In this document: in pieces, positions 1 through 64,000 of the stretch | How the letters are laid out: each line of letters begins with the position of its first letter | How positions within the stretch are numbered: position 1 is the first letter of the stretch | IMG/VR virus record: IMGVR_UViG_3300043448_001007 | Location: 10,281 to 74,280 of that record | Strand: one strand, 5' to 3' | DNA length: 64,000 nucleotides | Source of the DNA: a virus | Made by a program: the position numbers and the translations under genes | The notes under the pieces: generated by a model | What the model saw: only the letters and a program-made list of their open reading frames with translations | What the model was told of the DNA's origin: nothing | Database searches by the model: none

Positions 1-1
1 A

Positions 2-2566
2 GTTGATATAACTGAAATAAGATATGGTTCCGCTGGTAGAATTTTATATGAAAGTCCCCTAAAATGGGTTCCATTGTATGGTACTTATGCTAGAGTATTA
101 ACTGAAGACTCTAATTTTGTTTATACAACATCTAGTGCTTATTTAACATCAACAGCTTCATCTTTTGAAAATTATATGGGTGTGGGTACATCAGATCCGT
201 TAAAAAAATTACACATTCATAATTCTGGATTATTAATTGATGGTAGTGTTAGTGAACAAGAGTCTGGGTTAGGTGATCCAAATTTTGCTAGATTAGTAAT
301 TGATTCAGAATCTTCAGAATTACATTCATTAATTGATGCTAGAAATGATTATGGAACAGTTTTACATGTTAAAGGTAATATTGAGGGTGGTAATAGATTT
401 CCAAGTGTTAGTATAGGAACACCATCTACAACTGGATTATTTCAAGTCAATGATTATTATGGGTTAAATAGTTTATTTATTAATAGAACTGGTGATATTG
501 GTTTACATACCTTAAGTCCAAGTTTTAGTACACATATTGTGGGTGATGTTCGATTGGATTTGGGTGGTGATTCTAATTATGATATGTTTATCCGAGGAAC
601 TAATTCTAAATTAGAAAGAATACCACATGGATTACCTAATCAAGTATTTAAAATTCCAGCGGATGGTGCCACACCATCCTGGTCAAACTTTAGTGGTGGG
701 GGTAGTAGTGCAAGTGTATCTATTGATACTAATGAAATTGCTTTTGGTACCGGAACTGGGATCACAAGTTCTAATAGTTTTAGATTTTATTCAAGCTCTA
801 ATAGTTTAAATTCTGGATATAATAGTGGAATGACCTTTTCATATTGTTCATCAATTTTAGGTGGTCAATCTAATTGTATATCTGCTTCACAGATGTCATC
901 TATTATCGGAGGATCTAATAATAATGTTAAGGTATGTAGTCAAAGATCATCTATTATAGGTGGTCAGTGTAATACCATTGGTACACAATCTCAACAGTCT
1001 GTTATATTGGGTGGGTATTGTAACTGTATCCAATATTCTAACAAATCGATAATTGGTGGTGGTGAATATAATAGTATGAATAGCTCTATATTTTCTTCAA
1101 TAATCAGTGGTTTTCAAAATAAAATATTAAATGCTTCTCAATATTCATCAATAATTGGAGGTAGAGATAATAAAACATGCACATCATCATTTTCTGTATT
1201 AATTGGTGGTAGAAATAATACAATATCATCATCTAGTTGTTCTAATAGTATAGGTGGATATTCTAATAATATAAATTCAATAAATTCTTCAATAATAAAT
1301 GGTTCATATAATACCATTAATAATGGATCTGATAGGTCTCTAATTTCAGGCGGATCTTATAATATTATAACTAACGGTTCATCAAACTCTTTAATTATAA
1401 ATGGATTAAATAACACTATTATGAATGGATCACTTAATAGTTCAATTATGGTGGGGTCTAATAATATAATGTGTAATGGTGCATGTTGTTCACTTATTAT
1501 CGGATCGAACAACAGTGATATGAATAATGGTGTTATGAGATCAGTTATAATAAGTTCCAATCTCAGTAAAATACAAAATGGTGCCTGTGACTCAATAATT
1601 AATGGTGGTACATGTCATCGAATTTGTTTTGGATCACAAAATACATTCATAGGTGGTGGATTTATGAATGACGCTTGTGGAGTTGAAAGTTCATCTATTA
1701 TTGGTGGACATAATAATCAAATTACATGTAATACCAAATCTTCGATAATGGGAGGACATTGTAATTATATATTAGTAAGTGATCAATCTTCAATAATAGG
1801 TGGTAAATATAATATTATATCATGGACATCTAGCAATTCATCTATTATAGGTGGTTGTTATAATACAATGACAGCATCTGCATACTCATCATCAATAATT
1901 GGTGGTAATAATAATTATAATCGATCTGCTATATCATCCATAATAGGTGGTAGATCTAATAGTATCATATTATCAAACTATTCATCAATTATAGGTGGTT
2001 TATGTAATACGATGACAACATCATCAAAATATTCATCAATATTAGGCGGTTATAAAAATAATATGACACAGACAACTGATTCATTGGTATTTGGTAGATG
2101 TAATATAGTTACATCATCTAATAATACATCGATATTAGGTGGATTTCGTAACTGTATAATATCATCTAACTCATCTCCTATACTCGGTGGTTATTTTAAT
2201 AGTATACTATCATCATCCATATTTTCATCTATGATTGGTGGATATTGTGGAAGCATCTCATCATCAAATTATTCATCAATTATTGGTGGTAAGTTTAATA
2301 GTATGACACAATCCAGTGCATCAGCAATATTATCATCTTGTAACATTAGATTGGTAAATTCTTGTAATACTAATATTCTGGGTATTAATAGTATATCTGG
2401 TCTTACATTCTCAAATAGATGTAATGATACGATTGTTCAAGATTTTGTTGTGACAGGTTCAATGTCTACCATTATTTCATCCAACGAATTTTTTGGTATA
2501 ACTGGAACATTCTCCTCACCGACTCAAATAGTTGTTAAGAATGGTATCATTATCAGTATAACATAA
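2..2566 (+). CDS. Tail fibre/spike-like protein with long SSIIGGxxN beta-helix repeat region (5'-truncated by window edge)
   Basis: Frame is open from base 2, so the TTG at 74 is probably internal. 'MGVGTSDPxxKLHI' and 'IGLHTxSP' fibre-type motifs, followed by dozens of ~14-16 aa SSIIGG-x-x-N repeats. Confidence 0.7.
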   Translation, partial: VDITEIRYGSAGRILYESPLKWVPLYGTYARVLTEDSNFVYTTSSAYLTSTASSFENYMGVGTSDPLKKLHIHNSGLLIDGSVSEQESGLGDPNFARLVIDSESSELHSLIDARNDYGTVLHVKGNIEGGNRFPSVSIGTPSTTGLFQVNDYYGLNSLFINRTGDIGLHTLSPSFSTHIVGDVRLDLGGDSNYDMFIRGTNSKLERIPHGLPNQVFKIPADGATPSWSNFSGGGSSASVSIDTNEIAFGTGTGITSSNSFRFYSSSNSLNSGYNSGMTFSYCSSILGGQSNCISASQMSSIIGGSNNNVKVCSQRSSIIGGQCNTIGTQSQQSVILGGYCNCIQYSNKSIIGGGEYNSMNSSIFSSIISGFQNKILNASQYSSIIGGRDNKTCTSSFSVLIGGRNNTISSSSCSNSIGGYSNNINSINSSIINGSYNTINNGSDRSLISGGSYNIITNGSSNSLIINGLNNTIMNGSLNSSIMVGSNNIMCNGACCSLIIGSNNSDMNNGVMRSVIISSNLSKIQNGACDSIINGGTCHRICFGSQNTFIGGGFMNDACGVESSSIIGGHNNQITCNTKSSIMGGHCNYILVSDQSSIIGGKYNIISWTSSNSSIIGGCYNTMTASAYSSSIIGGNNNYNRSAISSIIGGRSNSIILSNYSSIIGGLCNTMTTSSKYSSILGGYKNNMTQTTDSLVFGRCNIVTSSNNTSILGGFRNCIISSNSSPILGGYFNSILSSSIFSSMIGGYCGSISSSNYSSIIGGKFNSMTQSSASAILSSCNIRLVNSCNTNILGINSISGLTFSNRCNDTIVQDFVVTGSMSTIISSNEFFGITGTFSSPTQIVVKNGIIISIT

Positions 2567-2568
2567 TA

Positions 2569-2594
2569 AAAAAACCTCTTTAAAGAGGTTTTTT
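2569..2594. terminator. Bidirectional intrinsic terminator
   Basis: AAAAAACCTCTT-TA-AAGAGGTTTTTT between convergent genes. Confidence 0.8.
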
Positions 2595-2879
2595 CGTTTT
2601 AATAGTAATTATATTGTCTAATGTAAAATCATTAAGTGGTTTTCCACCATTTCGAATGTAGTCATCATATTCAGTGGAATTAATAAAGTCATTTAATAAT
2701 TCTTGATAATCCTCCAACATATATACCTTACCATCATAAGTAATTGTATCTAAGCTTAATCCAGTACTTGGAAATTTTGGTCTTCCATACATAGGACCAA
2801 CATCTCCAAAAAATGGTGCTCCAGAACCTTCTAAAAATTGTTTAAAATTATTTACTTTCGATTTTCTCATAAAATTCAT
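2580..2879 (-). CDS. Hypothetical protein; near-N-terminal 'KVNNFKQFLE' targeting-like peptide
   Basis: ORF track; probable start at Met4 (2870). Confidence 0.6.
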   Translation of the reverse strand: MNFMRKSKVNNFKQFLEGSGAPFFGDVGPMYGRPKFPSTGLSLDTITYDGKVYMLEDYQELLNDFINSTEYDDYIRNGGKPLNDFTLDNIITIKTKKPL

Positions 2880-3297
2880 CCTCAGATTCTAAGGAGTATA
2901 AATCCTTTTTATTATTATATATTAAGTTATAAAGAAAATTATCACCTAATTCATAAACTACATTATTTTTTAAAACTAATTGACAATCACCTTGAAAATT
3001 ATTATTAATTGATATAATTTGGGAATTAATTCTACCATCTTTATCTTCTAAATTACAAATAATTTTCTTTTTGGATATAATGTATTTAACTCTTTCAACT
3101 ATATTCTCTTTTGATAATAGTTTATAATCTTTATACTCTTCTACTAATTCATTTTCATAGTTTTTGAGAAACAATTTCTCTCGTTCTGATAATGATATTT
3201 TTTTGGAAACCTTATCCAAAATTAGATTCAATTTAATTTCCTTGAAAGAATCTCGAATCTGACTAAAGGGTAGTTTAAACTTTACCATATTAGACAC
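2848..3297 (-). CDS. Hypothetical protein with DUF6576-like motif
   Basis: 'LNLILDKVSKKISLSEREKLFL' motif; TAATATATA on the minus strand at 3318-3326. Confidence 0.6.
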   Translation of the reverse strand: MSNMVKFKLPFSQIRDSFKEIKLNLILDKVSKKISLSEREKLFLKNYENELVEEYKDYKLLSKENIVERVKYIISKKKIICNLEDKDGRINSQIISINNNFQGDCQLVLKNNVVYELGDNFLYNLIYNNKKDLYSLESEDEFYEKIESK

Positions 3298-3384
3298 TTA
3301 TTTTTTAAATAATACCATATATATTAAAAATATAACTTAAAGATATGAAATATTTAATATATATGATAATAAATTATTTTATTT

Positions 3385-6048
3385 ATGGATAAACAATTAT
3401 TAGATGCATTAGATAACCTATCATTTGCTTTAGATGAGATTGCAAAAGCACTTAATTCAAAAAATGGTGAATCTCAATCATCGGTTGGGAGTGCTTTACA
3501 AAGTGGTGATTTTTCCAATCAAATGGTGGAGATAGGTAAAGGAATTCAATCTATAAAAGAGGACACAAAGAAGATTTTAGAAAATCAAAATACTATTCTA
3601 AATATGCAAAAAGAAAAAGATTCTAAAAAAACTGATGTTTTTGAAGAGTCGGGTCAAAAAAAGAATAGTATTAAAGATGGTGTTGTATCTGTCTTATTAA
3701 TAGCTGGGGCTGTTTTAGCAATAGGAACTGCATTCAGTCTTTTAGGTGATGTTGATTGGAAAACTGTAATTTCATTATCAATTTCCCTACCCTTATTAGC
3801 TATGGCTTTTGAGAAAATATCAACTATGAAGGATTTATCATATAAAAATATGATTAATCTATTCTTAATAACAACAACTATGTCGATGGCTGTATTAGCA
3901 TCATCTTATATATTATCAGGGGTTAAACCAGTTGGGGCTTCTCAATTATTAACAGTTGTTTTAATAGCGGCTTCATTCTCGTTAATATCTTTTAATGTTG
4001 GTAAATTAGTAACAGCTTTTAGTTCTATCTCAACAACCGATGCTATTAAATCATCTTTCTTAATGCCCTTATTACTTACATCTGTTTCAATGGCTATTGC
4101 GGCTTCTTCATACTTTTTAGATATGGTTAAACCAATTGGATTATCACAGGCCATTACATCAATTCTTATCGCTGGAACATTTACTGTTTTGGGATATGGT
4201 GTTGGTAAGTTATTAGAGTCATTTAAAGGTATATCTGTAAATGATGCTATATCAGCTTCTTTCTTAATACCTATTTTATTAGTTTCAATATCATATGCTA
4301 TATCCCTTTCATCATCATTATTAGCTGGTGTAACACCAATTGGATTATCACAAGCCATTACCTCTATTTTAATTGCTGCTACATTTACTGTAATATCTTA
4401 TGGAGTTGGTCAATTATTAAAAGGATTTAATGGTATATCAGCTTCTGATGCTATGTTAGCTTCCTTAACTTTACCACTTTTATTAGTTGGTATTTCAGCG
4501 GCTATTGTTGGATCATCTTATTTAATAAAAAATATCCAAGATGTTAGTATGTCACAATTAATAACCTTCTTTGGAATAGGATTAACATTATCAGTTGTTG
4601 GTATTATAATGGGAGTTGCATTAAAAGTTATTAGTAAGATCGGAAAGCCAGAAGAATTCTTCGAAGGTGCTATATCTACTGTTTTTATCGCGGGTGCTAT
4701 TGCTATATCTTCACATATTATCGCTATGGGTAATTATACTGGAAACTTCCCCCCATTGGATTGGTCAATTGGGGTTGGATTAAGTTTAATTATTTTTTCA
4801 TTACCAGTTTGGTTTTTGGGTAAAATGGGTGTTAGTGATATTATTAAAGGAACAATTGCCGCTGTTTTGGTATCTGGGTCTATTATGGTATCATCATTAA
4901 TTCTTGAAATGGGATCTTATAAAAAATATCCATCTTTAGATTGGGCATTGGGTGTTGGTCTAAGTTTGGGGGCTTTTGGATTAGCTGCTGTTTTACTTGG
5001 AGCCGTTGCTCTATCTCCTACTTTTTATATGGGATTGGGAGCGGTTCTATTAGTTGCTGGATCAATAGTAGCAACATCTTATATTTTAGAGTCCGGATCT
5101 TATAAAAAATATCCATCATTTGAGTGGGCTAGTAGTGTTGGTTTATTGATGGCTGGATTCAGTGTTGGTATTATCGGATTAGCTTTAGCCTCACCATTCA
5201 TTTTAGTTGGATCAGCTGCTATGTTAATGTTGGGTGGAACAATCTTAGCTATTGACAAAATGTTTGAGAGTGGAAGCTTCACAAAATATCCAAGTGAAGA
5301 ATGGTTTGGTGGTGTTAAGAAAACAATATTGGGTTTTATTGACTTAATGGATGTGGTGTCGATTGGGTCAGCTATTAGTGGTGCTGTATCAGATATGTTT
5401 GGTGGAGGTTTAACTGATATTGCTGAATCTATTTTAGAAATCGATAAAGTATTTGAGGGTGGTAATTTTACAAAATATCCATCAATGGCTTGGGGTAATG
5501 GTGTTTTAAATGCTATCGCTAAGTTTAATCAAATTAAAAATGCTCTTAGTGGTGGTTCTAAATTAGGTGATATTTTTGGTGGAAATGATTTACAAAATAC
5601 TGTTTCTAGTATATCACAATTAGCAGTAGCCTTTGATAGATTAGGAAAGGCTATGTCAACTTTTGCCAACTCTATTTCATCAATTGATGAAGAAAAATTA
5701 ACAGCTATAAAATCTTTATCATCAACAGTTGTCCTAATGTCTTTATTAAATCCAGATCAATTCTCTGAAATGATGGATGCGATGGAAGAAAAATCTGGAA
5801 TATTTGGTGAATTTATTGATGAGTATAATAATAGTAGAAAAGAAGCTGAAACGGGTGGTTTCTTCTCTAGTTTTAAGTCTCCATCTTCGGATAAACCCAA
5901 AAGTGATGCTGATATTTTAGGACCTAAATTAGATAAAATGAATGCCCTATTAGCTGATATATCAACTGTTGTTGGATCAAAAGGATCATTAAAAACTTAT
6001 ATAAATAATAAGGGAAGAGAAGCTAATGTTTCACCAACTAAAAAGTAA
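3385..6048 (+). CDS. Tape-measure-like / multi-helix hydrophobic repeat protein
   Basis: 887 aa; N-terminal coiled coil; three ~69-aa repeats (PIGLSQAITSILIA) and about five ~60-aa repeats (GSYKKYPS.xW); late promoter at 3355-3363. Confidence 0.5.
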   Translation: MDKQLLDALDNLSFALDEIAKALNSKNGESQSSVGSALQSGDFSNQMVEIGKGIQSIKEDTKKILENQNTILNMQKEKDSKKTDVFEESGQKKNSIKDGVVSVLLIAGAVLAIGTAFSLLGDVDWKTVISLSISLPLLAMAFEKISTMKDLSYKNMINLFLITTTMSMAVLASSYILSGVKPVGASQLLTVVLIAASFSLISFNVGKLVTAFSSISTTDAIKSSFLMPLLLTSVSMAIAASSYFLDMVKPIGLSQAITSILIAGTFTVLGYGVGKLLESFKGISVNDAISASFLIPILLVSISYAISLSSSLLAGVTPIGLSQAITSILIAATFTVISYGVGQLLKGFNGISASDAMLASLTLPLLLVGISAAIVGSSYLIKNIQDVSMSQLITFFGIGLTLSVVGIIMGVALKVISKIGKPEEFFEGAISTVFIAGAIAISSHIIAMGNYTGNFPPLDWSIGVGLSLIIFSLPVWFLGKMGVSDIIKGTIAAVLVSGSIMVSSLILEMGSYKKYPSLDWALGVGLSLGAFGLAAVLLGAVALSPTFYMGLGAVLLVAGSIVATSYILESGSYKKYPSFEWASSVGLLMAGFSVGIIGLALASPFILVGSAAMLMLGGTILAIDKMFESGSFTKYPSEEWFGGVKKTILGFIDLMDVVSIGSAISGAVSDMFGGGLTDIAESILEIDKVFEGGNFTKYPSMAWGNGVLNAIAKFNQIKNALSGGSKLGDIFGGNDLQNTVSSISQLAVAFDRLGKAMSTFANSISSIDEEKLTAIKSLSSTVVLMSLLNPDQFSEMMDAMEEKSGIFGEFIDEYNNSRKEAETGGFFSSFKSPSSDKPKSDADILGPKLDKMNALLADISTVVGSKGSLKTYINNKGREANVSPTKK

Positions 6049-6090
6049 AAATATTTAAAACTTTTTAATCTTTTATTATATACTTTTTAT

Positions 6091-6522
6091 ATGGAGATTT
6101 TTAATGATTATAAATTGTATCAGTCGTATAAAAAAATAATACGACAAAATAGAGTTACTTTAGAAGCTAATTATGGAATTAGAATAGACTCAGCTAATAG
6201 ACTATATACTGTAATTAATATACCTCAATCACAAGATGATGAGGCTTATAATTTAAGAAAACAAGATATTGATAGATTAGCTGAATCTTATATTAAAGAG
6301 TATATAAATAAATTATCTTTATATTTAAACTCAATTGGACTGGGTGAATTATATAATTTTTATGAACCAATTAAGAAGTTGGAAAAACATTCTTATTTAA
6401 TTGTCCTAGGATTCTCGAAAATAAATAGCGTTGAATTAAATCGGAATCTCTATTTTAGATTATACCCACTAATAGGAATCTCTATTTTAATTTATTTAAT
6501 TATTTATTACTTCCAACATTAA
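6091..6522 (+). CDS. Hypothetical protein with C-terminal transmembrane helix
   Basis: Hydrophobic C-terminus LIGISILIYLIIYYF. Confidence 0.7.
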   Translation: MEIFNDYKLYQSYKKIIRQNRVTLEANYGIRIDSANRLYTVINIPQSQDDEAYNLRKQDIDRLAESYIKEYINKLSLYLNSIGLGELYNFYEPIKKLEKHSYLIVLGFSKINSVELNRNLYFRLYPLIGISILIYLIIYYFQH

Positions 6523-6570
6523 ACTTTTAAATACTTTTTTCTAAAATAAAAAACAATAAAAATAAATACT

Positions 6571-7008
6571 ATGGCTAAATTTACAGAAGTATCAGATGAT
6601 TTTAAAGATAGATTCTTTGAGATTTATAAATCAAAATCATTTGCAATTAATTTAAAATTTGATTTCTTAGGAAATGAAAAACAAAAAGAGTTAGTAAAAG
6701 TAAAGAAAATATCGGATGACTATTCTTTCCGTATGGGGAAAGATATTATGGTCTATGTAAATGAAGATCTTTTTGTAGCTTTTGATGATGAATCGATCAC
6801 AATCTTGATTGAACAAGAATTAGATAAAATTCAAGTTAATTTAGATTCTGGTGTTATTAAATTAATTAAACCAGATTTAAATACTTTCTCAACTCTTATC
6901 ACTAAATATGGTGTAGAGTCTGTTGGAAAAGCTAACCAAGTTCAGGAGTTATATTCCCAACAAAAGAAAGATGGAACTTTGGAAAATAAAGGTGATTTTG
7001 CCTTCTAA
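6571..7008 (+). CDS. Phage metallopeptidase-like protein, apparently lacking HExxH
   Basis: 'ILIEQELDKI...PDLNTF..LITKYG' resembles the 'LIDHELxH..HD.EEF...RYG' pattern. Confidence 0.35.
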   Translation: MAKFTEVSDDFKDRFFEIYKSKSFAINLKFDFLGNEKQKELVKVKKISDDYSFRMGKDIMVYVNEDLFVAFDDESITILIEQELDKIQVNLDSGVIKLIKPDLNTFSTLITKYGVESVGKANQVQELYSQQKKDGTLENKGDFAF

Positions 7009-7025
7009 AAATAAAATAAAATAAA

Positions 7026-7655
7026 ATGTCAAAAACAGCGTTTGAAAACAGTGTAGTTAAACCAGAAACTACTTTAAGAATTGGAGAAATTGATCATAAA
7101 TTAATTTCAACTGAAGATGAAGTATCATTAGATACAGCTATTAAACAAGTTGAAGAATTTATGTCAAAAAATTCGGGTGAAGGTTTAACCGAAGAAGAAA
7201 AAGATGAACTTTATGCTAAAGCCCAATCTTTATATAAAGATTATTACAAGTTAGTAAGAGATAATAGATACTCTTTCTATTTAAATAGAAGACAATATCA
7301 GTTTTTAACTGATTTAATCTTAACTAAATTAGAATATGATGTTAATAGTATTTTTATCGCAATTGAATTAACAGAAATGTTATCATCAATGAAAGATACT
7401 AAATTTAGAAATGATGATGAAGTTATTTCCTTCCAAATTACAGCAACTGAAATGACGTATATCTATCATTTGATCTCAACTCACAAAGTTAAGGGATTAA
7501 CAAATACATCTTATACATTCTCACAAGTTTTAGTAAGAATTGGTGATTTATCAAAAGTTATTAATTATTATGACACTTATGCTAAAAATTTGAATACTGA
7601 AATTCAAAAATGGGCAGTGAGTTTAGGTGGTGAATTAGAAATACCTACCGAATAA
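7026..7655 (+). CDS. Hypothetical protein
   Basis: 209-aa ORF followed by a terminator. Confidence 0.7.
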   Translation: MSKTAFENSVVKPETTLRIGEIDHKLISTEDEVSLDTAIKQVEEFMSKNSGEGLTEEEKDELYAKAQSLYKDYYKLVRDNRYSFYLNRRQYQFLTDLILTKLEYDVNSIFIAIELTEMLSSMKDTKFRNDDEVISFQITATEMTYIYHLISTHKVKGLTNTSYTFSQVLVRIGDLSKVINYYDTYAKNLNTEIQKWAVSLGGELEIPTE

Positions 7656-7658
7656 TTT

Positions 7659-7688
7659 AAAAAGAGGACTAAATTTAGTCCTCTTTTT
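7659..7688. terminator. Bidirectional terminator
   Basis: AAAAAGAGGACTAAATTTAGTCCTCTTTTT. Confidence 0.8.
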
Positions 7689-8973
7689 CTTTTTTATTAT
7701 ATTCTTTAACCTTTGGTATATAACTTGGTGTTAAGAATTTATATAATTTTTTCAAATATTCTTCTCGATCCATCTCCACCTCTGACATACTCCACATTAT
7801 ATAAGCAAAATAATAAATCTTATCAATTAGAACCTCCTCTTCTATTTTATGACCAGTGTATCTAAATTCAATATATTTATACTTTTCTAAAGGAAGTAAA
7901 TTCAATCCAAAGTTTTTATAAGTAAATTTGTAATCCCCATATGGAGTTTGATTGGTTAATATTTTCATGATATGTGAATTTAATAAATTTTCACACTCAT
8001 TAATTTTATTATCTTTTAATAGGTCTAAACTCTTTCCCAATAAATCCACATTATTTAATAAAACCGGCTTTAACGATCCAACATAGTCTGATTTAACCCT
8101 AGATTCCATATTTTTGAATACATATGGTATGTGTTTTTTATCTTTCTGTAAATCATCTAAAAATAAAAGACCTTTAATTAAATTTAAATTTGAATTTTTA
8201 TTAGTAAATCCTAAATTGATATGAATACCAGTTGTTTTTTTGAAACTAAAATGTTTATCTCTCTTCCCCTTAACATTTGGGGATGAATCATAATCAAGAT
8301 AGAAGTCATGAATACAATCAACTAACTCATTAATTGAGTTAAAATAAGTTTTATTTGATAATTCAATTCCATTGTCTAATGTATTATCCAATTCAAATTT
8401 AAATTTAGATCCCCACTTTTCAATAAAAATAGGAAACTTTCTTTTAAACTTCTTTTCCAACTGTTGAAAATTATCTGATAAATAAGATGCACACAATCCA
8501 TCAAAGATATCTAAAATAAATAGTTTATCTTTGATTGATTGAATCTCTTTTTCAATTTCAATACCACCTATTTCATCTGATTCATTTAATTCCTCTTCTA
8601 ATTCACTAAACTGATCATCTAATTCAGATTTAATATCATCTATCCAACTTTCTATCTCTTCATCATCTCCACCAACATCAATAATAGTTGACAAACAATC
8701 TTCTAAAAAATCATTATTCTCTTTTGAGTCTGTATAGATAACAGATCTACTCAATTCTTTTTTAATACTATTTCTGATAATGTTTAGTAAAGTATTCTCT
8801 AAGTATTTTTGAGTATATTCTTTATCACTATGTTTAGATTTTAAATCCGTTAACATCTCTAATTCTATTTCAATAGAAGCTGTAAATAAATCCGAAACCT
8901 CATCATTTTTCATTTGAGATAGTTTCTTAGGATTTAATTCCTCTTTTATAAATTCTATGTATTTCTTAATCAT
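7675..8973 (-). CDS. Putative amidoligase (COOH-NH2 ligase, glutamine synthetase-like fold)
   Basis: Motifs SIEIELE, DNTLDNGIEL, TTGIHINLG, YIEFRY. Confidence 0.65.
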   Translation of the reverse strand: MIKKYIEFIKEELNPKKLSQMKNDEVSDLFTASIEIELEMLTDLKSKHSDKEYTQKYLENTLLNIIRNSIKKELSRSVIYTDSKENNDFLEDCLSTIIDVGGDDEEIESWIDDIKSELDDQFSELEEELNESDEIGGIEIEKEIQSIKDKLFILDIFDGLCASYLSDNFQQLEKKFKRKFPIFIEKWGSKFKFELDNTLDNGIELSNKTYFNSINELVDCIHDFYLDYDSSPNVKGKRDKHFSFKKTTGIHINLGFTNKNSNLNLIKGLLFLDDLQKDKKHIPYVFKNMESRVKSDYVGSLKPVLLNNVDLLGKSLDLLKDNKINECENLLNSHIMKILTNQTPYGDYKFTYKNFGLNLLPLEKYKYIEFRYTGHKIEEEVLIDKIYYFAYIMWSMSEVEMDREEYLKKLYKFLTPSYIPKVKEYNKKEKED

Positions 8974-8997
8974 ATTCTATATATTAACTTTTAAAAA

Positions 8998-9612
8998 CTA
9001 TTTTATTGGACAATGTGACGCACTATAAATAAATTTATAATCCCTTTTTATTTTAACACCTAATGATATTGCTGTTGTTTCTATATCCAAGAAACACTCA
9101 CTATCAGATCCACCAACCATTATAATTTTCCGGCCACTTAATTCAGTTAAAATATTAAATAGCTTTTTAGGACAATGATACCATTTATGATTGTTACCGA
9201 TATAAACAATAATAGTTCCTTCCTTTGTATCAAAATAATCTCCTCTTTTCAACTTCTTATTAATTTCTAAATCTTTAACTTTTTTATATGTTTCATTATC
9301 AAGTACTTTTTTATAAAAATCTATATTAACATTATAGTTATATCTTTTCTCAATTAAATCAACTTGATTTGGAAAATGGTATAAGTCACTATGAACTGGT
9401 ATATCTGGATTTTCATCATATAAATAATCTTTATCAACCGATTTCCCGTCGATATGATTATCCCATATTTGATATACCTTGGAAAATTCTTGACAATATT
9501 TATTCAATTCATATAAATACTTTTCATTAAAGAACTTTCGGAAAGATTTTTGAACATCAACTATAAATAAAATAGATTCATTATTAAAATCTTCAAATAA
9601 TTTAATTTTCAT
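8998..9612 (-). CDS. Isochorismatase/cysteine hydrolase-like protein
   Basis: LFIVDVQ motif at the N-terminus and VGGSDSEC (catalytic Cys position). Confidence 0.6.
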   Translation of the reverse strand: MKIKLFEDFNNESILFIVDVQKSFRKFFNEKYLYELNKYCQEFSKVYQIWDNHIDGKSVDKDYLYDENPDIPVHSDLYHFPNQVDLIEKRYNYNVNIDFYKKVLDNETYKKVKDLEINKKLKRGDYFDTKEGTIIVYIGNNHKWYHCPKKLFNILTELSGRKIIMVGGSDSECFLDIETTAISLGVKIKRDYKFIYSASHCPIK

Positions 9613-9636
9613 ATTGTATATATTAAATTTTTTTAC

Positions 9637-9644
9637 TATATTTG
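9637..9644 (+). promoter_or_regulatory. Bacteroidota sigma-A -7 element (TAnnTTTG)
   Basis: TATATTTG 4 nt before ATG 9649; the same motif recurs at 31011 and 63513. Confidence 0.6.
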
Positions 9645-9648
9645 TAAT

Positions 9649-9996
9649 ATGAATAGTATATTTATTATTGAGCCTTATAAAGTTGGGACAACTTGGGCTT
9701 TTGACGATTTAGAAAGAGGTTTAGTGAAGGAACCATTTGTTGGTGGTATGGGACCAGTAATTAAAAAAATATTAATTGATAAATATGGTGAATCCAAAGA
9801 CCGATTTACTTTATTCTTCTCCGATATTGAGTTCCCAGATTTTGATTTCTTCTTAGAAAAGGGAATAGACTTAAATAATGGATCTTTTTACTCAATAGAT
9901 AACCTAAATCTAAAGGGTTGGTTATGTCCAGCTTTAAGAAAATATTATACATTGGACTTACCTCAAAAAATTTATTTTAAGATTGAGGTTGAATAA
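9649..9996 (+). CDS. DUF6717-like protein
   Basis: 'I.PY....W.FDD...L..EPFV.G...GWLCPAL' pattern. Confidence 0.6.
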   Translation: MNSIFIIEPYKVGTTWAFDDLERGLVKEPFVGGMGPVIKKILIDKYGESKDRFTLFFSDIEFPDFDFFLEKGIDLNNGSFYSIDNLNLKGWLCPALRKYYTLDLPQKIYFKIEVE

Positions 9997-10022
9997 AAAA
10001 AAGACCTTTCTAGGTCTTTTTT
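9997..10022. terminator. Bidirectional terminator
   Basis: AAAAAAGACCT-TTCT-AGGTCTTTTTT. Confidence 0.75.
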
Positions 10023-10633
10023 ATATATTTTTCTAATCCATAGTTACCAACAATTTCCTCAATATGTGGGATTTTTAAAATATCCTCATAAAATGAATCA
10101 TTACCAACATGAATACCACTTTTAAAATTTATTTTAACCAAATCACCCTCATCAATCACTTCTACCTCACCTAATATATCTTTTAAAAACCTAGTATATA
10201 ATTTAGTTCTTTGAGAATCTTTATTATCTTTGATATGTCTCTCTTGATCACTGGAACTTCTCTTAGGATAAAATGATATTCCCTTAAAAACCTCTTCCTT
10301 TTCCCATATTTTATACTTATTGTTAGTTGATATTAATGATAATACTCCAGCATCATAAGCAGTTGATAATATTTTAGAAATTCTATCCATCATTTCATTT
10401 CTATTAGTTACTGGTAATTCTGAATAATCTTTACTACCATCACTATTTTTTTGATAGAAATCAACTAGAATATAACCACTAGATAATTTAACATTAAAAT
10501 ACATCTTAATATCACCTATCGTAGATGACATTTCACTCGGTATGTTTAACCCATCAATATTCTCAATATTTTTATTAGAAATATATTTTTCTAATAATAA
10601 ACAGAATTCCTCAAATAATTTTAAATAAATCAT
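10010..10633 (-). CDS. Hypothetical protein with 'MIYLKLFEEF' N-terminus
   Basis: ORF track; late promoter at 10638-10646 (minus). Confidence 0.7.
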   Translation of the reverse strand: MIYLKLFEEFCLLLEKYISNKNIENIDGLNIPSEMSSTIGDIKMYFNVKLSSGYILVDFYQKNSDGSKDYSELPVTNRNEMMDRISKILSTAYDAGVLSLISTNNKYKIWEKEEVFKGISFYPKRSSSDQERHIKDNKDSQRTKLYTRFLKDILGEVEVIDEGDLVKINFKSGIHVGNDSFYEDILKIPHIEEIVGNYGLEKYIKKT

Positions 10634-10656
10634 AATCTATATATTAAAATAAAAAA

Positions 10657-11259
10657 CTACTTTTTATTTTGCATCATTTTGTTAATCATATCGTTTATAT
10701 CTTTACCAGTCATTGCCACACCACCATCATCAGACTTAGATTCGGATTCAACCGATTTAGGAGCTACTTCACTCATATCATTTTTAAAATCTTTATAATA
10801 CTTTTCTAAATCATTTCTTTGAGACGCTGCATATTTTGAGTTTTCACGAATTTGAGATATGGTTTGATTTATTACCTCATGCATTCTAGCTGAATTATCA
10901 CCATTATCAACTTGTCTTAGTTGTGATAGAAAATTCTTTCGAGTCATCTTTTGTAAAAATAAAGTCTCAGCATATACCATTGCATCCTCATGCATTTTAT
11001 TCTTTAAATATGGGTGTTCTTTTATCCCCGGATACTCACCCAAATATAAATCCGATAAAGATTCAATTACATCACTACCTCTTTGCTTAGCTACCTCTAA
11101 ATCCGATTCATAATCATATACTTCCAAACTACCTAAATCTGGTAAATCTTCCATTCTAGCTAAATGCATCGATATATCAAAATCACTTGTACTACCTTCT
11201 TGAATCATATCAAATTCATCTTTTAAACGAGTGGATTCTTTTTCTTTTTTAGTGCTCAT
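10657..11259 (-). CDS. terS: Probable terminase small subunit (T4 gp16-like)
   Basis: 'SARMHEVI' resembles the gp16 'PRxYEV' motif; helical protein; divergent from terL. Confidence 0.55.
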   Translation of the reverse strand: MSTKKEKESTRLKDEFDMIQEGSTSDFDISMHLARMEDLPDLGSLEVYDYESDLEVAKQRGSDVIESLSDLYLGEYPGIKEHPYLKNKMHEDAMVYAETLFLQKMTRKNFLSQLRQVDNGDNSARMHEVINQTISQIRENSKYAASQRNDLEKYYKDFKNDMSEVAPKSVESESKSDDGGVAMTGKDINDMINKMMQNKK

Positions 11260-11341
11260 ATATACACGTATTTTTATTTGTATATATTAAACTTTAAAAG
11301 TGGAAAAAATTCACTTTTTAGAATAAATATATACTATAATT

Positions 11342-11506
11342 ATGGCAAGAAAAAAAGGTAAATTAAAAGAAAAGGTTGGTTTTTCAATCGATAAAGAAAT
11401 CAACGAATTGTTGGAACAATACTGCCAAGATAACATGGTTAATAAGTCTAAACTAATTAATCATTTAATAAAATCTTTCTTAGTTATACAGGAGGAAAAA
11501 GTGTAA
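11342..11506 (+). CDS. Ribbon-helix-helix DNA-binding protein (54 aa; not in ORF track)
   Basis: MARKKGKLKEKVGFSIDKEINELLEQYCQDNMVNKSKLINHLIKSFLVIQEEKV; its stop overlaps the terL start (TAATG). Confidence 0.75.
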   Translation: MARKKGKLKEKVGFSIDKEINELLEQYCQDNMVNKSKLINHLIKSFLVIQEEKV

Positions 11507-12009
11507 TGGCTACTAAACAAATAATATGGACAACTAAAGCAATTGACGAAGTTAATGAGCAAATAAATATGGGGTTTTATCCTAAAGGTGATATGAATCC
11601 ATTTTTTGAAGGAACTCCTGGGTTTAGAAAACCCGGATTGGCTTTTAAAATGACACAGAATGAATTAGAAGAATACATTAAATGTAAAATGGATATTCAC
11701 TACTTTTCTGAAAATTATTGCTATGTTAAAGGTGATCAAGGTGAACCAATTAAATTAAAACTTAGAGACTATCAGAAAGAAGTTCTGGATAACTTTTTTA
11801 ATAACCGTTTTAATATACTAATGGCCAGCAGGCAAGTTGGTAAATGCCTGGGTTTCAATGAGTTAGTAGAAATAGAGGTTGGTGATAATATTGTTTTTAT
11901 TAAAATAGGTAAATTATATTATGATACACTTAAAGAAATAAAGGGACTTACATTATTACAAAGAGTTAAGATATTTTTATACGATTTTCTTTCTAAATTG
12001 GAAAATTAG
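11506..12009 (+). CDS. terL: Terminase large subunit, N-terminal part fused to split-intein N fragment
   Basis: LRDYQ adenine-binding motif; Walker A SRQVGK followed directly by the intein start CLGFNELVEI. Confidence 0.9.
   Translation: MATKQIIWTTKAIDEVNEQINMGFYPKGDMNPFFEGTPGFRKPGLAFKMTQNELEEYIKCKMDIHYFSENYCYVKGDQGEPIKLKLRDYQKEVLDNFFNNRFNILMASRQVGKCLGFNELVEIEVGDNIVFIKIGKLYYDTLKEIKGLTLLQRVKIFLYDFLSKLEN
11845..12009 (+). mobile_element. Split intein N fragment (54 aa)
   Basis: Cys1 after SRQVGK; block A-like CLxxxxxVEI...IKIGKLY. Confidence 0.85.
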
Positions 12010-12091
12010 CTTTCTTACTTAACAGGAAGCCAGATAATTTTAATATATGGGAGTCTGACTATAGAAAGAACCCAGAAAAAATAACCAAATT

Positions 12092-12538
12092 ATGTTTAAA
12101 TTTCTTACAAATATAACAATATATTTAATTCGTAGATTAATTGAGATAGTTGAATACTTTGAGTATTTCAATCGAGATCTTGATGAAGATGATATTCATA
12201 AAAAGGTGATAAATGTTATATCAACTAGAATTAAAGTTAAATCTGATACTGGTTTTGTTAATGCTAGTGAAATAAATCTAACTCAACCATTTACTCATTA
12301 TTTATTGATATTAGATAATGGATATCAATTAAGAGCAGCTGATCATCATTTAGTTTTTGACTCTAATTACTCAACTATCAGAGTTTGTGATTTAAATAAA
12401 GGTGATGAAATATGGACTGATCAAGGTTTAGTTAAAGTGAAAAGTGTTAAGAAATTAAACTTTAAAAGTTCAATGTTTGATTTGTCAATTGATGATTCAA
12501 ATATGAGATACTATACTAATGGTATTTTATCACATAAT
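12092..12538 (+). mobile_element. Split intein C fragment (149 aa)
   Basis: Block B AADHH, block F MFDLSI, block G SHN followed by +1 Thr. Confidence 0.88.
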
Positions 12539-14293
12539 ACTGTTTGTTCATCTATAATGATTTTACATTTTGTTTTATTTAATAATAATAAGAACTGTTT
12601 AGTTACGGCTAATAAATTAGATACGGCGGTTGAGGTTTTGGATAAAATGAAAGAGATTTACCAAAGGCTTCCATTCTTTTTACAGCAGGGGATTTTAAAC
12701 TGGAATCAAAAATTTATGGTTTTTGAAAATAAGAGTAGAATTAAAGGATTTGCTACAACTAAGACAGCTTCTATTGGTCAAACAGCTGACTTTTTATATT
12801 TGGATGAGTTTGCTTATTTACCGGACAATATAGCAGATAAATTTTATAAATCGGTTTTCCCAACTGTATCAAATATTGATAACTCAAAGATTATTATCAC
12901 ATCAACCCCAAATGGAATTAATTTATTTCATAAATTGTTGATTGAGGCTGAGAAGCCGGAAGGTGAGAAATCATCATATATTGCTAAAAGAGTTTATTGG
13001 TGGCAGGTTCCGAAAAGATTTGTTTCATATATTAGATTAAGTAAAGATAAATGTTTGAGTTATGGTATAAATCCGGAAGATGTTTTGAAACACTATCAAG
13101 AAAAGTTTCCAGATACTAAAAGTGAGTTATATTATAATGATGAGTTAAAAAAATGGGTGGTTAATGTTTTCAATAATGAAAGTTGTTCAGAAGATGATGT
13201 TATTCGGGAAGAAATAAAGGGTGCTAAAATACCGGAGATTGCGGAAATAACAACTTGGAAAAAGGAAACAATTAAAGATATTGGTGGTGAAGAAGCTTTT
13301 AACCAAGAATATGATTTGAGGTTTATAAATTCATCTAGAAGTTTATTGAGTGAGGGATTGATTGATCAATTAACTAAAGGTAAAGATCCATATGAATGGG
13401 AACCAATAGATGAATTAGATAATCGAATTAAGTTTTCATATTTAGATTTAAAATGGAATCAAAATCCGGATATTTATAATCCATTAGATAGAAAAAATAT
13501 GAAAGTTGTATTTTCAGTAGATACTGCTGAGGGTTTAGGTCAGGATTATTCAATAATTAATATTTTTAAATTAGTTCCTAAACCAATTACTTTAATGGAG
13601 ATGCAGAAAAAGAATTATAAATCAATTGTAGATTGTTTTCAATTGGTTCAGATTGGTATGTATAGATCAAACCTTGTTTCTGTTCAACAATTATCCGAGA
13701 TTTTATATGTTTTAGCTTTTGAATACTTCGATCCTGAAAATGTTAAGATTGTTTTGGAGATAAATGCTTATGGACATGAATTATTGGCACATTTACCAAA
13801 TTTATTTGATGGTAATAATGATTACGGTTCTTTTATCTTTTTCAAATATAAACATCGAGCTGATGCAATAGAAGAGAAGATTGGATTAAAAGTTGGTGAT
13901 AATAAAAATCTATTAGTTAAAGACTATCAAGATAGAATGCATGAAAATTCTGTTATTATTAACAATAATGATAATATAAATGAAATAACAACATTTATTA
14001 AACATATAACATCGGCTGGTAATGTTACTTATTCCGCTGATGGTTCAGCTCATGATGACACTGTTATGACTGTTGTTAACTTGTGTTCAGTCTTTGGGAA
14101 AAAGGATTTTAAGCAAATCTGTGATGAGTTTTTACCTTTGATTAAAGATACAGAAGTAAAAAATTATATTAATCAGTTAATAAATAATGGTGAATATGTT
14201 GAAGGTTTAAATTACTCACAACTTTTGAATATTCGTCGCCAGAATTTAAACCATCAAAAGATGATGAATAATATGAATAAGGGAAAGTTTTAA
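12092..14293 (+). CDS. terL: Split-intein C fragment fused to terminase large subunit C-terminal part (gp17-like)
   Basis: Intein ends YYTNGILSHN/T; then Walker B LYLDEFA, ITSTPNG, nuclease motifs SVDTAEGLGQDYS and HDDTVM. Confidence 0.92.
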   Translation: MFKFLTNITIYLIRRLIEIVEYFEYFNRDLDEDDIHKKVINVISTRIKVKSDTGFVNASEINLTQPFTHYLLILDNGYQLRAADHHLVFDSNYSTIRVCDLNKGDEIWTDQGLVKVKSVKKLNFKSSMFDLSIDDSNMRYYTNGILSHNTVCSSIMILHFVLFNNNKNCLVTANKLDTAVEVLDKMKEIYQRLPFFLQQGILNWNQKFMVFENKSRIKGFATTKTASIGQTADFLYLDEFAYLPDNIADKFYKSVFPTVSNIDNSKIIITSTPNGINLFHKLLIEAEKPEGEKSSYIAKRVYWWQVPKRFVSYIRLSKDKCLSYGINPEDVLKHYQEKFPDTKSELYYNDELKKWVVNVFNNESCSEDDVIREEIKGAKIPEIAEITTWKKETIKDIGGEEAFNQEYDLRFINSSRSLLSEGLIDQLTKGKDPYEWEPIDELDNRIKFSYLDLKWNQNPDIYNPLDRKNMKVVFSVDTAEGLGQDYSIINIFKLVPKPITLMEMQKKNYKSIVDCFQLVQIGMYRSNLVSVQQLSEILYVLAFEYFDPENVKIVLEINAYGHELLAHLPNLFDGNNDYGSFIFFKYKHRADAIEEKIGLKVGDNKNLLVKDYQDRMHENSVIINNNDNINEITTFIKHITSAGNVTYSADGSAHDDTVMTVVNLCSVFGKKDFKQICDEFLPLIKDTEVKNYINQLINNGEYVEGLNYSQLLNIRRQNLNHQKMMNNMNKGKF

Positions 14294-14400
14294 AGCTTTC
14301 CTCCAAATATAATTTGAAATATATTCCCTATACAAAATCCAATTAATAGAGAAAATATAGAAAAGCAAGCTAATTGTGTAAATGTGTAGAGTGTTTCCAT
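14290..14400 (-). CDS. 36-aa membrane peptide translationally coupled to clpS (not in ORF track)
   Basis: METLYTFTQLACFSIFSLLIGFCIGNIFQIIFGGKL; TAATG overlap with the clpS stop. Confidence 0.5.
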   Translation of the reverse strand: METLYTFTQLACFSIFSLLIGFCIGNIFQIIFGGKL

Positions 14401-14678
14401 TAGTTCTTTTCCATTTTAACAGACAGACCAGCAGATTTAAGTTGTTCTTTCATTTTTTCAATTTCCTCTTTTGATCCATACTTAACATCACATTTACCTT
14501 TATAATGTACTATCATAGCACAATTTTCGGCCTGGGTAGATTCATGACCACATATTTTTATCAGACAGGTGATTACCCAATCAAATGTATTGTAATCATC
14601 ATTGCAGAGAATCAATACATATGGTTGTGAGATAATTTCTTCAACTTGTGTTTTTTCTAATGTTTTTGGTTGTATCAT
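14400..14678 (-). CDS. clpS: ATP-dependent Clp protease adaptor ClpS
   Basis: LCNDDYNTFDWVI, A..CAMIVHYKGKC.VK.G; the NTFD.VI/QAE.C form resembles Bacteroidota ClpS. Confidence 0.9.
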   Translation of the reverse strand: MIQPKTLEKTQVEEIISQPYVLILCNDDYNTFDWVITCLIKICGHESTQAENCAMIVHYKGKCDVKYGSKEEIEKMKEQLKSAGLSVKMEKN

Positions 14679-14770
14679 AATATTTATATATTAAATTTTT
14701 TAAGGAAGTTTTATTTTTTGATATATATAAAAACAAATTTACGTTTTTAAAAAAATAAAAACAAATTTTT

Positions 14771-15181
14771 ATGAAAATAGATTTAAAATCAATTGTGATA
14801 ATAATACTAACAGTAGCCTTGTTGGGTATGTTAGGTAATTTCTTTTTGGGTGGAAGTAACCATAAGAAGGAAATTAAAGAATTGGAAAAAAGAAATCGAG
14901 AAATCGAAGCTCAAAAAAAGCTAATTGATCAAGATCTTAGAAAACTTCAAGATGATTATATTCTAAAAGAAAATAGATTGAAGGAGTTAGAAGAATCTGA
15001 AAAAATATTACAAGAAAAATTACGAGAAAAAGATATTGAAATTAAAAAAGCGAATGATAATTTGAGTCATCTTAAAGGCGAATTAAATAAAACAAGAGCA
15101 AAAATACAAGAATTGGAAAAGAATCCAAATTATAAAAACGGTGATAATTTATTAAATTCTCTCCGAGAAAAAACAAAATAA
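14771..15181 (+). CDS. Membrane-anchored coiled-coil protein (spanin-like?)
   Basis: N-terminal TM helix followed by heptad repeats. Confidence 0.5.
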   Translation: MKIDLKSIVIIILTVALLGMLGNFFLGGSNHKKEIKELEKRNREIEAQKKLIDQDLRKLQDDYILKENRLKELEESEKILQEKLREKDIEIKKANDNLSHLKGELNKTRAKIQELEKNPNYKNGDNLLNSLREKTK

Positions 15182-15185
15182 TTTT

Positions 15186-15695
15186 ATGAAAAAGATTATA
15201 TTAATAATGACTATAATACTATCTAGTTTAGTATTAAAAGCTCAAACCGATACCCTTAATTTACCAAAATATTATATAGTTGATAATGATACAATTGGTG
15301 TTATTATGTCAATTGAACAATGTCAAAGATTGGATCATAATACAGAACTCTTAGAACTTTATCGTAAGATGTCAATCGACTGTGATAATGTTGAAAAAAG
15401 TTATATTATTGTTATTAATAAGTTGGGTGATAAAATAGCTATATTGGAGGTAGATATTAAGAATTTAAAAAATCAAAATGATCTTCAAAGGGATATGATT
15501 GGTAATCTACAAAATCAGATAGAGGATTATAAGAAAAAAGATCAACTTAATAATCAAGAACTATCTAATAAAGATCAGATAATAAGTGGACTAAAGAGTG
15601 ATCTTAGAAAACAAAAGATGAAAACAGCCCTCGGTTTTGGTGGAACTGTTTTAGCAACTGTTGGATTTGTGGTTTTATTAATTGTAGGTCATTAG
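15186..15695 (+). CDS. Signal-peptide coiled-coil protein with C-terminal TM (lysis/spanin-like?)
   Basis: MKKIILIM...LKA|Q signal peptide, coiled coil, C-terminal hydrophobic helix. Confidence 0.5.
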   Translation: MKKIILIMTIILSSLVLKAQTDTLNLPKYYIVDNDTIGVIMSIEQCQRLDHNTELLELYRKMSIDCDNVEKSYIIVINKLGDKIAILEVDIKNLKNQNDLQRDMIGNLQNQIEDYKKKDQLNNQELSNKDQIISGLKSDLRKQKMKTALGFGGTVLATVGFVVLLIVGH

Positions 15696-15802
15696 TTAAA
15701 TACTAATACTACTTTTCCACAACCTCTACAAATCTGATAACTGCCACTAGCAGACTCTATTAGAACATATTCACAATAATGATTATTTAAACTAATTTTC
15801 AT
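15692..15802 (-). CDS. 36-aa zinc-ribbon-like microprotein (not in ORF track)
   Basis: MKISLNNHYCEYVLIESASGSYQICRGCGKVVLVFN (HxC...CxxCG); TATATA-type promoter on the minus strand near 15818-15826. Confidence 0.45.
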   Translation of the reverse strand: MKISLNNHYCEYVLIESASGSYQICRGCGKVVLVFN

Positions 15803-15887
15803 AAAAACTTTTTTAATTATATATAATTAAAAAAATATAAAAAAGTGAGTTTTTGAACTTAATATATAATAAAAAATATTCCATAAA

Positions 15888-16463
15888 ATGAAACATATTA
15901 AAACATTTGAAAAATATCAAAATAGAAAAAGAAGAGATGAAATTATAAAGGAATCAGTTCTTCAAGTTAATGATATTTATAAAGTTAGAACTATGGTTGA
16001 TATTCCACAATCTTTAATCAATTCATACGTGAAAAAAGTAAAAGATACAACTGGTAAAAATTTAAGACAATTTTTCGGAGATGTTGATATTGCAGAAGAA
16101 ATTGTTAAGTATATTAACTTAGAGTTTTTAAATGTTGATAAGATCCCATCTGGTTTTTTAACAGGTGATGCTCAAGGTCAAGGACAAGGACAATCTCAAG
16201 TTCAGGGTCAAGGACAAGAAGCTCAAGTTCAACCTCAAGTTCAGGATCAAGGTCAAGTTCAAGTTCAAACAGATGCACAATCACAAGTCCAAGACGATTT
16301 TGAGGAAGTTCAAGGTCAAGGTCAATCTCAAGGTCAAGGTCAATCACAAGTTCAGGGTCAAGGTCAATCACAAGTTCAAGGTCAAGGTCAATCTCAGGAA
16401 GAAGATGAAGAAGAATCAACTGAGGAGCTTCCAGAAGAAGGTGAAACAGAAGATGAAATATAA
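15888..16463 (+). CDS. Protein with 'MKHIKTFE' N-terminus and Gln/Gly-rich, acidic tail
   Basis: GQGQSQVQ repeats; late promoter at 15860-15868. Confidence 0.8.
   Translation: MKHIKTFEKYQNRKRRDEIIKESVLQVNDIYKVRTMVDIPQSLINSYVKKVKDTTGKNLRQFFGDVDIAEEIVKYINLEFLNVDKIPSGFLTGDAQGQGQGQSQVQGQGQEAQVQPQVQDQGQVQVQTDAQSQVQDDFEEVQGQGQSQGQGQSQVQGQGQSQVQGQGQSQEEDEEESTEELPEEGETEDEI
16170..16397 (+). repeat. Coding low-complexity CAAGGT/CAAGTT (Gln-Gly/Gln-Val) repeats
   Basis: Imperfect 24-bp units, e.g. CAAGGTCAATCACAAGTTCAGGGT. Confidence 0.8.
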
Positions 16464-16466
16464 TTT

Positions 16467-16493
16467 AAAAACCCAGTTTAGACTGGGTTTTTT
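16467..16493. terminator. Bidirectional terminator
   Basis: AAAAACCCAGT-TTAG-ACTGGGTTTTT. Confidence 0.85.
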
Positions 16494-16497
16494 ATTT

Positions 16498-17343
16498 TTA
16501 TAATTTAAATTTAAAGTTTTCAAAAGATTTAATAATATTTGATGTTTTTAATATTATATTCTTTTCTATTATTTTTTGACTCTTATTAGGAGTAACTTCC
16601 CTAACACATAATCTTTTCTCCACATCTCTTACTTTATCTTTAATTACTTTGGATATATCATTGGAATTGACTAAAAATTTTTCCAAAACTTCATTTATTT
16701 TATGTGATAAGTTTATCGGTTTATAATCATTATCATAATAGTAAATAGTATCAAATTCAGATATCTCTTCATTGGTAAATTGATTACCAGTTGTTTTATA
16801 ACCAATTAAATGTTGTAATAATATTTTAACCTTCAAGTATGAAATTTCATCATCTTGTCTATTATAGAAAGTTTCACTTAAATAATAAACATCTGATATT
16901 TGGAGACCAATTTCTTGGATTTTCTCATCTAATTTTTTAAGGATCTTTTCATATCCATTTTCTTTGTTTTTAGAGGCAATTAAATATATTTTATCATCAG
17001 TATTAATTATACTTTGGAAAGGATCCATGTCTATTTCAAAATGTGATTCTGATATCCTTTCCGAATCCATAAATTCTTGCATAGATATTGAAAGATTGCT
17101 GATATCTAATTTATTTTTCCGACAAATTGTTTTTAGTTTATTCATAAAGATTTCTGGTAAATAGAATATACTACCATTAAAATTTAATTTATTTCCTTGA
17201 CTTTTATAAATTCCGGATTTATATAAATTAAACTCATGAATTTCTATCTTGATAAGTGGATTTTTTGGATTATCTTTTGAAACAATCCAAGCTTTTTGAT
17301 CGGATACTAAAATAGTATCTATGTCTATAAAATGAGCATTCAT
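16498..17343 (-). CDS. Hypothetical, possibly HAD-fold protein
   Basis: N-terminal FIDIDT (DxD) and later YYYDND; C-terminus ends IIKSFENF. Confidence 0.4.
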   Translation of the reverse strand: MNAHFIDIDTILVSDQKAWIVSKDNPKNPLIKIEIHEFNLYKSGIYKSQGNKLNFNGSIFYLPEIFMNKLKTICRKNKLDISNLSISMQEFMDSERISESHFEIDMDPFQSIINTDDKIYLIASKNKENGYEKILKKLDEKIQEIGLQISDVYYLSETFYNRQDDEISYLKVKILLQHLIGYKTTGNQFTNEEISEFDTIYYYDNDYKPINLSHKINEVLEKFLVNSNDISKVIKDKVRDVEKRLCVREVTPNKSQKIIEKNIILKTSNIIKSFENFKFKL

Positions 17344-17382
17344 ATAATCTATATATTAAAAATAATTTTTTACTTTTAATAA

Positions 17383-17407
17383 AAAAAGGACGTTAAACGT
17401 CCTTTTT
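17383..17407. terminator. Terminator
   Basis: AAAAAGGACGTTAAACGTCCTTTTT. Confidence 0.8.
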
Positions 17408-17410
17408 ACT

Positions 17411-17857
17411 TTATGCTATATTTTTTGATAATGCAAAGTTATATAATATTGGTAGATTTAGATTTCTTAAAAATCCCTCTCTAATATCACCGAATGTTTT
17501 TGCGAATTTTACAATCTCAATTATGGACCAACCAAACTCTTCCTGAAAATCAAAAAGGCAATCATGCCAATATTTTTTATAGTTATTTGATTCTTCCCAC
17601 TCCATCTTCCCACCAGTTAACCAATATAAACACTTTTTGGGATCAATTTCTTCTAAATTGATATCTTTTATTTCCAAATCCCATATTGGGTCATTCTTTT
17701 TAACACTTTTTAATAATATTGATATAGCTTCTGGTAAATCATATGTAATTTCTGATCCTATTTCAAATAAATATTTATTATCTTCATAATTTATTTTTAT
17801 TGTATCTGAAAAAAGAATATTAAATTCTCTCTTAGTTTCTACTTTTTTTCTTTTCAT
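17411..17857 (-). CDS. Hypothetical protein
   Basis: 148-aa ORF. Confidence 0.7.
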   Translation of the reverse strand: MKRKKVETKREFNILFSDTIKINYEDNKYLFEIGSEITYDLPEAISILLKSVKKNDPIWDLEIKDINLEEIDPKKCLYWLTGGKMEWEESNNYKKYWHDCLFDFQEEFGWSIIEIVKFAKTFGDIREGFLRNLNLPILYNFALSKNIA

Positions 17858-17880
17858 ACAATAATTAATTATTTTTTATT

Positions 17881-18159
17881 TCAAGAAGATATTTTACCAG
17901 TCCCATTGAACTGACCATCTTCCCAAATACCATTAATAAAATTTCCATAAAAATTTCCATTTCTGAAAATTCCAAAAATCCATTGACCAGATAAAAAAAT
18001 CCCATTGTGCCAAATTAGAGTATTATTTTTTATTTCAATTTCAGCATCTTCAATTTCAGCATCAATTAACCAAAAAAATTTTAAATCTCTAAGTATTTTT
18101 TCTATTTGATGTTGGGTAGTATATTTAGTATTATTAAAAATTAGAGATCTATACTTCAT
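17881..18159 (-). CDS. Small protein with (W/F)xxGx pentapeptide repeats
   Basis: WHNGIFLSGQWIFGIFRNGNF...INGIWEDG. Confidence 0.65.
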   Translation of the reverse strand: MKYRSLIFNNTKYTTQHQIEKILRDLKFFWLIDAEIEDAEIEIKNNTLIWHNGIFLSGQWIFGIFRNGNFYGNFINGIWEDGQFNGTGKISS

Positions 18160-18280
18160 AAATAATTAAATCATTTGTAGTATATATTCTTTTTTAATTA
18201 TAATATTTTAACAAGACTGGATTTTTTAAGTTTTTTTGAGAAATTAAATTTAATATATAGAATAAATATAATTGTAATAT

Positions 18281-20245
18281 ATGAGAGTTTTAGGACCCAA
18301 AGAATATTTAGAAAATCTAAAATATCAAAGAGTTAATGAAGAAGTTTTCCAAAATGATATTAGTTGGGGAGATTCATTGGTTGGTCGTATGTTTGCCTCT
18401 GTTGGTAGAAAAGTATCAGATACTTATAATAATAAAAAGATTGGTGATCTCTTAAAAAAGTTAGAAGATACAATAAATGTCGAAGCTTTAAAAACTGTTG
18501 AAAAGAATGTACCAGAAATAAAAGAATCATCTGATAAAGCTAAGCAGAAACCAATCATTGATAGATTGATAGGATATTTAGAAAAGGGTGATATTGAAGG
18601 TGTAAAAAGACTTTCAGAAAATGTGGAATTTGATAATGTTCTAAATAAACTAAATGATGATGATAGAAAATTTATAGAAAGCTTATTAGATGATAAAGTT
18701 GATAGTGAATCAGATACCTCTATTGGCAATATTGAAACTTCATTAAAAGATTTTAAGACTATTATCGATACTGTTGTTGTAGAGAGCTATTATGATTTTT
18801 CTGAATATTTTTCTATAAATGAGAGTATTAATAATTATGATCAATTTAAAGTTCTTATTAAAAGAGAAAAGGATTTAATGAAAAGAAATCTTAAAAGTAT
18901 TTTTATAGAAATTAAAAAGTTTTATAAAAATCCTAAATATACAATAATAGATTCCGCAAATTTTTTGACAAAAGGTGATAAATCTAAATTTGTTGATTTT
19001 AAGAAAGTTTCAGAAATATCTAAAGAGATATCAGATTTTCTTAAATTAGTTAAAGATGGTAGAATAAACATTAATGATCAAAATATAAAGGATAAAATAG
19101 TTAAGTTAAAATTGGATGAATCAATTCTTATTAAAGAAGAATTTCAATGGGATTCTAATAGGGCTAGTGGGGTAATATCCAACTTAAAAAAGATAGACAC
19201 TAAAGTAGATGTTGCTAGTTTATCAGAAAATGATGAAAAAATTGAAAATATTAAACAGTTTCCAATTGACTCTTTAAAAATAGTTCAGATATTTAAAGAT
19301 GCTTCTAGATTATTTATTAAACAAAGAATACCTTCTTCTAGATCAGATGGTAGAATATCAAATAGTAGAGCACAAGATTGGGAGAAAGTAGATAGAAACG
19401 GTGGTGTTGAAGGAGTTGATCCAAAAAATCCTGGATCTGGACCATTTAGAAGAATATCACTTTTTGATAAATGGAATGATGGTGTTTTGGATATTATCAA
19501 TAAATATGATAATATAATATCAAATGCTGTGATTAAAAAGAAAGATGGTAGTATTGCTAAGGATAAAGAAGGAGAGAATGTTAGTCCTTTAAAGAAATTT
19601 ATGATTGATAGTTTAGAAAAACCAGAACTACAAATTGGTGGATCTGCTCAATCAACATATTTAAGATCACACTTAGGTATGGATGAAAAGACAGCATCTT
19701 CTTTTTCTGAAGATGGTAAAAAGAGTTCAGGAAACAAATCTGATAATGAAACTAAATTAGATTCTAAATGGGAGTGGGTAGATTCTGAAATATCCAAAAC
19801 AGAACATAAGGGATTGTATAGGTTTTCTATTAGAAGTAATATCGAATTGGAAAAGGGTGATTTAAAAATTAAATTTCCACAATCTGATAGTATATATTTA
19901 TACATTTCAGGTAATAATGGAAAGAATAACAAAAACAACTACCCTTATTGGGGTATAATTTCTGATAGAGATGATTGGATTAAAATTGATGGATATTCTA
20001 TATCAAATAAAAATCCAGATACTAATATATATTATTGTGAAATTAATTTTGATAAAAAAGGAATTTCTTTAACAAATGTAACAGATATTTATTCGAGAGG
20101 TAGATTTGAAATACAAGAAAAAGTAAAAGATTTTAAATTTGAAATAAATAAAATTATAAAATTTAAAAGATATTTAAAAGATAAAAAGACATTTAATATT
20201 GATAATGATTTTACTAAAGGATGTAAAAAAGAACTACAAAAATAA
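18281..20245 (+). CDS. Hypothetical, probable virion-internal protein
   Basis: Late promoter at 18251-18259; candidate protease sites RVNE, SINE. Confidence 0.6.
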   Translation: MRVLGPKEYLENLKYQRVNEEVFQNDISWGDSLVGRMFASVGRKVSDTYNNKKIGDLLKKLEDTINVEALKTVEKNVPEIKESSDKAKQKPIIDRLIGYLEKGDIEGVKRLSENVEFDNVLNKLNDDDRKFIESLLDDKVDSESDTSIGNIETSLKDFKTIIDTVVVESYYDFSEYFSINESINNYDQFKVLIKREKDLMKRNLKSIFIEIKKFYKNPKYTIIDSANFLTKGDKSKFVDFKKVSEISKEISDFLKLVKDGRININDQNIKDKIVKLKLDESILIKEEFQWDSNRASGVISNLKKIDTKVDVASLSENDEKIENIKQFPIDSLKIVQIFKDASRLFIKQRIPSSRSDGRISNSRAQDWEKVDRNGGVEGVDPKNPGSGPFRRISLFDKWNDGVLDIINKYDNIISNAVIKKKDGSIAKDKEGENVSPLKKFMIDSLEKPELQIGGSAQSTYLRSHLGMDEKTASSFSEDGKKSSGNKSDNETKLDSKWEWVDSEISKTEHKGLYRFSIRSNIELEKGDLKIKFPQSDSIYLYISGNNGKNNKNNYPYWGIISDRDDWIKIDGYSISNKNPDTNIYYCEINFDKKGISLTNVTDIYSRGRFEIQEKVKDFKFEINKIIKFKRYLKDKKTFNIDNDFTKGCKKELQK

Positions 20246-20248
20246 AAT

Positions 20249-20280
20249 AAAAAATCCCATACAAAAATATGGGATTTTTT
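20249..20280 (+). terminator. Terminator-like hairpin
   Basis: AAAAAATCCCATA-CAAAAA-TATGGGATTTTTT. Confidence 0.7.
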
Positions 20281-20296
20281 ATTTAATATATAAATC

Positions 20297-20893
20297 ATGA
20301 AATATATCAAAGGATTTAAGTTGTTTAAAGAACAAACAGAACCAACAAAAAGTATGGAAGTTAATAATCAAAAAGTCGCCTTGGAAAAAAGGTGGAATGA
20401 TTATAAAAGTAAAAAGAGTCAAATCCCAACTAGAGTTGATAACTTTTTAAAAACCGGTGATATGCAATCTATAACTCTACAAAAGGATGATCTATCAAAA
20501 AGTCCATTTAAAGATTTGGTAACTAATGGTTCAGATCAAACAGTAAATGAGTTTATAATGTCATACCTTCTTTTTATTATTGAACAAAGAAAAAAATGGC
20601 AAGATACCTCCGAAAAAATAAAGAAAACAGAAACCGAGATTAAAACATTATCTGATTCTAAACCAACTGAAAAAGAAGAAATTGATGAAAATCAAAAGAA
20701 GATAAAAGGTCTTCAAGATCAATTAAGTACTTATCGACAATTACAAAATAATTATAATAAATCGGTAATGGATAAAGAAAAAGAATTGGAAAATATCTAT
20801 AACCAAGAAAAAAAAGAATTAGAAACTGAGTTTTCTGTTTCAAAAAATTTAGATAAGGCAGTGGAAGCTGAAAAAAATACCACACAAAGTTAG
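20297..20893 (+). CDS. Coiled-coil protein with 'MKYIKGFKLFKE' N-terminus
   Basis: Late promoter at 20284-20292. Confidence 0.7.
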   Translation: MKYIKGFKLFKEQTEPTKSMEVNNQKVALEKRWNDYKSKKSQIPTRVDNFLKTGDMQSITLQKDDLSKSPFKDLVTNGSDQTVNEFIMSYLLFIIEQRKKWQDTSEKIKKTETEIKTLSDSKPTEKEEIDENQKKIKGLQDQLSTYRQLQNNYNKSVMDKEKELENIYNQEKKELETEFSVSKNLDKAVEAEKNTTQS

Positions 20894-20969
20894 TAATTAT
20901 TGAAAAATGGAAAAAAATGGTTTTTTTTATTTTATATATAATAACGACACAAAAAATTATTAAAACAAT

Positions 20970-23900
20970 ATGACAATTCAAATTGGTAAATACAAAAGAC
21001 CAGGTATCTTCTTAGAAGAATTTGATAAATCACAAATTACTAGCCCTACTGTTGATGGGATTACAAACCTAGTTATTGGTGTATCTAAGAAAGGTCCTGT
21101 AAACACACCAATCCGTTTAACTAATACTGGGGATTTGGAAAGAATCTTTGGACAATTGGATAGACAATTGGAAAGAAAGGGATCATTCTTTCATAGAACA
21201 ATCTCGAAGATGTTGGAAGCTTCTCCTGTTTATGCTATTAACTTATTATTAACAGATGATAACTTAGACCAATTGGAATATCAAAATCTTTCTTCAGCTA
21301 CTTCTTATCAAAATGATGTTGAGAGATTAGCCCCATATAGAAGATTTTTTGATACTACTGGTTTCTGGAAAAGAGATACTGAATCTTTCATAAATATAAC
21401 TAAATCAAATGCTGGTTATGAACAAAGATTATTGAATTTCACAAATTTATCTGATAGATATGTAACTATATTCTGTTTCAAATCTAAAAAGGTAGGATTT
21501 GATAGATCGTTATTAGAGTGGTATGGTTCAATTGAGAAAATGCCTCCATATGTTTATCCAACAGATTTAGCATCAGATTATTTGGTCGATGTTTTAGTAG
21601 TGGCTGGTGATTTCTCTAATTATAAAGATTTATCAGTTGATCCTAGATATTCTAACTACTTCTCTGCAACTGGTTTGAGAAAAGAACAAGTTAGAAACTT
21701 CTCAAATGATAGAAATGTTACAACATTAGCAGCAGTTGAAGGTGTTTCTTTAATTCCATATTTCAGAGATGGTAATGGTGCTAATATATTCATTGAAACT
21801 GTTATCAATAGAGATACTGATAAACACGGTGTGTTCTGTGCTTTTAATATAGATTTATTTGAAACAGACTATCCAAAAGGATTAGTTGATTTAATTGGTA
21901 ATAACTTAGTTGGTGATTCATTAAATGTAAATCCTCCAACTAATGATGAAACATATTATGGTTCATTGGATGGATCTGATGGTTCAGCTGATGGTGAATT
22001 TAATGTTAATTTCTTATCTTATAAAGAAAATATTACCGAAACTACCGGATTTGAAAACAGATCTTTAGATAGACCTGGTAACGTAATTGCCCTTTTTGGT
22101 ACTCAATCTATGTTAGGACCAAATAATCATAACTTTAAAGATAATTTAATCAATCCAAATAAATTGGGTGGTTTCTTATCTGGATACTTAAATGATGGTA
22201 ATAGAACTTGGTGGTATAATGAAGGTTATGTAAATGATGTTTACAAAACTTCATTCACTGTAGCATCTCAAAGTTTATCAGTTGGTTATGCTGTTGACCA
22301 AACATCAAATAATGGTTATGCTGTTATTGGTGGTAACTTGGTTAATATTAGTGGCACATTCTCATTGAACTTATCAGCTACATCATTCCCAGTTACAGGT
22401 ATAACACAATCATATAGAGCAGCTTATGTATTAGATACAACTGGTAATGTTAAAGTTGTTCAAACAGTTACTCCAAACACACAACCAAATGTAGCATCTA
22501 CTGATATAGTATTTGGTTACGCATCATTTAGTGTTTGTAATGGTAATTTTGTGGGTGGTTCGATGACCGATGTTACTATTAATAGTAATACTGGTGGTGG
22601 TGAGTTAGCTTATATTCCACTTTCTTATGGTACTGATTATATCTTCTCAACTGCTTCTCAAGCAGCTGGATCATTTAAAGTTGAATACTTAGATACAAAT
22701 GAAAGTTTAAATTTAAGTAAATACGAAACTGCTAGAAAGATTAAACACTTTAACGCTATGTTAACATATATCAATACATCATCTACTTCTAAAGGTGTGA
22801 TGTTATTAGATCCTATGGTTGATACTGTTAAGTTATCAATGGCTAGTATAGTTGTTAAAGATATTGTAACTTCAACAACACAAAATAAATCATTTGTAAT
22901 TGCTACAACTCCAAATACAAATAATACAGTTAATAGTTATGTACAAGATGACTATGTTGAGAATTATTTCTTAGACTCATCTGATATACAAAATATCGTT
23001 GATTCTGGTGTATTAGCATTCTATAAATTAGATGATGAACAATTGATTGGTAAAAATGGTGTTGTAACTAAAAATGAAATACCAGATGCTGGTGATATAG
23101 GTGTTGCAGCTAAATATTCTACATTATATTCTAAATATAATGATGGTTTGATTAATAGTGGTGATGTTATTTATCAAAAAACAAACTACTCTCCAGTTCA
23201 AGCTATATTTGTACCGGGTGAATCAGCTACTGCTTCTATAGCAGGGTATGATTACATTGTATTTAAAGTTAGTCAAACAGATGGAATGCAATCATTTAAT
23301 AATGGATATTTTAATGAAGTTAATAACTTATCTGGATATCAATTCTTAATAAAAGGTGTTAGTAATACTGGTGTATTTACAACAAAAGTTGATGAAGGTT
23401 TAACACCAGCTAATACTGGTTTCCCTTACCAACCAACAACTGCTGGTGGTGATGCATTAACTGGTAGAGCTTTCCAATTAGCAACCGCTTCTAATGGAGT
23501 TTATGACTTCTTTGATAATACAGATTATAAATATTTCGCTTATGAAGTAGCTCAAAATACTTCAGAAGAAACATTGGATGTATTAAATCTATTTGCTTAT
23601 AGTCCAAACTTTGACGATGCTCCGGCTTATATTGAAGTTTATATTGATAGTGAATTGAATCTAAGAATGTCCTTCAAGGATTATTTATTAACAGCTCCTC
23701 AACCATTAGCTAGTATCGATATTGCTGGTAACGGGTTGGCATCTAATAATAGAATCTATGTTAGTTCATTTGATTCAAATTATAAACAAGCAATTGAAAT
23801 TGAACAACCAGCTAATTGGATCCCAGTAGCTAATAAAATATTAGTTAGAGGAAGTAGATATACGGAAATTAAAACTGGTGATTACTTGGAAGCTGATTAT

Positions 23901-25130
23901 GATGTAAATTCTTTAATGCCAGATCAAATGCCGAAGAAATTAACAAGAATACTTTCTAAAAAGGTATGGAGTGGTGATTCTTCATTGGTTGAAATAACTT
24001 GTGATGCTACTATTAAAGTTACTGATTTTAATGGTGATAAACAAACTTTCAGATATTCAACATTTGATAATTATGTAACAACTTACAAAGCTATTAGCCT
24101 TAAAGGATTTAGAATTCGTCAAGAATCTTTACCAGATGGTACTGAAGAAAAACAAAATGATATCCTTAATTTAACAGCTAAAGGAACTCCAATGTTCCAC
24201 GCTTTAACTAACAAGGAAGCATTCGATTTCAGATACTTAATTGATGGATTTGGTTTAGGATTGACCGAAAGATCAAAACAACAATTAGTTGATATTTGTG
24301 GAGAAAGATTAGATTGTTTTGGTATATTAAATATGCCAAGTATGAAACAATTTAAAAATTCAAGTTCACCTTCATTTGTTAATGAAGAAGGAGTATTACA
24401 ACTTGAATATGTTGCCGCTGGTGGAAATATTGAAGCTAACCCAGCCTTCTTATATTCATTTGGTGATGGAAAAGGAGTTTCTGCAACTGGTTACTTTACT
24501 CCATATGTAACTGTAAATGATAATGGTAGACCAGTTGATGTTCCGCCATCTGCCTATATCGGTATTACATATATGAGAAAACATAACTCAACCAACTCAA
24601 ATATTGTTCCTTGGACAATTGCGGCTGGTATAACTAATGGTAAGGTAACAAATATTGCTGGTATCGAAATGGATTTCACCCCACAAGATATTGAATATTT
24701 AAATCAAGCTCAAATGAATCCTATTACATTCAAACGTAATAGAGGTTATATGATAGAAACTGAAAATACTGCTCAAGTATTATACAAATCAGCTCTTTCT
24801 TATATCCACGTTAGAGAAGTATTAATTGAATTAGAAAGAGAATTAGCAGCAATGTTACTTGATTTCCAATGGAAATTTAATACTCCAGAAATCAGAGCTG
24901 AAATTAAATTAAGAGCTGATGTTATTTGTGAGAAATATGTTTCTCGTCAAGGTTTATTCAACTACTTTAACAAGTGTGATGAAGAAAACAATACTCAAGA
25001 AATCATCGATAACCAAATTGGTGTTTTGGACACGTTTGTGGAACCAATTCGCGGAATGGGTATCATCGTGAACAACGTAACAATCCTAAGAACTGGTTCA
25101 ATTCAGTCTGGTGGATTTATCACAGACTAA
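20970..25130 (+). CDS. gp18: Tail sheath protein (gp18-like) with large insertions
   Basis: N-terminal PGIFLEEFD and GVSKKGPVNTP; C-terminal VPPSAY, PWTIAAG, NPI, HVRE, CDEENNT..IID...VEP. Confidence 0.92.
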   Translation: MTIQIGKYKRPGIFLEEFDKSQITSPTVDGITNLVIGVSKKGPVNTPIRLTNTGDLERIFGQLDRQLERKGSFFHRTISKMLEASPVYAINLLLTDDNLDQLEYQNLSSATSYQNDVERLAPYRRFFDTTGFWKRDTESFINITKSNAGYEQRLLNFTNLSDRYVTIFCFKSKKVGFDRSLLEWYGSIEKMPPYVYPTDLASDYLVDVLVVAGDFSNYKDLSVDPRYSNYFSATGLRKEQVRNFSNDRNVTTLAAVEGVSLIPYFRDGNGANIFIETVINRDTDKHGVFCAFNIDLFETDYPKGLVDLIGNNLVGDSLNVNPPTNDETYYGSLDGSDGSADGEFNVNFLSYKENITETTGFENRSLDRPGNVIALFGTQSMLGPNNHNFKDNLINPNKLGGFLSGYLNDGNRTWWYNEGYVNDVYKTSFTVASQSLSVGYAVDQTSNNGYAVIGGNLVNISGTFSLNLSATSFPVTGITQSYRAAYVLDTTGNVKVVQTVTPNTQPNVASTDIVFGYASFSVCNGNFVGGSMTDVTINSNTGGGELAYIPLSYGTDYIFSTASQAAGSFKVEYLDTNESLNLSKYETARKIKHFNAMLTYINTSSTSKGVMLLDPMVDTVKLSMASIVVKDIVTSTTQNKSFVIATTPNTNNTVNSYVQDDYVENYFLDSSDIQNIVDSGVLAFYKLDDEQLIGKNGVVTKNEIPDAGDIGVAAKYSTLYSKYNDGLINSGDVIYQKTNYSPVQAIFVPGESATASIAGYDYIVFKVSQTDGMQSFNNGYFNEVNNLSGYQFLIKGVSNTGVFTTKVDEGLTPANTGFPYQPTTAGGDALTGRAFQLATASNGVYDFFDNTDYKYFAYEVAQNTSEETLDVLNLFAYSPNFDDAPAYIEVYIDSELNLRMSFKDYLLTAPQPLASIDIAGNGLASNNRIYVSSFDSNYKQAIEIEQPANWIPVANKILVRGSRYTEIKTGDYLEADYDVNSLMPDQMPKKLTRILSKKVWSGDSSLVEITCDATIKVTDFNGDKQTFRYSTFDNYVTTYKAISLKGFRIRQESLPDGTEEKQNDILNLTAKGTPMFHALTNKEAFDFRYLIDGFGLGLTERSKQQLVDICGERLDCFGILNMPSMKQFKNSSSPSFVNEEGVLQLEYVAAGGNIEANPAFLYSFGDGKGVSATGYFTPYVTVNDNGRPVDVPPSAYIGITYMRKHNSTNSNIVPWTIAAGITNGKVTNIAGIEMDFTPQDIEYLNQAQMNPITFKRNRGYMIETENTAQVLYKSALSYIHVREVLIELERELAAMLLDFQWKFNTPEIRAEIKLRADVICEKYVSRQGLFNYFNKCDEENNTQEIIDNQIGVLDTFVEPIRGMGIIVNNVTILRTGSIQSGGFITD

Positions 25131-25150
25131 TTTTAATTAGAATAAAATTT

Positions 25151-25179
25151 AAAAACCCTCAAGAAATTGAGGGTTTTTT
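25151..25179 (+). terminator. Terminator
   Basis: AAAAACCCTCAA-GAAA-TTGAGGGTTTTTT. Confidence 0.85.
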
Positions 25180-25224
25180 ATTAAACAAAGATAGGTGTGT
25201 TTAATATATATGTAAAAACAACTA

Positions 25225-26910
25225 TTGTATATGAATTTAAATATATTCAAAGAACCAGATCCATCTGGTAGAATGTCAAAGGAATCATATGTTTCTAAGA
25301 CATATACAGAAGAATATAAGGTAATAATTGATTATTGTAACTCTAATAATATTATGGATATACCATTTAAAGAGAAGGTATATTTATTTCTAAATAGTTT
25401 AAATTCCACTCCTTTATGTAAAAATCCAAATTGTGATAATAAAGTTAATTATATTAATAGTACATTGGGATATAGAGAATATTGTTCCAATAAATGCATT
25501 GGTAGTGATCCAAATATTCAAAAAATAAAGGAAGAAAAATCAATATTAAAGTTTGGAACAAAAACTCCGGCTGAATCAAAACAAATCAAAGAAAAAATTA
25601 TTAAAACAAATCAAGAAAGATATGGTGGTAATTCACCACAATCTAACACAGATATTAGGAATAAATCAAAAGAAACTCTATTAAAAAATTGGGGAGTTGA
25701 TAATCCTGGTAAGAACGAAACTATTCTCAAAAAAAGAATTGAATCTTTTAAAAAAAGTGATTATAAAGAAAATTTTAAGAAAACATCAGTTGAGAAATAT
25801 GGAGTTGAACATCCTTGGATGAATAAAGAAATTCATAATAAATCAATAAATAAATCAATTTTAACTAAGAATAAAAAGATATCTAATATAATAGAAAATA
25901 AATTAACAAATACTAACTATAATTTGATATCTATTGATTATGATAAATTTAAAAGAGAGATACAGATTTCGTGTGTAGATTGTGGATCTAATTTCAAGAT
26001 AAATCGTGAAGACTTCCATCATCGTTTTAAAAGTAAAACAACTATATGTACAAATTGTAATCCAATTAATAGTAGTAAATCTGGATCAGAGATGGAACTT
26101 GTTAAGTTTATATCAAGTGTTTATAATAAGACTATTATTACTAATAGGAAAATTATATATCCATACGAATTGGATATATACTTACCAGATGATGACTTAG
26201 CTTTTGAATTTAATGGTTTATATTGGCATTCAGAAGATCAAAAGGGTAAAAATTATCATTATATTAAAACTAAAAAATGTGAAGAGTCTGGGATAGAATT
26301 AACACATATTTGGGAAGATGATTGGGTTTATAACAATGATATTATCAAGTCTATTATTTTGAATAAACTATCACTTACTAAAAATAAAATATTTGCTAGA
26401 AAATGTATTATTTCAGATGTATCAATTAAAGAATCCTCTAAATTTTTAGAAGAAAATCATATTTTAGGAAATTGTAAATCTAATATTAAAATAGGTTTAT
26501 ATCATAATAATATTTTAATATCTTTAATGTGTTTCTCCAAAAATAAAGGAGATTTTGAGTTGGTTAGATTTTGTAATTTATTAAATACCAATGTTATTGG
26601 TGGTGCTTCTAGGATCTTTAAATATTTTATCAATAAATATAAACCGGTGAAGATTACCAGCTATTCTGATAACTCTATGTTTACCGGTGATTTATATGAG
26701 AAATTGGGATTTGAATTTATAAATGAAACTAAAATAAATTATAAGTGGGTTCTTAATAAAAAAAGATGTCATAAATCAAATTATAGAAAGGATCGATTGG
26801 TTAAAGATGGATACGATCCTAGTAAAAGTGAATCGGATATAATGATTGAGGATGTTGGTTCTTATAAAGTTTGGGATTGTGGATTAAAGAAATGGGTTTA
26901 CAAAACTTAA
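25225..26910 (+). CDS. Hef-like homing endonuclease (KYGV repeats, Zn ribbons, PD-(D/E)xK-like core)
   Basis: ELDIYLP...AFEFNGLYWHS...HIWEDDW...FARKC...RFC...GGAS...WDCG; likely start ATG 25231. Confidence 0.75.
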   Translation: MYMNLNIFKEPDPSGRMSKESYVSKTYTEEYKVIIDYCNSNNIMDIPFKEKVYLFLNSLNSTPLCKNPNCDNKVNYINSTLGYREYCSNKCIGSDPNIQKIKEEKSILKFGTKTPAESKQIKEKIIKTNQERYGGNSPQSNTDIRNKSKETLLKNWGVDNPGKNETILKKRIESFKKSDYKENFKKTSVEKYGVEHPWMNKEIHNKSINKSILTKNKKISNIIENKLTNTNYNLISIDYDKFKREIQISCVDCGSNFKINREDFHHRFKSKTTICTNCNPINSSKSGSEMELVKFISSVYNKTIITNRKIIYPYELDIYLPDDDLAFEFNGLYWHSEDQKGKNYHYIKTKKCEESGIELTHIWEDDWVYNNDIIKSIILNKLSLTKNKIFARKCIISDVSIKESSKFLEENHILGNCKSNIKIGLYHNNILISLMCFSKNKGDFELVRFCNLLNTNVIGGASRIFKYFINKYKPVKITSYSDNSMFTGDLYEKLGFEFINETKINYKWVLNKKRCHKSNYRKDRLVKDGYDPSKSESDIMIEDVGSYKVWDCGLKKWVYKT

Positions 26911-27242
26911 TCTAAAATAGATATTAATTTAATTTCTCGATCTATTTGAATATAATCAATTTTATTATAGATAATTGACTTAATTAGATCAATATATTTT
27001 TCAACCTCTGGGGTGGATTCTATTTCTAAACTATGTATGTTGATTCTCAAATGTATATCACCACTTTCTATATGGTGGAAAATAACATCAACACAACCAG
27101 GATTTAAATGTCTATTATAACCATCTTCATCGGTAAAGGCAAAATCACAAAATAAACTAATTTTATTTAGGAGGTATGTTATCTTTCTAAATGTTGATAA
27201 TTTGAAGTTTTTATCATTTTCGTTGAAAATTGAATGTATCAT
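26907..27242 (-). CDS. Hypothetical protein ending 'DREIKLISILD'
   Basis: ORF; late promoter at 27285-27293 (minus). Confidence 0.6.
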   Translation of the reverse strand: MIHSIFNENDKNFKLSTFRKITYLLNKISLFCDFAFTDEDGYNRHLNPGCVDVIFHHIESGDIHLRINIHSLEIESTPEVEKYIDLIKSIIYNKIDYIQIDREIKLISILD

Positions 27243-27298
27243 AAACCTTTTACTAATTTAAATAATGGATAAGTCATCTAATTCTATATATTAAATAT

Positions 27299-27808
27299 TT
27301 AACTTATTTTATTAAATATTAGTTTACAAGATAGATTATGGGCAATTTTTCTGATTAAACTTTCATTTGCTTTTGTATTGTGTAATAGTTTGGGTTTTTT
27401 AATCACTTCAAATGATAAATCGTCATTAATATAAATGAGTCCGGCATAGTCTGGGACCTCCTCAACTTGTATAAGATCTTTAATAGTTACAAAGGTAAAA
27501 TAATTGGGTAGTAAGTATTCCAACTCACCCTTTCTACTTTGAGTAAATTTTTCATTAATAATTAGAGTATGTTTTTCTTTAATGAAATCTTTTTTATAAT
27601 CAGATCTACTTATTTTTATTTCATATTCATAGATATAATCAGATTTAGATATGGATATAACATCACATTCACTTAAACCCATTCCAGTAAATTTGGTGGT
27701 GATGGGTGAGTGTGATTTTTCATATAGATACATACATAAAGCAGATTCTATATTTTTTGATTTGGAGTTATCTCTTTTAATTTTATTGATTGATGATTTT
27801 CTAGACAT
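27299..27808 (-). CDS. PD-(D/E)xK nuclease, MmcB-like
   Basis: ECDV...EYEIKISRSDYKKD...EVPDYAGLIY. Confidence 0.65.
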   Translation of the reverse strand: MSRKSSINKIKRDNSKSKNIESALCMYLYEKSHSPITTKFTGMGLSECDVISISKSDYIYEYEIKISRSDYKKDFIKEKHTLIINEKFTQSRKGELEYLLPNYFTFVTIKDLIQVEEVPDYAGLIYINDDLSFEVIKKPKLLHNTKANESLIRKIAHNLSCKLIFNKIS

Positions 27809-27830
27809 TTTATTAATTATTTTATTAATA

Positions 27831-27853
27831 AAAAATCCTCCGAAGAGGATTTT
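27831..27853 (-). terminator. Terminator
   Basis: AAAATCCTC-CGAA-GAGGATTTT (TTCG loop on minus strand). Confidence 0.8.
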
Positions 27854-27854
27854 A

Positions 27855-28103
27855 TTATTTAAATTTACTTGCTATACTTCCCATATCTTTCATATACGAT
27901 CCTGGATTGAAGTTAGGCATTGTTGATTTTTGTTTCTCCTCTTCTGATTTTCTTTGTTTTTCCTCTTCATCTGTTAGTTCATTAACAATACTGATATTTT
28001 CCTCAAACATCCAATATGGCCAGTCATCGATTGATTTCTCATTAACATGGTAATGTTTTTGAAGAAGAAGTTTATTTTTTAATAAAGGTCTCAAAGGCAT
28101 CAT
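27855..28103 (-). CDS. Baseplate hub assembly chaperone (gp51-like)
   Basis: MMPLRPLLKNKLLLQKHYH...IDDWPYWMFE resembles gp51 'LM.HH..S..EIE.M.PWE'; follows the gp26-like gene. Confidence 0.55.
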   Translation of the reverse strand: MMPLRPLLKNKLLLQKHYHVNEKSIDDWPYWMFEENISIVNELTDEEEKQRKSEEEKQKSTMPNFNPGSYMKDMGSIASKFK

Positions 28104-29004
28104 GAATAACGAAAATACCTGACGCTCCGTTGGGAAACTGCATATCTGCGCGGACCTCCAGGCCACACGAACCACAATTTTTAACCAACTCTTTAATACC
28201 AAATGTCATTTTACTGACAGCACTATTTAAAAATTGAAAAGAAATATCGTCCATGTTTTCAAAATCAACCAATTTAGCTTTAATTCCTTCGTTAGTGATA
28301 TTATTTCTACCTTCTAACATAAATGGAATGATTTTTAAAAAAGCCATATTAGGTTTTGATTTTTCAGCATTTTCCTTAATTATATAATCCGTAAAAGATT
28401 TCTGTAAACCAATAGTTGGTGGAGTTAACGAGAATTCTTTATTATTGGTTGTTTTGAAGTAAAATGAGTTTGTTTTTTTATCATAAAAATCATTTAACCT
28501 CTCATCTAAAACATGGAATCTAAAATTAGCTCTTTTTAGTTCTATCTCACAATCTTGACCACAAGTACATTTGGCTTTAACTCCTAAAGAAGAACCATTT
28601 TGAAATGTTAATTCTCGGATCATAAATATTAAAAATAGTCTGTCTTGATCTTTGATATCTAAAAATGTGCCCATTTTTCCATCTGGAAATTTAATTCTAG
28701 CACAAGAAGCCAACATATCATTCATCTTTTCTATCACATCGTAAAAATTATTATCATCTACCATTGAATAAGATTGAATCTCCTTAACTTGAGCGGCTCT
28801 TATTAAAAGAGTTGTTCCATTTGGATAAAATTGACCACAGGGTAGTTGACGAATATCAACACTCATATATTGAAGATCGGTGGTTCTGGTATTAGATGGA
28901 CCACTCTCAATCACTTGATACATATCACGATCATTTTTATTTTCATTTTGCATCAGATGTTGTTTTAAATAATCCTCTTCTGACATTTCTTTTTTACTAC
29001 TCAT
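28072..29004 (-). CDS. Baseplate hub subunit (gp26-like)
   Basis: LPCGQFY...IRAAQVKE, DRLFLIFMIRE, CxC and CxxC motifs, PPTIG. Confidence 0.65.
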   Translation of the reverse strand: MSSKKEMSEEDYLKQHLMQNENKNDRDMYQVIESGPSNTRTTDLQYMSVDIRQLPCGQFYPNGTTLLIRAAQVKEIQSYSMVDDNNFYDVIEKMNDMLASCARIKFPDGKMGTFLDIKDQDRLFLIFMIRELTFQNGSSLGVKAKCTCGQDCEIELKRANFRFHVLDERLNDFYDKKTNSFYFKTTNNKEFSLTPPTIGLQKSFTDYIIKENAEKSKPNMAFLKIIPFMLEGRNNITNEGIKAKLVDFENMDDISFQFLNSAVSKMTFGIKELVKNCGSCGLEVRADMQFPNGASGIFVIHDAFETFIKK

Positions 29005-29025
29005 AAAGTATGTTTATTTTTTATT

Positions 29026-29175
29026 TTATATATTCGTTTTTACTTTTTTCCTCTTTTTATTTCTTTCCCTTTGTCGATATTTCTTCTCATTTCTTCGACA
29101 TTTTTCTTGACAGTAAACTTTATCTGAACGACCCTCACCAACATCATTGCAACAATTTCTATACTGACATTTCAT
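29026..29175 (-). CDS. 49-aa basic zinc-finger protein (not in ORF track)
   Basis: MKCQYRNCCNDVGEGRSDKVYCQEKCRRNEKKYRQRERNKKRKKVKTNI: C-x4-C...GRxDKxYC-x3-CR. Confidence 0.7.
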   Translation of the reverse strand: MKCQYRNCCNDVGEGRSDKVYCQEKCRRNEKKYRQRERNKKRKKVKTNI

Positions 29176-29272
29176 TCTATTTACTTTTTTAAGTATATAG
29201 TAATCAATTCGTCCTCCCTCTTTAACATTTTTAATAATTTAAATTTAATATATAAGAAAAATAGAAATTTTT

Positions 29273-29800
29273 ATGAAAAAATTTGAAGCTAAAAAGAATA
29301 AAATTGATAAGAATCATGTGATATCCCATCCAGACTCCCTTCCCAAAGAAACTCCCAAAGATAAAGAACAATTTCAAGGTGGTGTGGATATAAAATCATT
29401 CGAACCGGAATTTAAATATAATTTTAATTCTACTACACAAGATGATGATATTAAAGAAAAGGATGCTGAAGATTTTATTAAACCACATAAGAAATACTTA
29501 ATGACATTTGAATCATTCTCAACTAGTTTTTGTGGTTGTTGTGAAAGATGTAATTGTACAAAAGATACAACTGAATGTTTTTGTCATTGTAAAGATTGTA
29601 TCTGTCATATAAACGGTGATGAATCAATTGGTGAATTAACTGAAACAATAGATGATGATTCTGAAACAGAACCTTGGTACGAACCGGAATGGTGCGAAGA
29701 TTGTTCAGCTTCAGATGAAGAAAATGGTATTGAATATGAACCAAATTTCACTTGGAAAGATGGTTCTTGGATTTGTGACCACTGTGGTGGATATTGTTAA
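29273..29800 (+). CDS. Cys-rich, acidic metal-binding protein
   Basis: CGCCERCNC...CFCHCKDCICH cluster; C-terminal CEDC...CDHCG; late promoter at 29246. Confidence 0.7.
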   Translation: MKKFEAKKNKIDKNHVISHPDSLPKETPKDKEQFQGGVDIKSFEPEFKYNFNSTTQDDDIKEKDAEDFIKPHKKYLMTFESFSTSFCGCCERCNCTKDTTECFCHCKDCICHINGDESIGELTETIDDDSETEPWYEPEWCEDCSASDEENGIEYEPNFTWKDGSWICDHCGGYC

Positions 29801-29810
29801 ATTATTTATC

Positions 29811-29839
29811 AAGGAGGGTTTTAATCCTCCTTTATTTTT
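29811..29839 (+). terminator. Terminator
   Basis: AAGGAGGGTT-TT-AATCCTCCTT followed by a T-rich tract. Confidence 0.65.
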
Positions 29840-29883
29840 TAAACTTTTTATTTGATTTTTTCTATTAAAAGAAAAGATTTTTA

Positions 29884-30999
29884 ATGAGTAAAATTTACCT
29901 TATAGGAGATAGCCACTTATGTCTTGGCTATCCAAATAATGTTGATAAATGGACAAAAGTTCACCAAGAATATTTCAAAGATTTTTTAATTCCACTATTA
30001 AAGGAAAAAGTTAAACCAGGTGATATTATTATTCATTTGGGTGACTTATATGATAATAGAAATGTGATTCCAATTAATCTTCTTAATTATGGGATGGAAA
30101 TCGTAGAGGAAATTTCTAAAATAGCCCCATTTCATATAATTGTTGGAAATCATGACTTATGGAGTCGCAGTGCTAGTGAAATTAATACTATTAGACCTTT
30201 TAAATATATTCCAAATGTCCATATCTATGATAAACCAACCCAAATAGAGTATAATAATTTAAGTTTATTATTAATGCCTTATATTGAATCTAAAAAAGAA
30301 CAAATTAAGGTAATGGATGATCATAAAAAATGTCATTATCTCTTTTGTCATTCAGATCTAAATGGGGCTAAAATGCACTTAACATCTGTGGCTCATAAAA
30401 ATAATGATAAAATTGACGCTGAATATTTCTCAAACTTTAAAAAAGCCTACACCGGTCACATTCACATTCGACAAGTTTTGAAGAATGTAGTGTTTGTTGG
30501 TTCTATTTTCCAGATGGATAGAAATGATTATAATGACCAAAAGGGAATTACTGTCTTGGATACTAATACTGGGGAAGAAGAATTTTTCCCTAATACAATT
30601 TCCCCCGTATTTAAAAAAGTTAAAGTAATACAAGAATCGGATTTAGTTAAACTAGAACAATTAAAAGATTCAAAAGATTGGATAGATTTAACTATCTCAA
30701 ATAATCTCCTAATCTCTTCCAGAAAAATTAGAAGAAAAATTGAATCTATTTTGGAAACTGGTGGATTTGCTACTGTTGAATATTTAGATGATATTAATAA
30801 AGAGTCTGACGAAGTAACAGAAGATGAGAAGATTACAGAAGAGAAATCTCTGGATATATCTATCCAATTAGATTATGAGGAATATATCAAAGGGTATGTT
30901 AAAAGACAAAAGTATGAAAATGAGAAAATTCAAAATGGTATTCTTTCTGAGTTTTCTGAAGTGATTAAAATATATCAAGAAAATTATAAGGATAAATAA
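29884..30999 (+). CDS. gp47: Mre11/SbcD-like recombination nuclease (gp47-like)
   Basis: Metallophosphoesterase motifs GDSH, GDLYD, GNHD, CH, GHIH. Confidence 0.85.
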   Translation: MSKIYLIGDSHLCLGYPNNVDKWTKVHQEYFKDFLIPLLKEKVKPGDIIIHLGDLYDNRNVIPINLLNYGMEIVEEISKIAPFHIIVGNHDLWSRSASEINTIRPFKYIPNVHIYDKPTQIEYNNLSLLLMPYIESKKEQIKVMDDHKKCHYLFCHSDLNGAKMHLTSVAHKNNDKIDAEYFSNFKKAYTGHIHIRQVLKNVVFVGSIFQMDRNDYNDQKGITVLDTNTGEEEFFPNTISPVFKKVKVIQESDLVKLEQLKDSKDWIDLTISNNLLISSRKIRRKIESILETGGFATVEYLDDINKESDEVTEDEKITEEKSLDISIQLDYEEYIKGYVKRQKYENEKIQNGILSEFSEVIKIYQENYKDK

Positions 31000-31010
31000 A
31001 ATATAATCAC

Positions 31011-31018
31011 TATATTTG
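31011..31018 (+). promoter_or_regulatory. Bacteroidota sigma-A -7 element
   Basis: TATATTTG just upstream of ATG 31027. Confidence 0.55.
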
Positions 31019-31026
31019 TAAAATAA

Positions 31027-31677
31027 ATGGAATTTATGAAAATAAAAAAATTTAAAGAATACCAATTATTAAATGGTATTGAGGTAATTAAAAAGTTAAA
31101 ATTGGAAGATCATTTAGGTAACTTACTAAATGATAATAAATCAAATAATGCTCCTTACCATAACCTTAATCATACTTTATGTGTAATTAAGAATGTGTAT
31201 TATTTAGCTAATCAAGAAGACTTAAATAATAAGGAAATTAAAAATTTAGTATTAGCCGCTATCTATCATGATTTTAATCACTCACAAGGTGAAAAGAAAG
31301 ATGATGAGAATATCAAAGAAGCTATTAAAGCTTTAAAGAAATATGTAGAAGGTGATACAACAGATATTGAAGAACTAATCAAAGCCACTCAATATCCATA
31401 TGTAATAGAAGATAAAGATTTATCTGATTCACAGAAGGTACTTAAAGATGCTGACGTTATGCAAATATTTGAGGATAATTTTATTCAACAAGTTATCTAT
31501 GGATTATCTACCGAATTAAAGATGAGTGTTAAGGATTTCCTACCTATTCAAATAAAGTTTTTAGATAATTTGAAATATTATACTAAAGCCGCTCAAGAGA
31601 TAAGTAAAAGTAGACTCTCTACAATAAAAGATGAAACTAATTTTTTGATAGATTTATTAAACAAAAAGTCCGAATAA
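31027..31677 (+). CDS. HD-domain metal-dependent phosphohydrolase
   Basis: PYHNLNH...AAIYHD...LKDAD. Confidence 0.8.
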   Translation: MEFMKIKKFKEYQLLNGIEVIKKLKLEDHLGNLLNDNKSNNAPYHNLNHTLCVIKNVYYLANQEDLNNKEIKNLVLAAIYHDFNHSQGEKKDDENIKEAIKALKKYVEGDTTDIEELIKATQYPYVIEDKDLSDSQKVLKDADVMQIFEDNFIQQVIYGLSTELKMSVKDFLPIQIKFLDNLKYYTKAAQEISKSRLSTIKDETNFLIDLLNKKSE

Positions 31678-31690
31678 ATTCGGACTTTTT
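31663..31690. terminator. Bidirectional terminator
   Basis: AAAAAGTCCGAAT-AA-ATTCGGACTTTTT. Confidence 0.8.
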
Positions 31691-31695
31691 AAATA

Positions 31696-32322
31696 TTAGT
31701 AACCAGCCACAAATGGAGGTTGAATTGTAAAGTTATTATCAATCCATTCATCGATAAAGTAATCAGATACAAAATCAACTTGAGCTCCATCCCAAATTCC
31801 TTGACCACTCCAATCTAATGATGGACCACCTGCTACTTTTGTAACTTGACAGTTTTGGAAAGTAACTCGTCTCAAAACTAATCCTTTTTTATCGTGTTGA
31901 TTTACAATCAGAGTCCCGATACAATCAGCTTTATAATGTAAATAACCATTTTGTGAATTCCAACCCAAGTCATACCAAGCTCTCATAATATTCCAAGTTT
32001 CCATAGCTCCTTGATCATTTACGTTGATATTAAATTTAATACTTGGCTTAGTTGTTGTTTCACTTGGACCAGCATTTAGGAAAGCTCTAGTGCTATATTT
32101 ATATCTTTGTTCAGAAACTCCAATATCCTTAGTTGTGATGCCTAAATCAATAGATGTTGATTGTTGTAACATTAAAACCGGATCTCTACCCTGAGCTTGT
32201 AATATTTGAGGTAATACAAATGTGATCTCAAATAGATTTTGGTAAACTGGTTCTTGTGGAATGGTTCCTGGGCCGCCGGGCGCCCCTACCATGCTTAACT
32301 GAGTATAATGTGGTAAAGCCAT
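31696..32322 (-). CDS. gp19: Tail tube protein (gp19-like)
   Basis: EPVYQNLFEITF, MRAWYDL, YKAD..G.LIV.Q.DK.G.V.R...F, LDW, F..DY. Confidence 0.75.
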   Translation of the reverse strand: MALPHYTQLSMVGAPGGPGTIPQEPVYQNLFEITFVLPQILQAQGRDPVLMLQQSTSIDLGITTKDIGVSEQRYKYSTRAFLNAGPSETTTKPSIKFNINVNDQGAMETWNIMRAWYDLGWNSQNGYLHYKADCIGTLIVNQHDKKGLVLRRVTFQNCQVTKVAGGPSLDWSGQGIWDGAQVDFVSDYFIDEWIDNNFTIQPPFVAGY

Positions 32323-32498
32323 ATTAATTTTTTATTTTTTATGTTAAGAAAACTTTTTCTTATAATCTATATATAATAAAATTTTTCTTTCCTACTTATC
32401 TATATATTAAAAATAAAAACCATATTTTGATAAATTAGAAAAATGTTAGTATTAAGAGGTGTTGATTTTAATATATAAAAATAAAGTAATCATTATTA

Positions 32499-35400
32499 AT
32501 GTTTAGTTTAAACCAACATCTTTTATATCCTATAGTAAAGAGTGATAGATTCAGATTTCGACATGATGGTGGACATTCTGATTCGGTTGGAAATGTTTCA
32601 ACAATAACAAATTCTTTCCAAGATGGATCTTTAAATACATCATCACCACAAGAAGTGGAACCATTTATTGAAACAACAACCCCCAAAAGTGAATTAAGAT
32701 TCTTTGATAAAGAAGGGAATAGTTTAAATTATATCTATAATGAAGACCTTGGAAGATATGAGGGTGACATATATTTCCATGAAAATTCTAGTGATACATT
32801 CAAAACACAAACTTTATTTTTATTAGAAAATATATCAGCTTTTCAGTATGAAAATCCAGATTTAATGACACTAAAAAAGTTTCAACTTTTTAATGAAAGG
32901 GGATTTCATTTTTATCCGGGTAATTATGTAGATAAAAAAATAAAAAGAGTAATTCCAGTTAATAATGATGTAACTTTTTACTCTAAATGGGTTTATGGTG
33001 ATAATTTTGATTTCTATTTTCCAAAAGGGACTATTATACGATTTGATAGTAGTTTAATGGAGTTTAATAATCCAAATCAAAGTTATGTAGTAACTTCGGC
33101 TAAAAAAGATGCTATTTTAATTGTATCTCTGTTGGATAACTTCCAGTTTACAAATTTATATTCTGGAATTTGGGATTTGGATTCAACTTATATTGGTAAA
33201 TCTATTTCATCAATTAATATTATTGGTATTTATGATTATATTGACTCTTTTACATTAAGAGACAAGTTATCACCTTGGAATGAGCCAAGTTTTTATGATC
33301 GATTATATGCTGGAAGAAAATTAAATATTGTAAATAGTGATAAAAACGACAATTATAAAAATACTAAAGATTTTGAGGAAGTTAATGTTGTTACATTAGA
33401 TAATAATGAGATGATTGATATTGTTCATTATGAATATAATACTATTACTAATAAAATTACAGGTGATTTAATAATAGAGGCGATATCTAAAACCGACCTA
33501 CCTTTAATTTACAAAAATGGACTTAATTTTAACTCATCAAATTCAACTCTAGAGTTTGGTGATACAATACCACAAATATTAAAACCGGGTTCTAATTTTA
33601 AAGTTCAAAACTCCGTATCCAATACAGATATATTTTCTGTTAGTCCTATTCAAAGTTTTAAAGGAAATGTTGTTACGACATATTATCAAGTTGGTAATCA
33701 AGTTATGTGGAATAATGATATTTATCAATGTATAAATTCCTATACTTGGTCAGCTACATCATCTATAACACCGGATGATTCTAATTATTGGTCAAATTTA
33801 CCAACTTATCTACCAATAAATCCATCACCCGTTAATGAAAATTTATTATTGGGTGATTTATATTTGACAAATAATAAATTTTATTTTACGCAAACATTCA
33901 CCGCTTCTGGAATAGTTACGGCTGCTTCGGCTGTTGAAAATTTTAAGAATGAACTAAAATCATTAGATATTGATTTTTATTTAAATAATTTTTCATTAAA
34001 AGCGGATTTAATATATCCAACTAATTATTGTGAAGTTAACTTCTATAATGGATTTGTCGGACCAACAACTTCAATCGGTAATATTAGTTTAGTTTATGAA
34101 AGAGCTTTGGAGGTTAGGGAACAATTAGTTAAGGAGTTCAATTATGATTATAGTCAAAATTATAGTTATAATATTGTAATTACCGATTTAGATGAATATG
34201 GATTAATTGTTAAAGTTAATAAAATGGTATATCAAACTGAAACCCAATTTTTATATTCAATGGGTCAAATCGATATGCAAAGAACTATTGACAAGACATT
34301 AAGATATTGGTTAACTAAGAGTTTTGCAAGATTAATGACATTAGGTATTATACCAACTTTACAAACAATTGGAAATAATTCACCATATTATAATTCTATA
34401 AATTTAAGAACCCAATTTCCAAATGTTCCATTACAATGGGAAGTTTTAGTGGGGTCTACTGCTGACTTTTATGTTGAACATACATTATTAACTATCAATG
34501 ATATGGGATCTTTCCTTTCCATTAAAGTTAATAATAGATCATATGATATAAAAACTATTATGTCAAGTCCATATATTCCTGACATTGCACAAACTTTATC
34601 TGATTGGGTAGAAGAACATCAAAATATATTAGAAAGTTATGGTATATATGTTGTCAATTCAGCATCATCATTAGATTTTAGAGTTAAAAAACAAACACAA
34701 AGATTAGATTTAATTGTTAATGTTGGTAAGTCTTCACTACCAGGTATAAACCTATATCAGATATTAAAAAGATCAAAAGGAAATCAAGGAACAATTATTA
34801 CATCTAATGAGATAAAATTAAATACAGATAATGGTGATTCTTTAGAGGAAGTTGGATTTGCTACTGGTATGATAACTGGTATAAATGAAACTATCTACCC
34901 TCTTCAAAATCAAGAATATAATATTTTATATTTGCAACCCGAAACAATAAATCTTAGTTATGAAGGTCCTTTCTGGGGAATGACCGATTCCCTATGTGAA
35001 CAATCACCTTTTGTAACGGTTGCTTTCAGTATTGGGTATGGTGCTACAGGATGCCCGACTGATTTTTTAGCTGGGACATCAAATGCTGGTATGTTTGATA
35101 ATACTATGTTTAGTAATGATTTTAGTATTAATTACATGAATACAAATACATATTCAGTAAATAATTATAATCTATTTGCTTTAGGTGGGGCTGATGATAT
35201 GGTTGATATATTATACATTCCAAATGTATCATCTATGTATATCTTAGGGAAAGACCTTTTGGTCTTTGACGCCCTAACGGCTCAACAAACAACAACAATT
35301 TTATTGAATAGTGGAACATATTCTGTGGATATGGTATTTAACCCAATCACTAACTATTTATATGCTATTACAAAGAATTCACTTTATAAAATAGATCCAT

Positions 35401-38351
35401 ATATCAATCAAATAATATCAACTTATTCTATAAGTGGTGAAGGATATGAGATTAATTATAGTCAAAATGGTGATATTTATATCACAACCGATTTAGGAAT
35501 ATCAATATTTGATAATACTGGATTAGTTAATTCATTATCATTACCGAGTTATCATATCGTTTCTAATGATTTTGAAAATGATATGTATGCTGTGGGTAGA
35601 GATGGATCATCTCTTTATAGAATTGATGGATCATCTAGAACATTACAAACAACCTATACTATAAGTGGATTAACAAATTCAATAGTATATGATCCAACAA
35701 ATGAATCTATTTATGTTTGGGGATCATCATTATATAAAGTTATGAATGGTCAGGTGGCTACTGCTTCCCTATTAACACCAGGTGGGTTTGAAGATATGTT
35801 ATTTAATAACTTAACCAATACTTTAAGTTTATCTTCAGATAATTCTACAATAACATCGTTGAGTTTAGAAGATGATTCAATTAATTATACACAATTTAAT
35901 GGATATTGGGGGTATCAAGTAATTAACCAGTATGATGGTGATATTTATATATCATCACAAGGAATTAATCAAGTAACTGTTGTTGATAATGTTACTGGTA
36001 ATGTAAAACATATTGTTCCCCTAATTGGTGGATTATCTACTAGATTAGCTTATAACCCTTTAAGAAAAAGCATTTGGACAATCCAACCAGTTCCAAAGAA
36101 TGTGGTAGAGATTGAAGTTACTTTAAATAATTACATTACTTTAAATATTCCAGATTATTTGAATATAAGAGAGAATTCATTAGGGACATTAGATGAAAAT
36201 TATAAGTATAAGAAATATCTTTGGTTACATACTCAAGATTATCTTCGTCGTCCAAGAATGAATTTTAATAATGAACCATATGCTAAATATTATTGGAGAT
36301 GGTTTTCTGATAACGTACCACAATTCTTTATGTATGATTTTACAGGTAATCAATTACCAACATCTGGTCCGTTATCATATACTGGTGAGAAACCCTTACC
36401 AACTGTTGTTTTAAATAGAAAAGCAAATAGAGATACTAATAAAAGGGGAATATCAGAAGCTCAACAAACTATATTTGATCAAATATATGAAACTTTAGAA
36501 CATGTTGATGATGAGAATGATGTATCCAGTGTTCCAGAACCTATACAATTATTTATTGGATTCAATTCACCAGATGAAGGAGCATTGAGAAGTATATTAC
36601 AATTATATTTACAAGAGGATGTAGATTTTACAGTCACAACTAATAATTTGAATTTGGATGAAATACGTTTTGAGACAATAATTGATGGTGATGATAGATA
36701 TGGTAAAATAACACTAAATGAAAATTCAACCTCTAATTTTATTAATGATATTAATGACTTACCAAGAGGACTAAAGATAGGTCAACATTTAGCAATATTT
36801 ATTAAAGATCTAACAAATACAAAAGATCAATATCTTTCTAAAAATAATGGATACCTATTAAAAATAAGAGAGGTATATAATAGAGAAATTATTGTAGATT
36901 TTTTCCAAGATATTGACGAATTACATTCTGAATCAACAATCATAAATGACTATCCACATCATGGTAAAACAACATATCTTTCAACAAGATTTAAAGTTTG
37001 GGATAAAGAGATTGGTAGATTTAATGTTTTGGGTCAAACCGAAATAGAAGATATTCGATATAGAACAGAACTTGGTAATGTTGGTAAATTAATAAATCCA
37101 GAAGATACTTATATTTTTAAAGATTATGATATAAAAGAGGATGGGATTGATTGGGTTTATTTAAATGCTAAGAGAAAGGAAATGTTAATGATGAAACATT
37201 TAATATATCCTTATATTGGAAGTTATAAATCAATAATTAATGCTATAAATTATTTTGGGTATAACGATTTAGTCCTAAATGAATATTATAGAAATATAAA
37301 TCCAGATTCTCCTGAATTCTTGAAATTATTTAAAGTTGAGATTCCGGATATATTTGATCCATCTGTTCCTGGTTGGAGTGATAAAGATTTCTTGAAACAT
37401 ACTTTCCCAAATCCATCATTTGAAGATACAAATTTATTTAATCTTACTTATGATATAACTGATAAGGAAGGTAATAATATTTTAACATATACTTTAGAAG
37501 AAGTTCAGAAAAAACTTCAAGGTCTAAAGATTTGGTTACAGAAAAATATCATACCATTAACACACAAAATATTAGATATTAGTGGTAGGGCATATGTAAC
37601 ATCAACAAATCATATCAAACATAATTTACATGATGCTACTGTTTTAAGAATTCATGAAAAATTAACACCAGTTGTTGGGTATTTAAGAGAGGCCTATTTA
37701 ATGCCAGTAAATAATGGTTCAACTGTTTATAACTGTGTGATTGATTTTGGAACCGGTTCTACTCAATCTTTGCCAGATACATATGAAATAAATATTACAA
37801 CTTATGAAATTTATCGAGAATGGTATCCATTTAAAATATATGATCAAGGTAATAGAGTAATTTACTATGATAAATTATATGAGTCTGTTATACCAGAAAA
37901 TAGAGTTAATAATCCAAGAAAATATGAGAATACACCTTCTTGGTCTAATTCTGTAACATATAAAGTAGCTGATATTGTTGAATATAATCGAGAGTTTTAT
38001 GTGTACTCTGGTACTATGTCTATGACATCTAGTGTATCTCCAAATGTTGATATATCTAATTGGATAAATGTTACTGAATGGAAAGAAATCGATTTAGTTC
38101 CTATTCAACATATTAAAGAAGTTAGAAAGGCTAACAATTTATTACCATATAATTTTGTGATTGATTCAAATATAGATCCTTTTATTAGAGTTGAAATTAC
38201 ATCTGATAATGGATATGGGTCAACATATACACAAAGAAGAAATTATGATATTAAAGGAGTATTGGATATACGAGAGTTAGAATCTTATACAAATTTAACA
38301 AGTAAACAATATATAAGAGCAATAATACCAATTGTCTATCCAGAAAATTAA
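32499..38351 (+). CDS. Large baseplate wedge/tail protein with beta-propeller and CBM-like Trp repeats
   Basis: 1950 aa; YIGSYKSIINAINYFGY wedge-like motif; YVTN-like repeats; 'YQVGNQVMWN' and 'WSNSVTYKVADIVEYN' motifs. Confidence 0.6.
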   Translation: MFSLNQHLLYPIVKSDRFRFRHDGGHSDSVGNVSTITNSFQDGSLNTSSPQEVEPFIETTTPKSELRFFDKEGNSLNYIYNEDLGRYEGDIYFHENSSDTFKTQTLFLLENISAFQYENPDLMTLKKFQLFNERGFHFYPGNYVDKKIKRVIPVNNDVTFYSKWVYGDNFDFYFPKGTIIRFDSSLMEFNNPNQSYVVTSAKKDAILIVSLLDNFQFTNLYSGIWDLDSTYIGKSISSINIIGIYDYIDSFTLRDKLSPWNEPSFYDRLYAGRKLNIVNSDKNDNYKNTKDFEEVNVVTLDNNEMIDIVHYEYNTITNKITGDLIIEAISKTDLPLIYKNGLNFNSSNSTLEFGDTIPQILKPGSNFKVQNSVSNTDIFSVSPIQSFKGNVVTTYYQVGNQVMWNNDIYQCINSYTWSATSSITPDDSNYWSNLPTYLPINPSPVNENLLLGDLYLTNNKFYFTQTFTASGIVTAASAVENFKNELKSLDIDFYLNNFSLKADLIYPTNYCEVNFYNGFVGPTTSIGNISLVYERALEVREQLVKEFNYDYSQNYSYNIVITDLDEYGLIVKVNKMVYQTETQFLYSMGQIDMQRTIDKTLRYWLTKSFARLMTLGIIPTLQTIGNNSPYYNSINLRTQFPNVPLQWEVLVGSTADFYVEHTLLTINDMGSFLSIKVNNRSYDIKTIMSSPYIPDIAQTLSDWVEEHQNILESYGIYVVNSASSLDFRVKKQTQRLDLIVNVGKSSLPGINLYQILKRSKGNQGTIITSNEIKLNTDNGDSLEEVGFATGMITGINETIYPLQNQEYNILYLQPETINLSYEGPFWGMTDSLCEQSPFVTVAFSIGYGATGCPTDFLAGTSNAGMFDNTMFSNDFSINYMNTNTYSVNNYNLFALGGADDMVDILYIPNVSSMYILGKDLLVFDALTAQQTTTILLNSGTYSVDMVFNPITNYLYAITKNSLYKIDPYINQIISTYSISGEGYEINYSQNGDIYITTDLGISIFDNTGLVNSLSLPSYHIVSNDFENDMYAVGRDGSSLYRIDGSSRTLQTTYTISGLTNSIVYDPTNESIYVWGSSLYKVMNGQVATASLLTPGGFEDMLFNNLTNTLSLSSDNSTITSLSLEDDSINYTQFNGYWGYQVINQYDGDIYISSQGINQVTVVDNVTGNVKHIVPLIGGLSTRLAYNPLRKSIWTIQPVPKNVVEIEVTLNNYITLNIPDYLNIRENSLGTLDENYKYKKYLWLHTQDYLRRPRMNFNNEPYAKYYWRWFSDNVPQFFMYDFTGNQLPTSGPLSYTGEKPLPTVVLNRKANRDTNKRGISEAQQTIFDQIYETLEHVDDENDVSSVPEPIQLFIGFNSPDEGALRSILQLYLQEDVDFTVTTNNLNLDEIRFETIIDGDDRYGKITLNENSTSNFINDINDLPRGLKIGQHLAIFIKDLTNTKDQYLSKNNGYLLKIREVYNREIIVDFFQDIDELHSESTIINDYPHHGKTTYLSTRFKVWDKEIGRFNVLGQTEIEDIRYRTELGNVGKLINPEDTYIFKDYDIKEDGIDWVYLNAKRKEMLMMKHLIYPYIGSYKSIINAINYFGYNDLVLNEYYRNINPDSPEFLKLFKVEIPDIFDPSVPGWSDKDFLKHTFPNPSFEDTNLFNLTYDITDKEGNNILTYTLEEVQKKLQGLKIWLQKNIIPLTHKILDISGRAYVTSTNHIKHNLHDATVLRIHEKLTPVVGYLREAYLMPVNNGSTVYNCVIDFGTGSTQSLPDTYEINITTYEIYREWYPFKIYDQGNRVIYYDKLYESVIPENRVNNPRKYENTPSWSNSVTYKVADIVEYNREFYVYSGTMSMTSSVSPNVDISNWINVTEWKEIDLVPIQHIKEVRKANNLLPYNFVIDSNIDPFIRVEITSDNGYGSTYTQRRNYDIKGVLDIRELESYTNLTSKQYIRAIIPIVYPEN

Positions 38352-38372
38352 TATATAAAAAAAACAAGTTTT

Positions 38373-38627
38373 ATGAAACATATTAGGAAATTTTCAACTT
38401 TTAACGAGAACAAAACCGATGGATTTGTTGTGGCAGCTAAAGATTTAATAGATGGTACAAAAATGTATAAAAATGACTATTCAGAAAAGAGATATAATCA
38501 AATCATAGAGTTGGAGAAACTTATTTATGGGAATGAAGAGGATCGTAAAAAATTTGTTAAATCAATAAAGAGACTTTTGGGAATATCTGAATGGGACTTA
38601 CCAAATGAACTCTATAAATATTTATAA
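38373..38627 (+). CDS. Small protein with 'MKHIRKFSTFNE' N-terminus
   Basis: Late promoter at 38349-38357. Confidence 0.7.
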   Translation: MKHIRKFSTFNENKTDGFVVAAKDLIDGTKMYKNDYSEKRYNQIIELEKLIYGNEEDRKKFVKSIKRLLGISEWDLPNELYKYL

Positions 38628-38632
38628 TTTAT

Positions 38633-39010
38633 ATGGCAGAATTTGATTTTAGAGATTTTTATATTGGATATGAAGGACATCCTAGATGGACTATTAATAG
38701 GATAATAACCGATGATGCTGTTCGAGTTATTGTACAAAAGTACGAAATGTTACTTTTTACTAATAAAGGTGAAGTCTTGGGTGATCCTGATTTTGGATGT
38801 GATTTGGAAAAACTACTTCACGAAACATCAGTCTCGGCCGAATCGGTGGAAAAATTAATTCATGAGCAAATAGTTAAATATATTCCAGAGATAATCGATA
38901 TTGACTATCTCTTGGAAGTTAGTTTTGAAGAAGACCCTGAAAATTATCAAGATGTGATGATTATTAATTTCTCAATCGGTGAAAATGAAATAAATGCTGT
39001 TATCTCATAA
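38633..39010 (+). CDS. gp25: Baseplate wedge protein gp25-like (sheath initiator)
   Basis: LLFTNKGEVLGDPDFGCDLEKLLHE. Confidence 0.85.
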   Translation: MAEFDFRDFYIGYEGHPRWTINRIITDDAVRVIVQKYEMLLFTNKGEVLGDPDFGCDLEKLLHETSVSAESVEKLIHEQIVKYIPEIIDIDYLLEVSFEEDPENYQDVMIINFSIGENEINAVIS

Positions 39011-39154
39011 TTATCTTCGATAGGGTTTACCACCTTTATTTGAATGTCTCGGTTGCCATGTTTGTTGCATATGACCATTTTGACAAGATGGTAACCAGAT
39101 ACCAATCAAATAGATACCCACTATTAATAAAGTTAGAATTTTAAAATTTTTCAT
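39011..39154 (-). CDS. 47-aa lipoprotein (not in ORF track)
   Basis: MKNFKILTLLIVGIYLIGIWLPSCQNGHMQQTWQPRHSNKGGKPYRR; lipobox-like LPS|C. Confidence 0.55.
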   Translation of the reverse strand: MKNFKILTLLIVGIYLIGIWLPSCQNGHMQQTWQPRHSNKGGKPYRR

Positions 39155-39176
39155 AATATTTATTATTATTTTTTAA

Positions 39177-40136
39177 TTATTTCATAATATCTTGAATTTT
39201 ACCAATAATGGTCATTCCAACAATGATAGGATCAGAATCTTTTTCTAACTTTTCTCGATAATCTGTAATAATATAGTTAGCTTCAAACAACTGACATATT
39301 TTCTCTTTCTTATTTTCTAAACAATAATCAATAAATGGTCTTCCGAGTAAATCAATCATTTTATCTATTCTTTCCGGTCCAAAATTTGACATCAAAAAAT
39401 GATATATTTTTTCATAATCTCTATCACCGAATATAACAGAATATAAGTCATCTTGCGTTTTCTTTCCAATATTTTTTTCAGAACTCCCTCCACCTACACC
39501 AATTAAAAAATCTTGTAAGTCATTATATAGTGCTCGGTTATCTGGAAATCTTTTATTAATTATTTTTATTAAATCATCTTTTTCTATTTTTATACCTTCA
39601 GATTGACAAACATCATTCATTAATTTCTGATATAAATCTCTCTTCATTTCCCTTTCTTCATTGGCTGCTGGTTCAAAGTCCAGTAAAGTAAATCGAGATT
39701 TTTTAATAGCATCTGTTAATTTACTTAAATGGTTAGTAGTTAGTATAAATCTAACATTATTAGCACTATAATGTTCAACAAAGGCTTTAAAAGCATCTTG
39801 AAAATTGGTAGATACTTTTTCAAATTCATCTAAAAAAACATATTTCATTCCATCTTCACAATCCATCATTGGCTTTGTTTTACAAAACTTATCAATTTCA
39901 TTTCTTAAAACTTCAATAGATGTATAGAGTGAACTATTTATTTCTAAATAAGCTTTATCTCCTGAATATTTACCGATTAAAATTCTGGCTAATGATGTTT
40001 TGCCAGTTCCATAGGGTCCATAAAAAATATAATTCTTGGTGATTCCATTCCTAAAGTGGTCTTTAATTCGAGATGGTAGGATTAAATCCTCCATTTTTTT
40101 AGGTCTCCACTTCTCATATAATATTTCGTTCTTCAT
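39177..40136 (-). CDS. gp44: Clamp loader AAA+ subunit (gp44/RFC-like)
   Basis: EKWRP, Walker A GPYGTGKTS, Walker B FLDEFE, FILTTN, KSRF. Confidence 0.9.
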   Translation of the reverse strand: MKNEILYEKWRPKKMEDLILPSRIKDHFRNGITKNYIFYGPYGTGKTSLARILIGKYSGDKAYLEINSSLYTSIEVLRNEIDKFCKTKPMMDCEDGMKYVFLDEFEKVSTNFQDAFKAFVEHYSANNVRFILTTNHLSKLTDAIKKSRFTLLDFEPAANEEREMKRDLYQKLMNDVCQSEGIKIEKDDLIKIINKRFPDNRALYNDLQDFLIGVGGGSSEKNIGKKTQDDLYSVIFGDRDYEKIYHFLMSNFGPERIDKMIDLLGRPFIDYCLENKKEKICQLFEANYIITDYREKLEKDSDPIIVGMTIIGKIQDIMK

Positions 40137-40220
40137 AAAAATAACTTTAGATTAATTTTATTAAAGAATGTGTTAAAAGTTTATTTATGAATTTTAATAT
40201 ATAAAAGAAAAATTAAAATT

Positions 40221-40529
40221 ATGCCTTTAATTACAAGATCTGGTAAGGGGTCCAAACTAACACATGTTGAGATGGATGGAAATCTAACCTATTTGGAAAA
40301 CTTAGCTTTGAATGGTGGTGGTGGTTCATCATCTTCAATAAATGAAATATCTGCTGGTGTTGGTTTAACTGGTGGTGGTACTTCAAGTATAGTAACTTTA
40401 TCAATACAATCTGATGGTGTTACTGAAGATATGTTGAATATAATTGGTGGACCAACTGCTGGTTATATTCTATCTAATGATGGAATCAATTTAACTTGGA
40501 TTGAATCTAATCCCGGACTATTTGGTTAG
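40221..40529 (+). CDS. N-terminal virion-attachment segment of a fibre gene (frameshifted relative to the next ORF)
   Basis: 'KGSKLTHVEMDGNL' fibre N-terminal motif; AGVGLTGGG; late promoter at 40195. Confidence 0.7.
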   Translation: MPLITRSGKGSKLTHVEMDGNLTYLENLALNGGGGSSSSINEISAGVGLTGGGTSSIVTLSIQSDGVTEDMLNIIGGPTAGYILSNDGINLTWIESNPGLFG

Positions 40530-43482
40530 ACTAAATAGTGATGGTACTTTAGATACTACCTTTAATAATGGTGGTTCTGGATTTGATAGTGGTTTATTTG
40601 AAATAAAATTACAAAATGATGGTAAAATATTAGTAGTTGGTTACTTTACAACTTATAATGGATCAGATTGTCAAGATAGGCTAGTTAGATTGAATACTGA
40701 TGGTACTTTAGATACTACATTTAATAATGGTGGATCTGGATTTGATGCTAATATAAATTCAATAACAATTCAACCAGATGATAAAATCTTAGTAAGTGGT
40801 TACTTCAATAATTATAATGGGGTTGATTGTCTAGATAATTTAGTTAGATTGAATACTGATGGTACTTTAGATACTACATTTAATAATGGTGGATCTGGAT
40901 TTAATGGTGGTGTGAACTTAACTAGAATTCAATCAGATGGTAAAATTTTGGTAAGTGGTTTTTTTACAACTTATAATGGAGCTGATTGTCCAGATGGATT
41001 TGTTAGATTAAATTCTAATGGTAGTTTGGATATAACATTTAATAATAGTGGGACTGGATTTAATACATATTTAAGTAAAATGTCAATTCAATCAGATGAT
41101 AAGATTATAGTAAGTGGAAGTTTTACAACTTATAATGGAGCTGATTGTCCAGATTATTTAGTTAGATTAAATAGTGATGGTAGTTTAGATGAATTATTTG
41201 AAGTTTTATTTATGTCACCACCTTCCATAAATTCCATTTCATTACAATCAGATGATAAGATTTTTATTGGTGGATATTTTACTACCAACAGTGGAATAAA
41301 CCACTTTATGAACTTAAATCCTGATGGTACATTAAATTCATTGGGGAATGTTAAAATACTTACTGACTATAATGGATTATTAAAATATGAAGATAATTAT
41401 CATTCTGTATATTCTGGTAGAACTTTAGTTGATAGAGAATATGTTGATGTTAGATTTGACTCGATTATTTCGGAGAACACATTAGCCAGCAATGGTTTGA
41501 CAAAAAATATTAATACTGTAGAGATAGGTGGTTCTATCTATAAGAATACTACTATTGATGGTGATTATGATTTTACTTTGGATAATAAGTCATTTAATTT
41601 ATTAAATATTACAGGCGGTTTTAATTATAATGAGACTGGTGTCTCTGGGAATGTAGTAAGGTATCTATATAATCAAACAGATAGTATTTTAATAGGTGGT
41701 GACTTTTTCTATTATAATGGAATTGATTGTCCTAACAATTTAATAAGAGTGAATAGAAATGGGTCTTTAGACACAACATTCAACAATGGTGGTTCTGGGT
41801 TCGATAATATTGTTTTATCAATAGATGTTCAAACAGATGGAAAAATATTAGTGGGTGGTAACTTTACAACCTATAATGGATCTAATTGTCCGGATAGATT
41901 TGTTAGATTGAATATGGATGGTACTTTAGATACTACCTTTAATAATGGTGGTTCTGGATTTAATAGTGCTGTTTGGTCAATATCTATTCAACCAGATGGA
42001 AAAATATTAGTGGGTGGTCAGTTTACATCGTATAATGGGATAAGTTGTCCTTGGGGATTAATTCGTTTAAATACAGATGGGTCTTTAGATACAACTTTTA
42101 ATAATGGTGGATCTGGATTTGTCAATGGTTCAATACGAGGTGGTATAATTGTTCAACCAGATGGTAAAATTTTAGTAGGTGGCTTTTTTACACAATATAA
42201 TGGGATCAATTGCCCAGATAATTTGGTTAGATTAAATAGTAATGGATCTTTAGATACCACTTTTAATAATGGTGGCTCTGGGTTTAATAGTGATGTTTAT
42301 TCAATATCTATTCAATCGGATGGGAAAATTTTAGTAGGTGGTAGTTTTACTCAATATAATGGATCTAATTGTCCCGATAAGTTAATTCGATTAAATAGTA
42401 ATGGTTCTTTAGATACCACTTTTAATAATGGCGGTACTGGATTCAATAATGATATTTGCACAATATCTATTCAAACAGATGGTAAAATTTTAGCAGGTGG
42501 TGATTTTACTACATATAATGGATCTGATTGCTCAGACAGATTAACTAGGTTAAATACTGATGGTAGTATTGATAATACCTTTATTTTTAGTGGATCTGGT
42601 GTTTTAATCTACAAAATTATTATACAACTAGATGGTAAAGTTTTAATGGGTGGTCTATATGGTTCTTTAGTAAGAATAAACCAAAATGGTAGTCAAGATC
42701 TCCCAACAAATGTTAAGGTATTTTTGGATAAAAATCACGGATTACTAAGATATGAAAATAATTATCATGAATTCTATACAAATAGAACACTAGTTGATAA
42801 AGAATATGTGGATCTATTATCATCAAACTACCTTAGTTTATCTGGTGGGACTATGAGTGGAACTATATCTTTTGGATTAAATAATCAATATTGTTTATCT
42901 GGTAGTGGTGTGATGGCTGGTATTACGTTTAGTAATAAAATATCTTTATCTGACAACTCGTTAATTTATCCTGGATATGGTGGTACTTTAATTGAATCAA
43001 AGTCAAGTGATTTTATAAGTAGATTATCTGTTAACTCTGAATATACTTTCTGGGATGTTAGGGGAACAATATCAACCAATGCTCCATTAGGTACAACATA
43101 TTCTAGAGGAACAATATTAATGTCAACTCTGGGTGGGATAGAAATAAAATACAATAACCCAGTAAAAACATCTAATATCCAATTAACTGATGGATATGTT
43201 GGTATTGTTGGAGTTGATATATACACAACAAGTTTATTGGAAGCTAGATTAAAAACAAATAGCTTAACAGATGATCGAGACTTTTCTTTCCCAGATTCAT
43301 CCGGAACATTCTCATTAATATCTGATTTTGGTCAATTAATGGTATATACAAATGCTACTAAACCAGCTGCTGCTACTAATGTTGGTAGATTAATATACAT
43401 ATCGGATATTGATGGTGGTATAGCGGCTATTAGTAATGGAACAGATTGGAAAAAAATGCATGATAATAGTATAATCGTCTAA
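40501..43482 (+). CDS. Fibre/adhesin with delta-60 (DUF5122-like) beta-propeller repeats
   Basis: About 12 copies of RLNxDGxLDTTFNNGGSGF...IQxDGKILVGG in two blocks; no proper start, begins mid-repeat. Confidence 0.75.
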   Translation: MNLIPDYLVRLNSDGTLDTTFNNGGSGFDSGLFEIKLQNDGKILVVGYFTTYNGSDCQDRLVRLNTDGTLDTTFNNGGSGFDANINSITIQPDDKILVSGYFNNYNGVDCLDNLVRLNTDGTLDTTFNNGGSGFNGGVNLTRIQSDGKILVSGFFTTYNGADCPDGFVRLNSNGSLDITFNNSGTGFNTYLSKMSIQSDDKIIVSGSFTTYNGADCPDYLVRLNSDGSLDELFEVLFMSPPSINSISLQSDDKIFIGGYFTTNSGINHFMNLNPDGTLNSLGNVKILTDYNGLLKYEDNYHSVYSGRTLVDREYVDVRFDSIISENTLASNGLTKNINTVEIGGSIYKNTTIDGDYDFTLDNKSFNLLNITGGFNYNETGVSGNVVRYLYNQTDSILIGGDFFYYNGIDCPNNLIRVNRNGSLDTTFNNGGSGFDNIVLSIDVQTDGKILVGGNFTTYNGSNCPDRFVRLNMDGTLDTTFNNGGSGFNSAVWSISIQPDGKILVGGQFTSYNGISCPWGLIRLNTDGSLDTTFNNGGSGFVNGSIRGGIIVQPDGKILVGGFFTQYNGINCPDNLVRLNSNGSLDTTFNNGGSGFNSDVYSISIQSDGKILVGGSFTQYNGSNCPDKLIRLNSNGSLDTTFNNGGTGFNNDICTISIQTDGKILAGGDFTTYNGSDCSDRLTRLNTDGSIDNTFIFSGSGVLIYKIIIQLDGKVLMGGLYGSLVRINQNGSQDLPTNVKVFLDKNHGLLRYENNYHEFYTNRTLVDKEYVDLLSSNYLSLSGGTMSGTISFGLNNQYCLSGSGVMAGITFSNKISLSDNSLIYPGYGGTLIESKSSDFISRLSVNSEYTFWDVRGTISTNAPLGTTYSRGTILMSTLGGIEIKYNNPVKTSNIQLTDGYVGIVGVDIYTTSLLEARLKTNSLTDDRDFSFPDSSGTFSLISDFGQLMVYTNATKPAAATNVGRLIYISDIDGGIAAISNGTDWKKMHDNSIIV

Positions 43483-43502
43483 ATTTATTTCATAAATAAA
43501 AA

Positions 43503-43543
43503 AGTAAATCACTTATATTAAGTTATGGGTGATTTATTTTTTT
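43503..43543 (+). terminator. Terminator-like hairpin
   Basis: TAAATCACTTATA...TATGGGTGATTTA followed by a T-run. Confidence 0.55.
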
Positions 43544-43611
43544 ATATATAGATTTAGATACAAAATCTTTTCGATTTTCGAAAATGATTTCAAAAAATTA
43601 ACTCTAAATAA

Positions 43612-44367
43612 ATGATTGGTGATAAATTTAATATGGATGACTCATTTTATAGGGATTTAACAATTTGTTTTTTAGATAAAATTGAAGGTCAGGTAAAATG
43701 GGTAAATAAATTTACTTCTGGTGATGTTCAAGTAAATGTTCCATTTTATTATAGTCTAACTGGTGATGAAAGATTTTTATTAGATAGTTTTCAAGATGAT
43801 ATTGTATCAAATAATAGATTTGTTGAATTAAATACTGATATTATACCTAGAGGGCATGTTACATTAACTAGTTTTACTATTAATTCTGATCAATTTAGAA
43901 ATCCAAATGTTTGGGTTAGAGATGTTTTTGAAGATACTGAGAAAAAAGAAGTTAAGTCACAATTAAAAAAGTTAAGAGCTATACCAATTACGGCTACATT
44001 TGATATATCTATTCTTTTGAAAACAGAAATAGATGTGTTTAAATGTTCTCAAGCTCTTATGAATACTCTTTGGTTATATAAGTTTATGTATTTTGAGCAT
44101 AATTATATGCATATTGATGCTGTTTTACATATTCCAGATAGTTCTCAGATTGAAATTATTCGCGAAAAAACAATGTCAAATGAAAATAATATTAAACTTA
44201 CTCTTTCAGTGGAGGTTAAGACATATTATCCAGCCTTTCCACCGGATGAGAAGTCAATTTCACCACATAGAACTAAGTGGTTTAATAATATTATTACTAC
44301 TAGAACTGGAAATTATAGACAATCTAACAATAATTCAGATAATCCACCAGGAGCAAATCAAAATTAA
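43612..44367 (+). CDS. Tail terminator / sheath stabiliser (gp15-like)
   Basis: VNVPFYY, IPRGHV, RAIPITATFDISI, VKTYYP. Confidence 0.65.
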   Translation: MIGDKFNMDDSFYRDLTICFLDKIEGQVKWVNKFTSGDVQVNVPFYYSLTGDERFLLDSFQDDIVSNNRFVELNTDIIPRGHVTLTSFTINSDQFRNPNVWVRDVFEDTEKKEVKSQLKKLRAIPITATFDISILLKTEIDVFKCSQALMNTLWLYKFMYFEHNYMHIDAVLHIPDSSQIEIIREKTMSNENNIKLTLSVEVKTYYPAFPPDEKSISPHRTKWFNNIITTRTGNYRQSNNNSDNPPGANQN

Positions 44368-44447
44368 TATATAAAAGGTATAAAAATGACAAAAAGTCGA
44401 TTTTAGAACATAATATATAGAATATAAAAAAAAATAAAAATATACTC

Positions 44448-45734
44448 ATGAAGAATCTTAAACTAGAGCTTTTCAACTTTAAAAAATCATTAACTTATGA
44501 TGATTCCGAGGTGGCTCACATCATTGAAGGGCATTATAATAATTGTGCTGATTTTACAGAAAAGAATATTATATTTTCTCTTAATGAGAAATTAAAACCT
44601 TATATGTATGATAAAAAGGTTAAAACTTTATTAGAAAGTTTAAATGCTGATATGAAGCAATATGAATTATTATATGAATTGAAAAGTTTATATAATGTTT
44701 TAAATACTCAAAATCAAGGAGAGTTGTATCGTCAACCTATTAATGTTTTATTACAAACTATTAATTTGGAAAATGATCAAGATCGTCTTTCTAAAGTTTT
44801 AAATGAACTTGCTGTTTATGATTGGGTTCCAGAAATTAAACTTTTTGTTCATAACTTAACTCAGTCTCCAGAGACAAGATCTAACTTATTAAGTGGTGGT
44901 AAATCTGAATCAGTTTATACTTTGGTTGAGTCTGTTGAAGATGGTCACTTAGCATTTATTAAAGATTCTTGGTTCCTTTTAACTGATAATACTATTGAGA
45001 AAACTCTTTTAGAGAATCATGTTAAAGAAGAAGGTCGTTTGGCTGAATTGAGAACATTACAAACAGCTTTACAATATTGTGCTGTTACTGAGTCTAGAAT
45101 TGATTTCAGAATTTCGGAATATTTAACTTTAGGATTAGGTGTTGCTAAAAAAGGAGTTGTTTATTTAAATGATGATGAATTAAATGCTGAAACAACTTTA
45201 GAAAGTGTTTTCTCATCACCAGTTATTCCAATTGTAAATAAAAACTTCTATCCATTGATTCAAGAAGTTGCAAAAAATATGAATTCATTTGTTGAATTAG
45301 ATGTTGTTAAAAAAGTTACTAATTTAGTAAAACCTACTTTAGAATTATATTGCTTTAACTACAAAAACAATGTCTATGTTTATAGATGTGATGAGAGATA
45401 TGGATATTCTTTATTTAAATATGAGTCAGCTGCTGAGTTATGTAACGAATGTAAAGGCGAAATGAGTTATGATTTAACTTTCTTCTATGAAAATAAACTT
45501 TCTAAAGAAATGGTTTCTAAAAAAAGATTAGAAGATAAAGAAAGAGAAATCGAATTGAAATTAGAAGATGTTAATTTAAACATTTCTAAATTAGAAGCAA
45601 CTTTCAAAACTTTAGGAGAAACTCCAGTTCTTAAAGAAGCATTAACTAACTTAACTAAAAGAAAAAGTAATTTAGATAATGAACTTCAAGCTGTTAAAGA
45701 ACTTCAATATAAAGAAAGAGTTAAACTTGGTTAA
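44448..45734 (+). CDS. Probable head/prohead-core structural protein
   Basis: Late promoter at 44411; codon usage like the capsid genes; LLE/LVE motifs; C-terminal coiled coil. Confidence 0.45.
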   Translation: MKNLKLELFNFKKSLTYDDSEVAHIIEGHYNNCADFTEKNIIFSLNEKLKPYMYDKKVKTLLESLNADMKQYELLYELKSLYNVLNTQNQGELYRQPINVLLQTINLENDQDRLSKVLNELAVYDWVPEIKLFVHNLTQSPETRSNLLSGGKSESVYTLVESVEDGHLAFIKDSWFLLTDNTIEKTLLENHVKEEGRLAELRTLQTALQYCAVTESRIDFRISEYLTLGLGVAKKGVVYLNDDELNAETTLESVFSSPVIPIVNKNFYPLIQEVAKNMNSFVELDVVKKVTNLVKPTLELYCFNYKNNVYVYRCDERYGYSLFKYESAAELCNECKGEMSYDLTFFYENKLSKEMVSKKRLEDKEREIELKLEDVNLNISKLEATFKTLGETPVLKEALTNLTKRKSNLDNELQAVKELQYKERVKLG

Positions 45735-45740
45735 TAAAAT

Positions 45741-45774
45741 AAAAAAAAATCCTCAATTTGAGGATTTTTTTTTT
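45741..45774. terminator. Bidirectional terminator
   Basis: A-run ATCCTCAA-T-TTGAGGAT T-run. Confidence 0.8.
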
Positions 45775-45776
45775 AT

Positions 45777-46460
45777 TTAAAAGTTTAATTTATTTTCTTT
45801 TCTATATTTAATAAAGAATTTTTCAAAAGATTCTACAACTTCATCAACACTATCTACAATTCTGAATAGTTCAAAATCTGATTCTTTAATACAACCTTCC
45901 ACTAACATAGATTCTCTCATCCACCCAATCAATCCACTCCAATATTTAGAACCAACTAAAAATATTGGATATTTTTCAGTTTTTTCAGTTTGTAAAAGTG
46001 TAATAACTTCCCATAATTCATCCATTGTTCCAACACCACCTGGCATAATAACAAACCCTTGAGAATATTTTAAGAACATAACTTTTCTAACATGAAAATA
46101 CTTAAAAGATATATTTTTATCCCAATCAATAAAATCATTATTTTTCATTTCAAATGGTAATTTAATACCAACTCCAACTGAAGGTGATCCACCTCTTTGA
46201 GCACCCTTATTAGCCGCTTCCATTATACCTGGTCCACCACCAGTTATAATACCATAACCTTTTGATGAGAGTCTATAAGCAATTTCCTCAGTTAATTGAT
46301 AGTATGGACTATCTTCTTTTAATCTGGCTGATCCAAATATAGAAATACAAGGACCAACATCGGTCAATTTGTCAAACCCTATAACCAGTTCTGAATTAAC
46401 CCTTTGAACTTGCCAGGAATCATTAGCTCGTATTTCCTCCTTATTTTTATTCCAATTCAT
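45777..46460 (-). CDS. LOG family nucleotide monophosphate phosphoribohydrolase (TIGR00730-type)
   Basis: SIFGSAR, ITGGGPGIMEAANKGA, RKVMF, PGGVGTMDE. Confidence 0.9.
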   Translation of the reverse strand: MNWNKNKEEIRANDSWQVQRVNSELVIGFDKLTDVGPCISIFGSARLKEDSPYYQLTEEIAYRLSSKGYGIITGGGPGIMEAANKGAQRGGSPSVGVGIKLPFEMKNNDFIDWDKNISFKYFHVRKVMFLKYSQGFVIMPGGVGTMDELWEVITLLQTEKTEKYPIFLVGSKYWSGLIGWMRESMLVEGCIKESDFELFRIVDSVDEVVESFEKFFIKYRKENKLNF

Positions 46461-46531
46461 TATGTTTTTTATTTTATAAAAAGATATATTTTTAAAGTTT
46501 ATAATTTAATATATAAAAAAACAATTTATTT

Positions 46532-47068
46532 ATGAAATATTTAAAAAAGTTCAATGAATCCTATAAAGAACCATTTATATATAAATCTCCTGATAATCTA
46601 GTTCGAGATATAAAAGAAATATTCTATATCCTATCAGATTATGGTTGTGAAATTAAATATGATAATTCAAATGACTATGAGTTAGATATTGAAATTGAAC
46701 CAAAAAATATAGATAATAGTTTCTCATCATTGGATAGTTTAATAAGCCTTAGAGAAAAACTCATTGAGGAAAATGAGCTTATTTATGTTACTAAACTAAT
46801 TGAAGTTTGTCAACACTTAGACCAATTGAAAGAAGATGTGGGTGGATTTGAGTATAAATTTTATGGTAATATAGATATCAATGATAATTTTACAATTACA
46901 ATTGAGTTTGAATATGAGGAAATGGCAATTATTAATGTTGTTAATAATTTGATTTATTTAAATGATGATATTATTGTGTCACAACTAAAGTATATAAATG
47001 ATAATGCTGAGTATGATGGTTGGGAAGTAGGTGATCGATCATTTTTTTTTAGATTTTTACTTAAATAA
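46532..47068 (+). CDS. Hypothetical protein with 'MKYLKKFNE' N-terminus; possibly frameshifted at a T9 tract
   Basis: Late promoter at 46507; ends just after T9 (47042-47050). Confidence 0.65.
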   Translation: MKYLKKFNESYKEPFIYKSPDNLVRDIKEIFYILSDYGCEIKYDNSNDYELDIEIEPKNIDNSFSSLDSLISLREKLIEENELIYVTKLIEVCQHLDQLKEDVGGFEYKFYGNIDINDNFTITIEFEYEEMAIINVVNNLIYLNDDIIVSQLKYINDNAEYDGWEVGDRSFFFRFLLK

Positions 47069-47231
47069 GAAGTATAATGTGAATGATATTTTAGAACATT
47101 TTAATATTATTATGGGTGAGTATTTCAAATTCTATCTAAGTAAAGAAGAATCCGACGACTTTAAAGATAGTGGTGATTATTTATATATTTTAAAAGGAGA
47201 TTTGATTAAAGGAGAATTAGCACCACATTAA
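47031..47231 (+). CDS. Probable C-terminal continuation of 46532..47068 in the +1 frame
   Basis: Removing one T from T9 fuses the two frames. Confidence 0.45.
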   Translation: MIDHFFLDFYLNKKYNVNDILEHFNIIMGEYFKFYLSKEESDDFKDSGDYLYILKGDLIKGELAPH

Positions 47232-47338
47232 ATAAATAGATAATTTTTCGAAAAATTAATAAACTTTACTACATGATCAACGTAGAAAAAGAGTTACACG
47301 ATAAATGTTGAAAAACATCAAAAATTAATGTGTATTAA

Positions 47339-47704
47339 ATGTATTTAAATAACAAAGATCTCTATGTAGAAATTGTAGTTTCTAAAGCTACCGGAAAATT
47401 AACTAGAAAAGCTGAAAAAATGATGGAACTTTTAGCTAAAGAAACCATCAAAAAAATGAAATATTGGAGTATTGATGATCGTAATGACTGTTATCAAACG
47501 GCTTTATTAGACATGTATTCTAATTGGTATAATTTTAATGAAGAAAAATCAATAAATTGTTTCGCTTATTTCACAGAGATTATTAAGAGAGGGTTAGCGA
47601 AGGGGTTTAATCAGTTATATAAGAAAAAGGGAGATAATGAAAATCAAATTAAAATGATATCATTAGAGGGATCAAATGATGGTCAAGGTCTCCATTCAAT
47701 TTAA
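47339..47704 (+). CDS. gp55: Late-transcription sigma factor (T4 gp55-like, minimal)
   Basis: YLNNKDL and NFNEEKSINCFAYFTEI match gp55 YVNNK.L and NPFAYFTQI. Confidence 0.8.
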   Translation: MYLNNKDLYVEIVVSKATGKLTRKAEKMMELLAKETIKKMKYWSIDDRNDCYQTALLDMYSNWYNFNEEKSINCFAYFTEIIKRGLAKGFNQLYKKKGDNENQIKMISLEGSNDGQGLHSI

Positions 47705-47813
47705 AGATGATGAATTTTAATATTGAAATATCCAAGTTAAGTTCTATTATTATAGAAAAGAGATATCCTGAATTTTATAAAGATCGGTGGGAATATATAA
47801 AAAAATAACTAAT

Positions 47814-48119
47814 ATGTCATATATATTTATAGTATTTATCTTATATTATCTATTATTTTTTGATAGATTAAATAAACCACTTATTAGTCGCGATTATAAA
47901 GATCATTTAACAATTATCTTAGACTTATTATATTATTTTAGTCAAGTTATTTTTATTATTTGGTCAATATCTCTTTTATTTATAAATGTTGATACTCCAT
48001 TGGTTATTTGTTTATTCATAACTACCTTATTTCTAATGCTTAGTAAATGGAGTGGTCCTAATTTGAAAGTTGAAATGAGTATCTTGATACTTAGAACTAT
48101 GATTCTGTTATTAATTTAA
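47814..48119 (+). CDS. Small multi-pass membrane protein
   Basis: 3-4 hydrophobic segments; probable ATG 47814 after GAATATATA (47791). Confidence 0.55.
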   Translation: MSYIFIVFILYYLLFFDRLNKPLISRDYKDHLTIILDLLYYFSQVIFIIWSISLLFINVDTPLVICLFITTLFLMLSKWSGPNLKVEMSILILRTMILLLI

Positions 48120-48652
48120 TTAATTCCATACTTCTTAAGATGTTCTTCTGTTAATATTATAAATTCCCAACCTTTCATTTTACAATATTTAATCATTGTT
48201 TCCCATTTAGCTAAATTTTTTTGAGCCATTTTTAGATCATATTCAAAATTCTTTAGCTTTTTAATGGTGGCATTAATTGGCATTTGGAGTTTTTTTTCTT
48301 GGAGGAGAATAACATTTTGATATTCTTTCATCGGTTTTACTTCCATTACAACTTTTTTAACCTCACCATCTTTTTTAGTCATTTCATAATAAAAATCTGG
48401 ATAATAACAATGTTGTTTTAAAGTGATATCATTATTATCAAAATGAGTTAATTGATATGGTATTTTAATTCCTTCGGAGTTCCATCGAGTGACCATTTCA
48501 TTAGCGTCAAGCCAAGTCATTATTTTTAATTCAAGTCCGGATCTATAAAATAATCCACCTTGATTATTTAGTCTAATAACCTTATCCTTATTTTTGGGAA
48601 CAAATAATCCTTGTTTGTAATTTCCAGCTCCAGTTGGTTTAGAATTTAACAT
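48116..48652 (-). CDS. gp4: Head completion nuclease (gp4/TnsA-like)
   Basis: YKQG.F.PKN..K, YRSGLE, WNSE...IPY, YYPDFY, EVKP, KWE....C...GWEFIILTE. Confidence 0.85.
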   Translation of the reverse strand: MLNSKPTGAGNYKQGLFVPKNKDKVIRLNNQGGLFYRSGLELKIMTWLDANEMVTRWNSEGIKIPYQLTHFDNNDITLKQHCYYPDFYYEMTKKDGEVKKVVMEVKPMKEYQNVILLQEKKLQMPINATIKKLKNFEYDLKMAQKNLAKWETMIKYCKMKGWEFIILTEEHLKKYGIN

Positions 48653-48686
48653 AAATCAATATACATTTTTTAATATATATTGATAT

Positions 48687-49397
48687 ATGGGTGCTCTAAA
48701 TGAAAGAATAAAGTTAAGTCAATTAGTTCATGGTAAAGATTTGGTAGACTATTTTAAAAATAATAGTCAATATATGTATGAGCAATACCAAACTACCAGC
48801 GATTTGTGTCAATCTCAGAGTATAGATAAGATATCTAAAGGTGGATTTTATTTTTTTGTTTACAAAGATGATTCCAATTGGATGAGATATTCTTTATTAT
48901 TTTGTACAGATTATCGTAAGTTGAATAACTTAACCATTGTAATGGGTATTAATTTTAATTTTATTCCTATTGAAATAAGAGGTAGATTTTTTGATCAATT
49001 TATTAATGAAAAAGATTTTGAAAAAAATTCATATTTACCCGTTGATTTCACAACCATTTATAAAGAACTACTAAAAATAGGGTTCGAATACTCTTTAGTT
49101 GAATGGACAGTTCCACAAATAGTTAGTGTTCATAGAATACATTTGGAGTTATTACCAAGATTTCTATATTCATCATTTCCTAAAAATAAATATGATCCAA
49201 ATAAGTTAATGGAGATATGGGCTGCTAAAATTAAAGATAAACAATATAGACACCAAGAAGTAATTCTTTCTAAAATAGATGAGTTTTTTGATGCTGAAAA
49301 ATCTTTACAGAAAAAAGAAACAGGTAATAAGTATCAATATTTGGAGAAACATATTCAAAGACTACAAAGAAGTTATGAAAAATATGGAAAATTTTAA
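48687..49397 (+). CDS. DNA end protector-like protein (gp2-like)
   Basis: G.FYFFVY and GINFNFIP..IR (cf. GLNLHYLP); sits between gp4 and portal. Confidence 0.55.
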   Translation: MGALNERIKLSQLVHGKDLVDYFKNNSQYMYEQYQTTSDLCQSQSIDKISKGGFYFFVYKDDSNWMRYSLLFCTDYRKLNNLTIVMGINFNFIPIEIRGRFFDQFINEKDFEKNSYLPVDFTTIYKELLKIGFEYSLVEWTVPQIVSVHRIHLELLPRFLYSSFPKNKYDPNKLMEIWAAKIKDKQYRHQEVILSKIDEFFDAEKSLQKKETGNKYQYLEKHIQRLQRSYEKYGKF

Positions 49398-49458
49398 AAA
49401 AAAAGGGAGGACGCTCTTTCCAATATATAAAAAAGTAAATAAAAAATAATAGATAAAA

Positions 49459-51135
49459 ATGAGTTCTTATAATCCACTAAACAATCAAAATGGATACGCC
49501 TACATGAATTCGGCTGTAGAAAATAAAGGATTGTTTTCCAGAATACTTAGAAATATCTCAACTTGGGGAATGAATTATGATGATATGATATTAAGAAACC
49601 AAGTCGGCGTTAATATCAATGAAGATCCATATTCACAACAAGGTAGTTCAATGTATGATTTTTTCTCGAAAAGAGCAGTGGCGTCTGTTTTAAACAGAAA
49701 GTCAATTCCTTATTTAGATAGATCATATAGTGATAAGCGGAGAATTTTGAGAGAATATTCTATTAAAGATGAAATTAGGGATTATGTTTCTGTTGTTTGT
49801 GATGAAGCTATAATTTATCGAGATCGTAAATTTTGTAAACCCAGAAATTTATCAAATGATTTCCCACAAGAAATTAGAGATAAGTATTTAGAATATTTTG
49901 AAAGAATTTATAATAGATTTGGATTCTCTGATAGTATAACAGCTTGGGGATTAATGAAAGATTTCTTAATAGATGGTTATATTGCGATGGAAATTATATG
50001 GGATGATAAAAAGAAAAACATTATACATTTCAATAGATTAAGACCAGAAACTTTGGTACCTGCTTATGATCCAGCTATTGGTCACCTCTGGATTCAATTT
50101 CCGGATGATCCACAACTACGAAGAATATTTTTGGATTCACAAATAGTATTTATTTCATATGCTGCTCAAAATGATTATTCAGAAACATCTTATGTTGAAG
50201 GTTTAATTAAACCTTATAACCAATTAAAGATTTTAGAACAAGCTAAAATTATGTTTAATATAGTAAATGCAACATTACATCAAGTATTTACAATTCCAAC
50301 CAATGGTTTATCCAGACAAAAGGCTGAAGAACAAATAGGTCAGTTAATCCATGATTATTCAGAACAAGTAGAATGGGATGATAGTTTGGGAACATTACAA
50401 ATTAATGGTAGTAAACATTTAAATTATTGGAAACAAATCTGGTTCCCGGCTGGTGATGGAGGTACTCCAACAATGGAGTTGAGAAGTCCACAAGGAGCTA
50501 ACTTAAATGAAGATGATATGTTAAAATGGTTTCATAGAAATCTAAAAAGAGCTTCTAAAATACCATTACAAAGATTCGCTGATGATAGTGGTGGTGGAAA
50601 TTTAATTGTTGATTCTAGTAATATAACACATGATGAAATAAATTATCACAACTTTATATCAAGAATGCAAGCTAATTTTAAGGAATTGGTTTTAAAACCA
50701 TTAAAAATGCAACTTTTAGTTGAATTTCCAGAAATTAAAGATGATGAAAGATTATTAAATCAATTAGATGTTGAATTTTCAACAAATCAGTTTGTTGAGG
50801 CTTTAGAAAGACAAGCGATGATTGAGAAGAAAGCTGGTCTATTAACAACACTAATGAGTATTCAAAAAGCTGATGGTAAACCATACTTCCATGTTGATTA
50901 TTTAATGGATAAAGTTTGGGAGTTGACTGCCGAAGAAAAAGAAGAGAATAATAGATATTGGTTAAAAGATTCAGCTGGTGGTTCGGCTGAAGGTGGTGAT
51001 ATGGGTGGAGACGTTGGTGGTGATATGGGTGATATGGGTGATATGGGTGGAGAAGCTGGAATGGAATCTGGTGGTGAGATACCTCCTCCAGAAGGTGGTG
51101 GTGAATCCGAAACCGGAGGAGAATTTGAATTTTAA
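49459..51135 (+). CDS. gp20: Portal protein (gp20-like)
   Basis: VCDEAI, FLIDG, SYVEGLIKPYNQLKILE, LKRASKIP.QRF, ITHDEI. Confidence 0.92.
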   Translation: MSSYNPLNNQNGYAYMNSAVENKGLFSRILRNISTWGMNYDDMILRNQVGVNINEDPYSQQGSSMYDFFSKRAVASVLNRKSIPYLDRSYSDKRRILREYSIKDEIRDYVSVVCDEAIIYRDRKFCKPRNLSNDFPQEIRDKYLEYFERIYNRFGFSDSITAWGLMKDFLIDGYIAMEIIWDDKKKNIIHFNRLRPETLVPAYDPAIGHLWIQFPDDPQLRRIFLDSQIVFISYAAQNDYSETSYVEGLIKPYNQLKILEQAKIMFNIVNATLHQVFTIPTNGLSRQKAEEQIGQLIHDYSEQVEWDDSLGTLQINGSKHLNYWKQIWFPAGDGGTPTMELRSPQGANLNEDDMLKWFHRNLKRASKIPLQRFADDSGGGNLIVDSSNITHDEINYHNFISRMQANFKELVLKPLKMQLLVEFPEIKDDERLLNQLDVEFSTNQFVEALERQAMIEKKAGLLTTLMSIQKADGKPYFHVDYLMDKVWELTAEEKEENNRYWLKDSAGGSAEGGDMGGDVGGDMGDMGDMGGEAGMESGGEIPPPEGGGESETGGEFEF

Positions 51136-51139
51136 GGAT

Positions 51140-51172
51140 AAAAAAAGAGTGAGAGAATTTCTCACTCTTTTT
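51140..51172. terminator. Bidirectional terminator
   Basis: AAAAAAGAGTGAGA-GAATT-TCTCACTCTTTTTT. Confidence 0.85.
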
Positions 51173-51569
51173 CATTGTCATCTAATTCTATAATAAATCC
51201 AAATATATCATCTGATCCAGATAGAGAACGTGGTTTAATACCCGGATCAGTATCTAATATTCCCTCACATGTTACTTCCAATTCTTCTACTAATAAACCT
51301 GAATTTATAATAAACTTCATTTTAGTTATTCTAATTTTGTTTGCATAAACATGATCATTTAAATCCTTTTTGTTATATTTTTTAATTACTAAATGTGGTA
51401 GTATATTTTCAATATCAAATTGAACTCTTTGTCCAAAAAGACAAGATAATTTAATATCTCTTAGACATGTTTTATAATCTCTATATTTTTCTAAGAGAGG
51501 TTTAAACCTTTCTATACTAGTCCCTTGATTTATTTCTACTTTTCTTACGCTCATATAAATTTTCCACAA
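51162..51569 (-). CDS. Hypothetical protein
   Basis: ORF; internal 'LRDIKL' motif. Confidence 0.55.
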   Translation of the reverse strand: MWKIYMSVRKVEINQGTSIERFKPLLEKYRDYKTCLRDIKLSCLFGQRVQFDIENILPHLVIKKYNKKDLNDHVYANKIRITKMKFIINSGLLVEELEVTCEGILDTDPGIKPRSLSGSDDIFGFIIELDDNEKE

Positions 51570-51909
51570 TACTTTTTTTCATTTTATTAAATAATTCAAT
51601 ATTCTGTATTGGATAATCACACCCCCAATTTTCATTAAGAGTCCTCTTCCTTTTCACCTCAGAACATTTTCGACAATAATAGTACCCCCAAGTATTATTA
51701 TATTTGACATAATTTTTAAAAATAACATCCTTAACTACATTACAATTTAATCCATCACATTTACATGTAATTTTGTAACAAGATCCGGGTGTTAAAAACT
51801 CAATCGGTATTAATATCTCATCACCAATCATTACATCATATCCCAAATCTTCAAAATATTGGTAGTTGGATTCAATTATTTTTACTTTTATTTCTCTTGT
51901 TAAAATCAT
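51517..51909 (-). CDS. Zn-binding endonuclease-associated domain protein (no nuclease core)
   Basis: CKCD..C, YYCRKC, single 'ENWGCDYP' repeat like those of the Hef-like paralogs. Confidence 0.55.
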   Translation of the reverse strand: MILTREIKVKIIESNYQYFEDLGYDVMIGDEILIPIEFLTPGSCYKITCKCDGLNCNVVKDVIFKNYVKYNNTWGYYYCRKCSEVKRKRTLNENWGCDYPIQNIELFNKMKKSIVENLYERKKSRNKSRD

Positions 51910-53393
51910 AATATTATTTCATATTTTATTTTACCACAATCCCAAATTTTTGGGATTTCTAATTCAGATTCACTTATTCCAGTAATTGACCTTTTAAAAT
52001 TTGATTTATGGATTCTTTCACCATCAAAAACATATTTATAGTCTGGATTACTTTCATTTACCTTTTCAAATTTTAATTTAGTATATAGATCACCACGGCT
52101 CCAATCTCGATCAGCATAACTTATTATTCTGATTGGTTTATAATTTTTAATAAAATAATTAAGTAATTTTGAAGCACCACCTATAACATTAAATCCAATC
52201 TTATTACAAAATCTATTTAAATTCCATTCTCCATAATTCATTTTCTTACGACCTTCAAATTGATCAAATGTCATTAAACAAACCAACTCTTCATTGTGAA
52301 ATAAACCTATTTTAATTTTTGAATTTGACCAACCTTGGATATGATTATTGTTTAAAAATTTTTTAACTAATTCTATATCATCAATTTCCTTAATAATACA
52401 ATTTCTAGATCCAATTTTTGAACTTAATTTTAAAAGATTTCCTATTTGACTTTCAATTATACTTTTTCTATGATTCCAATCATCTTCCCAAAAATGGATT
52501 AATCTAATTCCCTGTGATTCGAAAAATTTTGTCTTTTCTAAATGGAAATTTTTATCCTTATATATCTCAGAATGCCAATATATACCATTGAACTCAAATC
52601 CTATTTTCTCGGATGGTAGAAATATATCAATTTCTTTATTACCAATTTTATAATTTTGTATTATTTCCCCATTATATATTGATTTTATAAAGTTAAATAG
52701 GTTTATCTCACCACCAGATTGATGACCATTTATTTTATTACAAATTGTGCATAATATTGTTTTATATTTAATCCTTTTATGGAATAAATCAATATCTATT
52801 TCAAAATCATGTTCTTTATTGTTATCACATCTAAATAAAGATATTCCATTTTCCTTATAAGATAAATAATTTTTATGATTAGCAATTTTAAAATTGTTTT
52901 TTCTAAAAATTTCACTTTTTTTGTTATTTGATGCCCCCCAATTTTCTAAATATTTTTTAGCTTTGAGATCTTTTACTTCTCTGGATTGTGAAACATTTTC
53001 AACTCCCCATCTATCTAAATTTGTTGATTTTTGTTTATTTAAAACTTCTTTATTTTTTAAATGATGTTCAACACCAAACTTTTTAATATTATTCTCTTTT
53101 ATTTTTATTTGAATATCTTTTGATTGTGATACAAACTCAACACCTCTTTTCTCTAAGTTGGTCTTTTTTGACTTTTCTTTGATATTATCTAATTGGAATA
53201 CGTTTTCAACTCCCCATTTTTCTAAATTATTCTTCTTTAATTTACATTTTTTACACAAATACTCACCATTACAATATCCATATGATGTATATAATTTGAA
53301 TTTTATCTTTTTATCAATACCACATGAATCACAGACTACCTCTATTTCAGTATTACTCCATTTTCCAATACTATCTATATTAGTTTTAATCAT
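51906..53393 (-). CDS. Hef-like homing endonuclease
   Basis: EKWGVEN repeats; EIDIFLP..GFEFNGIYWHS; FWEDDW; RFC..GGASKL; SYAD; IWDCG. Confidence 0.75.
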   Translation of the reverse strand: MIKTNIDSIGKWSNTEIEVVCDSCGIDKKIKFKLYTSYGYCNGEYLCKKCKLKKNNLEKWGVENVFQLDNIKEKSKKTNLEKRGVEFVSQSKDIQIKIKENNIKKFGVEHHLKNKEVLNKQKSTNLDRWGVENVSQSREVKDLKAKKYLENWGASNNKKSEIFRKNNFKIANHKNYLSYKENGISLFRCDNNKEHDFEIDIDLFHKRIKYKTILCTICNKINGHQSGGEINLFNFIKSIYNGEIIQNYKIGNKEIDIFLPSEKIGFEFNGIYWHSEIYKDKNFHLEKTKFFESQGIRLIHFWEDDWNHRKSIIESQIGNLLKLSSKIGSRNCIIKEIDDIELVKKFLNNNHIQGWSNSKIKIGLFHNEELVCLMTFDQFEGRKKMNYGEWNLNRFCNKIGFNVIGGASKLLNYFIKNYKPIRIISYADRDWSRGDLYTKLKFEKVNESNPDYKYVFDGERIHKSNFKRSITGISESELEIPKIWDCGKIKYEIIL

Positions 53394-53532
53394 ATATTTT
53401 TTATTTTTTAATCAAATTCATCACATACTATATATAAAAATAGTTGGTTTGTTTAATATTCCTGTAAAAAATCTACCTATGTAAAAAAACGATATTTTTT
53501 GTCAATATATATGTAAAATCAATATATTGAAA

Positions 53533-55635
53533 ATGAAACCTATATTAATCGTAGAGAACAACACAAATCCTCTTTCGTTAAATGAAAATTTAAGTGGAAA
53601 GGATAAGTATGTTCTTTCAGGACCATTCACTGAATTTGATATCGTGAATAGAAATGAAAGAGTTTATACTGCTAATAAGTTCTTACCAGCTCTTCAAGAG
53701 TTGAATGAAAGAATTAAACAATTGGGTGTTGTGTATGGTGAGTTCGATCATCCCGACGTCTTTGACACATCATTACAAAGAGCATCTCACATTATCACTA
53801 AAGCTTCTTTTATGAAAGAAAGTAATAGAGTTGATGGTGAGATTCGTTTACTAACTACCTATTGGGGTAAAGAAGCAAGAGCTTTAGTTGATGATGGATG
53901 TCCTATTTTTGTTTCCTCAAGAGCTGCTGGTATTACTGAGTCTGATGGAAGTGTATCATTAAAGAAATTATTTACTTATGATATTGTTGCAGATCCTGGA
54001 TTTGCATCAGCTAAAATGTCTGTAAAGCCATTGAATGAATCATTAGGGTATAATTTAAATAAATCTAACTTTAGGATATATGAAATGTCCGACGAGTCAA
54101 AAATCAATCAATTATTTATGAATAACAATAATGATTTTGTTACAAAGAAACAATTGACCGATTACTCTAAGTATCTAATCAATGAGATAGCATCAACTAA
54201 AAAAGAAGTTAAGTCTGCTGTATCTGAAGGTAAAATGGATCCTAAGCAATTGGAAAAATTGTTAGAGTACTATGAAGAGTTGAATAAAACTAATACTGAC
54301 ATTGTTAAGTATTTGGATTATTTGGCTAATAAAGTACAAGTGGTAGTTAATGAGAATAAGTCATTAAAATCTACTACAGATCGTTTGATCAAACATAACG
54401 ATTATATCGTTGAAAATCTTGAAAAAACAATTAACTATTCTGAGTATGTAGCTGAGAAAGTTGATAAAAACATCTCCTATTCTGAGTATGTAGCTGAGCA
54501 ATTGGATAAAAATATTGCATATTCTGAATATGTAGCAGAACAAGTTGATAAAAACATTGCTTATTCTGAATATGTAGCAGAACAATTAGATAAAAACATC
54601 GCTTATGCTGAATATATCGCTGAGAATGTTGATAAAAACATTGCTTATTCTGAATATGTAGCAGAACAAGTTGATAGTTCTATCGCTTATTCTGAATATT
54701 TAGCTGAACATGTTGAAGGAAATATTGCTTATGCTGAATATATCGCTGAGAATTTAGATGATAATATCGCTTATTCTGAGTATATCGCAGAAAGTTTAGA
54801 TAAATCAGTTTCTTACCAAGCTCTTATTGTTGAGAAATTGAATAACAAGAAAAATAAATTAAATGAAAATGCTGAATATGATCCATTACCAACTCCAGAA
54901 GAAGTAGGTTTTGAAGATGAATCAGAAGAAGAAAATGAATTTGGTGATGAAAACGAATTCCCTTCTGAAGATGAAACTCCAGCATTGGTTGAATTCGATG
55001 AAGAAGAACATTCTTTAGTTGATTCTGATGATGAGTGTGAACCTTGTGGTGATGACTATTCAGAAGAAGAAGAAGTTTTAGGTGAAGAAGAAGTTACTAC
55101 ATTCGAAGGAAACTCTGATACAGAATTATCAAAATCTATTGATAAATTAATCGAAGAAGCTAAAAAACGAAAAGCTGCTGAATCTTCAGACGTTCATTTT
55201 TTAAAATTCTTAAATAAATCTCAGGTTGATAGTTTCTATGGCTTAACAAACGAAGAGCAAGAATCTGTTAAACTTTACATAAGCGAAAAAAGTTTCTTTA
55301 CACAAAAAGATGTGTTGAGATTAATATCTGAGGCTTTATCTACTAAGAATGAATCGTTAGAGGAACGAATTATCCGAATGATGCCTGATTCTATCAAGCC
55401 AATTTGGAACCAATTAAATGAGAGTAATAGAAAATCAATTTTATCTCAGTCTAGATTATTCCCTGCGGAAGTTCTACAAACTGAATCACAAATTGAGCAC
55501 TTCTGGAATACTCGTAATTTAAAGAAAAATGAATCTGTAACTAAGAAGTTAGTTTCTCACGAAGCTTTGATCCAAGAAGATAAAGTTTCTAATGATGAAA
55601 TGAAAGCTATTATGGAAAGATTCAAAAATATTTAA
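53533..55635 (+). CDS. gp21: Prohead protease (gp21-like) fused to scaffold with 14-aa repeats
   Basis: NRNERVY, GEFDHP, SSRAAG, TYDIVADPGF; coiled-coil and acidic C-terminal part. Confidence 0.9.
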   Translation: MKPILIVENNTNPLSLNENLSGKDKYVLSGPFTEFDIVNRNERVYTANKFLPALQELNERIKQLGVVYGEFDHPDVFDTSLQRASHIITKASFMKESNRVDGEIRLLTTYWGKEARALVDDGCPIFVSSRAAGITESDGSVSLKKLFTYDIVADPGFASAKMSVKPLNESLGYNLNKSNFRIYEMSDESKINQLFMNNNNDFVTKKQLTDYSKYLINEIASTKKEVKSAVSEGKMDPKQLEKLLEYYEELNKTNTDIVKYLDYLANKVQVVVNENKSLKSTTDRLIKHNDYIVENLEKTINYSEYVAEKVDKNISYSEYVAEQLDKNIAYSEYVAEQVDKNIAYSEYVAEQLDKNIAYAEYIAENVDKNIAYSEYVAEQVDSSIAYSEYLAEHVEGNIAYAEYIAENLDDNIAYSEYIAESLDKSVSYQALIVEKLNNKKNKLNENAEYDPLPTPEEVGFEDESEEENEFGDENEFPSEDETPALVEFDEEEHSLVDSDDECEPCGDDYSEEEEVLGEEEVTTFEGNSDTELSKSIDKLIEEAKKRKAAESSDVHFLKFLNKSQVDSFYGLTNEEQESVKLYISEKSFFTQKDVLRLISEALSTKNESLEERIIRMMPDSIKPIWNQLNESNRKSILSQSRLFPAEVLQTESQIEHFWNTRNLKKNESVTKKLVSHEALIQEDKVSNDEMKAIMERFKNI
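54436..54813 (+). repeat. Nine 42-bp tandem coding repeats (Y[SA]EY[VIL]AE...NIA)
   Basis: Visible in both DNA and protein. Confidence 0.9.
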
Positions 55636-55676
55636 TCTGTTAAAACAGACAAAAAACAAAAAACAAAATTAAAATT

Positions 55677-57353
55677 ATGTCACACATTAGAATAGACAAA
55701 TCAAAAGCAACAAAAAAATGGGGTCCTGTATTGGAAAATATGGGTATCTCTGGCGAAAGAGTTGAATGGATGTCAGAATTAGCTGAATATCACCAAATCA
55801 ATGAAAACGCTTATGCTAACGCTACTACAGCTGGTATGGGTGCAGTAGTAAATCCAAATATGGCTGGTATCTTCCCTGGTAATGCTGGTGGATACTCTAA
55901 CTCAGCATTAGGTTCAGGAGACGTTGGTCAGAACTTATTACCTGTAGCTATGAAAATCGCTGGTCAAACTATCGGTTTAGACTTAGTAGCAGTAAAACCT
56001 TCTCCAGGTCCAAAAATTGACTTGATTTATATCGATTTCCAATATGATGATTTATCTGATGTTGGTGGTATGTCAAGACCTCAAGTATTCAAAATCACTA
56101 ATGCATCTGCTAATGTTAAAGCATCAATCGGTGCAGCTTTAACAGCTAATCCAGCTATTAAATTAACACAAGGTGGTTTACAAGGTGGTAGATTATTCGT
56201 TAATACTATTAAAGTTAGTGCTGCTCTTGTAAATGCTGAACCAACTGGTTCTAAAGAAGGTGTTTTAGAATTCTTAGGATTCTCTCGTATTGATGGTCAT
56301 CCAATGTTCAAAGCTTATCGTCAAGCTAACTCTACTCCAGTAGGTGCTGGTGTATATCCTTACACTTTTGATCAAAAATTAAACACATTCAATCCAACTC
56401 AATCAATGGTTGATCAAATTTTATTCATTGGTACTGCTTCAGCAACTGCTTCAGCAATTGAATTAGTATCTGCTCTTGAAGATCACTTACCTGGTTTCTC
56501 TGCAAACTGGTCATCTAAAGTATCTTCTGGTGATTATCCAATGGATAGAGCAACTGATGATAATACATACTCTGGTATCATCGGACCTAAAGTATCTTCT
56601 AAATCAATCGCTGTTGGTACTGTTGAAGTATCTACTGCATTAAGAAGAACTGAAATTGAAGATATCAAAGCTAATACTGGTATGGATATCGTTCAAAAAA
56701 TGGAATCTATCTTAGTTAATGAGTTGTCTCAAACAATCTCTAAACAAATTGTAGCTAAAATATTTGAATTGGGTGATTTGAATAGACAATCAGCTCCTTT
56801 AGCTGGTTCTGCTACTTCAGTTACAGCAACTGCTTCAACTATTTTTGACTTAAACACTACTTATGCAAATGTAATTGGTGGTGAAACTACACACGCTGTA
56901 CAAAGAAAGTTAATCACTAAAATGGTTCACGCTTCTAACTACATCGCTACTGAAGGTCGTGTAGGTCCTGCACAATTTGCAATCACTAATGGTGGTTTAG
57001 CTGCATCTTTAATGGATATCGCAGGATATACTATTAACCCAGTTAAATCTAAATTAAATGGTTCTGGTCAATTGTATCCAGTAGGTACTATCGGTGATAT
57101 TCAAATCTATGTAGATCCATATCAAAGATATAATGATAACAGAATTGTTATCGGTAGAAAAAACAACCCTGATCAACCAGGTTTAATTTTCGTACCTTAC
57201 TTGATGGCTCAGTCAATCAGTGTAATCTCTGAAGCAACTTTCGCACCTCGTATGTTGTTGAGATCTAGATACGCTATCGCAGACGTTGGATTCTTCCCAC
57301 AAAAACAATATATGACTATCGTAGTTGAAGATGCCGCTGGTTACTTAAACTAA
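55677..57353 (+). CDS. gp23: Major capsid protein (gp23-like)
   Basis: KW.PVLE, IG.DLV.V.P, LVNELSQ.I.K.I, YVDPY, PGLIFVPY, FAPRMLLRSRYA. Confidence 0.93.
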   Translation: MSHIRIDKSKATKKWGPVLENMGISGERVEWMSELAEYHQINENAYANATTAGMGAVVNPNMAGIFPGNAGGYSNSALGSGDVGQNLLPVAMKIAGQTIGLDLVAVKPSPGPKIDLIYIDFQYDDLSDVGGMSRPQVFKITNASANVKASIGAALTANPAIKLTQGGLQGGRLFVNTIKVSAALVNAEPTGSKEGVLEFLGFSRIDGHPMFKAYRQANSTPVGAGVYPYTFDQKLNTFNPTQSMVDQILFIGTASATASAIELVSALEDHLPGFSANWSSKVSSGDYPMDRATDDNTYSGIIGPKVSSKSIAVGTVEVSTALRRTEIEDIKANTGMDIVQKMESILVNELSQTISKQIVAKIFELGDLNRQSAPLAGSATSVTATASTIFDLNTTYANVIGGETTHAVQRKLITKMVHASNYIATEGRVGPAQFAITNGGLAASLMDIAGYTINPVKSKLNGSGQLYPVGTIGDIQIYVDPYQRYNDNRIVIGRKNNPDQPGLIFVPYLMAQSISVISEATFAPRMLLRSRYAIADVGFFPQKQYMTIVVEDAAGYLN

Positions 57354-57377
57354 TCAATAGTAAATATTGAATAATAT

Positions 57378-57406
57378 AAAAACCCACTCAATTGAGTGGG
57401 TTTTTT
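57378..57406 (+). terminator. Terminator
   Basis: AAAAACCCACTCAATTGAGTGGGTTTTTT. Confidence 0.85.
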
Positions 57407-57469
57407 ATTTATATTAAAACATAACTATAAATATTTTATATATATAATATAAAATATCGTGGAACGAAT

Positions 57470-59512
57470 ATGAATTCAGAAAAAATTAAAAAGATAGAAT
57501 CGATTGTTGAAGACAAAACAGTTAGGTTAAGAGAATCCTATTGGATTAATAATTATAGTGAATTTCATAAAGAAGTATCAGATTATATTAATTTAGATAT
57601 ACCATTTATTCAAAAATTATGGCATTGGGTTAATGATTATCCAAATGAGTTTAAATGTTTATGTGGTAATAAAACATCATTTAATAGAAATTGGAAAGAT
57701 GGTTATAAGAAATTTTGTTCAACAAAATGTTCATATAAGGATTCAAATACTTTAGAAAAGAGAAAAAAAACAACTTTGGATAAATGGGGGGTTGAGAATG
57801 TTGCTCAATCTAAAAAAATTAAAGAAAAAACAGAAAAAACAAATTTAAAAAGATATGGAACTAAATCATCATTCCAAAATAAAGATGTTAGAGAAAAATT
57901 TAAAAGAAATTATCAAGAAAAACACGGAGTTGATCACCCATTTAAGAATGACGAAGTAAAAGATAAGATTAAACATTCCAATAATATAAAGTTTGGTAAA
58001 GACTATTATACACAAACAGATGAATTTATTTTAAAGTCAAAAATAACAAATAATTTGAAGTTTGGAAAGGATTACTATACACAAACAAATGAATTCAAAG
58101 AAAGATTAATTAAAATATCAAATGAAAAATGGGGTGTTGATAGTTATTTACAAACAGATGAATTAAGAAATATATTAAAAGACAATAAAGATTTAATTAT
58201 TGAAAAGTCAAAAAAGACTAGCTTAGATAATTGGGGAGTTGAATTCTATACACAATCTGAAGATTATAAAAATAAATCAATTAACTTTAATAGAGCTGAC
58301 CAACAAAAGATTAGAAAAACAAATTTAGAGAAATGGGGTAAAGAATATTACACTCAAACAGATGAGTGGAAGGAAAATATGATTAAACACAATCAAGAAA
58401 AATATGGTAAGGATTGGTATTCACAAACAGATGGATTTAAAGATGTTATTAAACTACAAATAGATAAGTTTAAAGAACTTAAATGGATAAAATCAAAGGA
58501 GTATTATAAAAATTGTGGATTTGAATTATTATCGAAAAAAGGAGAGTTTGTTGAATTGGTAAGTGATTCTTGTGGTCATACTTTTAGTATTTATCGAGAC
58601 ACTTTTTATAAAAGATATGGTGAATATAATATTAATCCTTGTATTATATGTAATCCATTAAATTCTGGAGTGTCTGGCTTAGAATTGGAAGTCGTAGATT
58701 GGTTAAAATCATTAAATATTAATATTGAGACTAATAATAGATCATTGATTGATGGATTTGAATTAGATATAGTAATACCAGATCAAAAAATTGCTATTGA
58801 ATTTAATGGATTATATTGGCATTCAGAGTTCTATAAAGAAAAGAACTACCATTCATTAAAAACAGATTTATGTAAAAATATTGGATTTAGATTGATTCAT
58901 ATTTGGGAAGATGATTGGAAAAATAAGAATGAAATAGTTAAATCAATAATTTTAAACTCGATCAATAAAATAGATAAAAAAGTTTGGGCTAGAAAATGTA
59001 ATATTAAAGAAGTTGATAGTAAGTCAGTTAGAATTTTTTTAGATAGTAATCATATTCAAGGTAATTGTCAATCTAGTTTAAGATATGGGTTATATCTTGG
59101 AGATGAATTGATATCATTAATGACATTTGGTTCTAGATATATTAATGGTAAATCATCTTATGAATTATTAAGGTTTTGTAATAAGATAGGATATTCCATT
59201 GTTGGGGGTGCTTCTAAATTATTTAGTCATTTTTTAAAAAATTGTGAGGAAAGTGAAATTGTGTCATATGCTGACCTTTCTATATTTGATGGTTATTTAT
59301 ATAAAACATTGGGATTTAAATTCATACATAGAAGTAATATAAATTATTGGTGGGTTGTTAATGGAAAAAGACATCATAGATTTAATTTCTCTAAGAAAAG
59401 ATTAGTTAAGTTAGGATATGATAAAAGTTTAACAGCTGATTCTATTCTACATTCAATAGGGGCTTATAAAATATTCGGTTGTGGTCAAGATCGATATGTT
59501 TATAAAAGATAA
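57470..59512 (+). CDS. Hef-like homing endonuclease with expanded K(W/Y/F)G..YYTQT repeats
   Basis: About nine 'EKWGV/KFGKDYYTQT' repeats; ELDIVIP..AIEFNGLYWHS; WEDDW; RFC..GGAS; SYAD. Confidence 0.75.
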   Translation: MNSEKIKKIESIVEDKTVRLRESYWINNYSEFHKEVSDYINLDIPFIQKLWHWVNDYPNEFKCLCGNKTSFNRNWKDGYKKFCSTKCSYKDSNTLEKRKKTTLDKWGVENVAQSKKIKEKTEKTNLKRYGTKSSFQNKDVREKFKRNYQEKHGVDHPFKNDEVKDKIKHSNNIKFGKDYYTQTDEFILKSKITNNLKFGKDYYTQTNEFKERLIKISNEKWGVDSYLQTDELRNILKDNKDLIIEKSKKTSLDNWGVEFYTQSEDYKNKSINFNRADQQKIRKTNLEKWGKEYYTQTDEWKENMIKHNQEKYGKDWYSQTDGFKDVIKLQIDKFKELKWIKSKEYYKNCGFELLSKKGEFVELVSDSCGHTFSIYRDTFYKRYGEYNINPCIICNPLNSGVSGLELEVVDWLKSLNINIETNNRSLIDGFELDIVIPDQKIAIEFNGLYWHSEFYKEKNYHSLKTDLCKNIGFRLIHIWEDDWKNKNEIVKSIILNSINKIDKKVWARKCNIKEVDSKSVRIFLDSNHIQGNCQSSLRYGLYLGDELISLMTFGSRYINGKSSYELLRFCNKIGYSIVGGASKLFSHFLKNCEESEIVSYADLSIFDGYLYKTLGFKFIHRSNINYWWVVNGKRHHRFNFSKKRLVKLGYDKSLTADSILHSIGAYKIFGCGQDRYVYKR

Positions 59513-59536
59513 TTTTTCAAATTAATATATACTGAT

Positions 59537-60814
59537 ATGAAATATTTAAAATCTTATAAAAAATACAATGAGGATGTTGCATTTGCTTCAACAGCTGGTA
59601 TGGGATCCGTTTCAAATTCACAACCAGGTGGATTTGCTGGTGATGTTTCAGGATCAACTCCCGGATCCGGTGATATACCCTTCTATTTAAAAAGAAATAA
59701 AGGGAAAAAAGGAAGTCCAAGCGAGGTTAGTGATTTAAGAGATTTGGAAGAAGTTGATGTTGAAGAAATTGATGACTTAAAAGAAGGATTTATTTTTGAA
59801 AATAAATCTGACATAAGATATAATTGGGTAGTTTTATATTTTGATAATATTAAAAAATTTAGTAATGGTGAAACAGGTCAATTATTAGATATTTTTTGGG
59901 CTGAGGATATGAATGAATTATATCATATTTTAAAAGATAATATATTTGATAATGAGGATGAAGAATTAACATATACAAATATTCCATATGATGAATGGTG
60001 TGGTTGGGCTAATGAATATAAAATTATTAGAGCTGGAGAAAAAGAACCAAGATTTCAAATTTGTTTAGATTCTGATAATTGTTGGAATGATTTCCTAGAC
60101 TTCTATAATAATGCTCCATTAAATGAAAATAAAGTAGTTAATTTTAAAGTATTTGAAAGTTCAAATAAATATAATTGGTTAATAACCTATCAGGATTATG
60201 ATAGTGATGAGGAAAATATCATTTGGTGTGAAGATATGAATGATGTTTATAAATCTATTAAAGGAAACCTATTTATCGATGAGGAAAATGAAATTGATGA
60301 AACTAATATTCCATATAGTGAGTGGCATGGTGGTAATGTCTATATAAAAATCTATAAATATGGTCAAAATCACGAATCCTTTCAAATCCATTTACAATCA
60401 GATGATACTTGGAACGATTTCTTAATTTTTTATAATGAAGTTCCATTAAATGAGAGTAAAAAGAAGTTTCCAAATATTAAAAAGATGGAAATTGATGGAT
60501 TTGAGGTTCTGATGGGTAAAGATGCTGATTCAAACGATTATTTAACTATTCAAATGAGAAAAGATGGGGATTTGTGGTTCCATGCACATGGATTTCCAGG
60601 ATCTCATATAATTTTAAGATGTGGTGATAGAATTCCGGATCAAAATACTAAAAAGAAAGTGGCGGAATTGGCCGCTAAGAATTCAAAGGCATCTGGATTG
60701 GCTACTGTAATATGTTGTCCAATTAATTTAGTTAAAAAGGAGTCTGGTTCAAATCCAGGGAAAGTTAAGATAGAAGATAGTCTTAATATTGAGAAAATAG
60801 ATATTAATCTATAA
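59537..60814 (+). CDS. Multidomain protein: targeting-like N-terminus, two ~100-aa duplicated acidic domains, C-terminal NFACT-R (DUF814) RNA-binding domain
   Basis: DGFEVLMGKDADSNDYLT...DLWFHAHGFPGSHIILR...AELAA.NSK is the NFACT-R signature of RqcH/FbpA. Confidence 0.8.
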   Translation: MKYLKSYKKYNEDVAFASTAGMGSVSNSQPGGFAGDVSGSTPGSGDIPFYLKRNKGKKGSPSEVSDLRDLEEVDVEEIDDLKEGFIFENKSDIRYNWVVLYFDNIKKFSNGETGQLLDIFWAEDMNELYHILKDNIFDNEDEELTYTNIPYDEWCGWANEYKIIRAGEKEPRFQICLDSDNCWNDFLDFYNNAPLNENKVVNFKVFESSNKYNWLITYQDYDSDEENIIWCEDMNDVYKSIKGNLFIDEENEIDETNIPYSEWHGGNVYIKIYKYGQNHESFQIHLQSDDTWNDFLIFYNEVPLNESKKKFPNIKKMEIDGFEVLMGKDADSNDYLTIQMRKDGDLWFHAHGFPGSHIILRCGDRIPDQNTKKKVAELAAKNSKASGLATVICCPINLVKKESGSNPGKVKIEDSLNIEKIDINL

Positions 60815-60821
60815 TTAAATT

Positions 60822-60830
60822 TAATATATA
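60822..60830 (+). promoter_or_regulatory. Representative phage late promoter TAATATATA (>20 copies in window)
   Basis: Other copies: plus strand 3355, 15860, 18251, 20284, 25202, 29246, 32469, 38349, 40195, 44411, 46507, 48671, 59523; minus strand 3318, 8978, 9617, 10638, 11281, 14685, 17350, 27285, 32401. Confidence 0.8.
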
Positions 60831-60834
60831 CTAA

Positions 60835-62208
60835 ATGGGACCATTAATAAAATACACCGACAGATTATATGATATATTTGATGAAATTGGTGGTAAAATT
60901 GCACAGAAGTTGATAATGTTGGAGGGTGATCCGAGTGTTATGAATGATTATTATGCTAAACTTATAGATATTTCAGAAGATGATTATTGTTTTGATCTTA
61001 CGATTGAGGATAATATTGAACCAGTTAAGATTGGATCTTTTGTTAGACATTTTTTGGAAAAAACTTGGACTGATCAAGAGTTTTTTGATTTCACAACAAG
61101 ATATAATGAATTGAAGGGTAAATATTTTAAGAAGAAAGAATTGGCTTATGGTTATTCTAAAGGAAGTAAAAAAGATGAAAGGGTTATATCTGGAACTCCA
61201 ATTGAAGTACCACCATTTAGTTTTAACCCTAAAGATGTTAGATCAACTTTCATTTCATTGGTAACAGAAACATATCCACATGGACATGAGGAAGAAGTTG
61301 TTCCTTTTATTAAAGATATTGGACTAAATAAAGATAAGTTTGGTAATTATTATAAAATAGTTGGTAATTCAACTACTATGTTTACTTCTCACTTAGATAC
61401 TGCTGATCGTAAGAAATCTAAAGTTGTTCTTTTAAGTGAATTAAAAGGAGGTGATGAAATTATTAAAACTGATGGATCAACTATTTTAGGGGCAGATGAT
61501 AAAGCTGGTGTTACTGTAATGTTATATATGATTTCTCACCAAGTTCCGGGATTATATTATTTCTTTATTGGTGAAGAAAGAGGTGGTATCGGCTCGTATA
61601 AATTAGCTGATTCTTATGATTCATTTCCATATTTAAAAAATATTAAAAAATGTATATCATTTGATAGACGAAATACTGTTTCTGTAATAACAAGTCAATT
61701 GGGTAGAGTTTGTTGCTCAGATACATTTGCTCAAAGATTGTGTGATGAGTATTCAAAATCTGGACTTAAATTAAGCTTGGATAATACTGGTGTGTATACT
61801 GATTCTGCTTCATTTATTGATAATATTTCAGAGTGTACTAATATATCTGTTGGGTATATGAATGAACATACAATTAATGAAACACAGAATATAACCTATT
61901 TAGAGAAACTGGCTAAGGCATCTGTTTCTGTTAATTGGGATAGTCTACCTAATACAAGAAAGGCTGGATTATCAGATGAAATTAAAAGAAAATATGGTAA
62001 GTTTTTGAGTGATTTAAGAAAGTGTAAAATAGATATGAATTGGGAATTAATTGGGGAAGATGGTGTGGCTAATATATGGGTGGAAATGGAAGGAACACTA
62101 CATGATGCTCATTTAGATTTAATGATTTTGGAAGATTTGTGTAATCGACATAAAATAGATCCAACAATAACCTTTGATACTTACTATTTCAAAATGGAAT
62201 TAAAATAA
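60835..62208 (+). CDS. M28/M20-clan zinc peptidase
   Basis: SHLDT, GADDKAG, GEERG, SFDR, YTDS, GY.NEH. Confidence 0.85.
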   Translation: MGPLIKYTDRLYDIFDEIGGKIAQKLIMLEGDPSVMNDYYAKLIDISEDDYCFDLTIEDNIEPVKIGSFVRHFLEKTWTDQEFFDFTTRYNELKGKYFKKKELAYGYSKGSKKDERVISGTPIEVPPFSFNPKDVRSTFISLVTETYPHGHEEEVVPFIKDIGLNKDKFGNYYKIVGNSTTMFTSHLDTADRKKSKVVLLSELKGGDEIIKTDGSTILGADDKAGVTVMLYMISHQVPGLYYFFIGEERGGIGSYKLADSYDSFPYLKNIKKCISFDRRNTVSVITSQLGRVCCSDTFAQRLCDEYSKSGLKLSLDNTGVYTDSASFIDNISECTNISVGYMNEHTINETQNITYLEKLAKASVSVNWDSLPNTRKAGLSDEIKRKYGKFLSDLRKCKIDMNWELIGEDGVANIWVEMEGTLHDAHLDLMILEDLCNRHKIDPTITFDTYYFKMELK

Positions 62209-62218
62209 TTTATAATAT

Positions 62219-62641
62219 ATGATTAAGAACTGGAAACTATTTAAAGAGAAGTATGATGAGGTAGATGACTCTGATTGGGATATTGAAGATGATGATTATG
62301 AACCATCTGAAGAAGATTTAGAAGATATCTTGGATGATAATGATATTGATTTAGAGATTGAAAATCTATGTTCGTTAATTCGTAAATATTTGAAAAATTC
62401 AGATCTATCATCATTAGTAGAATATAAAGATGGTGATTTAACTATTTATATATTTTTGGAAAAAAAGGAGAAGATCGGGTTATTAACTTCAATCCTGGAA
62501 GTTTTAAAAAATCTTCATAATGATATACTACCGGAATATGAAAGTAGTGTTGAACTATATCAAAATAAAACCAAAGAACCACTTTTGATTATTTCTTTAT
62601 ATAGAGATGATGAGGGTGATGGGGATAAAAATAAAAAATAA
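62219..62641 (+). CDS. Acidic protein with 'MIKNWKLFKE' N-terminus
   Basis: D/E-rich N-terminal half. Confidence 0.7.
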   Translation: MIKNWKLFKEKYDEVDDSDWDIEDDDYEPSEEDLEDILDDNDIDLEIENLCSLIRKYLKNSDLSSLVEYKDGDLTIYIFLEKKEKIGLLTSILEVLKNLHNDILPEYESSVELYQNKTKEPLLIISLYRDDEGDGDKNKK

Positions 62642-62642
62642 T

Positions 62643-63056
62643 ATGAGATATTTAAAAAAATTCGATTTTTATATTATTGAAAATGTAGAACAACTATCAT
62701 TAAAATACATCAGACCTGATGTAACTGATGATATGGGTTGGAGGAAACCAGGAATGGCAGATTGGGGTGTATTTAAAAATGATGAGTTAGTTGCTGTTTT
62801 TTATTTAGATGATGAAAAACCTGATCTTTATATAAGAGGATTTGAAATAAAAGAAGATTTTAGAGGTAAGGGTTATGGAAAAAAAGTTTTGGACTTGATA
62901 AAGTCATATGCTAAATCGAAAAAGTTTAAATTCTTAACTCTGAATTTTTATAAATCAAATAAAGTAGCTGAACATCTTTATAGGAGTTACGGTTTCTTTG
63001 ATGATACTAAGCAATTTCCAGAATCACCTGTTATTAATCTAAGAATGAAAATTTAA
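62643..63056 (+). CDS. GNAT acetyltransferase
   Basis: FRGKGYGKKVL acetyl-CoA motif and N..A..LY.SYGF; start moved to ATG 62643 (MRYLKKFD). Confidence 0.85.
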   Translation: MRYLKKFDFYIIENVEQLSLKYIRPDVTDDMGWRKPGMADWGVFKNDELVAVFYLDDEKPDLYIRGFEIKEDFRGKGYGKKVLDLIKSYAKSKKFKFLTLNFYKSNKVAEHLYRSYGFFDDTKQFPESPVINLRMKI

Positions 63057-63101
63057 ACTTTTTCTGTTTTTTATATATAATATATATAATCACAAATTAA
63101 C

Positions 63102-63468
63102 GGGGATGTCTAGGCATTTGATTTGTTATTGAGTGGTAATTGTGCAAGCATCGGTTTGATAGCGTCCGATTAAAATAAACTGTTAAACAATAAACGCAAC
63201 TTCTAACGAAGTAGGAACCGCTGAAGACTTAGTAAGCGCCCTAAGAAACAACCAATTAGCGAAAGCTGAATTAGTTTAGTACTAAGATTAACTCACAATC
63301 TAAAAGAGAGAAAGATATCTTACATCTATAAAGAAAGAAATAGTTAGATGATCCAGTTCTATTTAAAAACGATCTATGTTTTGAAATTTTTCGAAAAAAA
63401 TTCTAAGCTTGTAAATGAATAGTTATTGACTTGTAATGAAAACCGCGGTTCGAGTCCGCGCATCTCCA
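63102..63468 (+). ncRNA. ssrA: tmRNA
   Basis: Acceptor stem GGGGATG/CATCTCC-A with a G3:U pair; T-arm CGCGG-TTCGAGT-CCGCG; about 367 nt; internal tag ORF; followed by a terminator. Confidence 0.92.
63196..63279 (+). other. tmRNA tag reading frame: (A)ATSNEVGTAEDLVSALRNNQLAKAELV*
   Basis: Resume codon GCA after ATAAAC; TAG at 63277-63279. Confidence 0.7.
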
Positions 63469-63470
63469 CT

Positions 63471-63494
63471 AAAACCTCCACTAGGAGGTTTTTT
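63471..63494 (+). terminator. Terminator after tmRNA
   Basis: AAAACCTCC-ACTA-GGAGGTTTTT. Confidence 0.85.
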
Positions 63495-63512
63495 ATTTTT
63501 AAAATTATTTTG

Positions 63513-63520
63513 TATATTTG
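63513..63520 (+). promoter_or_regulatory. Bacteroidota sigma-A -7 element
   Basis: TATATTTG upstream of ATG 63538. Confidence 0.55.
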
Positions 63521-63537
63521 TGATAAATAATAAATTT

Positions 63538-64000
63538 ATGATATTCTTATTACCATCTCTTGATAATACACTACGACAAGTAGATCCAAACTTTGAAGGC
63601 GAATACCAAACTATTAAAACATTAGGATCAAATGTATATCTATTTCACCATGATGGATTTATATATGATGGTAATATAAAAACAAACCTTCCAAACCAAA
63701 CAGAAAAAACCGAAATAATACTTAGATCTTGGATGTTAAAACCATTTGAATATGAGAATTTATGGAACTTTCTTAATGATAAAAATTATACTTTAATAAA
63801 CAATCCAGAACAATATTTAAATGCTCATTACTATTCAAGATCATATCCTCTATTAAAGGATATAATGGCTCCATCTAAAATACTTTTAAATTGGGATAGT
63901 GAAACATTATTGAATAATAAACCATCTGAAAGTTTTATAATCAAAGACTTGGTAAAATCTGAAAAAGATTGTTTTATTATTCCTGTTGATAATGAAAATA
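63538..64000 (+). CDS. ATP-grasp (R2K/DUF4343-like) protein, 3'-truncated
   Basis: VDPNFEGEY, LRSWML...Y, LINNPEQY..AHY....YP, FIIKD.VKSEK. Confidence 0.65.
   Translation, partial: MIFLLPSLDNTLRQVDPNFEGEYQTIKTLGSNVYLFHHDGFIYDGNIKTNLPNQTEKTEIILRSWMLKPFEYENLWNFLNDKNYTLINNPEQYLNAHYYSRSYPLLKDIMAPSKILLNWDSETLLNNKPSESFIIKDLVKSEKDCFIIPVDNEN

Follow-up and report, generated by a model that had tools for sequence, protein, structure and literature searches.

The window, the whole 64,000-nucleotide stretch analysed here, comes from the contig of an uncultured freshwater giant phage. It contains a head-gene module that by homology is of T4 type, with a gp20 portal, a gp21-family protease and a gp23 capsid protein, and a dispersed set of genes whose products share their extreme N-terminus. 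About one-sixth of the contig's genes begin with this common ten-residue peptide (the tag). The features are listed below, and tagged genes are named by their start coordinate.

2580–2879, minus strand: weak or variant tagged gene, 99 aa, MNFMRKSKVNNFKQFLEG
7675–8973, minus strand: tagged gene 8973, 432 aa, MIKKYIEFIKEE, a type-2 tag and the closest to T4 MKTYQEFIAE
8998–9612, minus strand: tagged gene 9612, 204 aa, MKIKLFEDFNNE, followed by β1 ILFIVDVQ
10010–10633, minus strand: tagged gene 10633, 207 aa, MIYLKLFEEF
15888–16463, plus strand: tagged gene 15888, 191 aa, MKHIKTFEKY
20297–20893, plus strand: tagged gene 20297, 198 aa, MKYIKGFKLFKE
31036–31677, plus strand: tagged HD-domain phosphohydrolase, MKIKKFKEY
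38373–38627, plus strand: tagged gene 38373, 84 aa, MKHIRKFSTFNE
46532–47068, plus strand: tagged gene 46532, 178 aa, MKYLKKFNE
49459–51135, plus strand: portal, T4 gp20-type (Portal_T4, 8.6e-57)
53533–55635, plus strand: 700-aa fusion of a prohead protease and a scaffold-like region
55677–57353, plus strand: major capsid protein, gp23-type (Gp23, 3e-26)
59523–59531, plus strand: one copy of the P1 promoter-like motif, TAATATATA, 5 nt ahead of the ATG of tagged gene 59537
59537–60814, plus strand: tagged multi-module protein, 425 aa, MKYLKSYKKYNE
62219–62641, plus strand: tagged acidic protein, 140 aa, MIKNWKLFKE
62643–63056, plus strand: tagged GNAT acetyltransferase, 137 aa, MRYLKKFDFYIIE
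L001:1872, outside the window, just beyond its edge: further tagged member, MKNLKSFEKFNE

A sequence-only reading of this DNA had proposed that unrelated open reading frames (ORFs) start with near-identical peptides, and 11 of the 12 peptides that it listed were read back in place. The twelfth, KVNNFKQFLE at ~2860, is present but lies nine residues inside the ORF starting at 2879. This ORF is the weakest member of the set; its orthologue in LR745206, a complete relative of 635 kb, begins MIKKFYQFINE, and the LR745206 orthologues of 15888 and 62219 begin MKHIRTYENY and MKINKYKKFLE, respectively. The HD gene could start at 31036 or at 31027, where an in-frame ATG would add MEF, and an in-frame ATG at 62607, upstream of the GNAT start, would overlap the preceding gene. 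The tail sheath gene lies directly downstream of 20297.

Among the listed tagged proteins, Pfam confirmed only HD, NFACT-R (in 59537) and GNAT. Neither Pfam nor PHROGs detected the amidoligase (8973) or cysteine hydrolase (9612) proposed by that reading; the ESM Atlas neighbours of 8973 are Amidoligase_2 proteins, making it a probable Amidoligase_2-like protein, and the predicted fold of 9612 matches isochorismatase-like hydrolases (Z 7.4–9.2), with invariant D19, K89 and C173. No known domain was found in 10633. The set had been described as larger and more enzymatic than that of T4: its count is indeed much larger, but only ~5 of the 12 listed tagged genes encode recognisable enzymes.

In the one case modelled, 9612, the tag is predicted to be a detached helix ahead of the enzyme fold, an add-on: pLDDT in the AF2 model is 43 at residues 1–10 and 85.8 overall, and solved nicotinamidases start at model residue 10–12. 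The tag pattern persists in over 100 orthologues of 9612 despite sequence drift and a variable linker length; some of these orthologues have no Glu behind the tag (for example, MRHLKIYDNFQNKQT), so that any cleavage is not universal. In the GNAT protein (Acetyltransf_1, the best Pfam match, at residues 33–118; Acetyltransf_10 at residues 14–136), β1 reads as KYIRP (residues 21–25), which would likewise place the tag ahead of the fold.

The tag has the consensus M-K-[YH]-[IL]-K-x-[FY]-[EK]-x-F, usually followed by Glu, with positions 4, 5, 7 and 10 the most informative, and a second form (type 2), M-[IL]-K-K-Y-[IL]-x-F-I-K-E. Both describe a short, amphipathic, Lys-rich helix, behind which the linkers are acidic. 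Mutual similarity among the carriers in the window ends at around residue 18–20, with one marginal pair only, and the 58 tagged proteins of LR745206 fall into 55 BLAST components, in keeping with the earlier description of one generic tag heading many unrelated proteins. Our literature search found no paper describing this tag.

The tag is genuine and not an artefact. Of 71 contig ORFs, 10–13 are tagged, and the pattern [ILVMW][KR].[FY]..[FY] occurs within the first 9 residues of 10 of them, as against 8 of 22,503 internal positions (41-fold). The same pattern is found at 58 of 907 N-termini in LR745206, compared with 6 of 3,062 internal Met (0.2%) and 36 of 24,088 other, wrong-frame ATGs (0.15%); shuffled N-termini, the check that the sequence-only reading had set against AT bias, gave a mean of 2.7 and a maximum of 7 matches. 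A strict DNA pattern matched 26 times in LR745206, once each in PAU and LR756501, and not at all in PTm1 (225 kb), Lak-B5 (544 kb) or reversed controls. The tag is thus lineage-specific, with 26 strict matches versus 0–1 in four other AT-rich relatives. A chance origin from AT-rich codon bias, yielding N-termini rich in Lys, Ile, Asn, Phe and Tyr, would fit a genome of 26–29% G+C in which MK starts are common; it is refuted by the shuffle, internal-Met, wrong-frame and AT-rich-relative controls (the last including the equally AT-rich Lak-B5 and PTm1), leaving it a negligible probability.

The tagged genes also share a promoter class with the head genes, with which they are co-regulated. The P1 motif occurs 30 times in the window (7.9 expected; shuffle maximum 15) and precedes 9 of the 12 genes listed, as had been noted of most of them; it sits 4 nt ahead of the ATG of 8973 (TAATATATA) and 4 nt upstream of 10633. 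AATATATA-type versions precede the portal, the protease/capsid operon and large structural genes. Among genes with a called promoter, the ratio of P1 to a host-like motif, P2, was 27:1 for tagged and 144:62 for untagged genes (P = 0.0014), which bears out the proposed co-occurrence of tag and promoter. The HD gene 31036, preceded by TATATTTGTA, is the sole tagged gene here with P2.

The conserved region could in principle be a signal in RNA or DNA, either the initiation region of nearly leaderless mRNAs or a promoter-plus-start cassette spread by recombination. The region is A/T-rich, and in roughly half of the P1 genes the motif ends 0–9 nt ahead of the start codon, so many transcripts may be near-leaderless. 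We nevertheless regard such a signal as highly improbable. Tags are equally frequent at near and far promoter spacing (14 versus 13), 30 of the 58 tagged genes lack both promoter motifs in the nearest 60 nt, most genes with P1 carry no tag (of the 171 that have P1 alone, 144 are untagged), and orthologues hold the residue pattern despite nucleotide change. Synonymous codons inside the tag match genome usage, with varying third positions and Leu encoded by both TTA and CTA, indicating that selection acts on the peptide.

The putative maturation protease can be aligned to T4 gp21 (E = 2e-7), sharing its conserved His (GE..HP) and Ser (VSSR.G) motifs, and matches phrog_207 (9e-29) and Peptidase_S77 (26 bits; at 26.0, slightly below the curated Pfam cut-off of 27). 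Its gp21/S77-like domain (residues ~1–170) is followed by 8.5 tandem 14-aa repeats (54436–54792), an acidic stretch and a C-terminal region, and candidate cleavage sites (arrows) are LIVE↓N, SLNE↓N, PLNE↓S, KLNE↓N and QLNE↓S. The capsid protein is predicted to be cut after I-N-E (residues 41–43, nt 55797–55805), in the alignment column of T4 gp23 LTE↓A. The similar Glu sites reported earlier for these two proteins are all present: QINE at capsid residues 40–43, and SLNE, PLNE and KLNE in the protease. The contig proteome contains PLNE 3 times (0.29 expected), always in the protease or 59537.

The tags themselves had been described as ending in such a site. This holds for most of them: 71% of tagged proteins have a hydrophobic-x-Glu with Glu at residues 9–14, a share that is 23% for untagged N-termini and 16% for internal windows (P = 3e-15). 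It fails for 11 of 68 tagged proteins (16%), which have no such site by residue 20. The Glu falls +1 to +3 from the last aromatic residue, a variability that argues against a cut in fixed register.

A link between the tag and the capsid propeptide comes from one family, that of 59537, on which it depends. Its product comprises a tag at residues 1–12 (MKYLKSYKKYNE↓D), a copy of the capsid protein N-arm at 13–50, FIFE↓N, a repeat A1 ending APLNE↓N, a tag-like KVVNFKVFE↓S, a repeat A2 ending VPLNE↓S, and NFACT-R at 307–425. Columns 1–50 of the family profile align to capsid residues 32–87 (hhalign 96.6%, E = 5.7e-10), and the tag's Glu12 coincides with capsid Glu43. NFACT-R stands behind VPLNE↓S here and behind a tag ending KE↓G in LR745206, the two being collinear past the Glu. 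A tag PSSM gave no significant score on the capsid protein propeptide.

In T4, a capsid-targeting sequence (CTS) is carried by IPII and IPIII (MKTYQEFIAE) and also by IPI and Alt, and is removed by the prohead protease gp21, which is active only inside the prohead. In reviewed mutational work, CTS residues 4 and 7 serve targeting and residues 8 and 10 processing, Asp10 blocks cleavage while targeting is kept, and CTS fusions are retained in the head and injected (PMC9026906). The tag resembles the CTS in lying at the very start of proteins that are otherwise unrelated, in its ~10 residues and Met-Lys start, in having a hydrophobic or aromatic residue at both position 4 and position 7, and in its usual hydrophobic-x-Glu end; KKYIEFIKE of 8973 and KTYQEFIAE of T4 have Y, E, F, I and E equally spaced. 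Positions 4 and 7, among the best conserved in the tag, correspond to the T4 targeting determinants, and the a priori pattern [YF]..F[IL].E occurred at 17 of 978 N-termini (0.48 expected), so the likeness to T4 that had been suggested stands. The systems differ in that T4 has a handful of carriers, as against ~12 in the 74 kb here and about 60–70 (at least 58) in the 635 kb of LR745206. Moreover, the main tag form has two additions, Lys5, which is invariant, and a third aromatic residue at position 10; the Glu position floats or the site is missing, some of the carriers are recognisable enzymes, and the protease is joined to a scaffold.

By analogy only, the peptides that load cargo into encapsulins and bacterial microcompartments are also short amphipathic helices that send unrelated enzymes into a shell, and encapsulin shells and phage capsids have the HK97 fold in common. 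Those peptides are kept, with no maturation protease and no DNA packaging or delivery, and encapsulin tags are mostly C-terminal. The propeptides on head and ejection proteins of the giant phages phiKZ and SPN3US are, to our knowledge, long and have neither a short address tag in common nor a T4-like CTS form, unlike the ~10-residue consensus of the carriers here. As far as the cited accounts describe them, these phages are alike in having a gp21-related protease that cuts after Glu (phiKZ gp175, SPN3US gp245), and dozens of their head-internal proteins, many ejected into the host (PMC5694885, PMC7411985, PMC10052503).

The Sphingomonas (Sphingobacterium) phage PAU, of the same clade and with a capsid protein 26% identical, has 19 ORFs per 219 kb that begin with a tag of the type MKTLTQLYE(A/S)KLNE: gp131–133, gp142–146, gp149, gp150, gp152 (scaffold), gp153, gp154, gp164, gp166 and five others. 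The density is similar to that here, and so are M-K-x-[LI] at positions 1–4, hydrophobic residues at 7 and 8, and the Glu site that follows; the residue pattern differs, and the strict window-type pattern has a single match in PAU. Whereas the copies here are dispersed, 14 of the 19 lie around the head genes (gp131–133 at 100–101 kb, gp142–166 at 106–121 kb), and the capsid protein has an ...AKLNE↓S site. By depositor annotation, the carriers include the scaffold and two entries for 'internal capsid protein'; these GenBank notes apart, our search turned up no published account of the tag in PAU. As PAU is a cultured phage, the capsid-targeting prediction can be tested in it.

The tag might instead mark another intracellular fate, as a degron or adaptor-binding helix that sets when the proteins are destroyed (a ClpXP-type 'Met-basic-hydrophobic' N-motif) or as an address for membranes, a replication compartment or another assembly, with the Glu enrichment reflecting helix capping or solubility. 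An amphipathic, Lys-rich helix would suit such roles, cleavage sites are not universal, and the contig's tmRNA adjoins the tagged NFACT-R, a peptidase and the tagged GNAT, a proteostasis theme. Many carriers also resemble cytoplasmic counter-defence or RNA-metabolism enzymes (NUDIX, 2H/Acb1-like, PolyA_pol-like, RNase T-like and NFACT-R), which are possibly cytoplasmic and count against capsid targeting. We consider another fate unlikely: it leaves unexplained the match to the mapped T4 determinants, the near-exclusive head-gene promoter class, the register of Glu12 with the capsid maturation site and the PAU tag on the scaffold and on small genes around the head genes, and tagged proteins have no membrane-like stretch.

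The cleavage evidence (site enrichment, capsid register and NFACT-R collinearity) would fit equally a propeptide without delivered cargo, whether on core or scaffold parts broken down and expelled as T4 gp22 is, or on zymogens that the protease activates late and that need not be packaged. The tagged PAU scaffold and the acidic linkers, which recall T4 gp67 and gp68, agree with this. It is nonetheless quite unlikely in our judgement, since folded isochorismatase-like, GNAT and HD enzymes would make improbable scaffolds, the confinement of T4 protease activity to the prohead means that a substrate must already be inside, and CTS fusions in T4 stay in the head and are injected (PMC9026906).

We therefore favour, as the likely though not certain explanation, a T4-like capsid-targeting propeptide. 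The short helix, in its main or second form, is added before unrelated proteins; it would bind the scaffolding core of the assembling prohead, and the attached protein would be enclosed in the shell. The scaffold-fused gp21-family protease may then remove most tags after hydrophobic-x-Glu, at enriched sites, and cut the capsid protein likewise after I-N-E43, with which the 59537 tag is in register. Several observations count against this explanation: the host-like promoter of the HD gene, the floating Glu, the 11 carriers without a site, the 9612 orthologues with no Glu behind the tag, the PSSM miss on the capsid propeptide and the S77 score slightly below the Pfam cut-off. We also know of no CTS system with as many as 60–70 different cargo proteins, which counts against it too. 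The freed proteins would remain in the head and, by analogy with T4 IPI–III and Alt, would probably be delivered with the DNA; on the same analogy, this phage probably packs a large and varied set of proteins into its head.

The near-identical N-terminal peptides that a sequence-only reading had quoted from otherwise unrelated genes were all read back at their places in the window, the member at ~2860 being weak, and a thirteenth tagged start, L001:1872, was found a short way upstream of it. The N-termini at 31036 (HD) and 62643 (GNAT) are present too, but each of these genes also has an alternative upstream ATG. The tag has the consensus M-K-[YH]-[IL]-K-x-[YF]-[EK]-x-F, with a second form, M-[IL]-(I)-K-K-Y-[IL]-x-F-I-K-E. 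The regular expression [ILVMW][KR].[FY]..[FY] matches the first nine residues in 10 of the 71 contig ORFs, as against 8 of 22,503 internal positions; as it had been derived post hoc from the window data, it was retested on LR745206, a complete 635-kb relative. There it matched 58 N-termini (6.4%) in a set of 907 greedily called ORFs, compared with 0.2% of internal Met sites and 0.15% of all other ATGs, the latter control being inflated by several evidently genuine tagged starts overlooked by the ORF rule. Shuffling of residues 2–15, which addresses the concern that AT-rich codon bias could generate such N-termini, yielded a mean of 2.7 matches in LR745206 and a maximum of 7. A strict DNA pattern was found 26 times in LR745206, once each in the more distant, cultured phage PAU and in LR756501, and in neither PTm1 nor Lak-B5, with no matches in any of the reversed controls. 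These controls and counts show that the motif does not arise from AT-richness and is specific to a sub-lineage, and chance resemblance can be given next to no probability as its origin. One match outside the window, in the ORF at contig position 729 (MNIKDYKRFYN), is probably not a tag, as its N-terminus lies inside a region 70% identical to an orthologue starting MNLRQVRNFYN.

The contig (74,280 bp, G+C content 26–29%), of which the window is bases 10281–74280, has its nearest public relatives in the ‘uncultured phage’ records LR745206 (635 kb) and LR756500–504, the protease and capsid genes of LR745206 being 71% identical to its own in DNA. More distant relatives of the capsid protein occur in Lak megaphages, Tenacibaculum phages PTm1, PTm5 and pT24, Sphingomonas phage PAU, the true host of which is Sphingobacterium (PMC3738902), Chryseobacterium phage MA9V and Flavobacterium phage MaF61. 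Metagenomes of freshwater and of freshwater sediment, produced by at least two studies, contain near-identical DNA. Contigs from RNA libraries (three freshwater or estuary metatranscriptomes), which cannot rank expression, span only the scaffold and capsid genes at 54.6–57.3 kb and include no tagged genes.

Beyond residue 20 the carriers of the tag are unrelated, the 58 tagged LR745206 proteins falling into 55 BLAST components and those of the window including only one marginal pair; as in the capsid targeting sequence (CTS) of phage T4, a short peptide occupies the extreme N-terminus of unrelated proteins. The tag stays N-terminal even where domain architecture has changed, as in NFACT-R proteins of 425 and 129 residues. 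The carriers are 84–466 residues long and more acidic than other proteins, and no membrane-like stretch was found in them. Synonymous codon use in the tag is the same as in the genome (AAA 0.71 versus 0.74, TTT 0.76 versus 0.71, with both TTA and CTA used for Leu), so that selection acts on the peptide rather than on an RNA or DNA motif; a signal read at the RNA level is, given this codon use, very improbable.

In the T4 CTS, as mapped for IPIII, residues 4 and 7 serve targeting and residues 8 and 10 processing, and Asp at residue 10 blocks cleavage while targeting is kept (PMC9026906). The most informative positions of the tag are 4, 5, 7 and 10. At the two T4 targeting positions the tag has hydrophobic or aromatic residues, I or L at position 4 in 67 of 68 tagged proteins and Y or F at position 7 in all 68, a regularity that the regular expression partly builds in. 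A pattern derived a priori from T4, [YF]..F[IL].E, occurs in 17 of 978 N-termini with 0.48 expected, that of window gene 8973 (MIKKYIEFIKEE) among them. A hydrophobic-x-Glu motif with its Glu at residues 9–14 is found in 71% of tagged proteins, 23% of untagged N-termini and 16% of internal windows (P=3e-15); by residue 20 it is found in 84% of tagged proteins, the untagged N-termini ranging from 23 to 36% as the limit moves from residue 14 to 20. The position of the Glu after the tag floats, 11 of the 68 tagged proteins (16%) have no such motif by residue 20, and some orthologues of 9612 have no Glu after the tag. Since T4 Asp10 mutants still target, lack of the site does not bar a protein from membership in a CTS class.

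The window also encodes a T4-type morphogenesis module, in which a gp21-family prohead protease accompanies a gp20- and gp23-type prohead; it is listed here together with three homing endonuclease genes and a tmRNA of the window:

12092–14293, large terminase
20970–25130, tail sheath
25231–26910 (+), 51906–53393 (−) and 57470–59512 (+), three paralogous genes for homing endonucleases of the HNH type (phrog_3339, E 1e-102 to 1e-124)
49459–51135, gp20-type portal protein (Portal_T4, 8.6e-57)
53533–55635, protease–scaffold protein, 700 residues (phrog_207, 9e-29; Peptidase_S77, 26 bits)
55677–57353, gp23-type capsid protein (Gp23, 3e-26)
63102–63471 (+), phage-encoded tmRNA, immediately 3′ of the gene for the tagged GNAT (Rfam RF00023, 50.4 bits; gathering score 47)

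The HNH genes are inserted in the structural module, one of them between the portal and protease genes and another immediately behind that for the capsid protein. The large terminase is encoded in two ORFs separated by 82 nucleotides (11506–12009 and 12092–14293), with ~680 nucleotides inserted near residues 118–120 of the single 710-residue LR745206 terminase; searching the split gene with Rfam revealed no intron.

A sequence search of the capsid protein and protease against PDB chains returned no matches, and both were therefore compared with T4 by direct alignment. The Peptidase_S77 family (PF03420) aligns with residues 20–139 of the protease at 26.0 bits (E=7.6e-6), just below the cut-off of 27, and over 191 alignment columns the protease domain is 26% identical to T4 gp21 (E=2e-7). 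Its predicted catalytic motifs are in register with those of gp21 (GEFDHP on GELNHP for the His, VSSRAAG on VSSRGLG for the Ser), as are equivalent domain ends bearing putative cuts after Glu (PILIVE|N and PQLLIE|T; KPLNE|S and KEITE|S), and by these sequence comparisons the enzyme is gp21-like. It is fused to a scaffold-like region in which a 14-residue unit, YSEYVAEQVDKNIA, is repeated 8.5 times in tandem (54436–54792); an acidic stretch comes next. The PTm1 orthologue bears the annotation of a fused ‘prohead core scaffolding protein and protease’. With two hydrophobic-x-Glu motifs in every unit, the scaffold may be cut up by the protease to which it is joined.

The capsid protein shares a propeptide motif with T4 gp23 (KKWGPVLEN and NKWKPLLEG), and its INE|N falls in the alignment column of the gp23 cut, LTE|A, a column in which LR745206 has INE|N, PTm1 INE|S and PAU LME|N. 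Tagged gene 59537, the neighbour of the capsid gene, encodes a member of a family of at least 47 proteins, whose profile columns 1–50 align with capsid residues 32–87 (hhalign 96.6%, E=5.7e-10). The invariant tag Glu12 of this family falls on capsid Glu43, and the alignment thus sets its tag in register with the predicted capsid maturation site. This relation to the capsid propeptide is confined to the 59537 family; it did not extend to a general rule that the tag copies the capsid propeptide helix, as position-specific matrices of the window-clade and PAU tags score no capsid propeptide above proteome background.

In 59537 itself (59537–60814) the tag is followed directly by a copy of the capsid N-terminal arm (A.A.TAGMG..V...GSGD[IV]), then by two 45%-identical repeat modules each ending in PLNE, and then by an NFACT-R domain; the arm module defines the family of at least 47 megaphage proteins, the C-terminal parts of which differ. 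The repeat modules end APLNE|N and VPLNE|S, and PLNE occurs three times in the contig proteome with 0.29 expected, the third copy lying at the end of the protease domain. In LR745206 the NFACT-R domain, which here comes after the second PLNE site, forms a protein of its own, 129 residues long and headed by a tag that ends KE|G; immediately past the Glu the two sequences run collinear. From this arrangement 59537 looks like a polyprotein for the head protease to cut into four or five pieces.

As for the ‘enzymatic cargo’ of the sequence-only reading, some of the window carriers have a functional assignment, the rest having no known domain. HD, GNAT and NFACT-R domains were assigned by Pfam, an isochorismatase-like protein (9612) by fold, and an Amidoligase_2-like protein by an Atlas lead only, whereas Pfam and PHROGs searches returned nothing for 8 of the 12 tagged window proteins; in LR745206 about eight of the 58 have a Pfam match. 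The 9612-type protein (8998–9612) is a divergent isochorismatase- or nicotinamidase-like protein that no Pfam family detects, with more than 1,100 homologues in metagenomes on megaphage-like contigs of up to 623 kb, and is possibly one of the core enzymes of megaphages, perhaps with a role in nicotinamide or NAD metabolism. In the 120 best of these homologues (P0003–P0122) the tag pattern is kept, and a linker that varies in length separates it from the conserved strand LIIVDVQK. In the AlphaFold model of 9612 (mean pLDDT 85.8) residues 1–10 form a low-confidence helix (pLDDT 43), and the body aligns over 118–140 residues with isochorismatase-like hydrolases at Z 7.4–9.2, the top 43 rows of the VIA re-alignment all belonging to that superfamily. 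Foldseek alone gave no match with E below 0.001 for the model and Pfam no significant match for the sequence, so that the fold call depends on VIA, where Z scores of 8–9 are only moderately above background. D19, K89 and C173, an Asp–Lys–Cys triad, are invariant in 38 homologues, and fold and triad together place 9612 in the isochorismatase-like (cysteine hydrolase/nicotinamidase) superfamily. As solved nicotinamidases start at model residue 10–12 and the helix before it is of low confidence, the tag is, on this model, an add-on ahead of the fold. The best Pfam match of the GNAT carrier begins at residue 33, and its first β-strand, read by eye from the sequence, appears to be KYIRP (residues 21–25). 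Many carriers could act in the cytoplasm (NUDIX, 2H/Acb1-like, PolyA_pol-like, RNase T-like and NFACT-R proteins), as would suit a degron or another localisation helix, a reading we consider unlikely.

The upstream motif TAATATATA is present in 30 copies in the window with 7.9 expected. LR745206 has two classes of promoter-like motif, P1 (AATATATA, before 171 genes) and P2 (TATATTTG, before 63 genes). P1 lies upstream of the portal gene, the protease–capsid operon and large structural genes in the window, and tag and promoter class co-occur: tagged LR745206 genes with a called promoter have P1 in 27 cases and P2 in 1, compared with 144 and 62 for untagged genes (P=0.0014). The tag is thus co-regulated with the head genes. 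Window examples of P1 are at 8978–8986(−) and 59523–59531(+). Throughout LR745206 (loci L003–L034) the distance from the end of P1 to the ATG is bimodal, 0–9 or 15–29 nucleotides, and if P1 is a −10-type element, about half of its transcripts would be leaderless or nearly so. P2 almost never precedes a tagged gene, the HD gene having one upstream; its window examples are upstream of 9649 and of 31027. The −7 box of Bacteroidota sigma-A is TAnnTTTG, which we take TATATTTG(TA) to resemble, and P2 is probably the host-polymerase (early) promoter class.

Variants of the tag occur in other phages of the clade. PAU has 19 ORFs that start MKTLTQLYE(A/S)KLNE or similarly, 14 of which (gp131–133, gp142–166) surround the head genes at 100–121 kb; the tagged set includes the annotated scaffold gp152, as well as gp142 and gp154, labelled ‘internal capsid protein’ by the depositors, and the PAU capsid protein itself has ...AKLNE|S. 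Further N-terminal variants were seen by eye, unquantified, in PTm1, LR756501 and Lak-B5. Reading TAG as a sense codon in one Lak-B5 region (L038, MK250024 28483–70390) raised coding density from 0.62 to 0.91, and several ORFs there share a different start, MNKLIKKL[VM]E[SG]LFDD, which may be the form that the tag takes in Lak phages.

The best-supported interpretation of the tag is a T4-like capsid-targeting propeptide. The appended amphipathic helix would dock its carrier on the scaffolding core, the shell would close round the carrier, and the gp21-like protease would usually trim the tag at hydrophobic-x-Glu; core binding, enclosure, cleavage, retention and injection of the carriers are all inferred. 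A propeptide that serves no delivery is an improbable alternative. The more specific proposal, possible but short of probable, is that in megaphages of this clade the ~10-residue tag, a relative or derivative of the final helix in the capsid protein's propeptide, loads at least 60 different ready-made proteins per head, including isochorismatase-like, NUDIX, 2H/Acb1-like, HD, GNAT and NFACT-R proteins (NAD/nucleotide-signal and RNA-repair functions), which would enter the host together with the DNA and serve at once as a counter-defence kit. Were this proposal true, the sequence of an uncultured phage would disclose the full set of proteins that it packages.

The CTS principle is already known from T4, and in the giant phages phiKZ and SPN3US many head proteins are processed after Glu. 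New here are the scale, one short consensus being common to dozens of carriers, the variants specific to lineages within a clade of Bacteroidota phages and, in one family, the apparent tie to the capsid protein's own propeptide. Literature searches found no paper describing the tag in megaphages and no virion proteome of PAU, PTm1, pT24 or MA9V. Should the tag act as the T4 CTS does, sequence alone would suffice to predict which proteins lie inside the virions of uncultured 0.5–0.7 Mb phages, and this cargo would exceed every known CTS cargo in diversity by an order of magnitude. Bacteroidota phages would then have a short, portable packaging tag, with PAU as a concrete test system, and pre-made enzymes active before any phage gene expression would offer a plausible way for large, slowly injected genomes to survive host defences.

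Follow-up and report, generated by a model that had tools for sequence, protein, structure and literature searches.

What is a translation-type domain doing in the head-gene module of a huge phage, and why does it stand there, in one lineage, at the end of a multi-module protein? The window, by which we mean the whole 64,000-nucleotide stretch of DNA analysed here, is a fragment of an uncultured, freshwater huge phage of the Mahaphage type, and its plus-strand ORF at 59537–60814 (stop codon 60812–60814) is open and codes for a 425-aa protein (P0001) that ends in an NFACT-R domain. The reading we favour, to which we give about even chances, is that this protein is cargo of the phage head module, with an NFACT-R payload that would be freed by the phage protease and would act on ribosomes in the host.

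In all 11 loci compared (the window, 8 IMG/VR loci and 2 huge-phage genomes), the gene order was protease-scaffold, capsid, NFACT-R gene, peptidase and acidic tagged protein, with one NFACT-R gene per genome and invariably at the post-capsid position. The first of these genes (53533–55635, + strand), two genes upstream of the NFACT-R gene, encodes a prohead protease joined to a scaffold part in whose translation about 11 NIAYSEY[VIL]AE repeats can be read. Its naming as the prohead protease in the preliminary description holds up as a T4 gp21-like protease-scaffold, with a Pfam Peptidase_S77 match (aa 22–141, E 7e-6) whose 26.1 bits fall just below the cut-off of 27, by 0.9 bit, and a weak match to T4 gp21 itself (5jbl) of only E 0.37 by direct phmmer. 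The major capsid protein (55677–57353, +) is of the T4 gp23 family (Pfam Gp23, E 3e-26) and is 68–69% identical to those of the 634–642 kb phages LR745206.1 and LR756502.1; a Portal_T4 match in the same phage reached E 9e-57, and portal, protease, scaffold and gp23-family capsid together resemble the head module of T4 (PMC9026906, PMC3012670). Inserted between the capsid and NFACT-R genes of the window is a homing endonuclease gene (57470–59512, +; PHROG homing/HNH endonuclease, E 1e-124) that is missing at that position in 9 of the 10 related loci examined; locus L007 has a different, 466-aa ORF there, on the opposite strand. Downstream, the conserved partners are an M28/PepT-like metallopeptidase (60835–62208, +; PHROG 4191 peptidase, E 2.5e-66, with a weak NCBIfam PepT-like match), which follows the NFACT-R gene in 11/11 loci, and an acidic protein (62219–62641, +; pI 4.2) that starts with the tag MIKNWKLFKE.

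A promoter-like 9-mer, TAATATATA (59523–59531, +), lies 5 nt upstream of the ATG of the 425-aa ORF and recurs at 60822, just upstream of the next gene; 26 of the 67 ORFs in the record, large structural genes included, have this motif or TTAATATAT in the 45 nt before them. The common 9-mer, a putative promoter, suggests that the NFACT-R gene belongs to an expression class with many structural genes. Association between tag and motif was weak with a crude tag pattern (odds ratio 3.1, p = 0.07). Two 151-nt contigs from a river metatranscriptome library matched at 100%, which is too few to claim transcription.

A gene of this kind might instead encode a cytoplasmic late factor, neither packaged nor cut, that is made alongside the head proteins and keeps ribosomes free in the producing cell during massive late translation, in parallel to tmRNA; what the genes then have in common in the N-terminal peptide would serve expression or regulation and not addressing. 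We consider this unlikely. A tmRNA gene does lie 2.3 kb downstream in the window and in its closest relative (L006), and huge phages carry release factors, RRF, tmRNA and SmpB (PMC7162821); no tmRNA turned up beside the other 9 loci, however, so we do not take it as a fixed module, whereas linkage to the capsid gene is universal.

Within the protein, whose modules are all read on the plus strand, the N-terminal tag MKYLKSYKKYNE (59537–59572, aa 1–12; aromatic pair Y7/Y10, end Y-N-E) is followed by a leader body (59573–59785, aa 13–83) that comprises a capsid N-arm copy (STAGMGSVSN..GSGDI), a basic patch, a PSEVSDLRDL box, an acidic patch and an LKE end, and then by GFIFE (59786–59800, aa 84–88), a second candidate site (I-F-E) immediately before domain A1. 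A1 (59801–60127, aa 89–197; pI 4.2, net charge -14) is an acidic orphan with a PLNE end; the linker NKVVNFKVFE (60128–60157, aa 198–207) is tag-like and ends in V-F-E; A2 (60158–60454, aa 208–306; pI 4.1, net charge -16) is likewise acidic with a PLNE end; and the NFACT-R module (60455–60811, aa 307–425; pI 9.0) joins a SKKKFPNIKK extension to the NFACT-R fold. The preliminary description had listed the tag, a Gly/Ser segment, FIFE (aa 85–88), A1, KVVNFKVFE (aa 199–207), A2 and a C-terminal domain, and each of these was recovered in place, with an independent AlphaFold model giving the same borders: aa 1–91 disordered, A1 at 92–198, a linker at 199–207, A2 at 208–303, a linker at 304–310 and NFACT-R at 311–425. 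The model thereby presents three folded domains parted by exposed linkers that bear a protease-type motif, both linkers having pLDDT <50 and PLNE, KVFE and PLNE lying at their edges.

The assignment of the C-terminal domain to NFACT-R was borne out by profile and by fold. Pfam NFACT-R_1 (PF05670, formerly DUF814) matched aa 319–412 at E 1.3e-10, its 42.3 bits exceeding the gathering cut-off of 29.8, and all homologs tested with Pfam NFACT-R were above the cut-off. The modelled domain (pLDDT 80–94) superposes on B. subtilis RqcH (8s1u_H) with an rmsd of 1.4 A over 113 columns, at 32% identity and a Foldseek E of 4e-8, and also matches 5h3w (E 8e-9), CCDC25 (8woh, 7eof; E about 1e-6) and FBPS; in sequence it is nearer RqcH, whose chains phmmer found at E 3e-12, against E 0.02 for CCDC25. 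The NFACT-family signature is DxxxH followed further on by a conserved Ser (Burroughs and Aravind 2014, PMC4075521), and the 425-aa protein has both, as D345-L-W-F-H349 and N-S383-K, which are invariant in 12/12 family members; D345, H349, H357 (in GSH), S383 and N333 do not vary across a deep phage clade. The phage domains are monophyletic, a deep clade set apart by a long branch of 0.91 (support 100/99), in a tree that sampled only the RqcH rows from the search, with two Streptococcus rows lacking the motif left out; this tree of phage domains and RqcH search matches does not single out a donor. Matches in 'phage' records of Staphylococcus, Listeria and Enterococcus look like host RqcH sequence and were set aside.

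No NFACT-N (PF05833) was found in the protein, in the 74-kb record or in two relatives of 0.63–0.64 Mb, which excludes Ala-tailing. Upstream of NFACT-R, the protein has no Pfam match to an HhH pair or a coiled coil/M domain, and the model shows two alpha/beta domains there; nor did we see a C-terminal coiled-coil extension, the protein ending 13 residues past the Pfam match with the model in a beta strand. Such a stripped-down protein could be imagined, as the preliminary description had proposed, to modulate or decoy host ribosome quality control: the released NFACT-R, itself without catalytic activity, would compete with host RqcH on obstructed 50S subunits as a decoy or dominant negative, and A1 and A2 would be independent injected effectors. 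Bacteroidota, the predicted host phylum (PMC7162821), has full RqcH, and a protein without NFACT-N, HhH and coiled coil (missing from the record and the two complete relatives as well) cannot Ala-tail; both points fit such a role. Within RqcH, however, NFACT-R is peripheral, poorly resolved and near the A-site finger, and the main contacts are those of NFACT-N/HhH and the M domain (PMC8012679), so that an isolated NFACT-R would be a weak competitor; the full conserved NFACT-R set of active-site-type residues, the DxxxH histidine included, is moreover strictly kept, which points to activity. We therefore regard an inert decoy as distinctly improbable.

Among relatives, the C-terminal part is constant and the upstream part varies. 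The constant part runs [aromatic]xx[hydrophobic]xE, then [S/G]KK.KFPN, then NFACT-R; it stands alone as a basic protein of 129–130 aa in 588 database clusters, and most relatives consist of an 11-residue T4-CTS-like tag plus NFACT-R. NFACT-R is the only folded domain in these 129–130 aa relatives, and would be so in the 425-aa protein solely if E306↓S307 (↓, predicted cut) is cleaved. We found the FPN anchor in 64 short-form proteins, with an N-terminal tag of 13–17 residues in 54 of the 64; their right-aligned consensus is MIKKFNSFNE↓GKKDK, and the Glu stands 5 or 6 residues before the FPN anchor in 54/54. The E-S-K preceding NFACT-R recurs in 12/12 aligned homologs, within a linker of pLDDT <50, and L001 and L002 have E-G-K in place of E-S-K; such constancy inside a disordered linker argues against the uncut late factor considered above. 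Contigs from other freshwater samples swap the upstream module exactly at 60456/60458, the second site before A (KIFE↓N) is kept in P0002 and P0003, and the predicted mature N-terminus is unchanged whatever module sits upstream, the predicted mature forms being small and basic (pI 9.0–9.6). The N-terminal variable part accretes modules, and a constant SKK.KFPN start beneath varying modules would mean domain accretion at a protease site.

The opposite end of the protein leads to the capsid. The tag MKYLKSYKKYNE aligns with aa 32–43 of the capsid protein, MSELAEYHQINE, and resembles the capsid propeptide cleavage site; the leader matches capsid aa 32–83 (55770–55925) at 44% identity (E 2e-8), a match also found by a search of the phage's own genome, and on this similarity capsid aa 32–83 (propeptide cleavage site plus N-arm) is the template of the leader. 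We call the leader disordered because its AlphaFold pLDDT is about 30. We found it on 38 database proteins, whose cargos fall into at least 8 unrelated types; one of these is a GH108 lysozyme, and lysozyme is a typical ejected-protein activity. An [ILV]xE[SGAN] motif lies 7–14 aa past the PSEVSDLRDL box in 36/38 of these proteins, and the leader end is nearly always [ILV]KE↓S across cargo types and LKE↓G in the 425-aa protein. The claim of the preliminary description that Glu sites punctuate the modules stands in so far as the borders are kept in every homolog examined, but the leader closes, at its conserved end, with LKE↓G (aa 83) and not with the FIFE found at aa 88. Two points are new, the multi-module form and a leader that mimics the capsid protein, and a leader that duplicates the capsid N-arm suggests a concrete docking mechanism; for an unpackaged late factor, a copy of the capsid N-terminus would be difficult to account for unless it had a part in assembly.

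Tags like MKYLKSYKKYNE open about 12–14 of the 67 ORFs of the record, a high frequency that would suit a shared regulatory feature of late genes, yet tag-like peptides resembling NKVVNFKVFE are also found inside proteins, where they have no bearing on translation initiation (KIMNFSLFNE in L008, KIIKFDKFNE in L002, ETFKKFLE in P0004). A tag on about a fifth of ORFs is many for virion cargo. Where A, tag and NFACT-R are fused in that order, the tag lies inside the protein; the CTS of T4 was defined at the N-terminus.

A1 and A2 had been taken for paralogs, correctly so, at 45% identity over 104 aa (E 1e-27) and with the common motifs YNW, W.EDMN, NIPY.EW and FQI.L.SD..WNDFL.FYN. AlphaFold gives the A domain a beta-beta-alpha(3)-beta-beta-alpha fold (pLDDT 79). 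It had no Pfam or PHROG match; its best Foldseek matches in the PDB, eIF4E fragments (E 0.08, TM ~0.3), were not convincing; the best hit of a VIA-wide structure search (Z 5.2, to Erh1) was under the tool's stated noise level; and the best score against the ESM Atlas was 0.75. As modelled, the A domain is an orphan without known relative by fold, from which novelty of the fold does not follow. Just 6 matches were found among 1.84 billion representative proteins. A further candidate relative, P0124 (856 aa, E 7e-5), matched a W..W.EFYN repeat only and was set aside as unrelated. Tag plus A occurs as a separate protein in P0121; A is otherwise almost exclusively fused to NFACT-R, and it is absent from the complete LR745206.1 genome (634,780 bp). 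On these two grounds the A domain seems less an effector in its own right than an accessory or pro-domain that the family can do without, which weakens the earlier proposal of separate injected effectors and with it that part of the decoy reading. Folded acidic domains of 12–13 kDa are odd companions for packed DNA.

We think it somewhat better than an even bet that the protein is loaded into the head and cut up, since its modules are bordered by conserved Glu sites like those of phage head proteases. The capsid-derived leader, the constant NFACT-R start and the invariant E-S-K in a disordered linker make processing and packaging likely, and conservation is joined here by analogy with T4 and phiKZ (PMC9026906). 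The sites of T4 gp21 are L/I-x-E, with the cut after the Glu, and unrelated proteins are brought into the head by a CTS of 10 residues (PMC9026906, PMC3012670); in IPIII the first 10 residues are enough for loading, positions 4 and 7 serving targeting and positions 8 and 10 the cut, and our comparison with the T4 CTS was made by the positional rules of that review (PMC9026906). Hydrophobic-x-Glu triplets numbered 17 against 12.3 expected from composition, a count that is not significant and, by itself, would accommodate an uncut late factor; in or beside the two inter-domain linkers there are about 3 against an estimated 0.85 or so, which is borderline (p about 0.05). Unlike the motif count, the conservation of sites at the borders across aligned homologs is beyond chance. 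The terminal Glu of A2 is invariant in a 5-sequence A-domain alignment and lies beyond the last predicted helix, with a counter-case in A-domain ends that have Lys at P3 (KNE in L007 and P0005, KSE in P0123).

Set beside T4 IPI/IPII/IPIII, the protein shows the same short N-terminal peptide, two aromatic/hydrophobic positions and hydrophobic-x-Glu end, and it shares with the T4 internal proteins small basic mature products (predicted here) and an arrangement in which unrelated cargos have the address alone in common. The tag differs from that of T4 in its length (11–12 residues against 10) and register, the second aromatic being at P3; the 425-aa protein adds an 83-aa capsid-N-arm leader, several folded modules and internal tag-like linkers; and the NFACT-R gene comes directly after the capsid gene, with a translation-type domain as putative cargo. 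In the giant phages phiKZ, 201phi2-1 and SPN3US many head and inner-body proteins are cut after Glu at short motifs, often at multiple sites, to give products that pass into the host on ejection (PMC9026906); their sites are S/A-x-E, whereas P3 is hydrophobic here, as in T4, and they are a different lineage with no known NFACT-R.

In the mechanism we propose, the payload would be a solo basic NFACT-R of ~13 kDa, to which this lineage adds the 83-aa leader and the duplicated A domain. Tag and leader would dock the precursor on the scaffold core or the prohead inner shell, and the gp21-like prohead protease would cut after Glu at the exposed sites E12, E83/E88, E197/E207 and E306; the mature NFACT-R, with its SKKKFPN start, would stay with the DNA and enter the next host alongside it.

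Up to this step the scheme could also serve a different end, in which the packaged and processed basic NFACT-R is a nucleic-acid-binding internal protein, for DNA condensation, ejection or protection, with no ribosome role. CCDC25, the human solo NFACT-R protein that our model matches in structure, binds dsDNA through this domain, so that a DNA role would be equally compatible with the capsid location. Small, basic mature forms also recall the T4 internal proteins (PMC3012670). We find a pure DNA binder doubtful all the same: the whole pan-NFACT-R residue set, the DxxxH/GSH cavity included, is invariant over a deep clade, which is more than a generic binder needs, and the domain is closer in sequence to RqcH than to CCDC25.

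On the ribosome-acting reading that we prefer, NFACT-R would engage large ribosomal subunits holding peptidyl-tRNA and would most likely promote nascent-chain release in the manner of Jlp2, which would make ribosomes available to phage translation or reverse stalls caused by host defence. H44 of Jlp2 (in W-F-H, with H52 eight residues on) is essential for peptidyl-tRNA/peptide release, according to a preprint on this eukaryotic protein (bioRxiv 10.1101/2025.09.04.673968). W-F-H349 and H357 of the 425-aa protein have the same spacing as Jlp2 W-F-H44..H52, an equivalence by motif rather than by direct alignment, and the invariant DxxxH histidine speaks more for peptide release than for a pure decoy of RqcH. 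Bacterial RqcH has the same histidine and is not known to release peptides. Jlp2 and CCDC25 resemble the phage protein in having a lone NFACT-R domain, in the W-F-H with its second His and in the structure match to CCDC25; they differ in that similarity to CCDC25 is marginal in sequence, that the phage protein is viral, without a C-terminal coiled coil and with a capsid-address tag, and that the D46 position of Jlp2 is His or Lys in phage NFACT-R. RqcH (Rqc2/NEMF) has an NFACT-R 27–32% identical by structural comparison (38–46% for Bacteroidota RqcH) with the same DxxxH, GSH and SK, whereas the phage protein is without NFACT-N, HhH and the coiled-coil M domain, and the phage domains keep to their own long-branch clade.

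In a bolder version, which we hold unlikely, huge phages of the Bacteroidota type would load their heads by a universal address built from the capsid propeptide site and N-arm. One of the many cargos so delivered would be a solo NFACT-R of the histidine type, an enzyme for hydrolysis of peptidyl-tRNA on obstructed 50S subunits; it would be made here as a true polyprotein, with the acidic A domains masking or chaperoning the basic enzyme up to their removal by the prohead protease. Were this true, it would extend such release factors beyond eukaryotes for the first time and give the first virion-injected ribosome-rescue enzyme. If processing and packaging are real, the cargo of uncultured huge phages would be readable from sequence, as tag or leader plus Glu site, and phage heads would deliver translation-rescue activities, beyond anti-restriction proteins. 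The phage NFACT-R family itself, at 130 aa, basic, monophyletic and spread over 588 clusters, is a small and abundant test case on the prokaryote side.

The ORF at 59537-60814 on the + strand encodes a 425-aa product, and every element that the preliminary description had listed for it was found at its coordinates. Domains A1 (59801-60127, + strand) and A2 (60158-60454, + strand) are, by alignment, the paralogs they had been taken for, with 45% identity over 104 aligned aa (E 1e-27). The C-terminal part, judged by profile, is the bona fide NFACT-R that had been proposed, with Pfam PF05670 matching aa 319-412 at 42.3 bits (cut-off 29.8) and phmmer against solved RqcH chains giving E 3e-12. An AlphaFold model built on a 12-sequence alignment of the family returned three folded domains in agreement with the modules (aa 92-198, 208-303 and 311-425), joined by low-confidence linkers (aa 199-207 and 304-310) and preceded by a disordered stretch (aa 1-91). 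The modelled NFACT-R superposed on B. subtilis RqcH (8s1u_H) at 1.4 Å rmsd over 113 columns with 32% identity, and also on S. suis FBPS and human CCDC25.

The window covers most of a 74-kb IMG/VR fragment of 16% estimated completeness. It encodes a gp23-family capsid protein that shares 68-69% identity with the capsid proteins of two phages of 634-642 kb, LR745206.1 and LR756502.1, both of the Mahaphage clade, whose largest members have Bacteroidetes as predicted hosts (PMC7162821). The gene was found in several independent freshwater metagenomes. Across 11 loci (the window, 8 IMG/VR loci and these two genomes) gene order is the same, running protease-scaffold (~700 aa), capsid, NFACT-R gene, metallopeptidase and acidic protein, and in the relatives examined NFACT-R occurs once per genome and only post-capsid, with no NFACT-N domain in the 74-kb record or the two 634-642 kb relatives. 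In the more distant huge phages LR756504, LR756501 and LR756500, no NFACT-R gene was found after the capsid gene. A homing endonuclease gene (57470-59512, + strand) separates capsid and NFACT-R genes in the window; 9/10 related loci have no insertion at this position, and locus L007 holds a different ORF (466 aa) there, on the opposite strand. A second, related homing-endonuclease gene lies between portal and protease (51906-53393, - strand), and both of these head-module genes encode DUF7487 plus a REase_MTES_1575-like core.

Downstream, the metallopeptidase gene (60835-62208, + strand; PHROG 4191, weak M28 and PepT-like matches) follows the NFACT-R gene in 11/11 loci, and its product might trim neo-N-termini or break down released peptides. 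The acidic protein (62219-62641, + strand; pI 4.2; N-terminal tag MIKNWKLFKE) is kept after the peptidase in all loci, and the 3' end of its gene overlaps a GNAT acetyltransferase ORF (62607-63056). ARAGORN predicted a tmRNA (63102-63469, + strand; 27-codon tag ending ELV) that recurs in the closest relative (L006:11101-11448); the sequence flanking the remaining loci has none. At most 45 nt upstream of 26/67 ORFs, large structural genes among them, lies TAATATATA or TTAATATAT, probably a promoter element of the late type, with + strand sites at 59523, 60822 and 15 other positions (e.g., 46507, 38349, 20284, 15860); a link between this element and the tagged genes is no more than hinted at (p = 0.07).

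Residues 1-47 of the N-terminal leader align with capsid protein residues 32-83 (44% identity, E 2e-8). Up to the aligned Glu the capsid protein reads MSELAEYHQINE and the leader MKYLKSYKKYNE; past it they continue as NAYANATTAGMGAVVN...GSGDV and DVAFASTAGMGSVSN...GSGDI, respectively. The capsid protein's INE↓N (arrow, candidate cut) is presumably the maturation site, by homology with T4 gp23. The whole ~85-aa leader occurs in 38 of the database proteins retrieved, P0007 among them. The C-terminal parts behind it are of at least 8 unrelated kinds, one being a GH108 lysozyme and another a widespread protein of 326 aa with no assigned function; many of the 38 are near-identical, such that the number of cargo types carries the weight. 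Leaders end in [ILV]xE[SGAN] in 36/38, 7-14 residues past a PSEVSDLRDL box ([ILV]KE[SGA] in 33 of those 36), which places the conserved end of the leader in our protein at aa 83, as LKE↓G. The preliminary description had listed FIFE ahead of A1; IFE↓N at aa 88 is a second site. Short tags of the same form open ~12-14 of the record's 67 ORFs, and the scaffold to which the protease is fused (53533-55635, + strand) contains, at about aa 300-455, ~11 tandem 14-residue repeats, NIAYSEY[VIL]AE[QN][LV]DK, with a candidate cleavage site closing each repeat.

Foreign proteins enter the T4 head when they bear no more than the 10 N-terminal residues of IPIII, with positions 4 and 7 for targeting and 8 and 10 for processing; gp21 cuts after L/I-x-E, and the address is the sole feature common to diverse internal proteins (PMC9026906, PMC3012670). 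In giant phages such as phiKZ many head proteins are cut after Glu, often at several sites (PMC9026906). Our protein fits this addressed, Glu-cut pattern, to which it adds multiple folded modules and a long leader that mimics the capsid protein. Its packaging and cleavage are inferences: the 17 hydrophobic-x-Glu motifs observed against 12.3 expected are, as a count, not beyond chance, the prohead protease match is weak, and some A-domain ends have Lys at P3.

The family's constant part runs from [aromatic]xx[hydrophobic]xE through [S/G]KK.KFPN[IL]KK to NFACT-R, and is the entire protein in most relatives (129-130 aa, pI ~9.5; e.g., MRLKKYSQFNE↓SKKDKFPNIKK at the N-terminus). In a set of 5.8 billion proteins this short form makes up 588 clusters at 90% identity, the longest contig that bears it measuring 634,780 bp. 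The FPN anchor could be located in 64 short forms, and 54 of these open with a tag of 13-17 residues (right-aligned consensus MIKKFNSFNE↓GKKDK); the Glu stands 5 or 6 residues ahead of the anchor in 54/54. E-S-K just before NFACT-R, within a linker for which disorder is predicted, is present in 12/12 aligned sequences otherwise 37-72% identical; loci L001 and L002 have E-G-K.

Modules ahead of this part differ between lineages: one A domain with the tag now internal (L002, L007, L008, P0005, P0191); tag, A, tag-like linker and A (P0004), with a leader after the tag in our protein (P0001); leader, one or two A domains and a DUF6576/coiled-coil insert (P0003, P0002); or another domain altogether, present twice (P0006). 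The last, a 377-aa NCBI-sourced metagenome protein, has a doubled unknown domain (DEWFGVSIV..CDQFEGLIKL) in place of A domains, then VVE↓SK and NFACT-R. Contigs from two other freshwater samples (runs X5 and X6) match the NFACT-R module and diverge exactly at 60456/60458, its N-terminal border, one encoding ..PDAYNRVIE upstream like the insert-bearing P0003 form, which points to recombination at module borders.

The A domains are acidic (pI 4.1-4.2; net charge -14 for A1, -16 for A2), with only 6 profile matches among 1.84 billion representative proteins and no convincing relative in structure searches. The complete 634,780-bp phage has no A domain, and one protein, P0121, has an A domain with nothing but a tag. 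The closing Glu is invariant in a 5-sequence alignment and lies past the last predicted helix. We read the A domain as an optional accessory or pro-domain, not a conserved effector.

Lacking NFACT-N, HhH and coiled coil, our protein cannot be an RqcH. NFACT-R domains of the NFACT family are defined by DxxxH plus Ser, with solo forms then known only in eukaryotes (Burroughs and Aravind, PMC4075521). One such form, yeast Jlp2, is reported in a 2025-26 preprint to free nascent peptides from ribosome-bound peptidyl-tRNA, with H44, in a W-F-H context with H52 eight residues on, as an essential residue; the preprint asks if other His-containing NFACT-R domains act likewise (10.1101/2025.09.04.673968). 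D345, W347, H349, G355-S356-H357, N333 and S383-K384 are invariant across the phage NFACT-R domains, a deep monophyletic clade (support 100/99, branch 0.91 to RqcH domains), and on this ground a role in release, or in binding 50S-peptidyl-tRNA, seems to us more likely than the passive decoy of host ribosome quality control first suggested, which is weakened further because NFACT-R is peripheral and poorly ordered in ribosome-bound RqcH (PMC8012679). DNA binding, as in CCDC25, is a serious rival that suits a basic capsid-internal protein. The original picture, of a prohead protease cutting out injected effectors and a stand-alone NFACT-R, is partly supported, its modular make-up and true NFACT-R holding and its decoy weakened. 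New here are the multi-module architecture around NFACT-R, the long leader's capsid N-arm origin with its conserved [ILV]KE↓S end, and an invariant predicted mature N-terminus with modules swapped at the NFACT-R border. By analogy, we infer that the protein would be a head cargo addressed and processed in the T4 manner and carrying a solo NFACT-R.

Follow-up and report, generated by a model that had tools for sequence, protein, structure and literature searches.

A tmRNA gene inherited with genes for a solo NFACT-R protein, a di-zinc peptidase and an acidic protein in a clade of megaphages

In a clade of megaphages, the genes of a solo NFACT-R protein, a peptidase and a small acidic protein are inherited together with a tmRNA gene, and these four co-kept genes suggest a virus-encoded kit for handling stalled ribosomes. 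The window, i.e., the whole stretch of 64,000 nucleotides that was analysed, comes from a freshwater Mahaphage-type megaphage, whose 74-kb record is a 16%-complete fragment. The cluster lies at the distal end of a head-gene block encoding a gp20-type portal, an S77/gp21-type protease-scaffold fusion and a gp23-type capsid protein. An earlier note on this DNA, made from its letters alone, had placed NFACT-R, peptidase, acidic protein, GNAT and tmRNA genes consecutively on one strand; all five are indeed found at the positions it gave, in succession on the + strand, with intergenic gaps of 10-45 nt.

Gene order and shared signals

Fifty-six distinct relatives were compared, the NFACT-R order being scored in 53 of them and the tmRNA in the 48 with enough downstream DNA. 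The solo NFACT-R gene is located immediately upstream of the peptidase gene in 49/53 relatives, the acidic gene is kept after the peptidase gene in 39/48 (tblastn), and a tmRNA homologue is present downstream in 48/48, 34 of these relatives having it on the same strand at 1.2 kb or less. Three of the 56 (L005, L030, L038) have it in inverted orientation, at a distance of 3-5 kb. The published genome LR756502.1 has the same gene order. One lineage has a 13-kb insert between its capsid gene and the block, and peptidase, acidic protein and tmRNA remain together in the latter; no NFACT-R gene was found in this lineage, which appears to have lost it. The peptidase and the acidic protein are fused in five relatives (L011, L012, L021, L023, L073), and a single 629-kb contig carries an NFACT-R-peptidase fusion, which could be a sequencing error. 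These results show that NFACT-R, peptidase and acidic protein are inherited with the tmRNA across the clade.

The synteny that the earlier note proposed to test therefore holds for four of its five neighbours, but not for the GNAT. This acetyltransferase (62607-63056, + strand, likely start 62643; PF00583, E 1.2e-12, 48.6 bits for a cut-off of 20.7), whose ORF from 62607 begins within the acidic gene, near the 3' end of the latter, was not found at this locus in any relative, the closest one included; the GNATs of relatives are weak paralogues at remote loci only. Its score with the RimI equivalog model is far below the cut-off (34.7 vs 86.4 bits). A homing endonuclease gene (57470-59512, + strand; phrog_3339, E 1.5e-124) is likewise an insert specific to the strain; it follows the capsid gene and precedes the cluster, outside the conserved block. 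It is missing at the locus in most relatives, in which the capsid gene is thus followed directly by NFACT-R. Both genes would be recent inserts.

The hairpin scan of the + strand gave two terminator-like hairpins only, at 57378-57405, 3' of the capsid gene, and at 63471-63492, 3' of the tmRNA, where an intrinsic terminator-like hairpin with a T-run closes the block. A promoter-like motif, TAATATATA, occurs 30 times in the window, vs 7.9 expected. It is common to the upstream regions of NFACT-R, peptidase and the non-coding tmRNA, with + strand copies at 59523-59531 (6 nt upstream of the NFACT-R start codon), 60822-60830 (5 nt upstream of the peptidase start codon) and 63078-63086 (16 nt upstream of the tmRNA 5' end). 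The tmRNAs of relatives likewise have AT-rich promoter-like elements upstream.

The components of the cluster

The one-piece tmRNA gene is located at 63102-63471 on the + strand (ARAGORN and Rfam ends at 63469/71). It matches Rfam RF00023 over its full length (model positions 1-374) with 50.4 bits for a gathering score of 47, and is also called by ARAGORN. The acceptor stem pairs GGGGATG with CATCTCC (7/7 pairs, G3:U70 included), the T-arm is CGCGG-TTCGAGT-CCGCG with the T-loop TTCGAGT, and covariation is observed in the acceptor stem among relatives (A5-U/G5-C and U6-A/C6-G). As the 3' end is ACTA, CCA is not encoded. The tag frame (63196-63279) starts with a GCA resume codon at 63196, has 27 codons and a TAG stop, and encodes a peptide ending in AELV; its core, NEVGT.EDLVAALQNN, and its reading frame are kept in about 45 distinct tmRNAs of relatives. 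The usual ALAA-type ClpXP degron end, which is typical of tmRNA tags but not strictly defining, is not present, the tags ending in AELV in the window and in LEVA, LAVA, LVVA or PELV in relatives. In RNA-library assemblies from three studies, exact-match contigs were found inside the predicted tmRNA ends, with zero mismatches over 206-319 nt. The tmRNA of the window is thus genuine and is also found in RNA-library assemblies. In the rest of the clade, ARAGORN misses the tmRNAs at all but a few loci and Rfam misses them in every relative tested; most of them have a non-canonical T-loop. Since standard tools miss most of the clade tmRNAs, censuses of phage translation genes undercount tmRNAs.

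The partner of tmRNA, SmpB, which the earlier note had proposed to look for, was not found in the 74-kb, 16%-complete record, but strong SmpB genes are present in 4/5 larger relatives. In complete relatives, SmpB and tRNA arrays are far from the cluster.

The NFACT-R protein (59537-60814, + strand, 425 aa) matches Pfam NFACT-R_1 at residues 319-412 (nt 60491-60772; E 1.3e-10, 42.3 bits for a cut-off of 29.8), and also RqcH chains of the PDB (E about 1e-11), among which B. subtilis RqcH at its residues 456-550 (E about 2e-11). NFACT-R is the only Pfam domain of the protein, NFACT-N, HhH and coiled-coil/M domains not being found, and the matches with the NCBIfam RqcH and EfbA models are confined to their C-terminal 100 positions, far under the cut-offs. 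The closest cellular relatives of the domain are C-terminal domains of full-length RqcH-like proteins. Residues 1-52 resemble residues 32-83 of the capsid protein, its propeptide end and N-arm (44% identity, E 4e-8), and are followed by two 110-aa repeats, at about residues 87-310 (45% identity, E 3e-28). In relatives, NFACT-R is a stand-alone 129-aa protein. The D-x-W-x-H and GxPGSH motifs of the domain are invariant across 29 relatives, the DWH motif being required for binding of RqcH to the 50S subunit (bioRxiv 10.1101/2020.09.03.281279).

The 457-aa peptidase (60835-62208, + strand) matches phrog_4191 (E 2.5e-66) and has its catalytic core at about residues 120-370, between an N-domain (1-95) and a C-domain (380-457). 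Its metal ligands and catalytic Glu (H186, D188, D221, E247, E248, D277, H345), in the motifs HxD, GADDK, GEE, D and H, are invariant in 35 sequences and align to the PepT motifs. Its sequence matches PepT/TET, and its AlphaFold model (pLDDT 83.6) best matches M42 TET1 (PhTET1, E 7e-11) and PepT with Foldseek, the probability being 1.00 for M42 TET1, PepT and deblocking aminopeptidase. We therefore assign it as a clan MH di-zinc (amino)peptidase. The M28 family, to which it had initially been attributed, is not specifically supported, because fold and motifs are those of clan MH in general, no Pfam family is found at E<=0.01, no M28 profile matches, and M20B and M42 are the closest families in sequence and fold. 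Some GenBank records name phage homologues M28. The peptidase family is also found in small podophages and Thermus phages, and each megaphage has several paralogues in other gene contexts.

The acidic partner protein (62219-62641, + strand, 140 aa) has a pI of 4.2 and contains 28.6% Asp+Glu. In its predicted model, a disordered, acidic N-half precedes an 85-aa alpha/beta C-domain, and a structure search with this model gave no specific fold match.

Finally, the ClpS homologue reported outside the cluster is confirmed at 14400-14678 on the minus strand (PF02617, E 6.4e-20, 71.2 bits for a cut-off of 23). The gene is kept in 5/5 larger relatives, but at 20-41 kb from the block and unlinked to it. 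TAATATATA also precedes ClpS, near its start codon as for NFACT-R and peptidase. Its sequence in the window reads NDDY...VHYKGK, which may correspond to the N-degron pocket residues of E. coli ClpS (N34, D35, D36, H66).

A proposed ribosome-rescue kit and its alternatives

The best explanation of the gene content and order, to which we give a probability of about 0.4, is that rescue by tmRNA and SmpB is associated with a complex of NFACT-R, peptidase and acidic protein. The tmRNA would act with SmpB, encoded elsewhere in complete relatives; ribosomes stalled on mRNAs that are damaged or of phage origin would be released, and a tag of about 27-29 residues, specific to the phage, would be added. 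NFACT-R, peptidase and acidic protein would form a single complex, in which NFACT-R would anchor the other two proteins either on the large ribosomal subunit or on a tRNA-like RNA, e.g., tmRNA, and the anchored peptidase would trim or recycle incomplete chains. All the products of the cluster would be made from the same promoter class, beside the capsid gene, and ClpS would be a separate clade-wide gene. The fusions of the peptidase with the acidic protein, and the single one with NFACT-R, speak for physical cooperation. The invariant DWH motif, on which 50S binding depends, the conservation of the tag core, the shared TAATATATA and the presence of SmpB in 4/5 larger relatives were also counted in favour of such a kit. 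Counted against it were the apparent NFACT-R loss in one lineage, the inverted tmRNA of L005, L030 and L038, the capsid-propeptide-like N-termini and the occurrence of the peptidase family in small podophages and Thermus phages. So was the geometry: an aminopeptidase acts on N-termini, not on a C-terminal tag, and the site of the NFACT-R domain, the portion of RqcH docking on the 50S A-site finger, faces the subunit interface, distant from the peptide exit.

The capsid-like N-termini could alternatively indicate that NFACT-R, acidic protein and some peptidases are capsid cargo, which we consider possible but rather unlikely. A short N-terminal peptide would target them into the prohead, the gp21-type protease would cut after Glu, and the proteins would be ejected with DNA like the T4 internal proteins, the tmRNA being merely the next gene. 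In T4, a 10-residue capsid-targeting sequence and cleavage at L/I-x-E are established (PMC9026906). The cargo genes would be well placed, directly 3' of the gp23-type capsid gene and in one module with the portal and the S77 protease-scaffold fusion. The N-termini of NFACT-R and acidic protein read M-[IK]-K-x-[FY]-x-x-[FY]-x-E, and some peptidases start with MKLFKFxQxFE. The capsid proteins of the clade share a putative junction between INE and NAYANATTAGMG, of which, together with the N-arm, the 52-residue NFACT-R N-terminus of the window is a copy. However, most peptidases are devoid of the peptide, and the strict N-terminal pattern occurs in 5/60 N-termini vs 5/349 internal Met positions. 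The peptide is moreover retained as an internal segment in fused and long forms, so that it may be a structural element. The permanence of tmRNA in the block displaced from the capsid gene is also left unexplained.

It is unlikely, in our opinion, that the genes are neighbours by descent only, each acting alone in an order kept by a rarely recombining head module: tmRNA in trans-translation, the peptidase in general peptide turnover and amino-acid supply, and NFACT-R in an unrelated RNA binding. The collinearity of the cluster in the clade is matched by that of the portal, protease and capsid genes, so that the adjacency of its members could be plain inheritance. Inserts are tolerated between members (homing endonuclease, GNAT, 13-kb segment), some relatives have a displaced or inverted tmRNA, SmpB and tRNA arrays are distant in complete ones, and peptidase paralogues occur in other contexts. 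The fusions described above are nevertheless at odds with independent action, and finding tmRNA and NFACT-R side by side in 48/48 relatives is hard to credit as coincidence. To our knowledge, the sole characterised roles of these two are the two bacterial stalled-ribosome pathways.

A stronger form of the rescue reading would be a third, virus-specific ribosome-associated quality control, which seems doubtful to us. NFACT-R would dock either to the large subunit or to the tRNA-like domain of tmRNA and bring a di-zinc exopeptidase and an acidic regulator, alongside tmRNA, whose long conserved tag would be read by phage factors and not by host ClpXP.

The earlier note had itself proposed an integrated rewiring of N-degrons (ClpS, aminopeptidase, N-acetylation by GNAT) and C-terminal tagging (tmRNA, NFACT-R), through which translation would continue under mRNA- or tRNA-cleaving defences. 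Every part is present, and ClpS is kept in the clade, the window copy having putative pocket residues and the same TAATATATA, but the scheme is now very unlikely. The GNAT is not kept in this position and can be classed as a GNAT in general terms only, ClpS is remote, and neither tRNAs nor, with non-family-specific searches, RNA-repair genes were found in the record. Least probable of all is a decoy role, in which solo NFACT-R would occupy, on free 50S, the site where RqcH docks and would block host alanine-tailing quality control: the 50S-binding DWH motif is kept without the parts needed for tailing, and the nearest cellular relatives are RqcH-like C-termini, but the NFACT-R family was not found in the Bacteroides thetaiotaomicron control genome, so that RqcH may often be missing from the presumed host phylum, and linkage and fusion to the peptidase would be unexplained.

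Significance and comparison with known systems

tmRNA and SmpB are already known in huge phages, tmRNA having been reported in them (Al-Shayeb et al. 2020, PMC7162821), in phage G (PMC12484599) and in Bxz1-type mycobacteriophages (PMC4131195). In the literature searched, co-inheritance of a solo NFACT-R and a dedicated peptidase with tmRNA is not reported. If the four parts cooperate, they would be the first viral system to combine parts of the two bacterial pathways for stalled ribosomes, and a natural experiment on the NFACT-R domain acting alone.

The phage tmRNA resembles the one-piece SsrA of bacteria and phages (RF00023) by its tRNA-like domain with G3:U70, its T-arm and its GCA-initiated internal tag frame, and SsrA and SmpB systems by the SmpB of complete relatives. 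It differs from the usual SsrA by its 27-residue tag, which ends not in ALAA but in ELV (in relatives, LEVA, LAVA or LVVA), by the non-encoded CCA and by its location at the end of a head-gene block. The peptidase shares metal-ligand and catalytic motifs and catalytic fold with clan MH (M42 TET aminopeptidases, M20B peptidase T, M28). It has neither the lid insert of PepT nor the PDZ-like insert of TET and, unlike known members of the clan, has extra N- and C-terminal domains and an acidic partner, fused to it in some relatives.

With the T4 internal proteins, the proteins of the cluster share a gp21-family protease gene in their vicinity, a place in a head module and putative targeting peptides at the N-terminus, which are short and amphipathic and have hydrophobic-x-Glu at their end; the motif is however different from that of T4 and is kept internally in fused forms. 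The NFACT-R domain has the D-x-W-x-H and GSH motifs of RqcH and NEMF, whereas the window protein is extended by an N-terminus resembling that of the capsid protein and by two novel repeats; lacking NFACT-N, HhH and coiled-coil/M domains, it cannot be an alanine-tailing factor. A solo NFACT-R, with the rest of NEMF missing, is also found in eukaryotic CCDC25 and Jlp2, to which its sequence likeness is marginal (E 0.2), and the phage protein probably arose independently of them, from the C-terminus of a bacterial RqcH.

Genomic setting and co-inheritance of the block

The window runs from base 10281 to base 74280 of an IMG/VR virus record of 74,280 bp, whose completeness is put at 16%; the G+C content is 27.8%. 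By protein, its closest named relatives are the 'Mahaphage' genomes LR745206.1 and LR756502.1 (634-642 kb), to which Bacteroidetes hosts have been assigned (Al-Shayeb et al., PMC7162821). Near-identical DNA is found chiefly in freshwater and freshwater-sediment metagenomes, and no near relative was found when GenBank phages were searched by megablast with positions 59000-64000.

The cluster closes a T4-like head module, in which a portal gene (49459-51135; Portal_T4) is accompanied by a protease of the S77/gp21 type with a scaffold-like region fused to it (53533-55635) and by a capsid protein of the gp23 type (55677-57353). A homing endonuclease gene (57470-59512, +), whose family is present three times in the window, stands between the cluster and the capsid gene; its paralogues at 25231-26910 (+) and 51906-53393 (-) share with it phrog_3339/DUF7487 plus a REase-like core. 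These genes are inserted beside conserved structural genes, and their positions differ among relatives. Two further genes upstream of the portal gene encode a protein of the LOG/SLOG family (PF03641, 'possible lysine decarboxylase'; 45777-46460, -) and one of 800 aa that contains eight DUF5122 beta-propeller repeats (41080-43482, +).

The cluster itself runs on the plus strand from an ORF of 425 aa ending in an NFACT-R domain (59537-60814), through a 457-aa peptidase (60835-62208), a 140-aa acidic protein of pI 4.2 (62219-62641) and a GNAT encoded right after the acidic gene, to a tmRNA (63102-63471), with ClpS lying apart on the minus strand (14400-14678). All these elements were located as described by the earlier note.

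When IMG/VR was scanned with the peptidase, 187 matching stretches were obtained and 80 loci were kept, corresponding to 56 distinct peptidase sequences of 45-79% identity. Among relatives with at least 2.5 kb of upstream DNA, the capsid gene is found upstream in 49/53 and the NFACT-R gene directly precedes the peptidase in 49/53; the acidic gene is found by tblastn 3' of the peptidase in 39 of 48 relatives, and a full-length tmRNA homologue in all 48 with at least 1.5 kb of downstream DNA. The synteny that the earlier note proposed to examine is thus conserved for these genes, but not for the GNAT, a generic one, which none of the relatives has at the locus, not even the closest (79% peptidase identity); the GNATs of relatives are only weak paralogues at other loci. 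The lineage L086-L088 differs in having some 13 kb of DNA, with an IS605-type transposase in it, between the capsid gene and the peptidase, and no NFACT-R gene was found in its 227-kb and 110-kb records; there, too, the peptidase, the tmRNA and a small acidic protein are neighbours. It is firmly shown that the solo NFACT-R protein, the peptidase, its acidic partner and the tmRNA are a block co-inherited across a large megaphage clade.

The search for smpB and tRNA genes, also suggested by the earlier note, found neither within the 74,280-bp record fragment, but SmpB is encoded in four of five larger relatives, where its gene adjoins tRNA arrays at a long distance from the head block. ClpS is present in all five, 20-41 kb from the capsid gene.

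tmRNAs and promoter-like elements

The window tmRNA is firmly shown to be bona fide. It scores above Rfam's gathering threshold across the whole model, and it has a canonical T-arm and an acceptor stem with 7/7 pairs, including the alanine identity pair G3:U70. Its tag frame starts with the GCA at 63196 and spans 27 codons, with AELV at the end. The discriminator is followed in the DNA by CTA, so that CCA must be added. A terminator-like hairpin with a T-run lies directly 3' of the gene. Exact matches come from metatranscriptomes as well: in three assembled runs, each from a different study, contigs of 206-319 nt align within 63116-63467 with zero mismatches, none of them extending beyond the predicted tmRNA ends. 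DNA carry-over is possible in such contigs, which are uninformative on levels; taken together, RNA-library contigs lie over the capsid gene and over the tmRNA, and the 5.7 kb left uncovered between these are not counted as evidence.

In relatives, ARAGORN detected a tmRNA at only a few loci, Rfam found none in five large relatives, and even at E<=1 RF00023 had no match in the loci retrieved from three of these five. The homologues present at all 48 loci were revealed by an nhmmer profile built from six detectable tmRNAs, which also found one in LR756502.1. They lie within 1.2 kb and on the same strand in 34/48 and at distances of at most 5.3 kb in the others, and three are inverted; examples, from a range covering L003-L089 plus L090, are L067:9933-10280, L085:10206-10554 and L090:11006-11356. 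Seven of seven acceptor-stem pairs together with G3:U70 are kept in 46/48. Pairs 5 and 6 show compensatory changes, and the tag frame, with the core NEVGT.EDLVAALQNN, is conserved. CCA is encoded in only eight of the 48. Most of them have a non-canonical T-loop (e.g., GCAGTAC instead of TTCGAAT), the probable reason why ARAGORN and Rfam miss them.

The motif TAATATATA occurs at 30 sites in the window where 7.9 would be expected, a roughly fourfold excess (e.g., 59523, 60822, 63078, 14685(-), 8978(-) and 9617(-)). It is located 5-8 nt upstream of the start codons of the NFACT-R, peptidase and ClpS genes and of several enzymes, and 16-29 nt upstream of other genes. A copy also lies 16 nt upstream of the tmRNA, and its presence before an untranslated RNA argues that this motif is a transcription signal (promoter), not a ribosome-binding signal; at 5-8 nt from the start codon it would give leaderless or near-leaderless mRNAs. 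Its assignment to a 'late' class was unsupported, as a PHROG scan of ten motif-bearing genes named only a homing endonuclease. In relatives, a conserved TATTATATATACATTTGTA-like element lies 20-30 nt upstream of the tmRNA. Elements of this type contain a TAnnTTTG-like box, which resembles the Bacteroidetes -7 promoter consensus, and are consistent with a Bacteroidota host.

Proteins of the block

The NFACT-R domain of the window protein matches the C-terminus of B. subtilis RqcH and a pneumococcal FBPS fragment (E about 1e-11). It retains the D-x-W-x-H motif, whose mutation in RqcH abolishes 50S subunit binding, and the RqcH domain touches the A-site finger, H38 (bioRxiv 10.1101/2020.09.03.281279). 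As profile searches found no NFACT-N, HhH or coiled-coil parts in the window protein, it is not an RqcH. In relatives, it is mostly a stand-alone protein of 127-132 aa, and in an exhaustive profile search some 35 NFACT-R clusters of the phage type ranked ahead of thousands of full-length RqcH-like proteins. Inferring a donor or host from the domain was rejected, its nearest cellular homologues (36-47% identity) being scattered across many phyla. NFACT-R proteins are present in some Bacteroidota MAGs; both this family and ClpS are absent from the Bacteroides thetaiotaomicron control genome.

In the window phage and its closest relative (L002), the domain is preceded by two copies of a 110-aa repeat (45% identity, E 3e-28) and by a capsid-like N-terminus found only in these two. 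The first 52 residues are 44% identical to residues 32-83 of the capsid protein (E 4e-8; 59537-59692 versus 55770-55925), a segment spanning the N-arm and a putative propeptide junction, conserved in the capsid proteins of the clade, at which ...INE is followed by NAYANATTAGMG...; the pattern common to both copies reads ...NE before the junction and ..A.[ST]TAGMG.V...GSGD after it. ESM Atlas look-ups with the N-terminal repeats and with the peptidase N-domain gave no usable lead.

The peptidase had been called M28 from the sequence, a label that is unjustified. Because seven metal-binding or catalytic residues are invariant across 35 sequences, the predicted model is confident (pLDDT 83.6) with M42 TET aminopeptidases and peptidase T as top structural matches, and no Pfam family was matched, the designation 'clan MH aminopeptidase-like' is justified for this putative enzyme. 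Its catalytic core has homologues in many small phages, and megaphages encode several paralogues each; LR756501.1 and LR756504.1 (L091, L092) carry four to six, some of which stand in tandem and outside the head module, without NFACT-R.

The acidic protein is predicted to be disordered in its acidic half, which is followed by an alpha/beta domain of 85 residues. Its fold gave only generic alpha/beta matches within noise (permuted S6 best at Z 9.0, tail-terminator proteins at about 7), and homology to the peptidase C-domain was rejected (profile-profile probability 1.3%). In most of its relatives (L004, L009, L015-L089) the last residues are [AVM]-P-F after a stretch of acidic ones, a pattern reminiscent of the tip of the SSB tail; in the window and the closest relative, the protein ends in ...GDKNKK, and the window GNAT ORF overlaps the 3' end of the acidic gene. 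The acidic protein and the peptidase are encoded in one ORF at five loci (L011, L012, L021, L023 and L073), firmly showing that both are physically coupled in some lineages. An in-frame NFACT-R-peptidase fusion of 499 aa (P0059) is found on a lone 629-kb contig; its peptidase is 46% identical to that of the window and its joint consists of nine codons of the one-time intergenic spacer. As it was seen only once, we give it modest weight.

Possible roles and known systems

Our preferred reading, to which we tentatively give a probability of roughly 0.4, is that the block could provide a ribosome- or tRNA-tethered exopeptidase acting beside a phage-specific trans-translation system. It is suggested by the sole characterised role of NFACT-R, by the fusions, and by the improbability of a chance co-location of parts of both stalled-ribosome pathways. 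The main rival, which we hold to be less likely than the preferred reading, would make the three proteins capsid cargo that the gp21-type protease processes: their genes sit in the head module, their N-termini are propeptide-like and that of the NFACT-R protein mimics the capsid junction. The tethered-exopeptidase and cargo readings are compatible: proteins that enter by injection could already be acting on host ribosomes when infection begins. Finally, the broader scheme of the earlier note, in which the phage rewires N-degron and N-acetylation signalling of its host, has no specific support.

In the literature searched, we found no description of a tmRNA conserved alongside a dedicated peptidase and a solo NFACT-R domain. 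The presence of tmRNA and SmpB in huge phages has already been published (PMC7162821), and phage tmRNA tags ending in VA are known from phage G (PMC12484599). Compared with RqcH, the phage protein has the NFACT-R domain in common and differs by being devoid of the other three parts.
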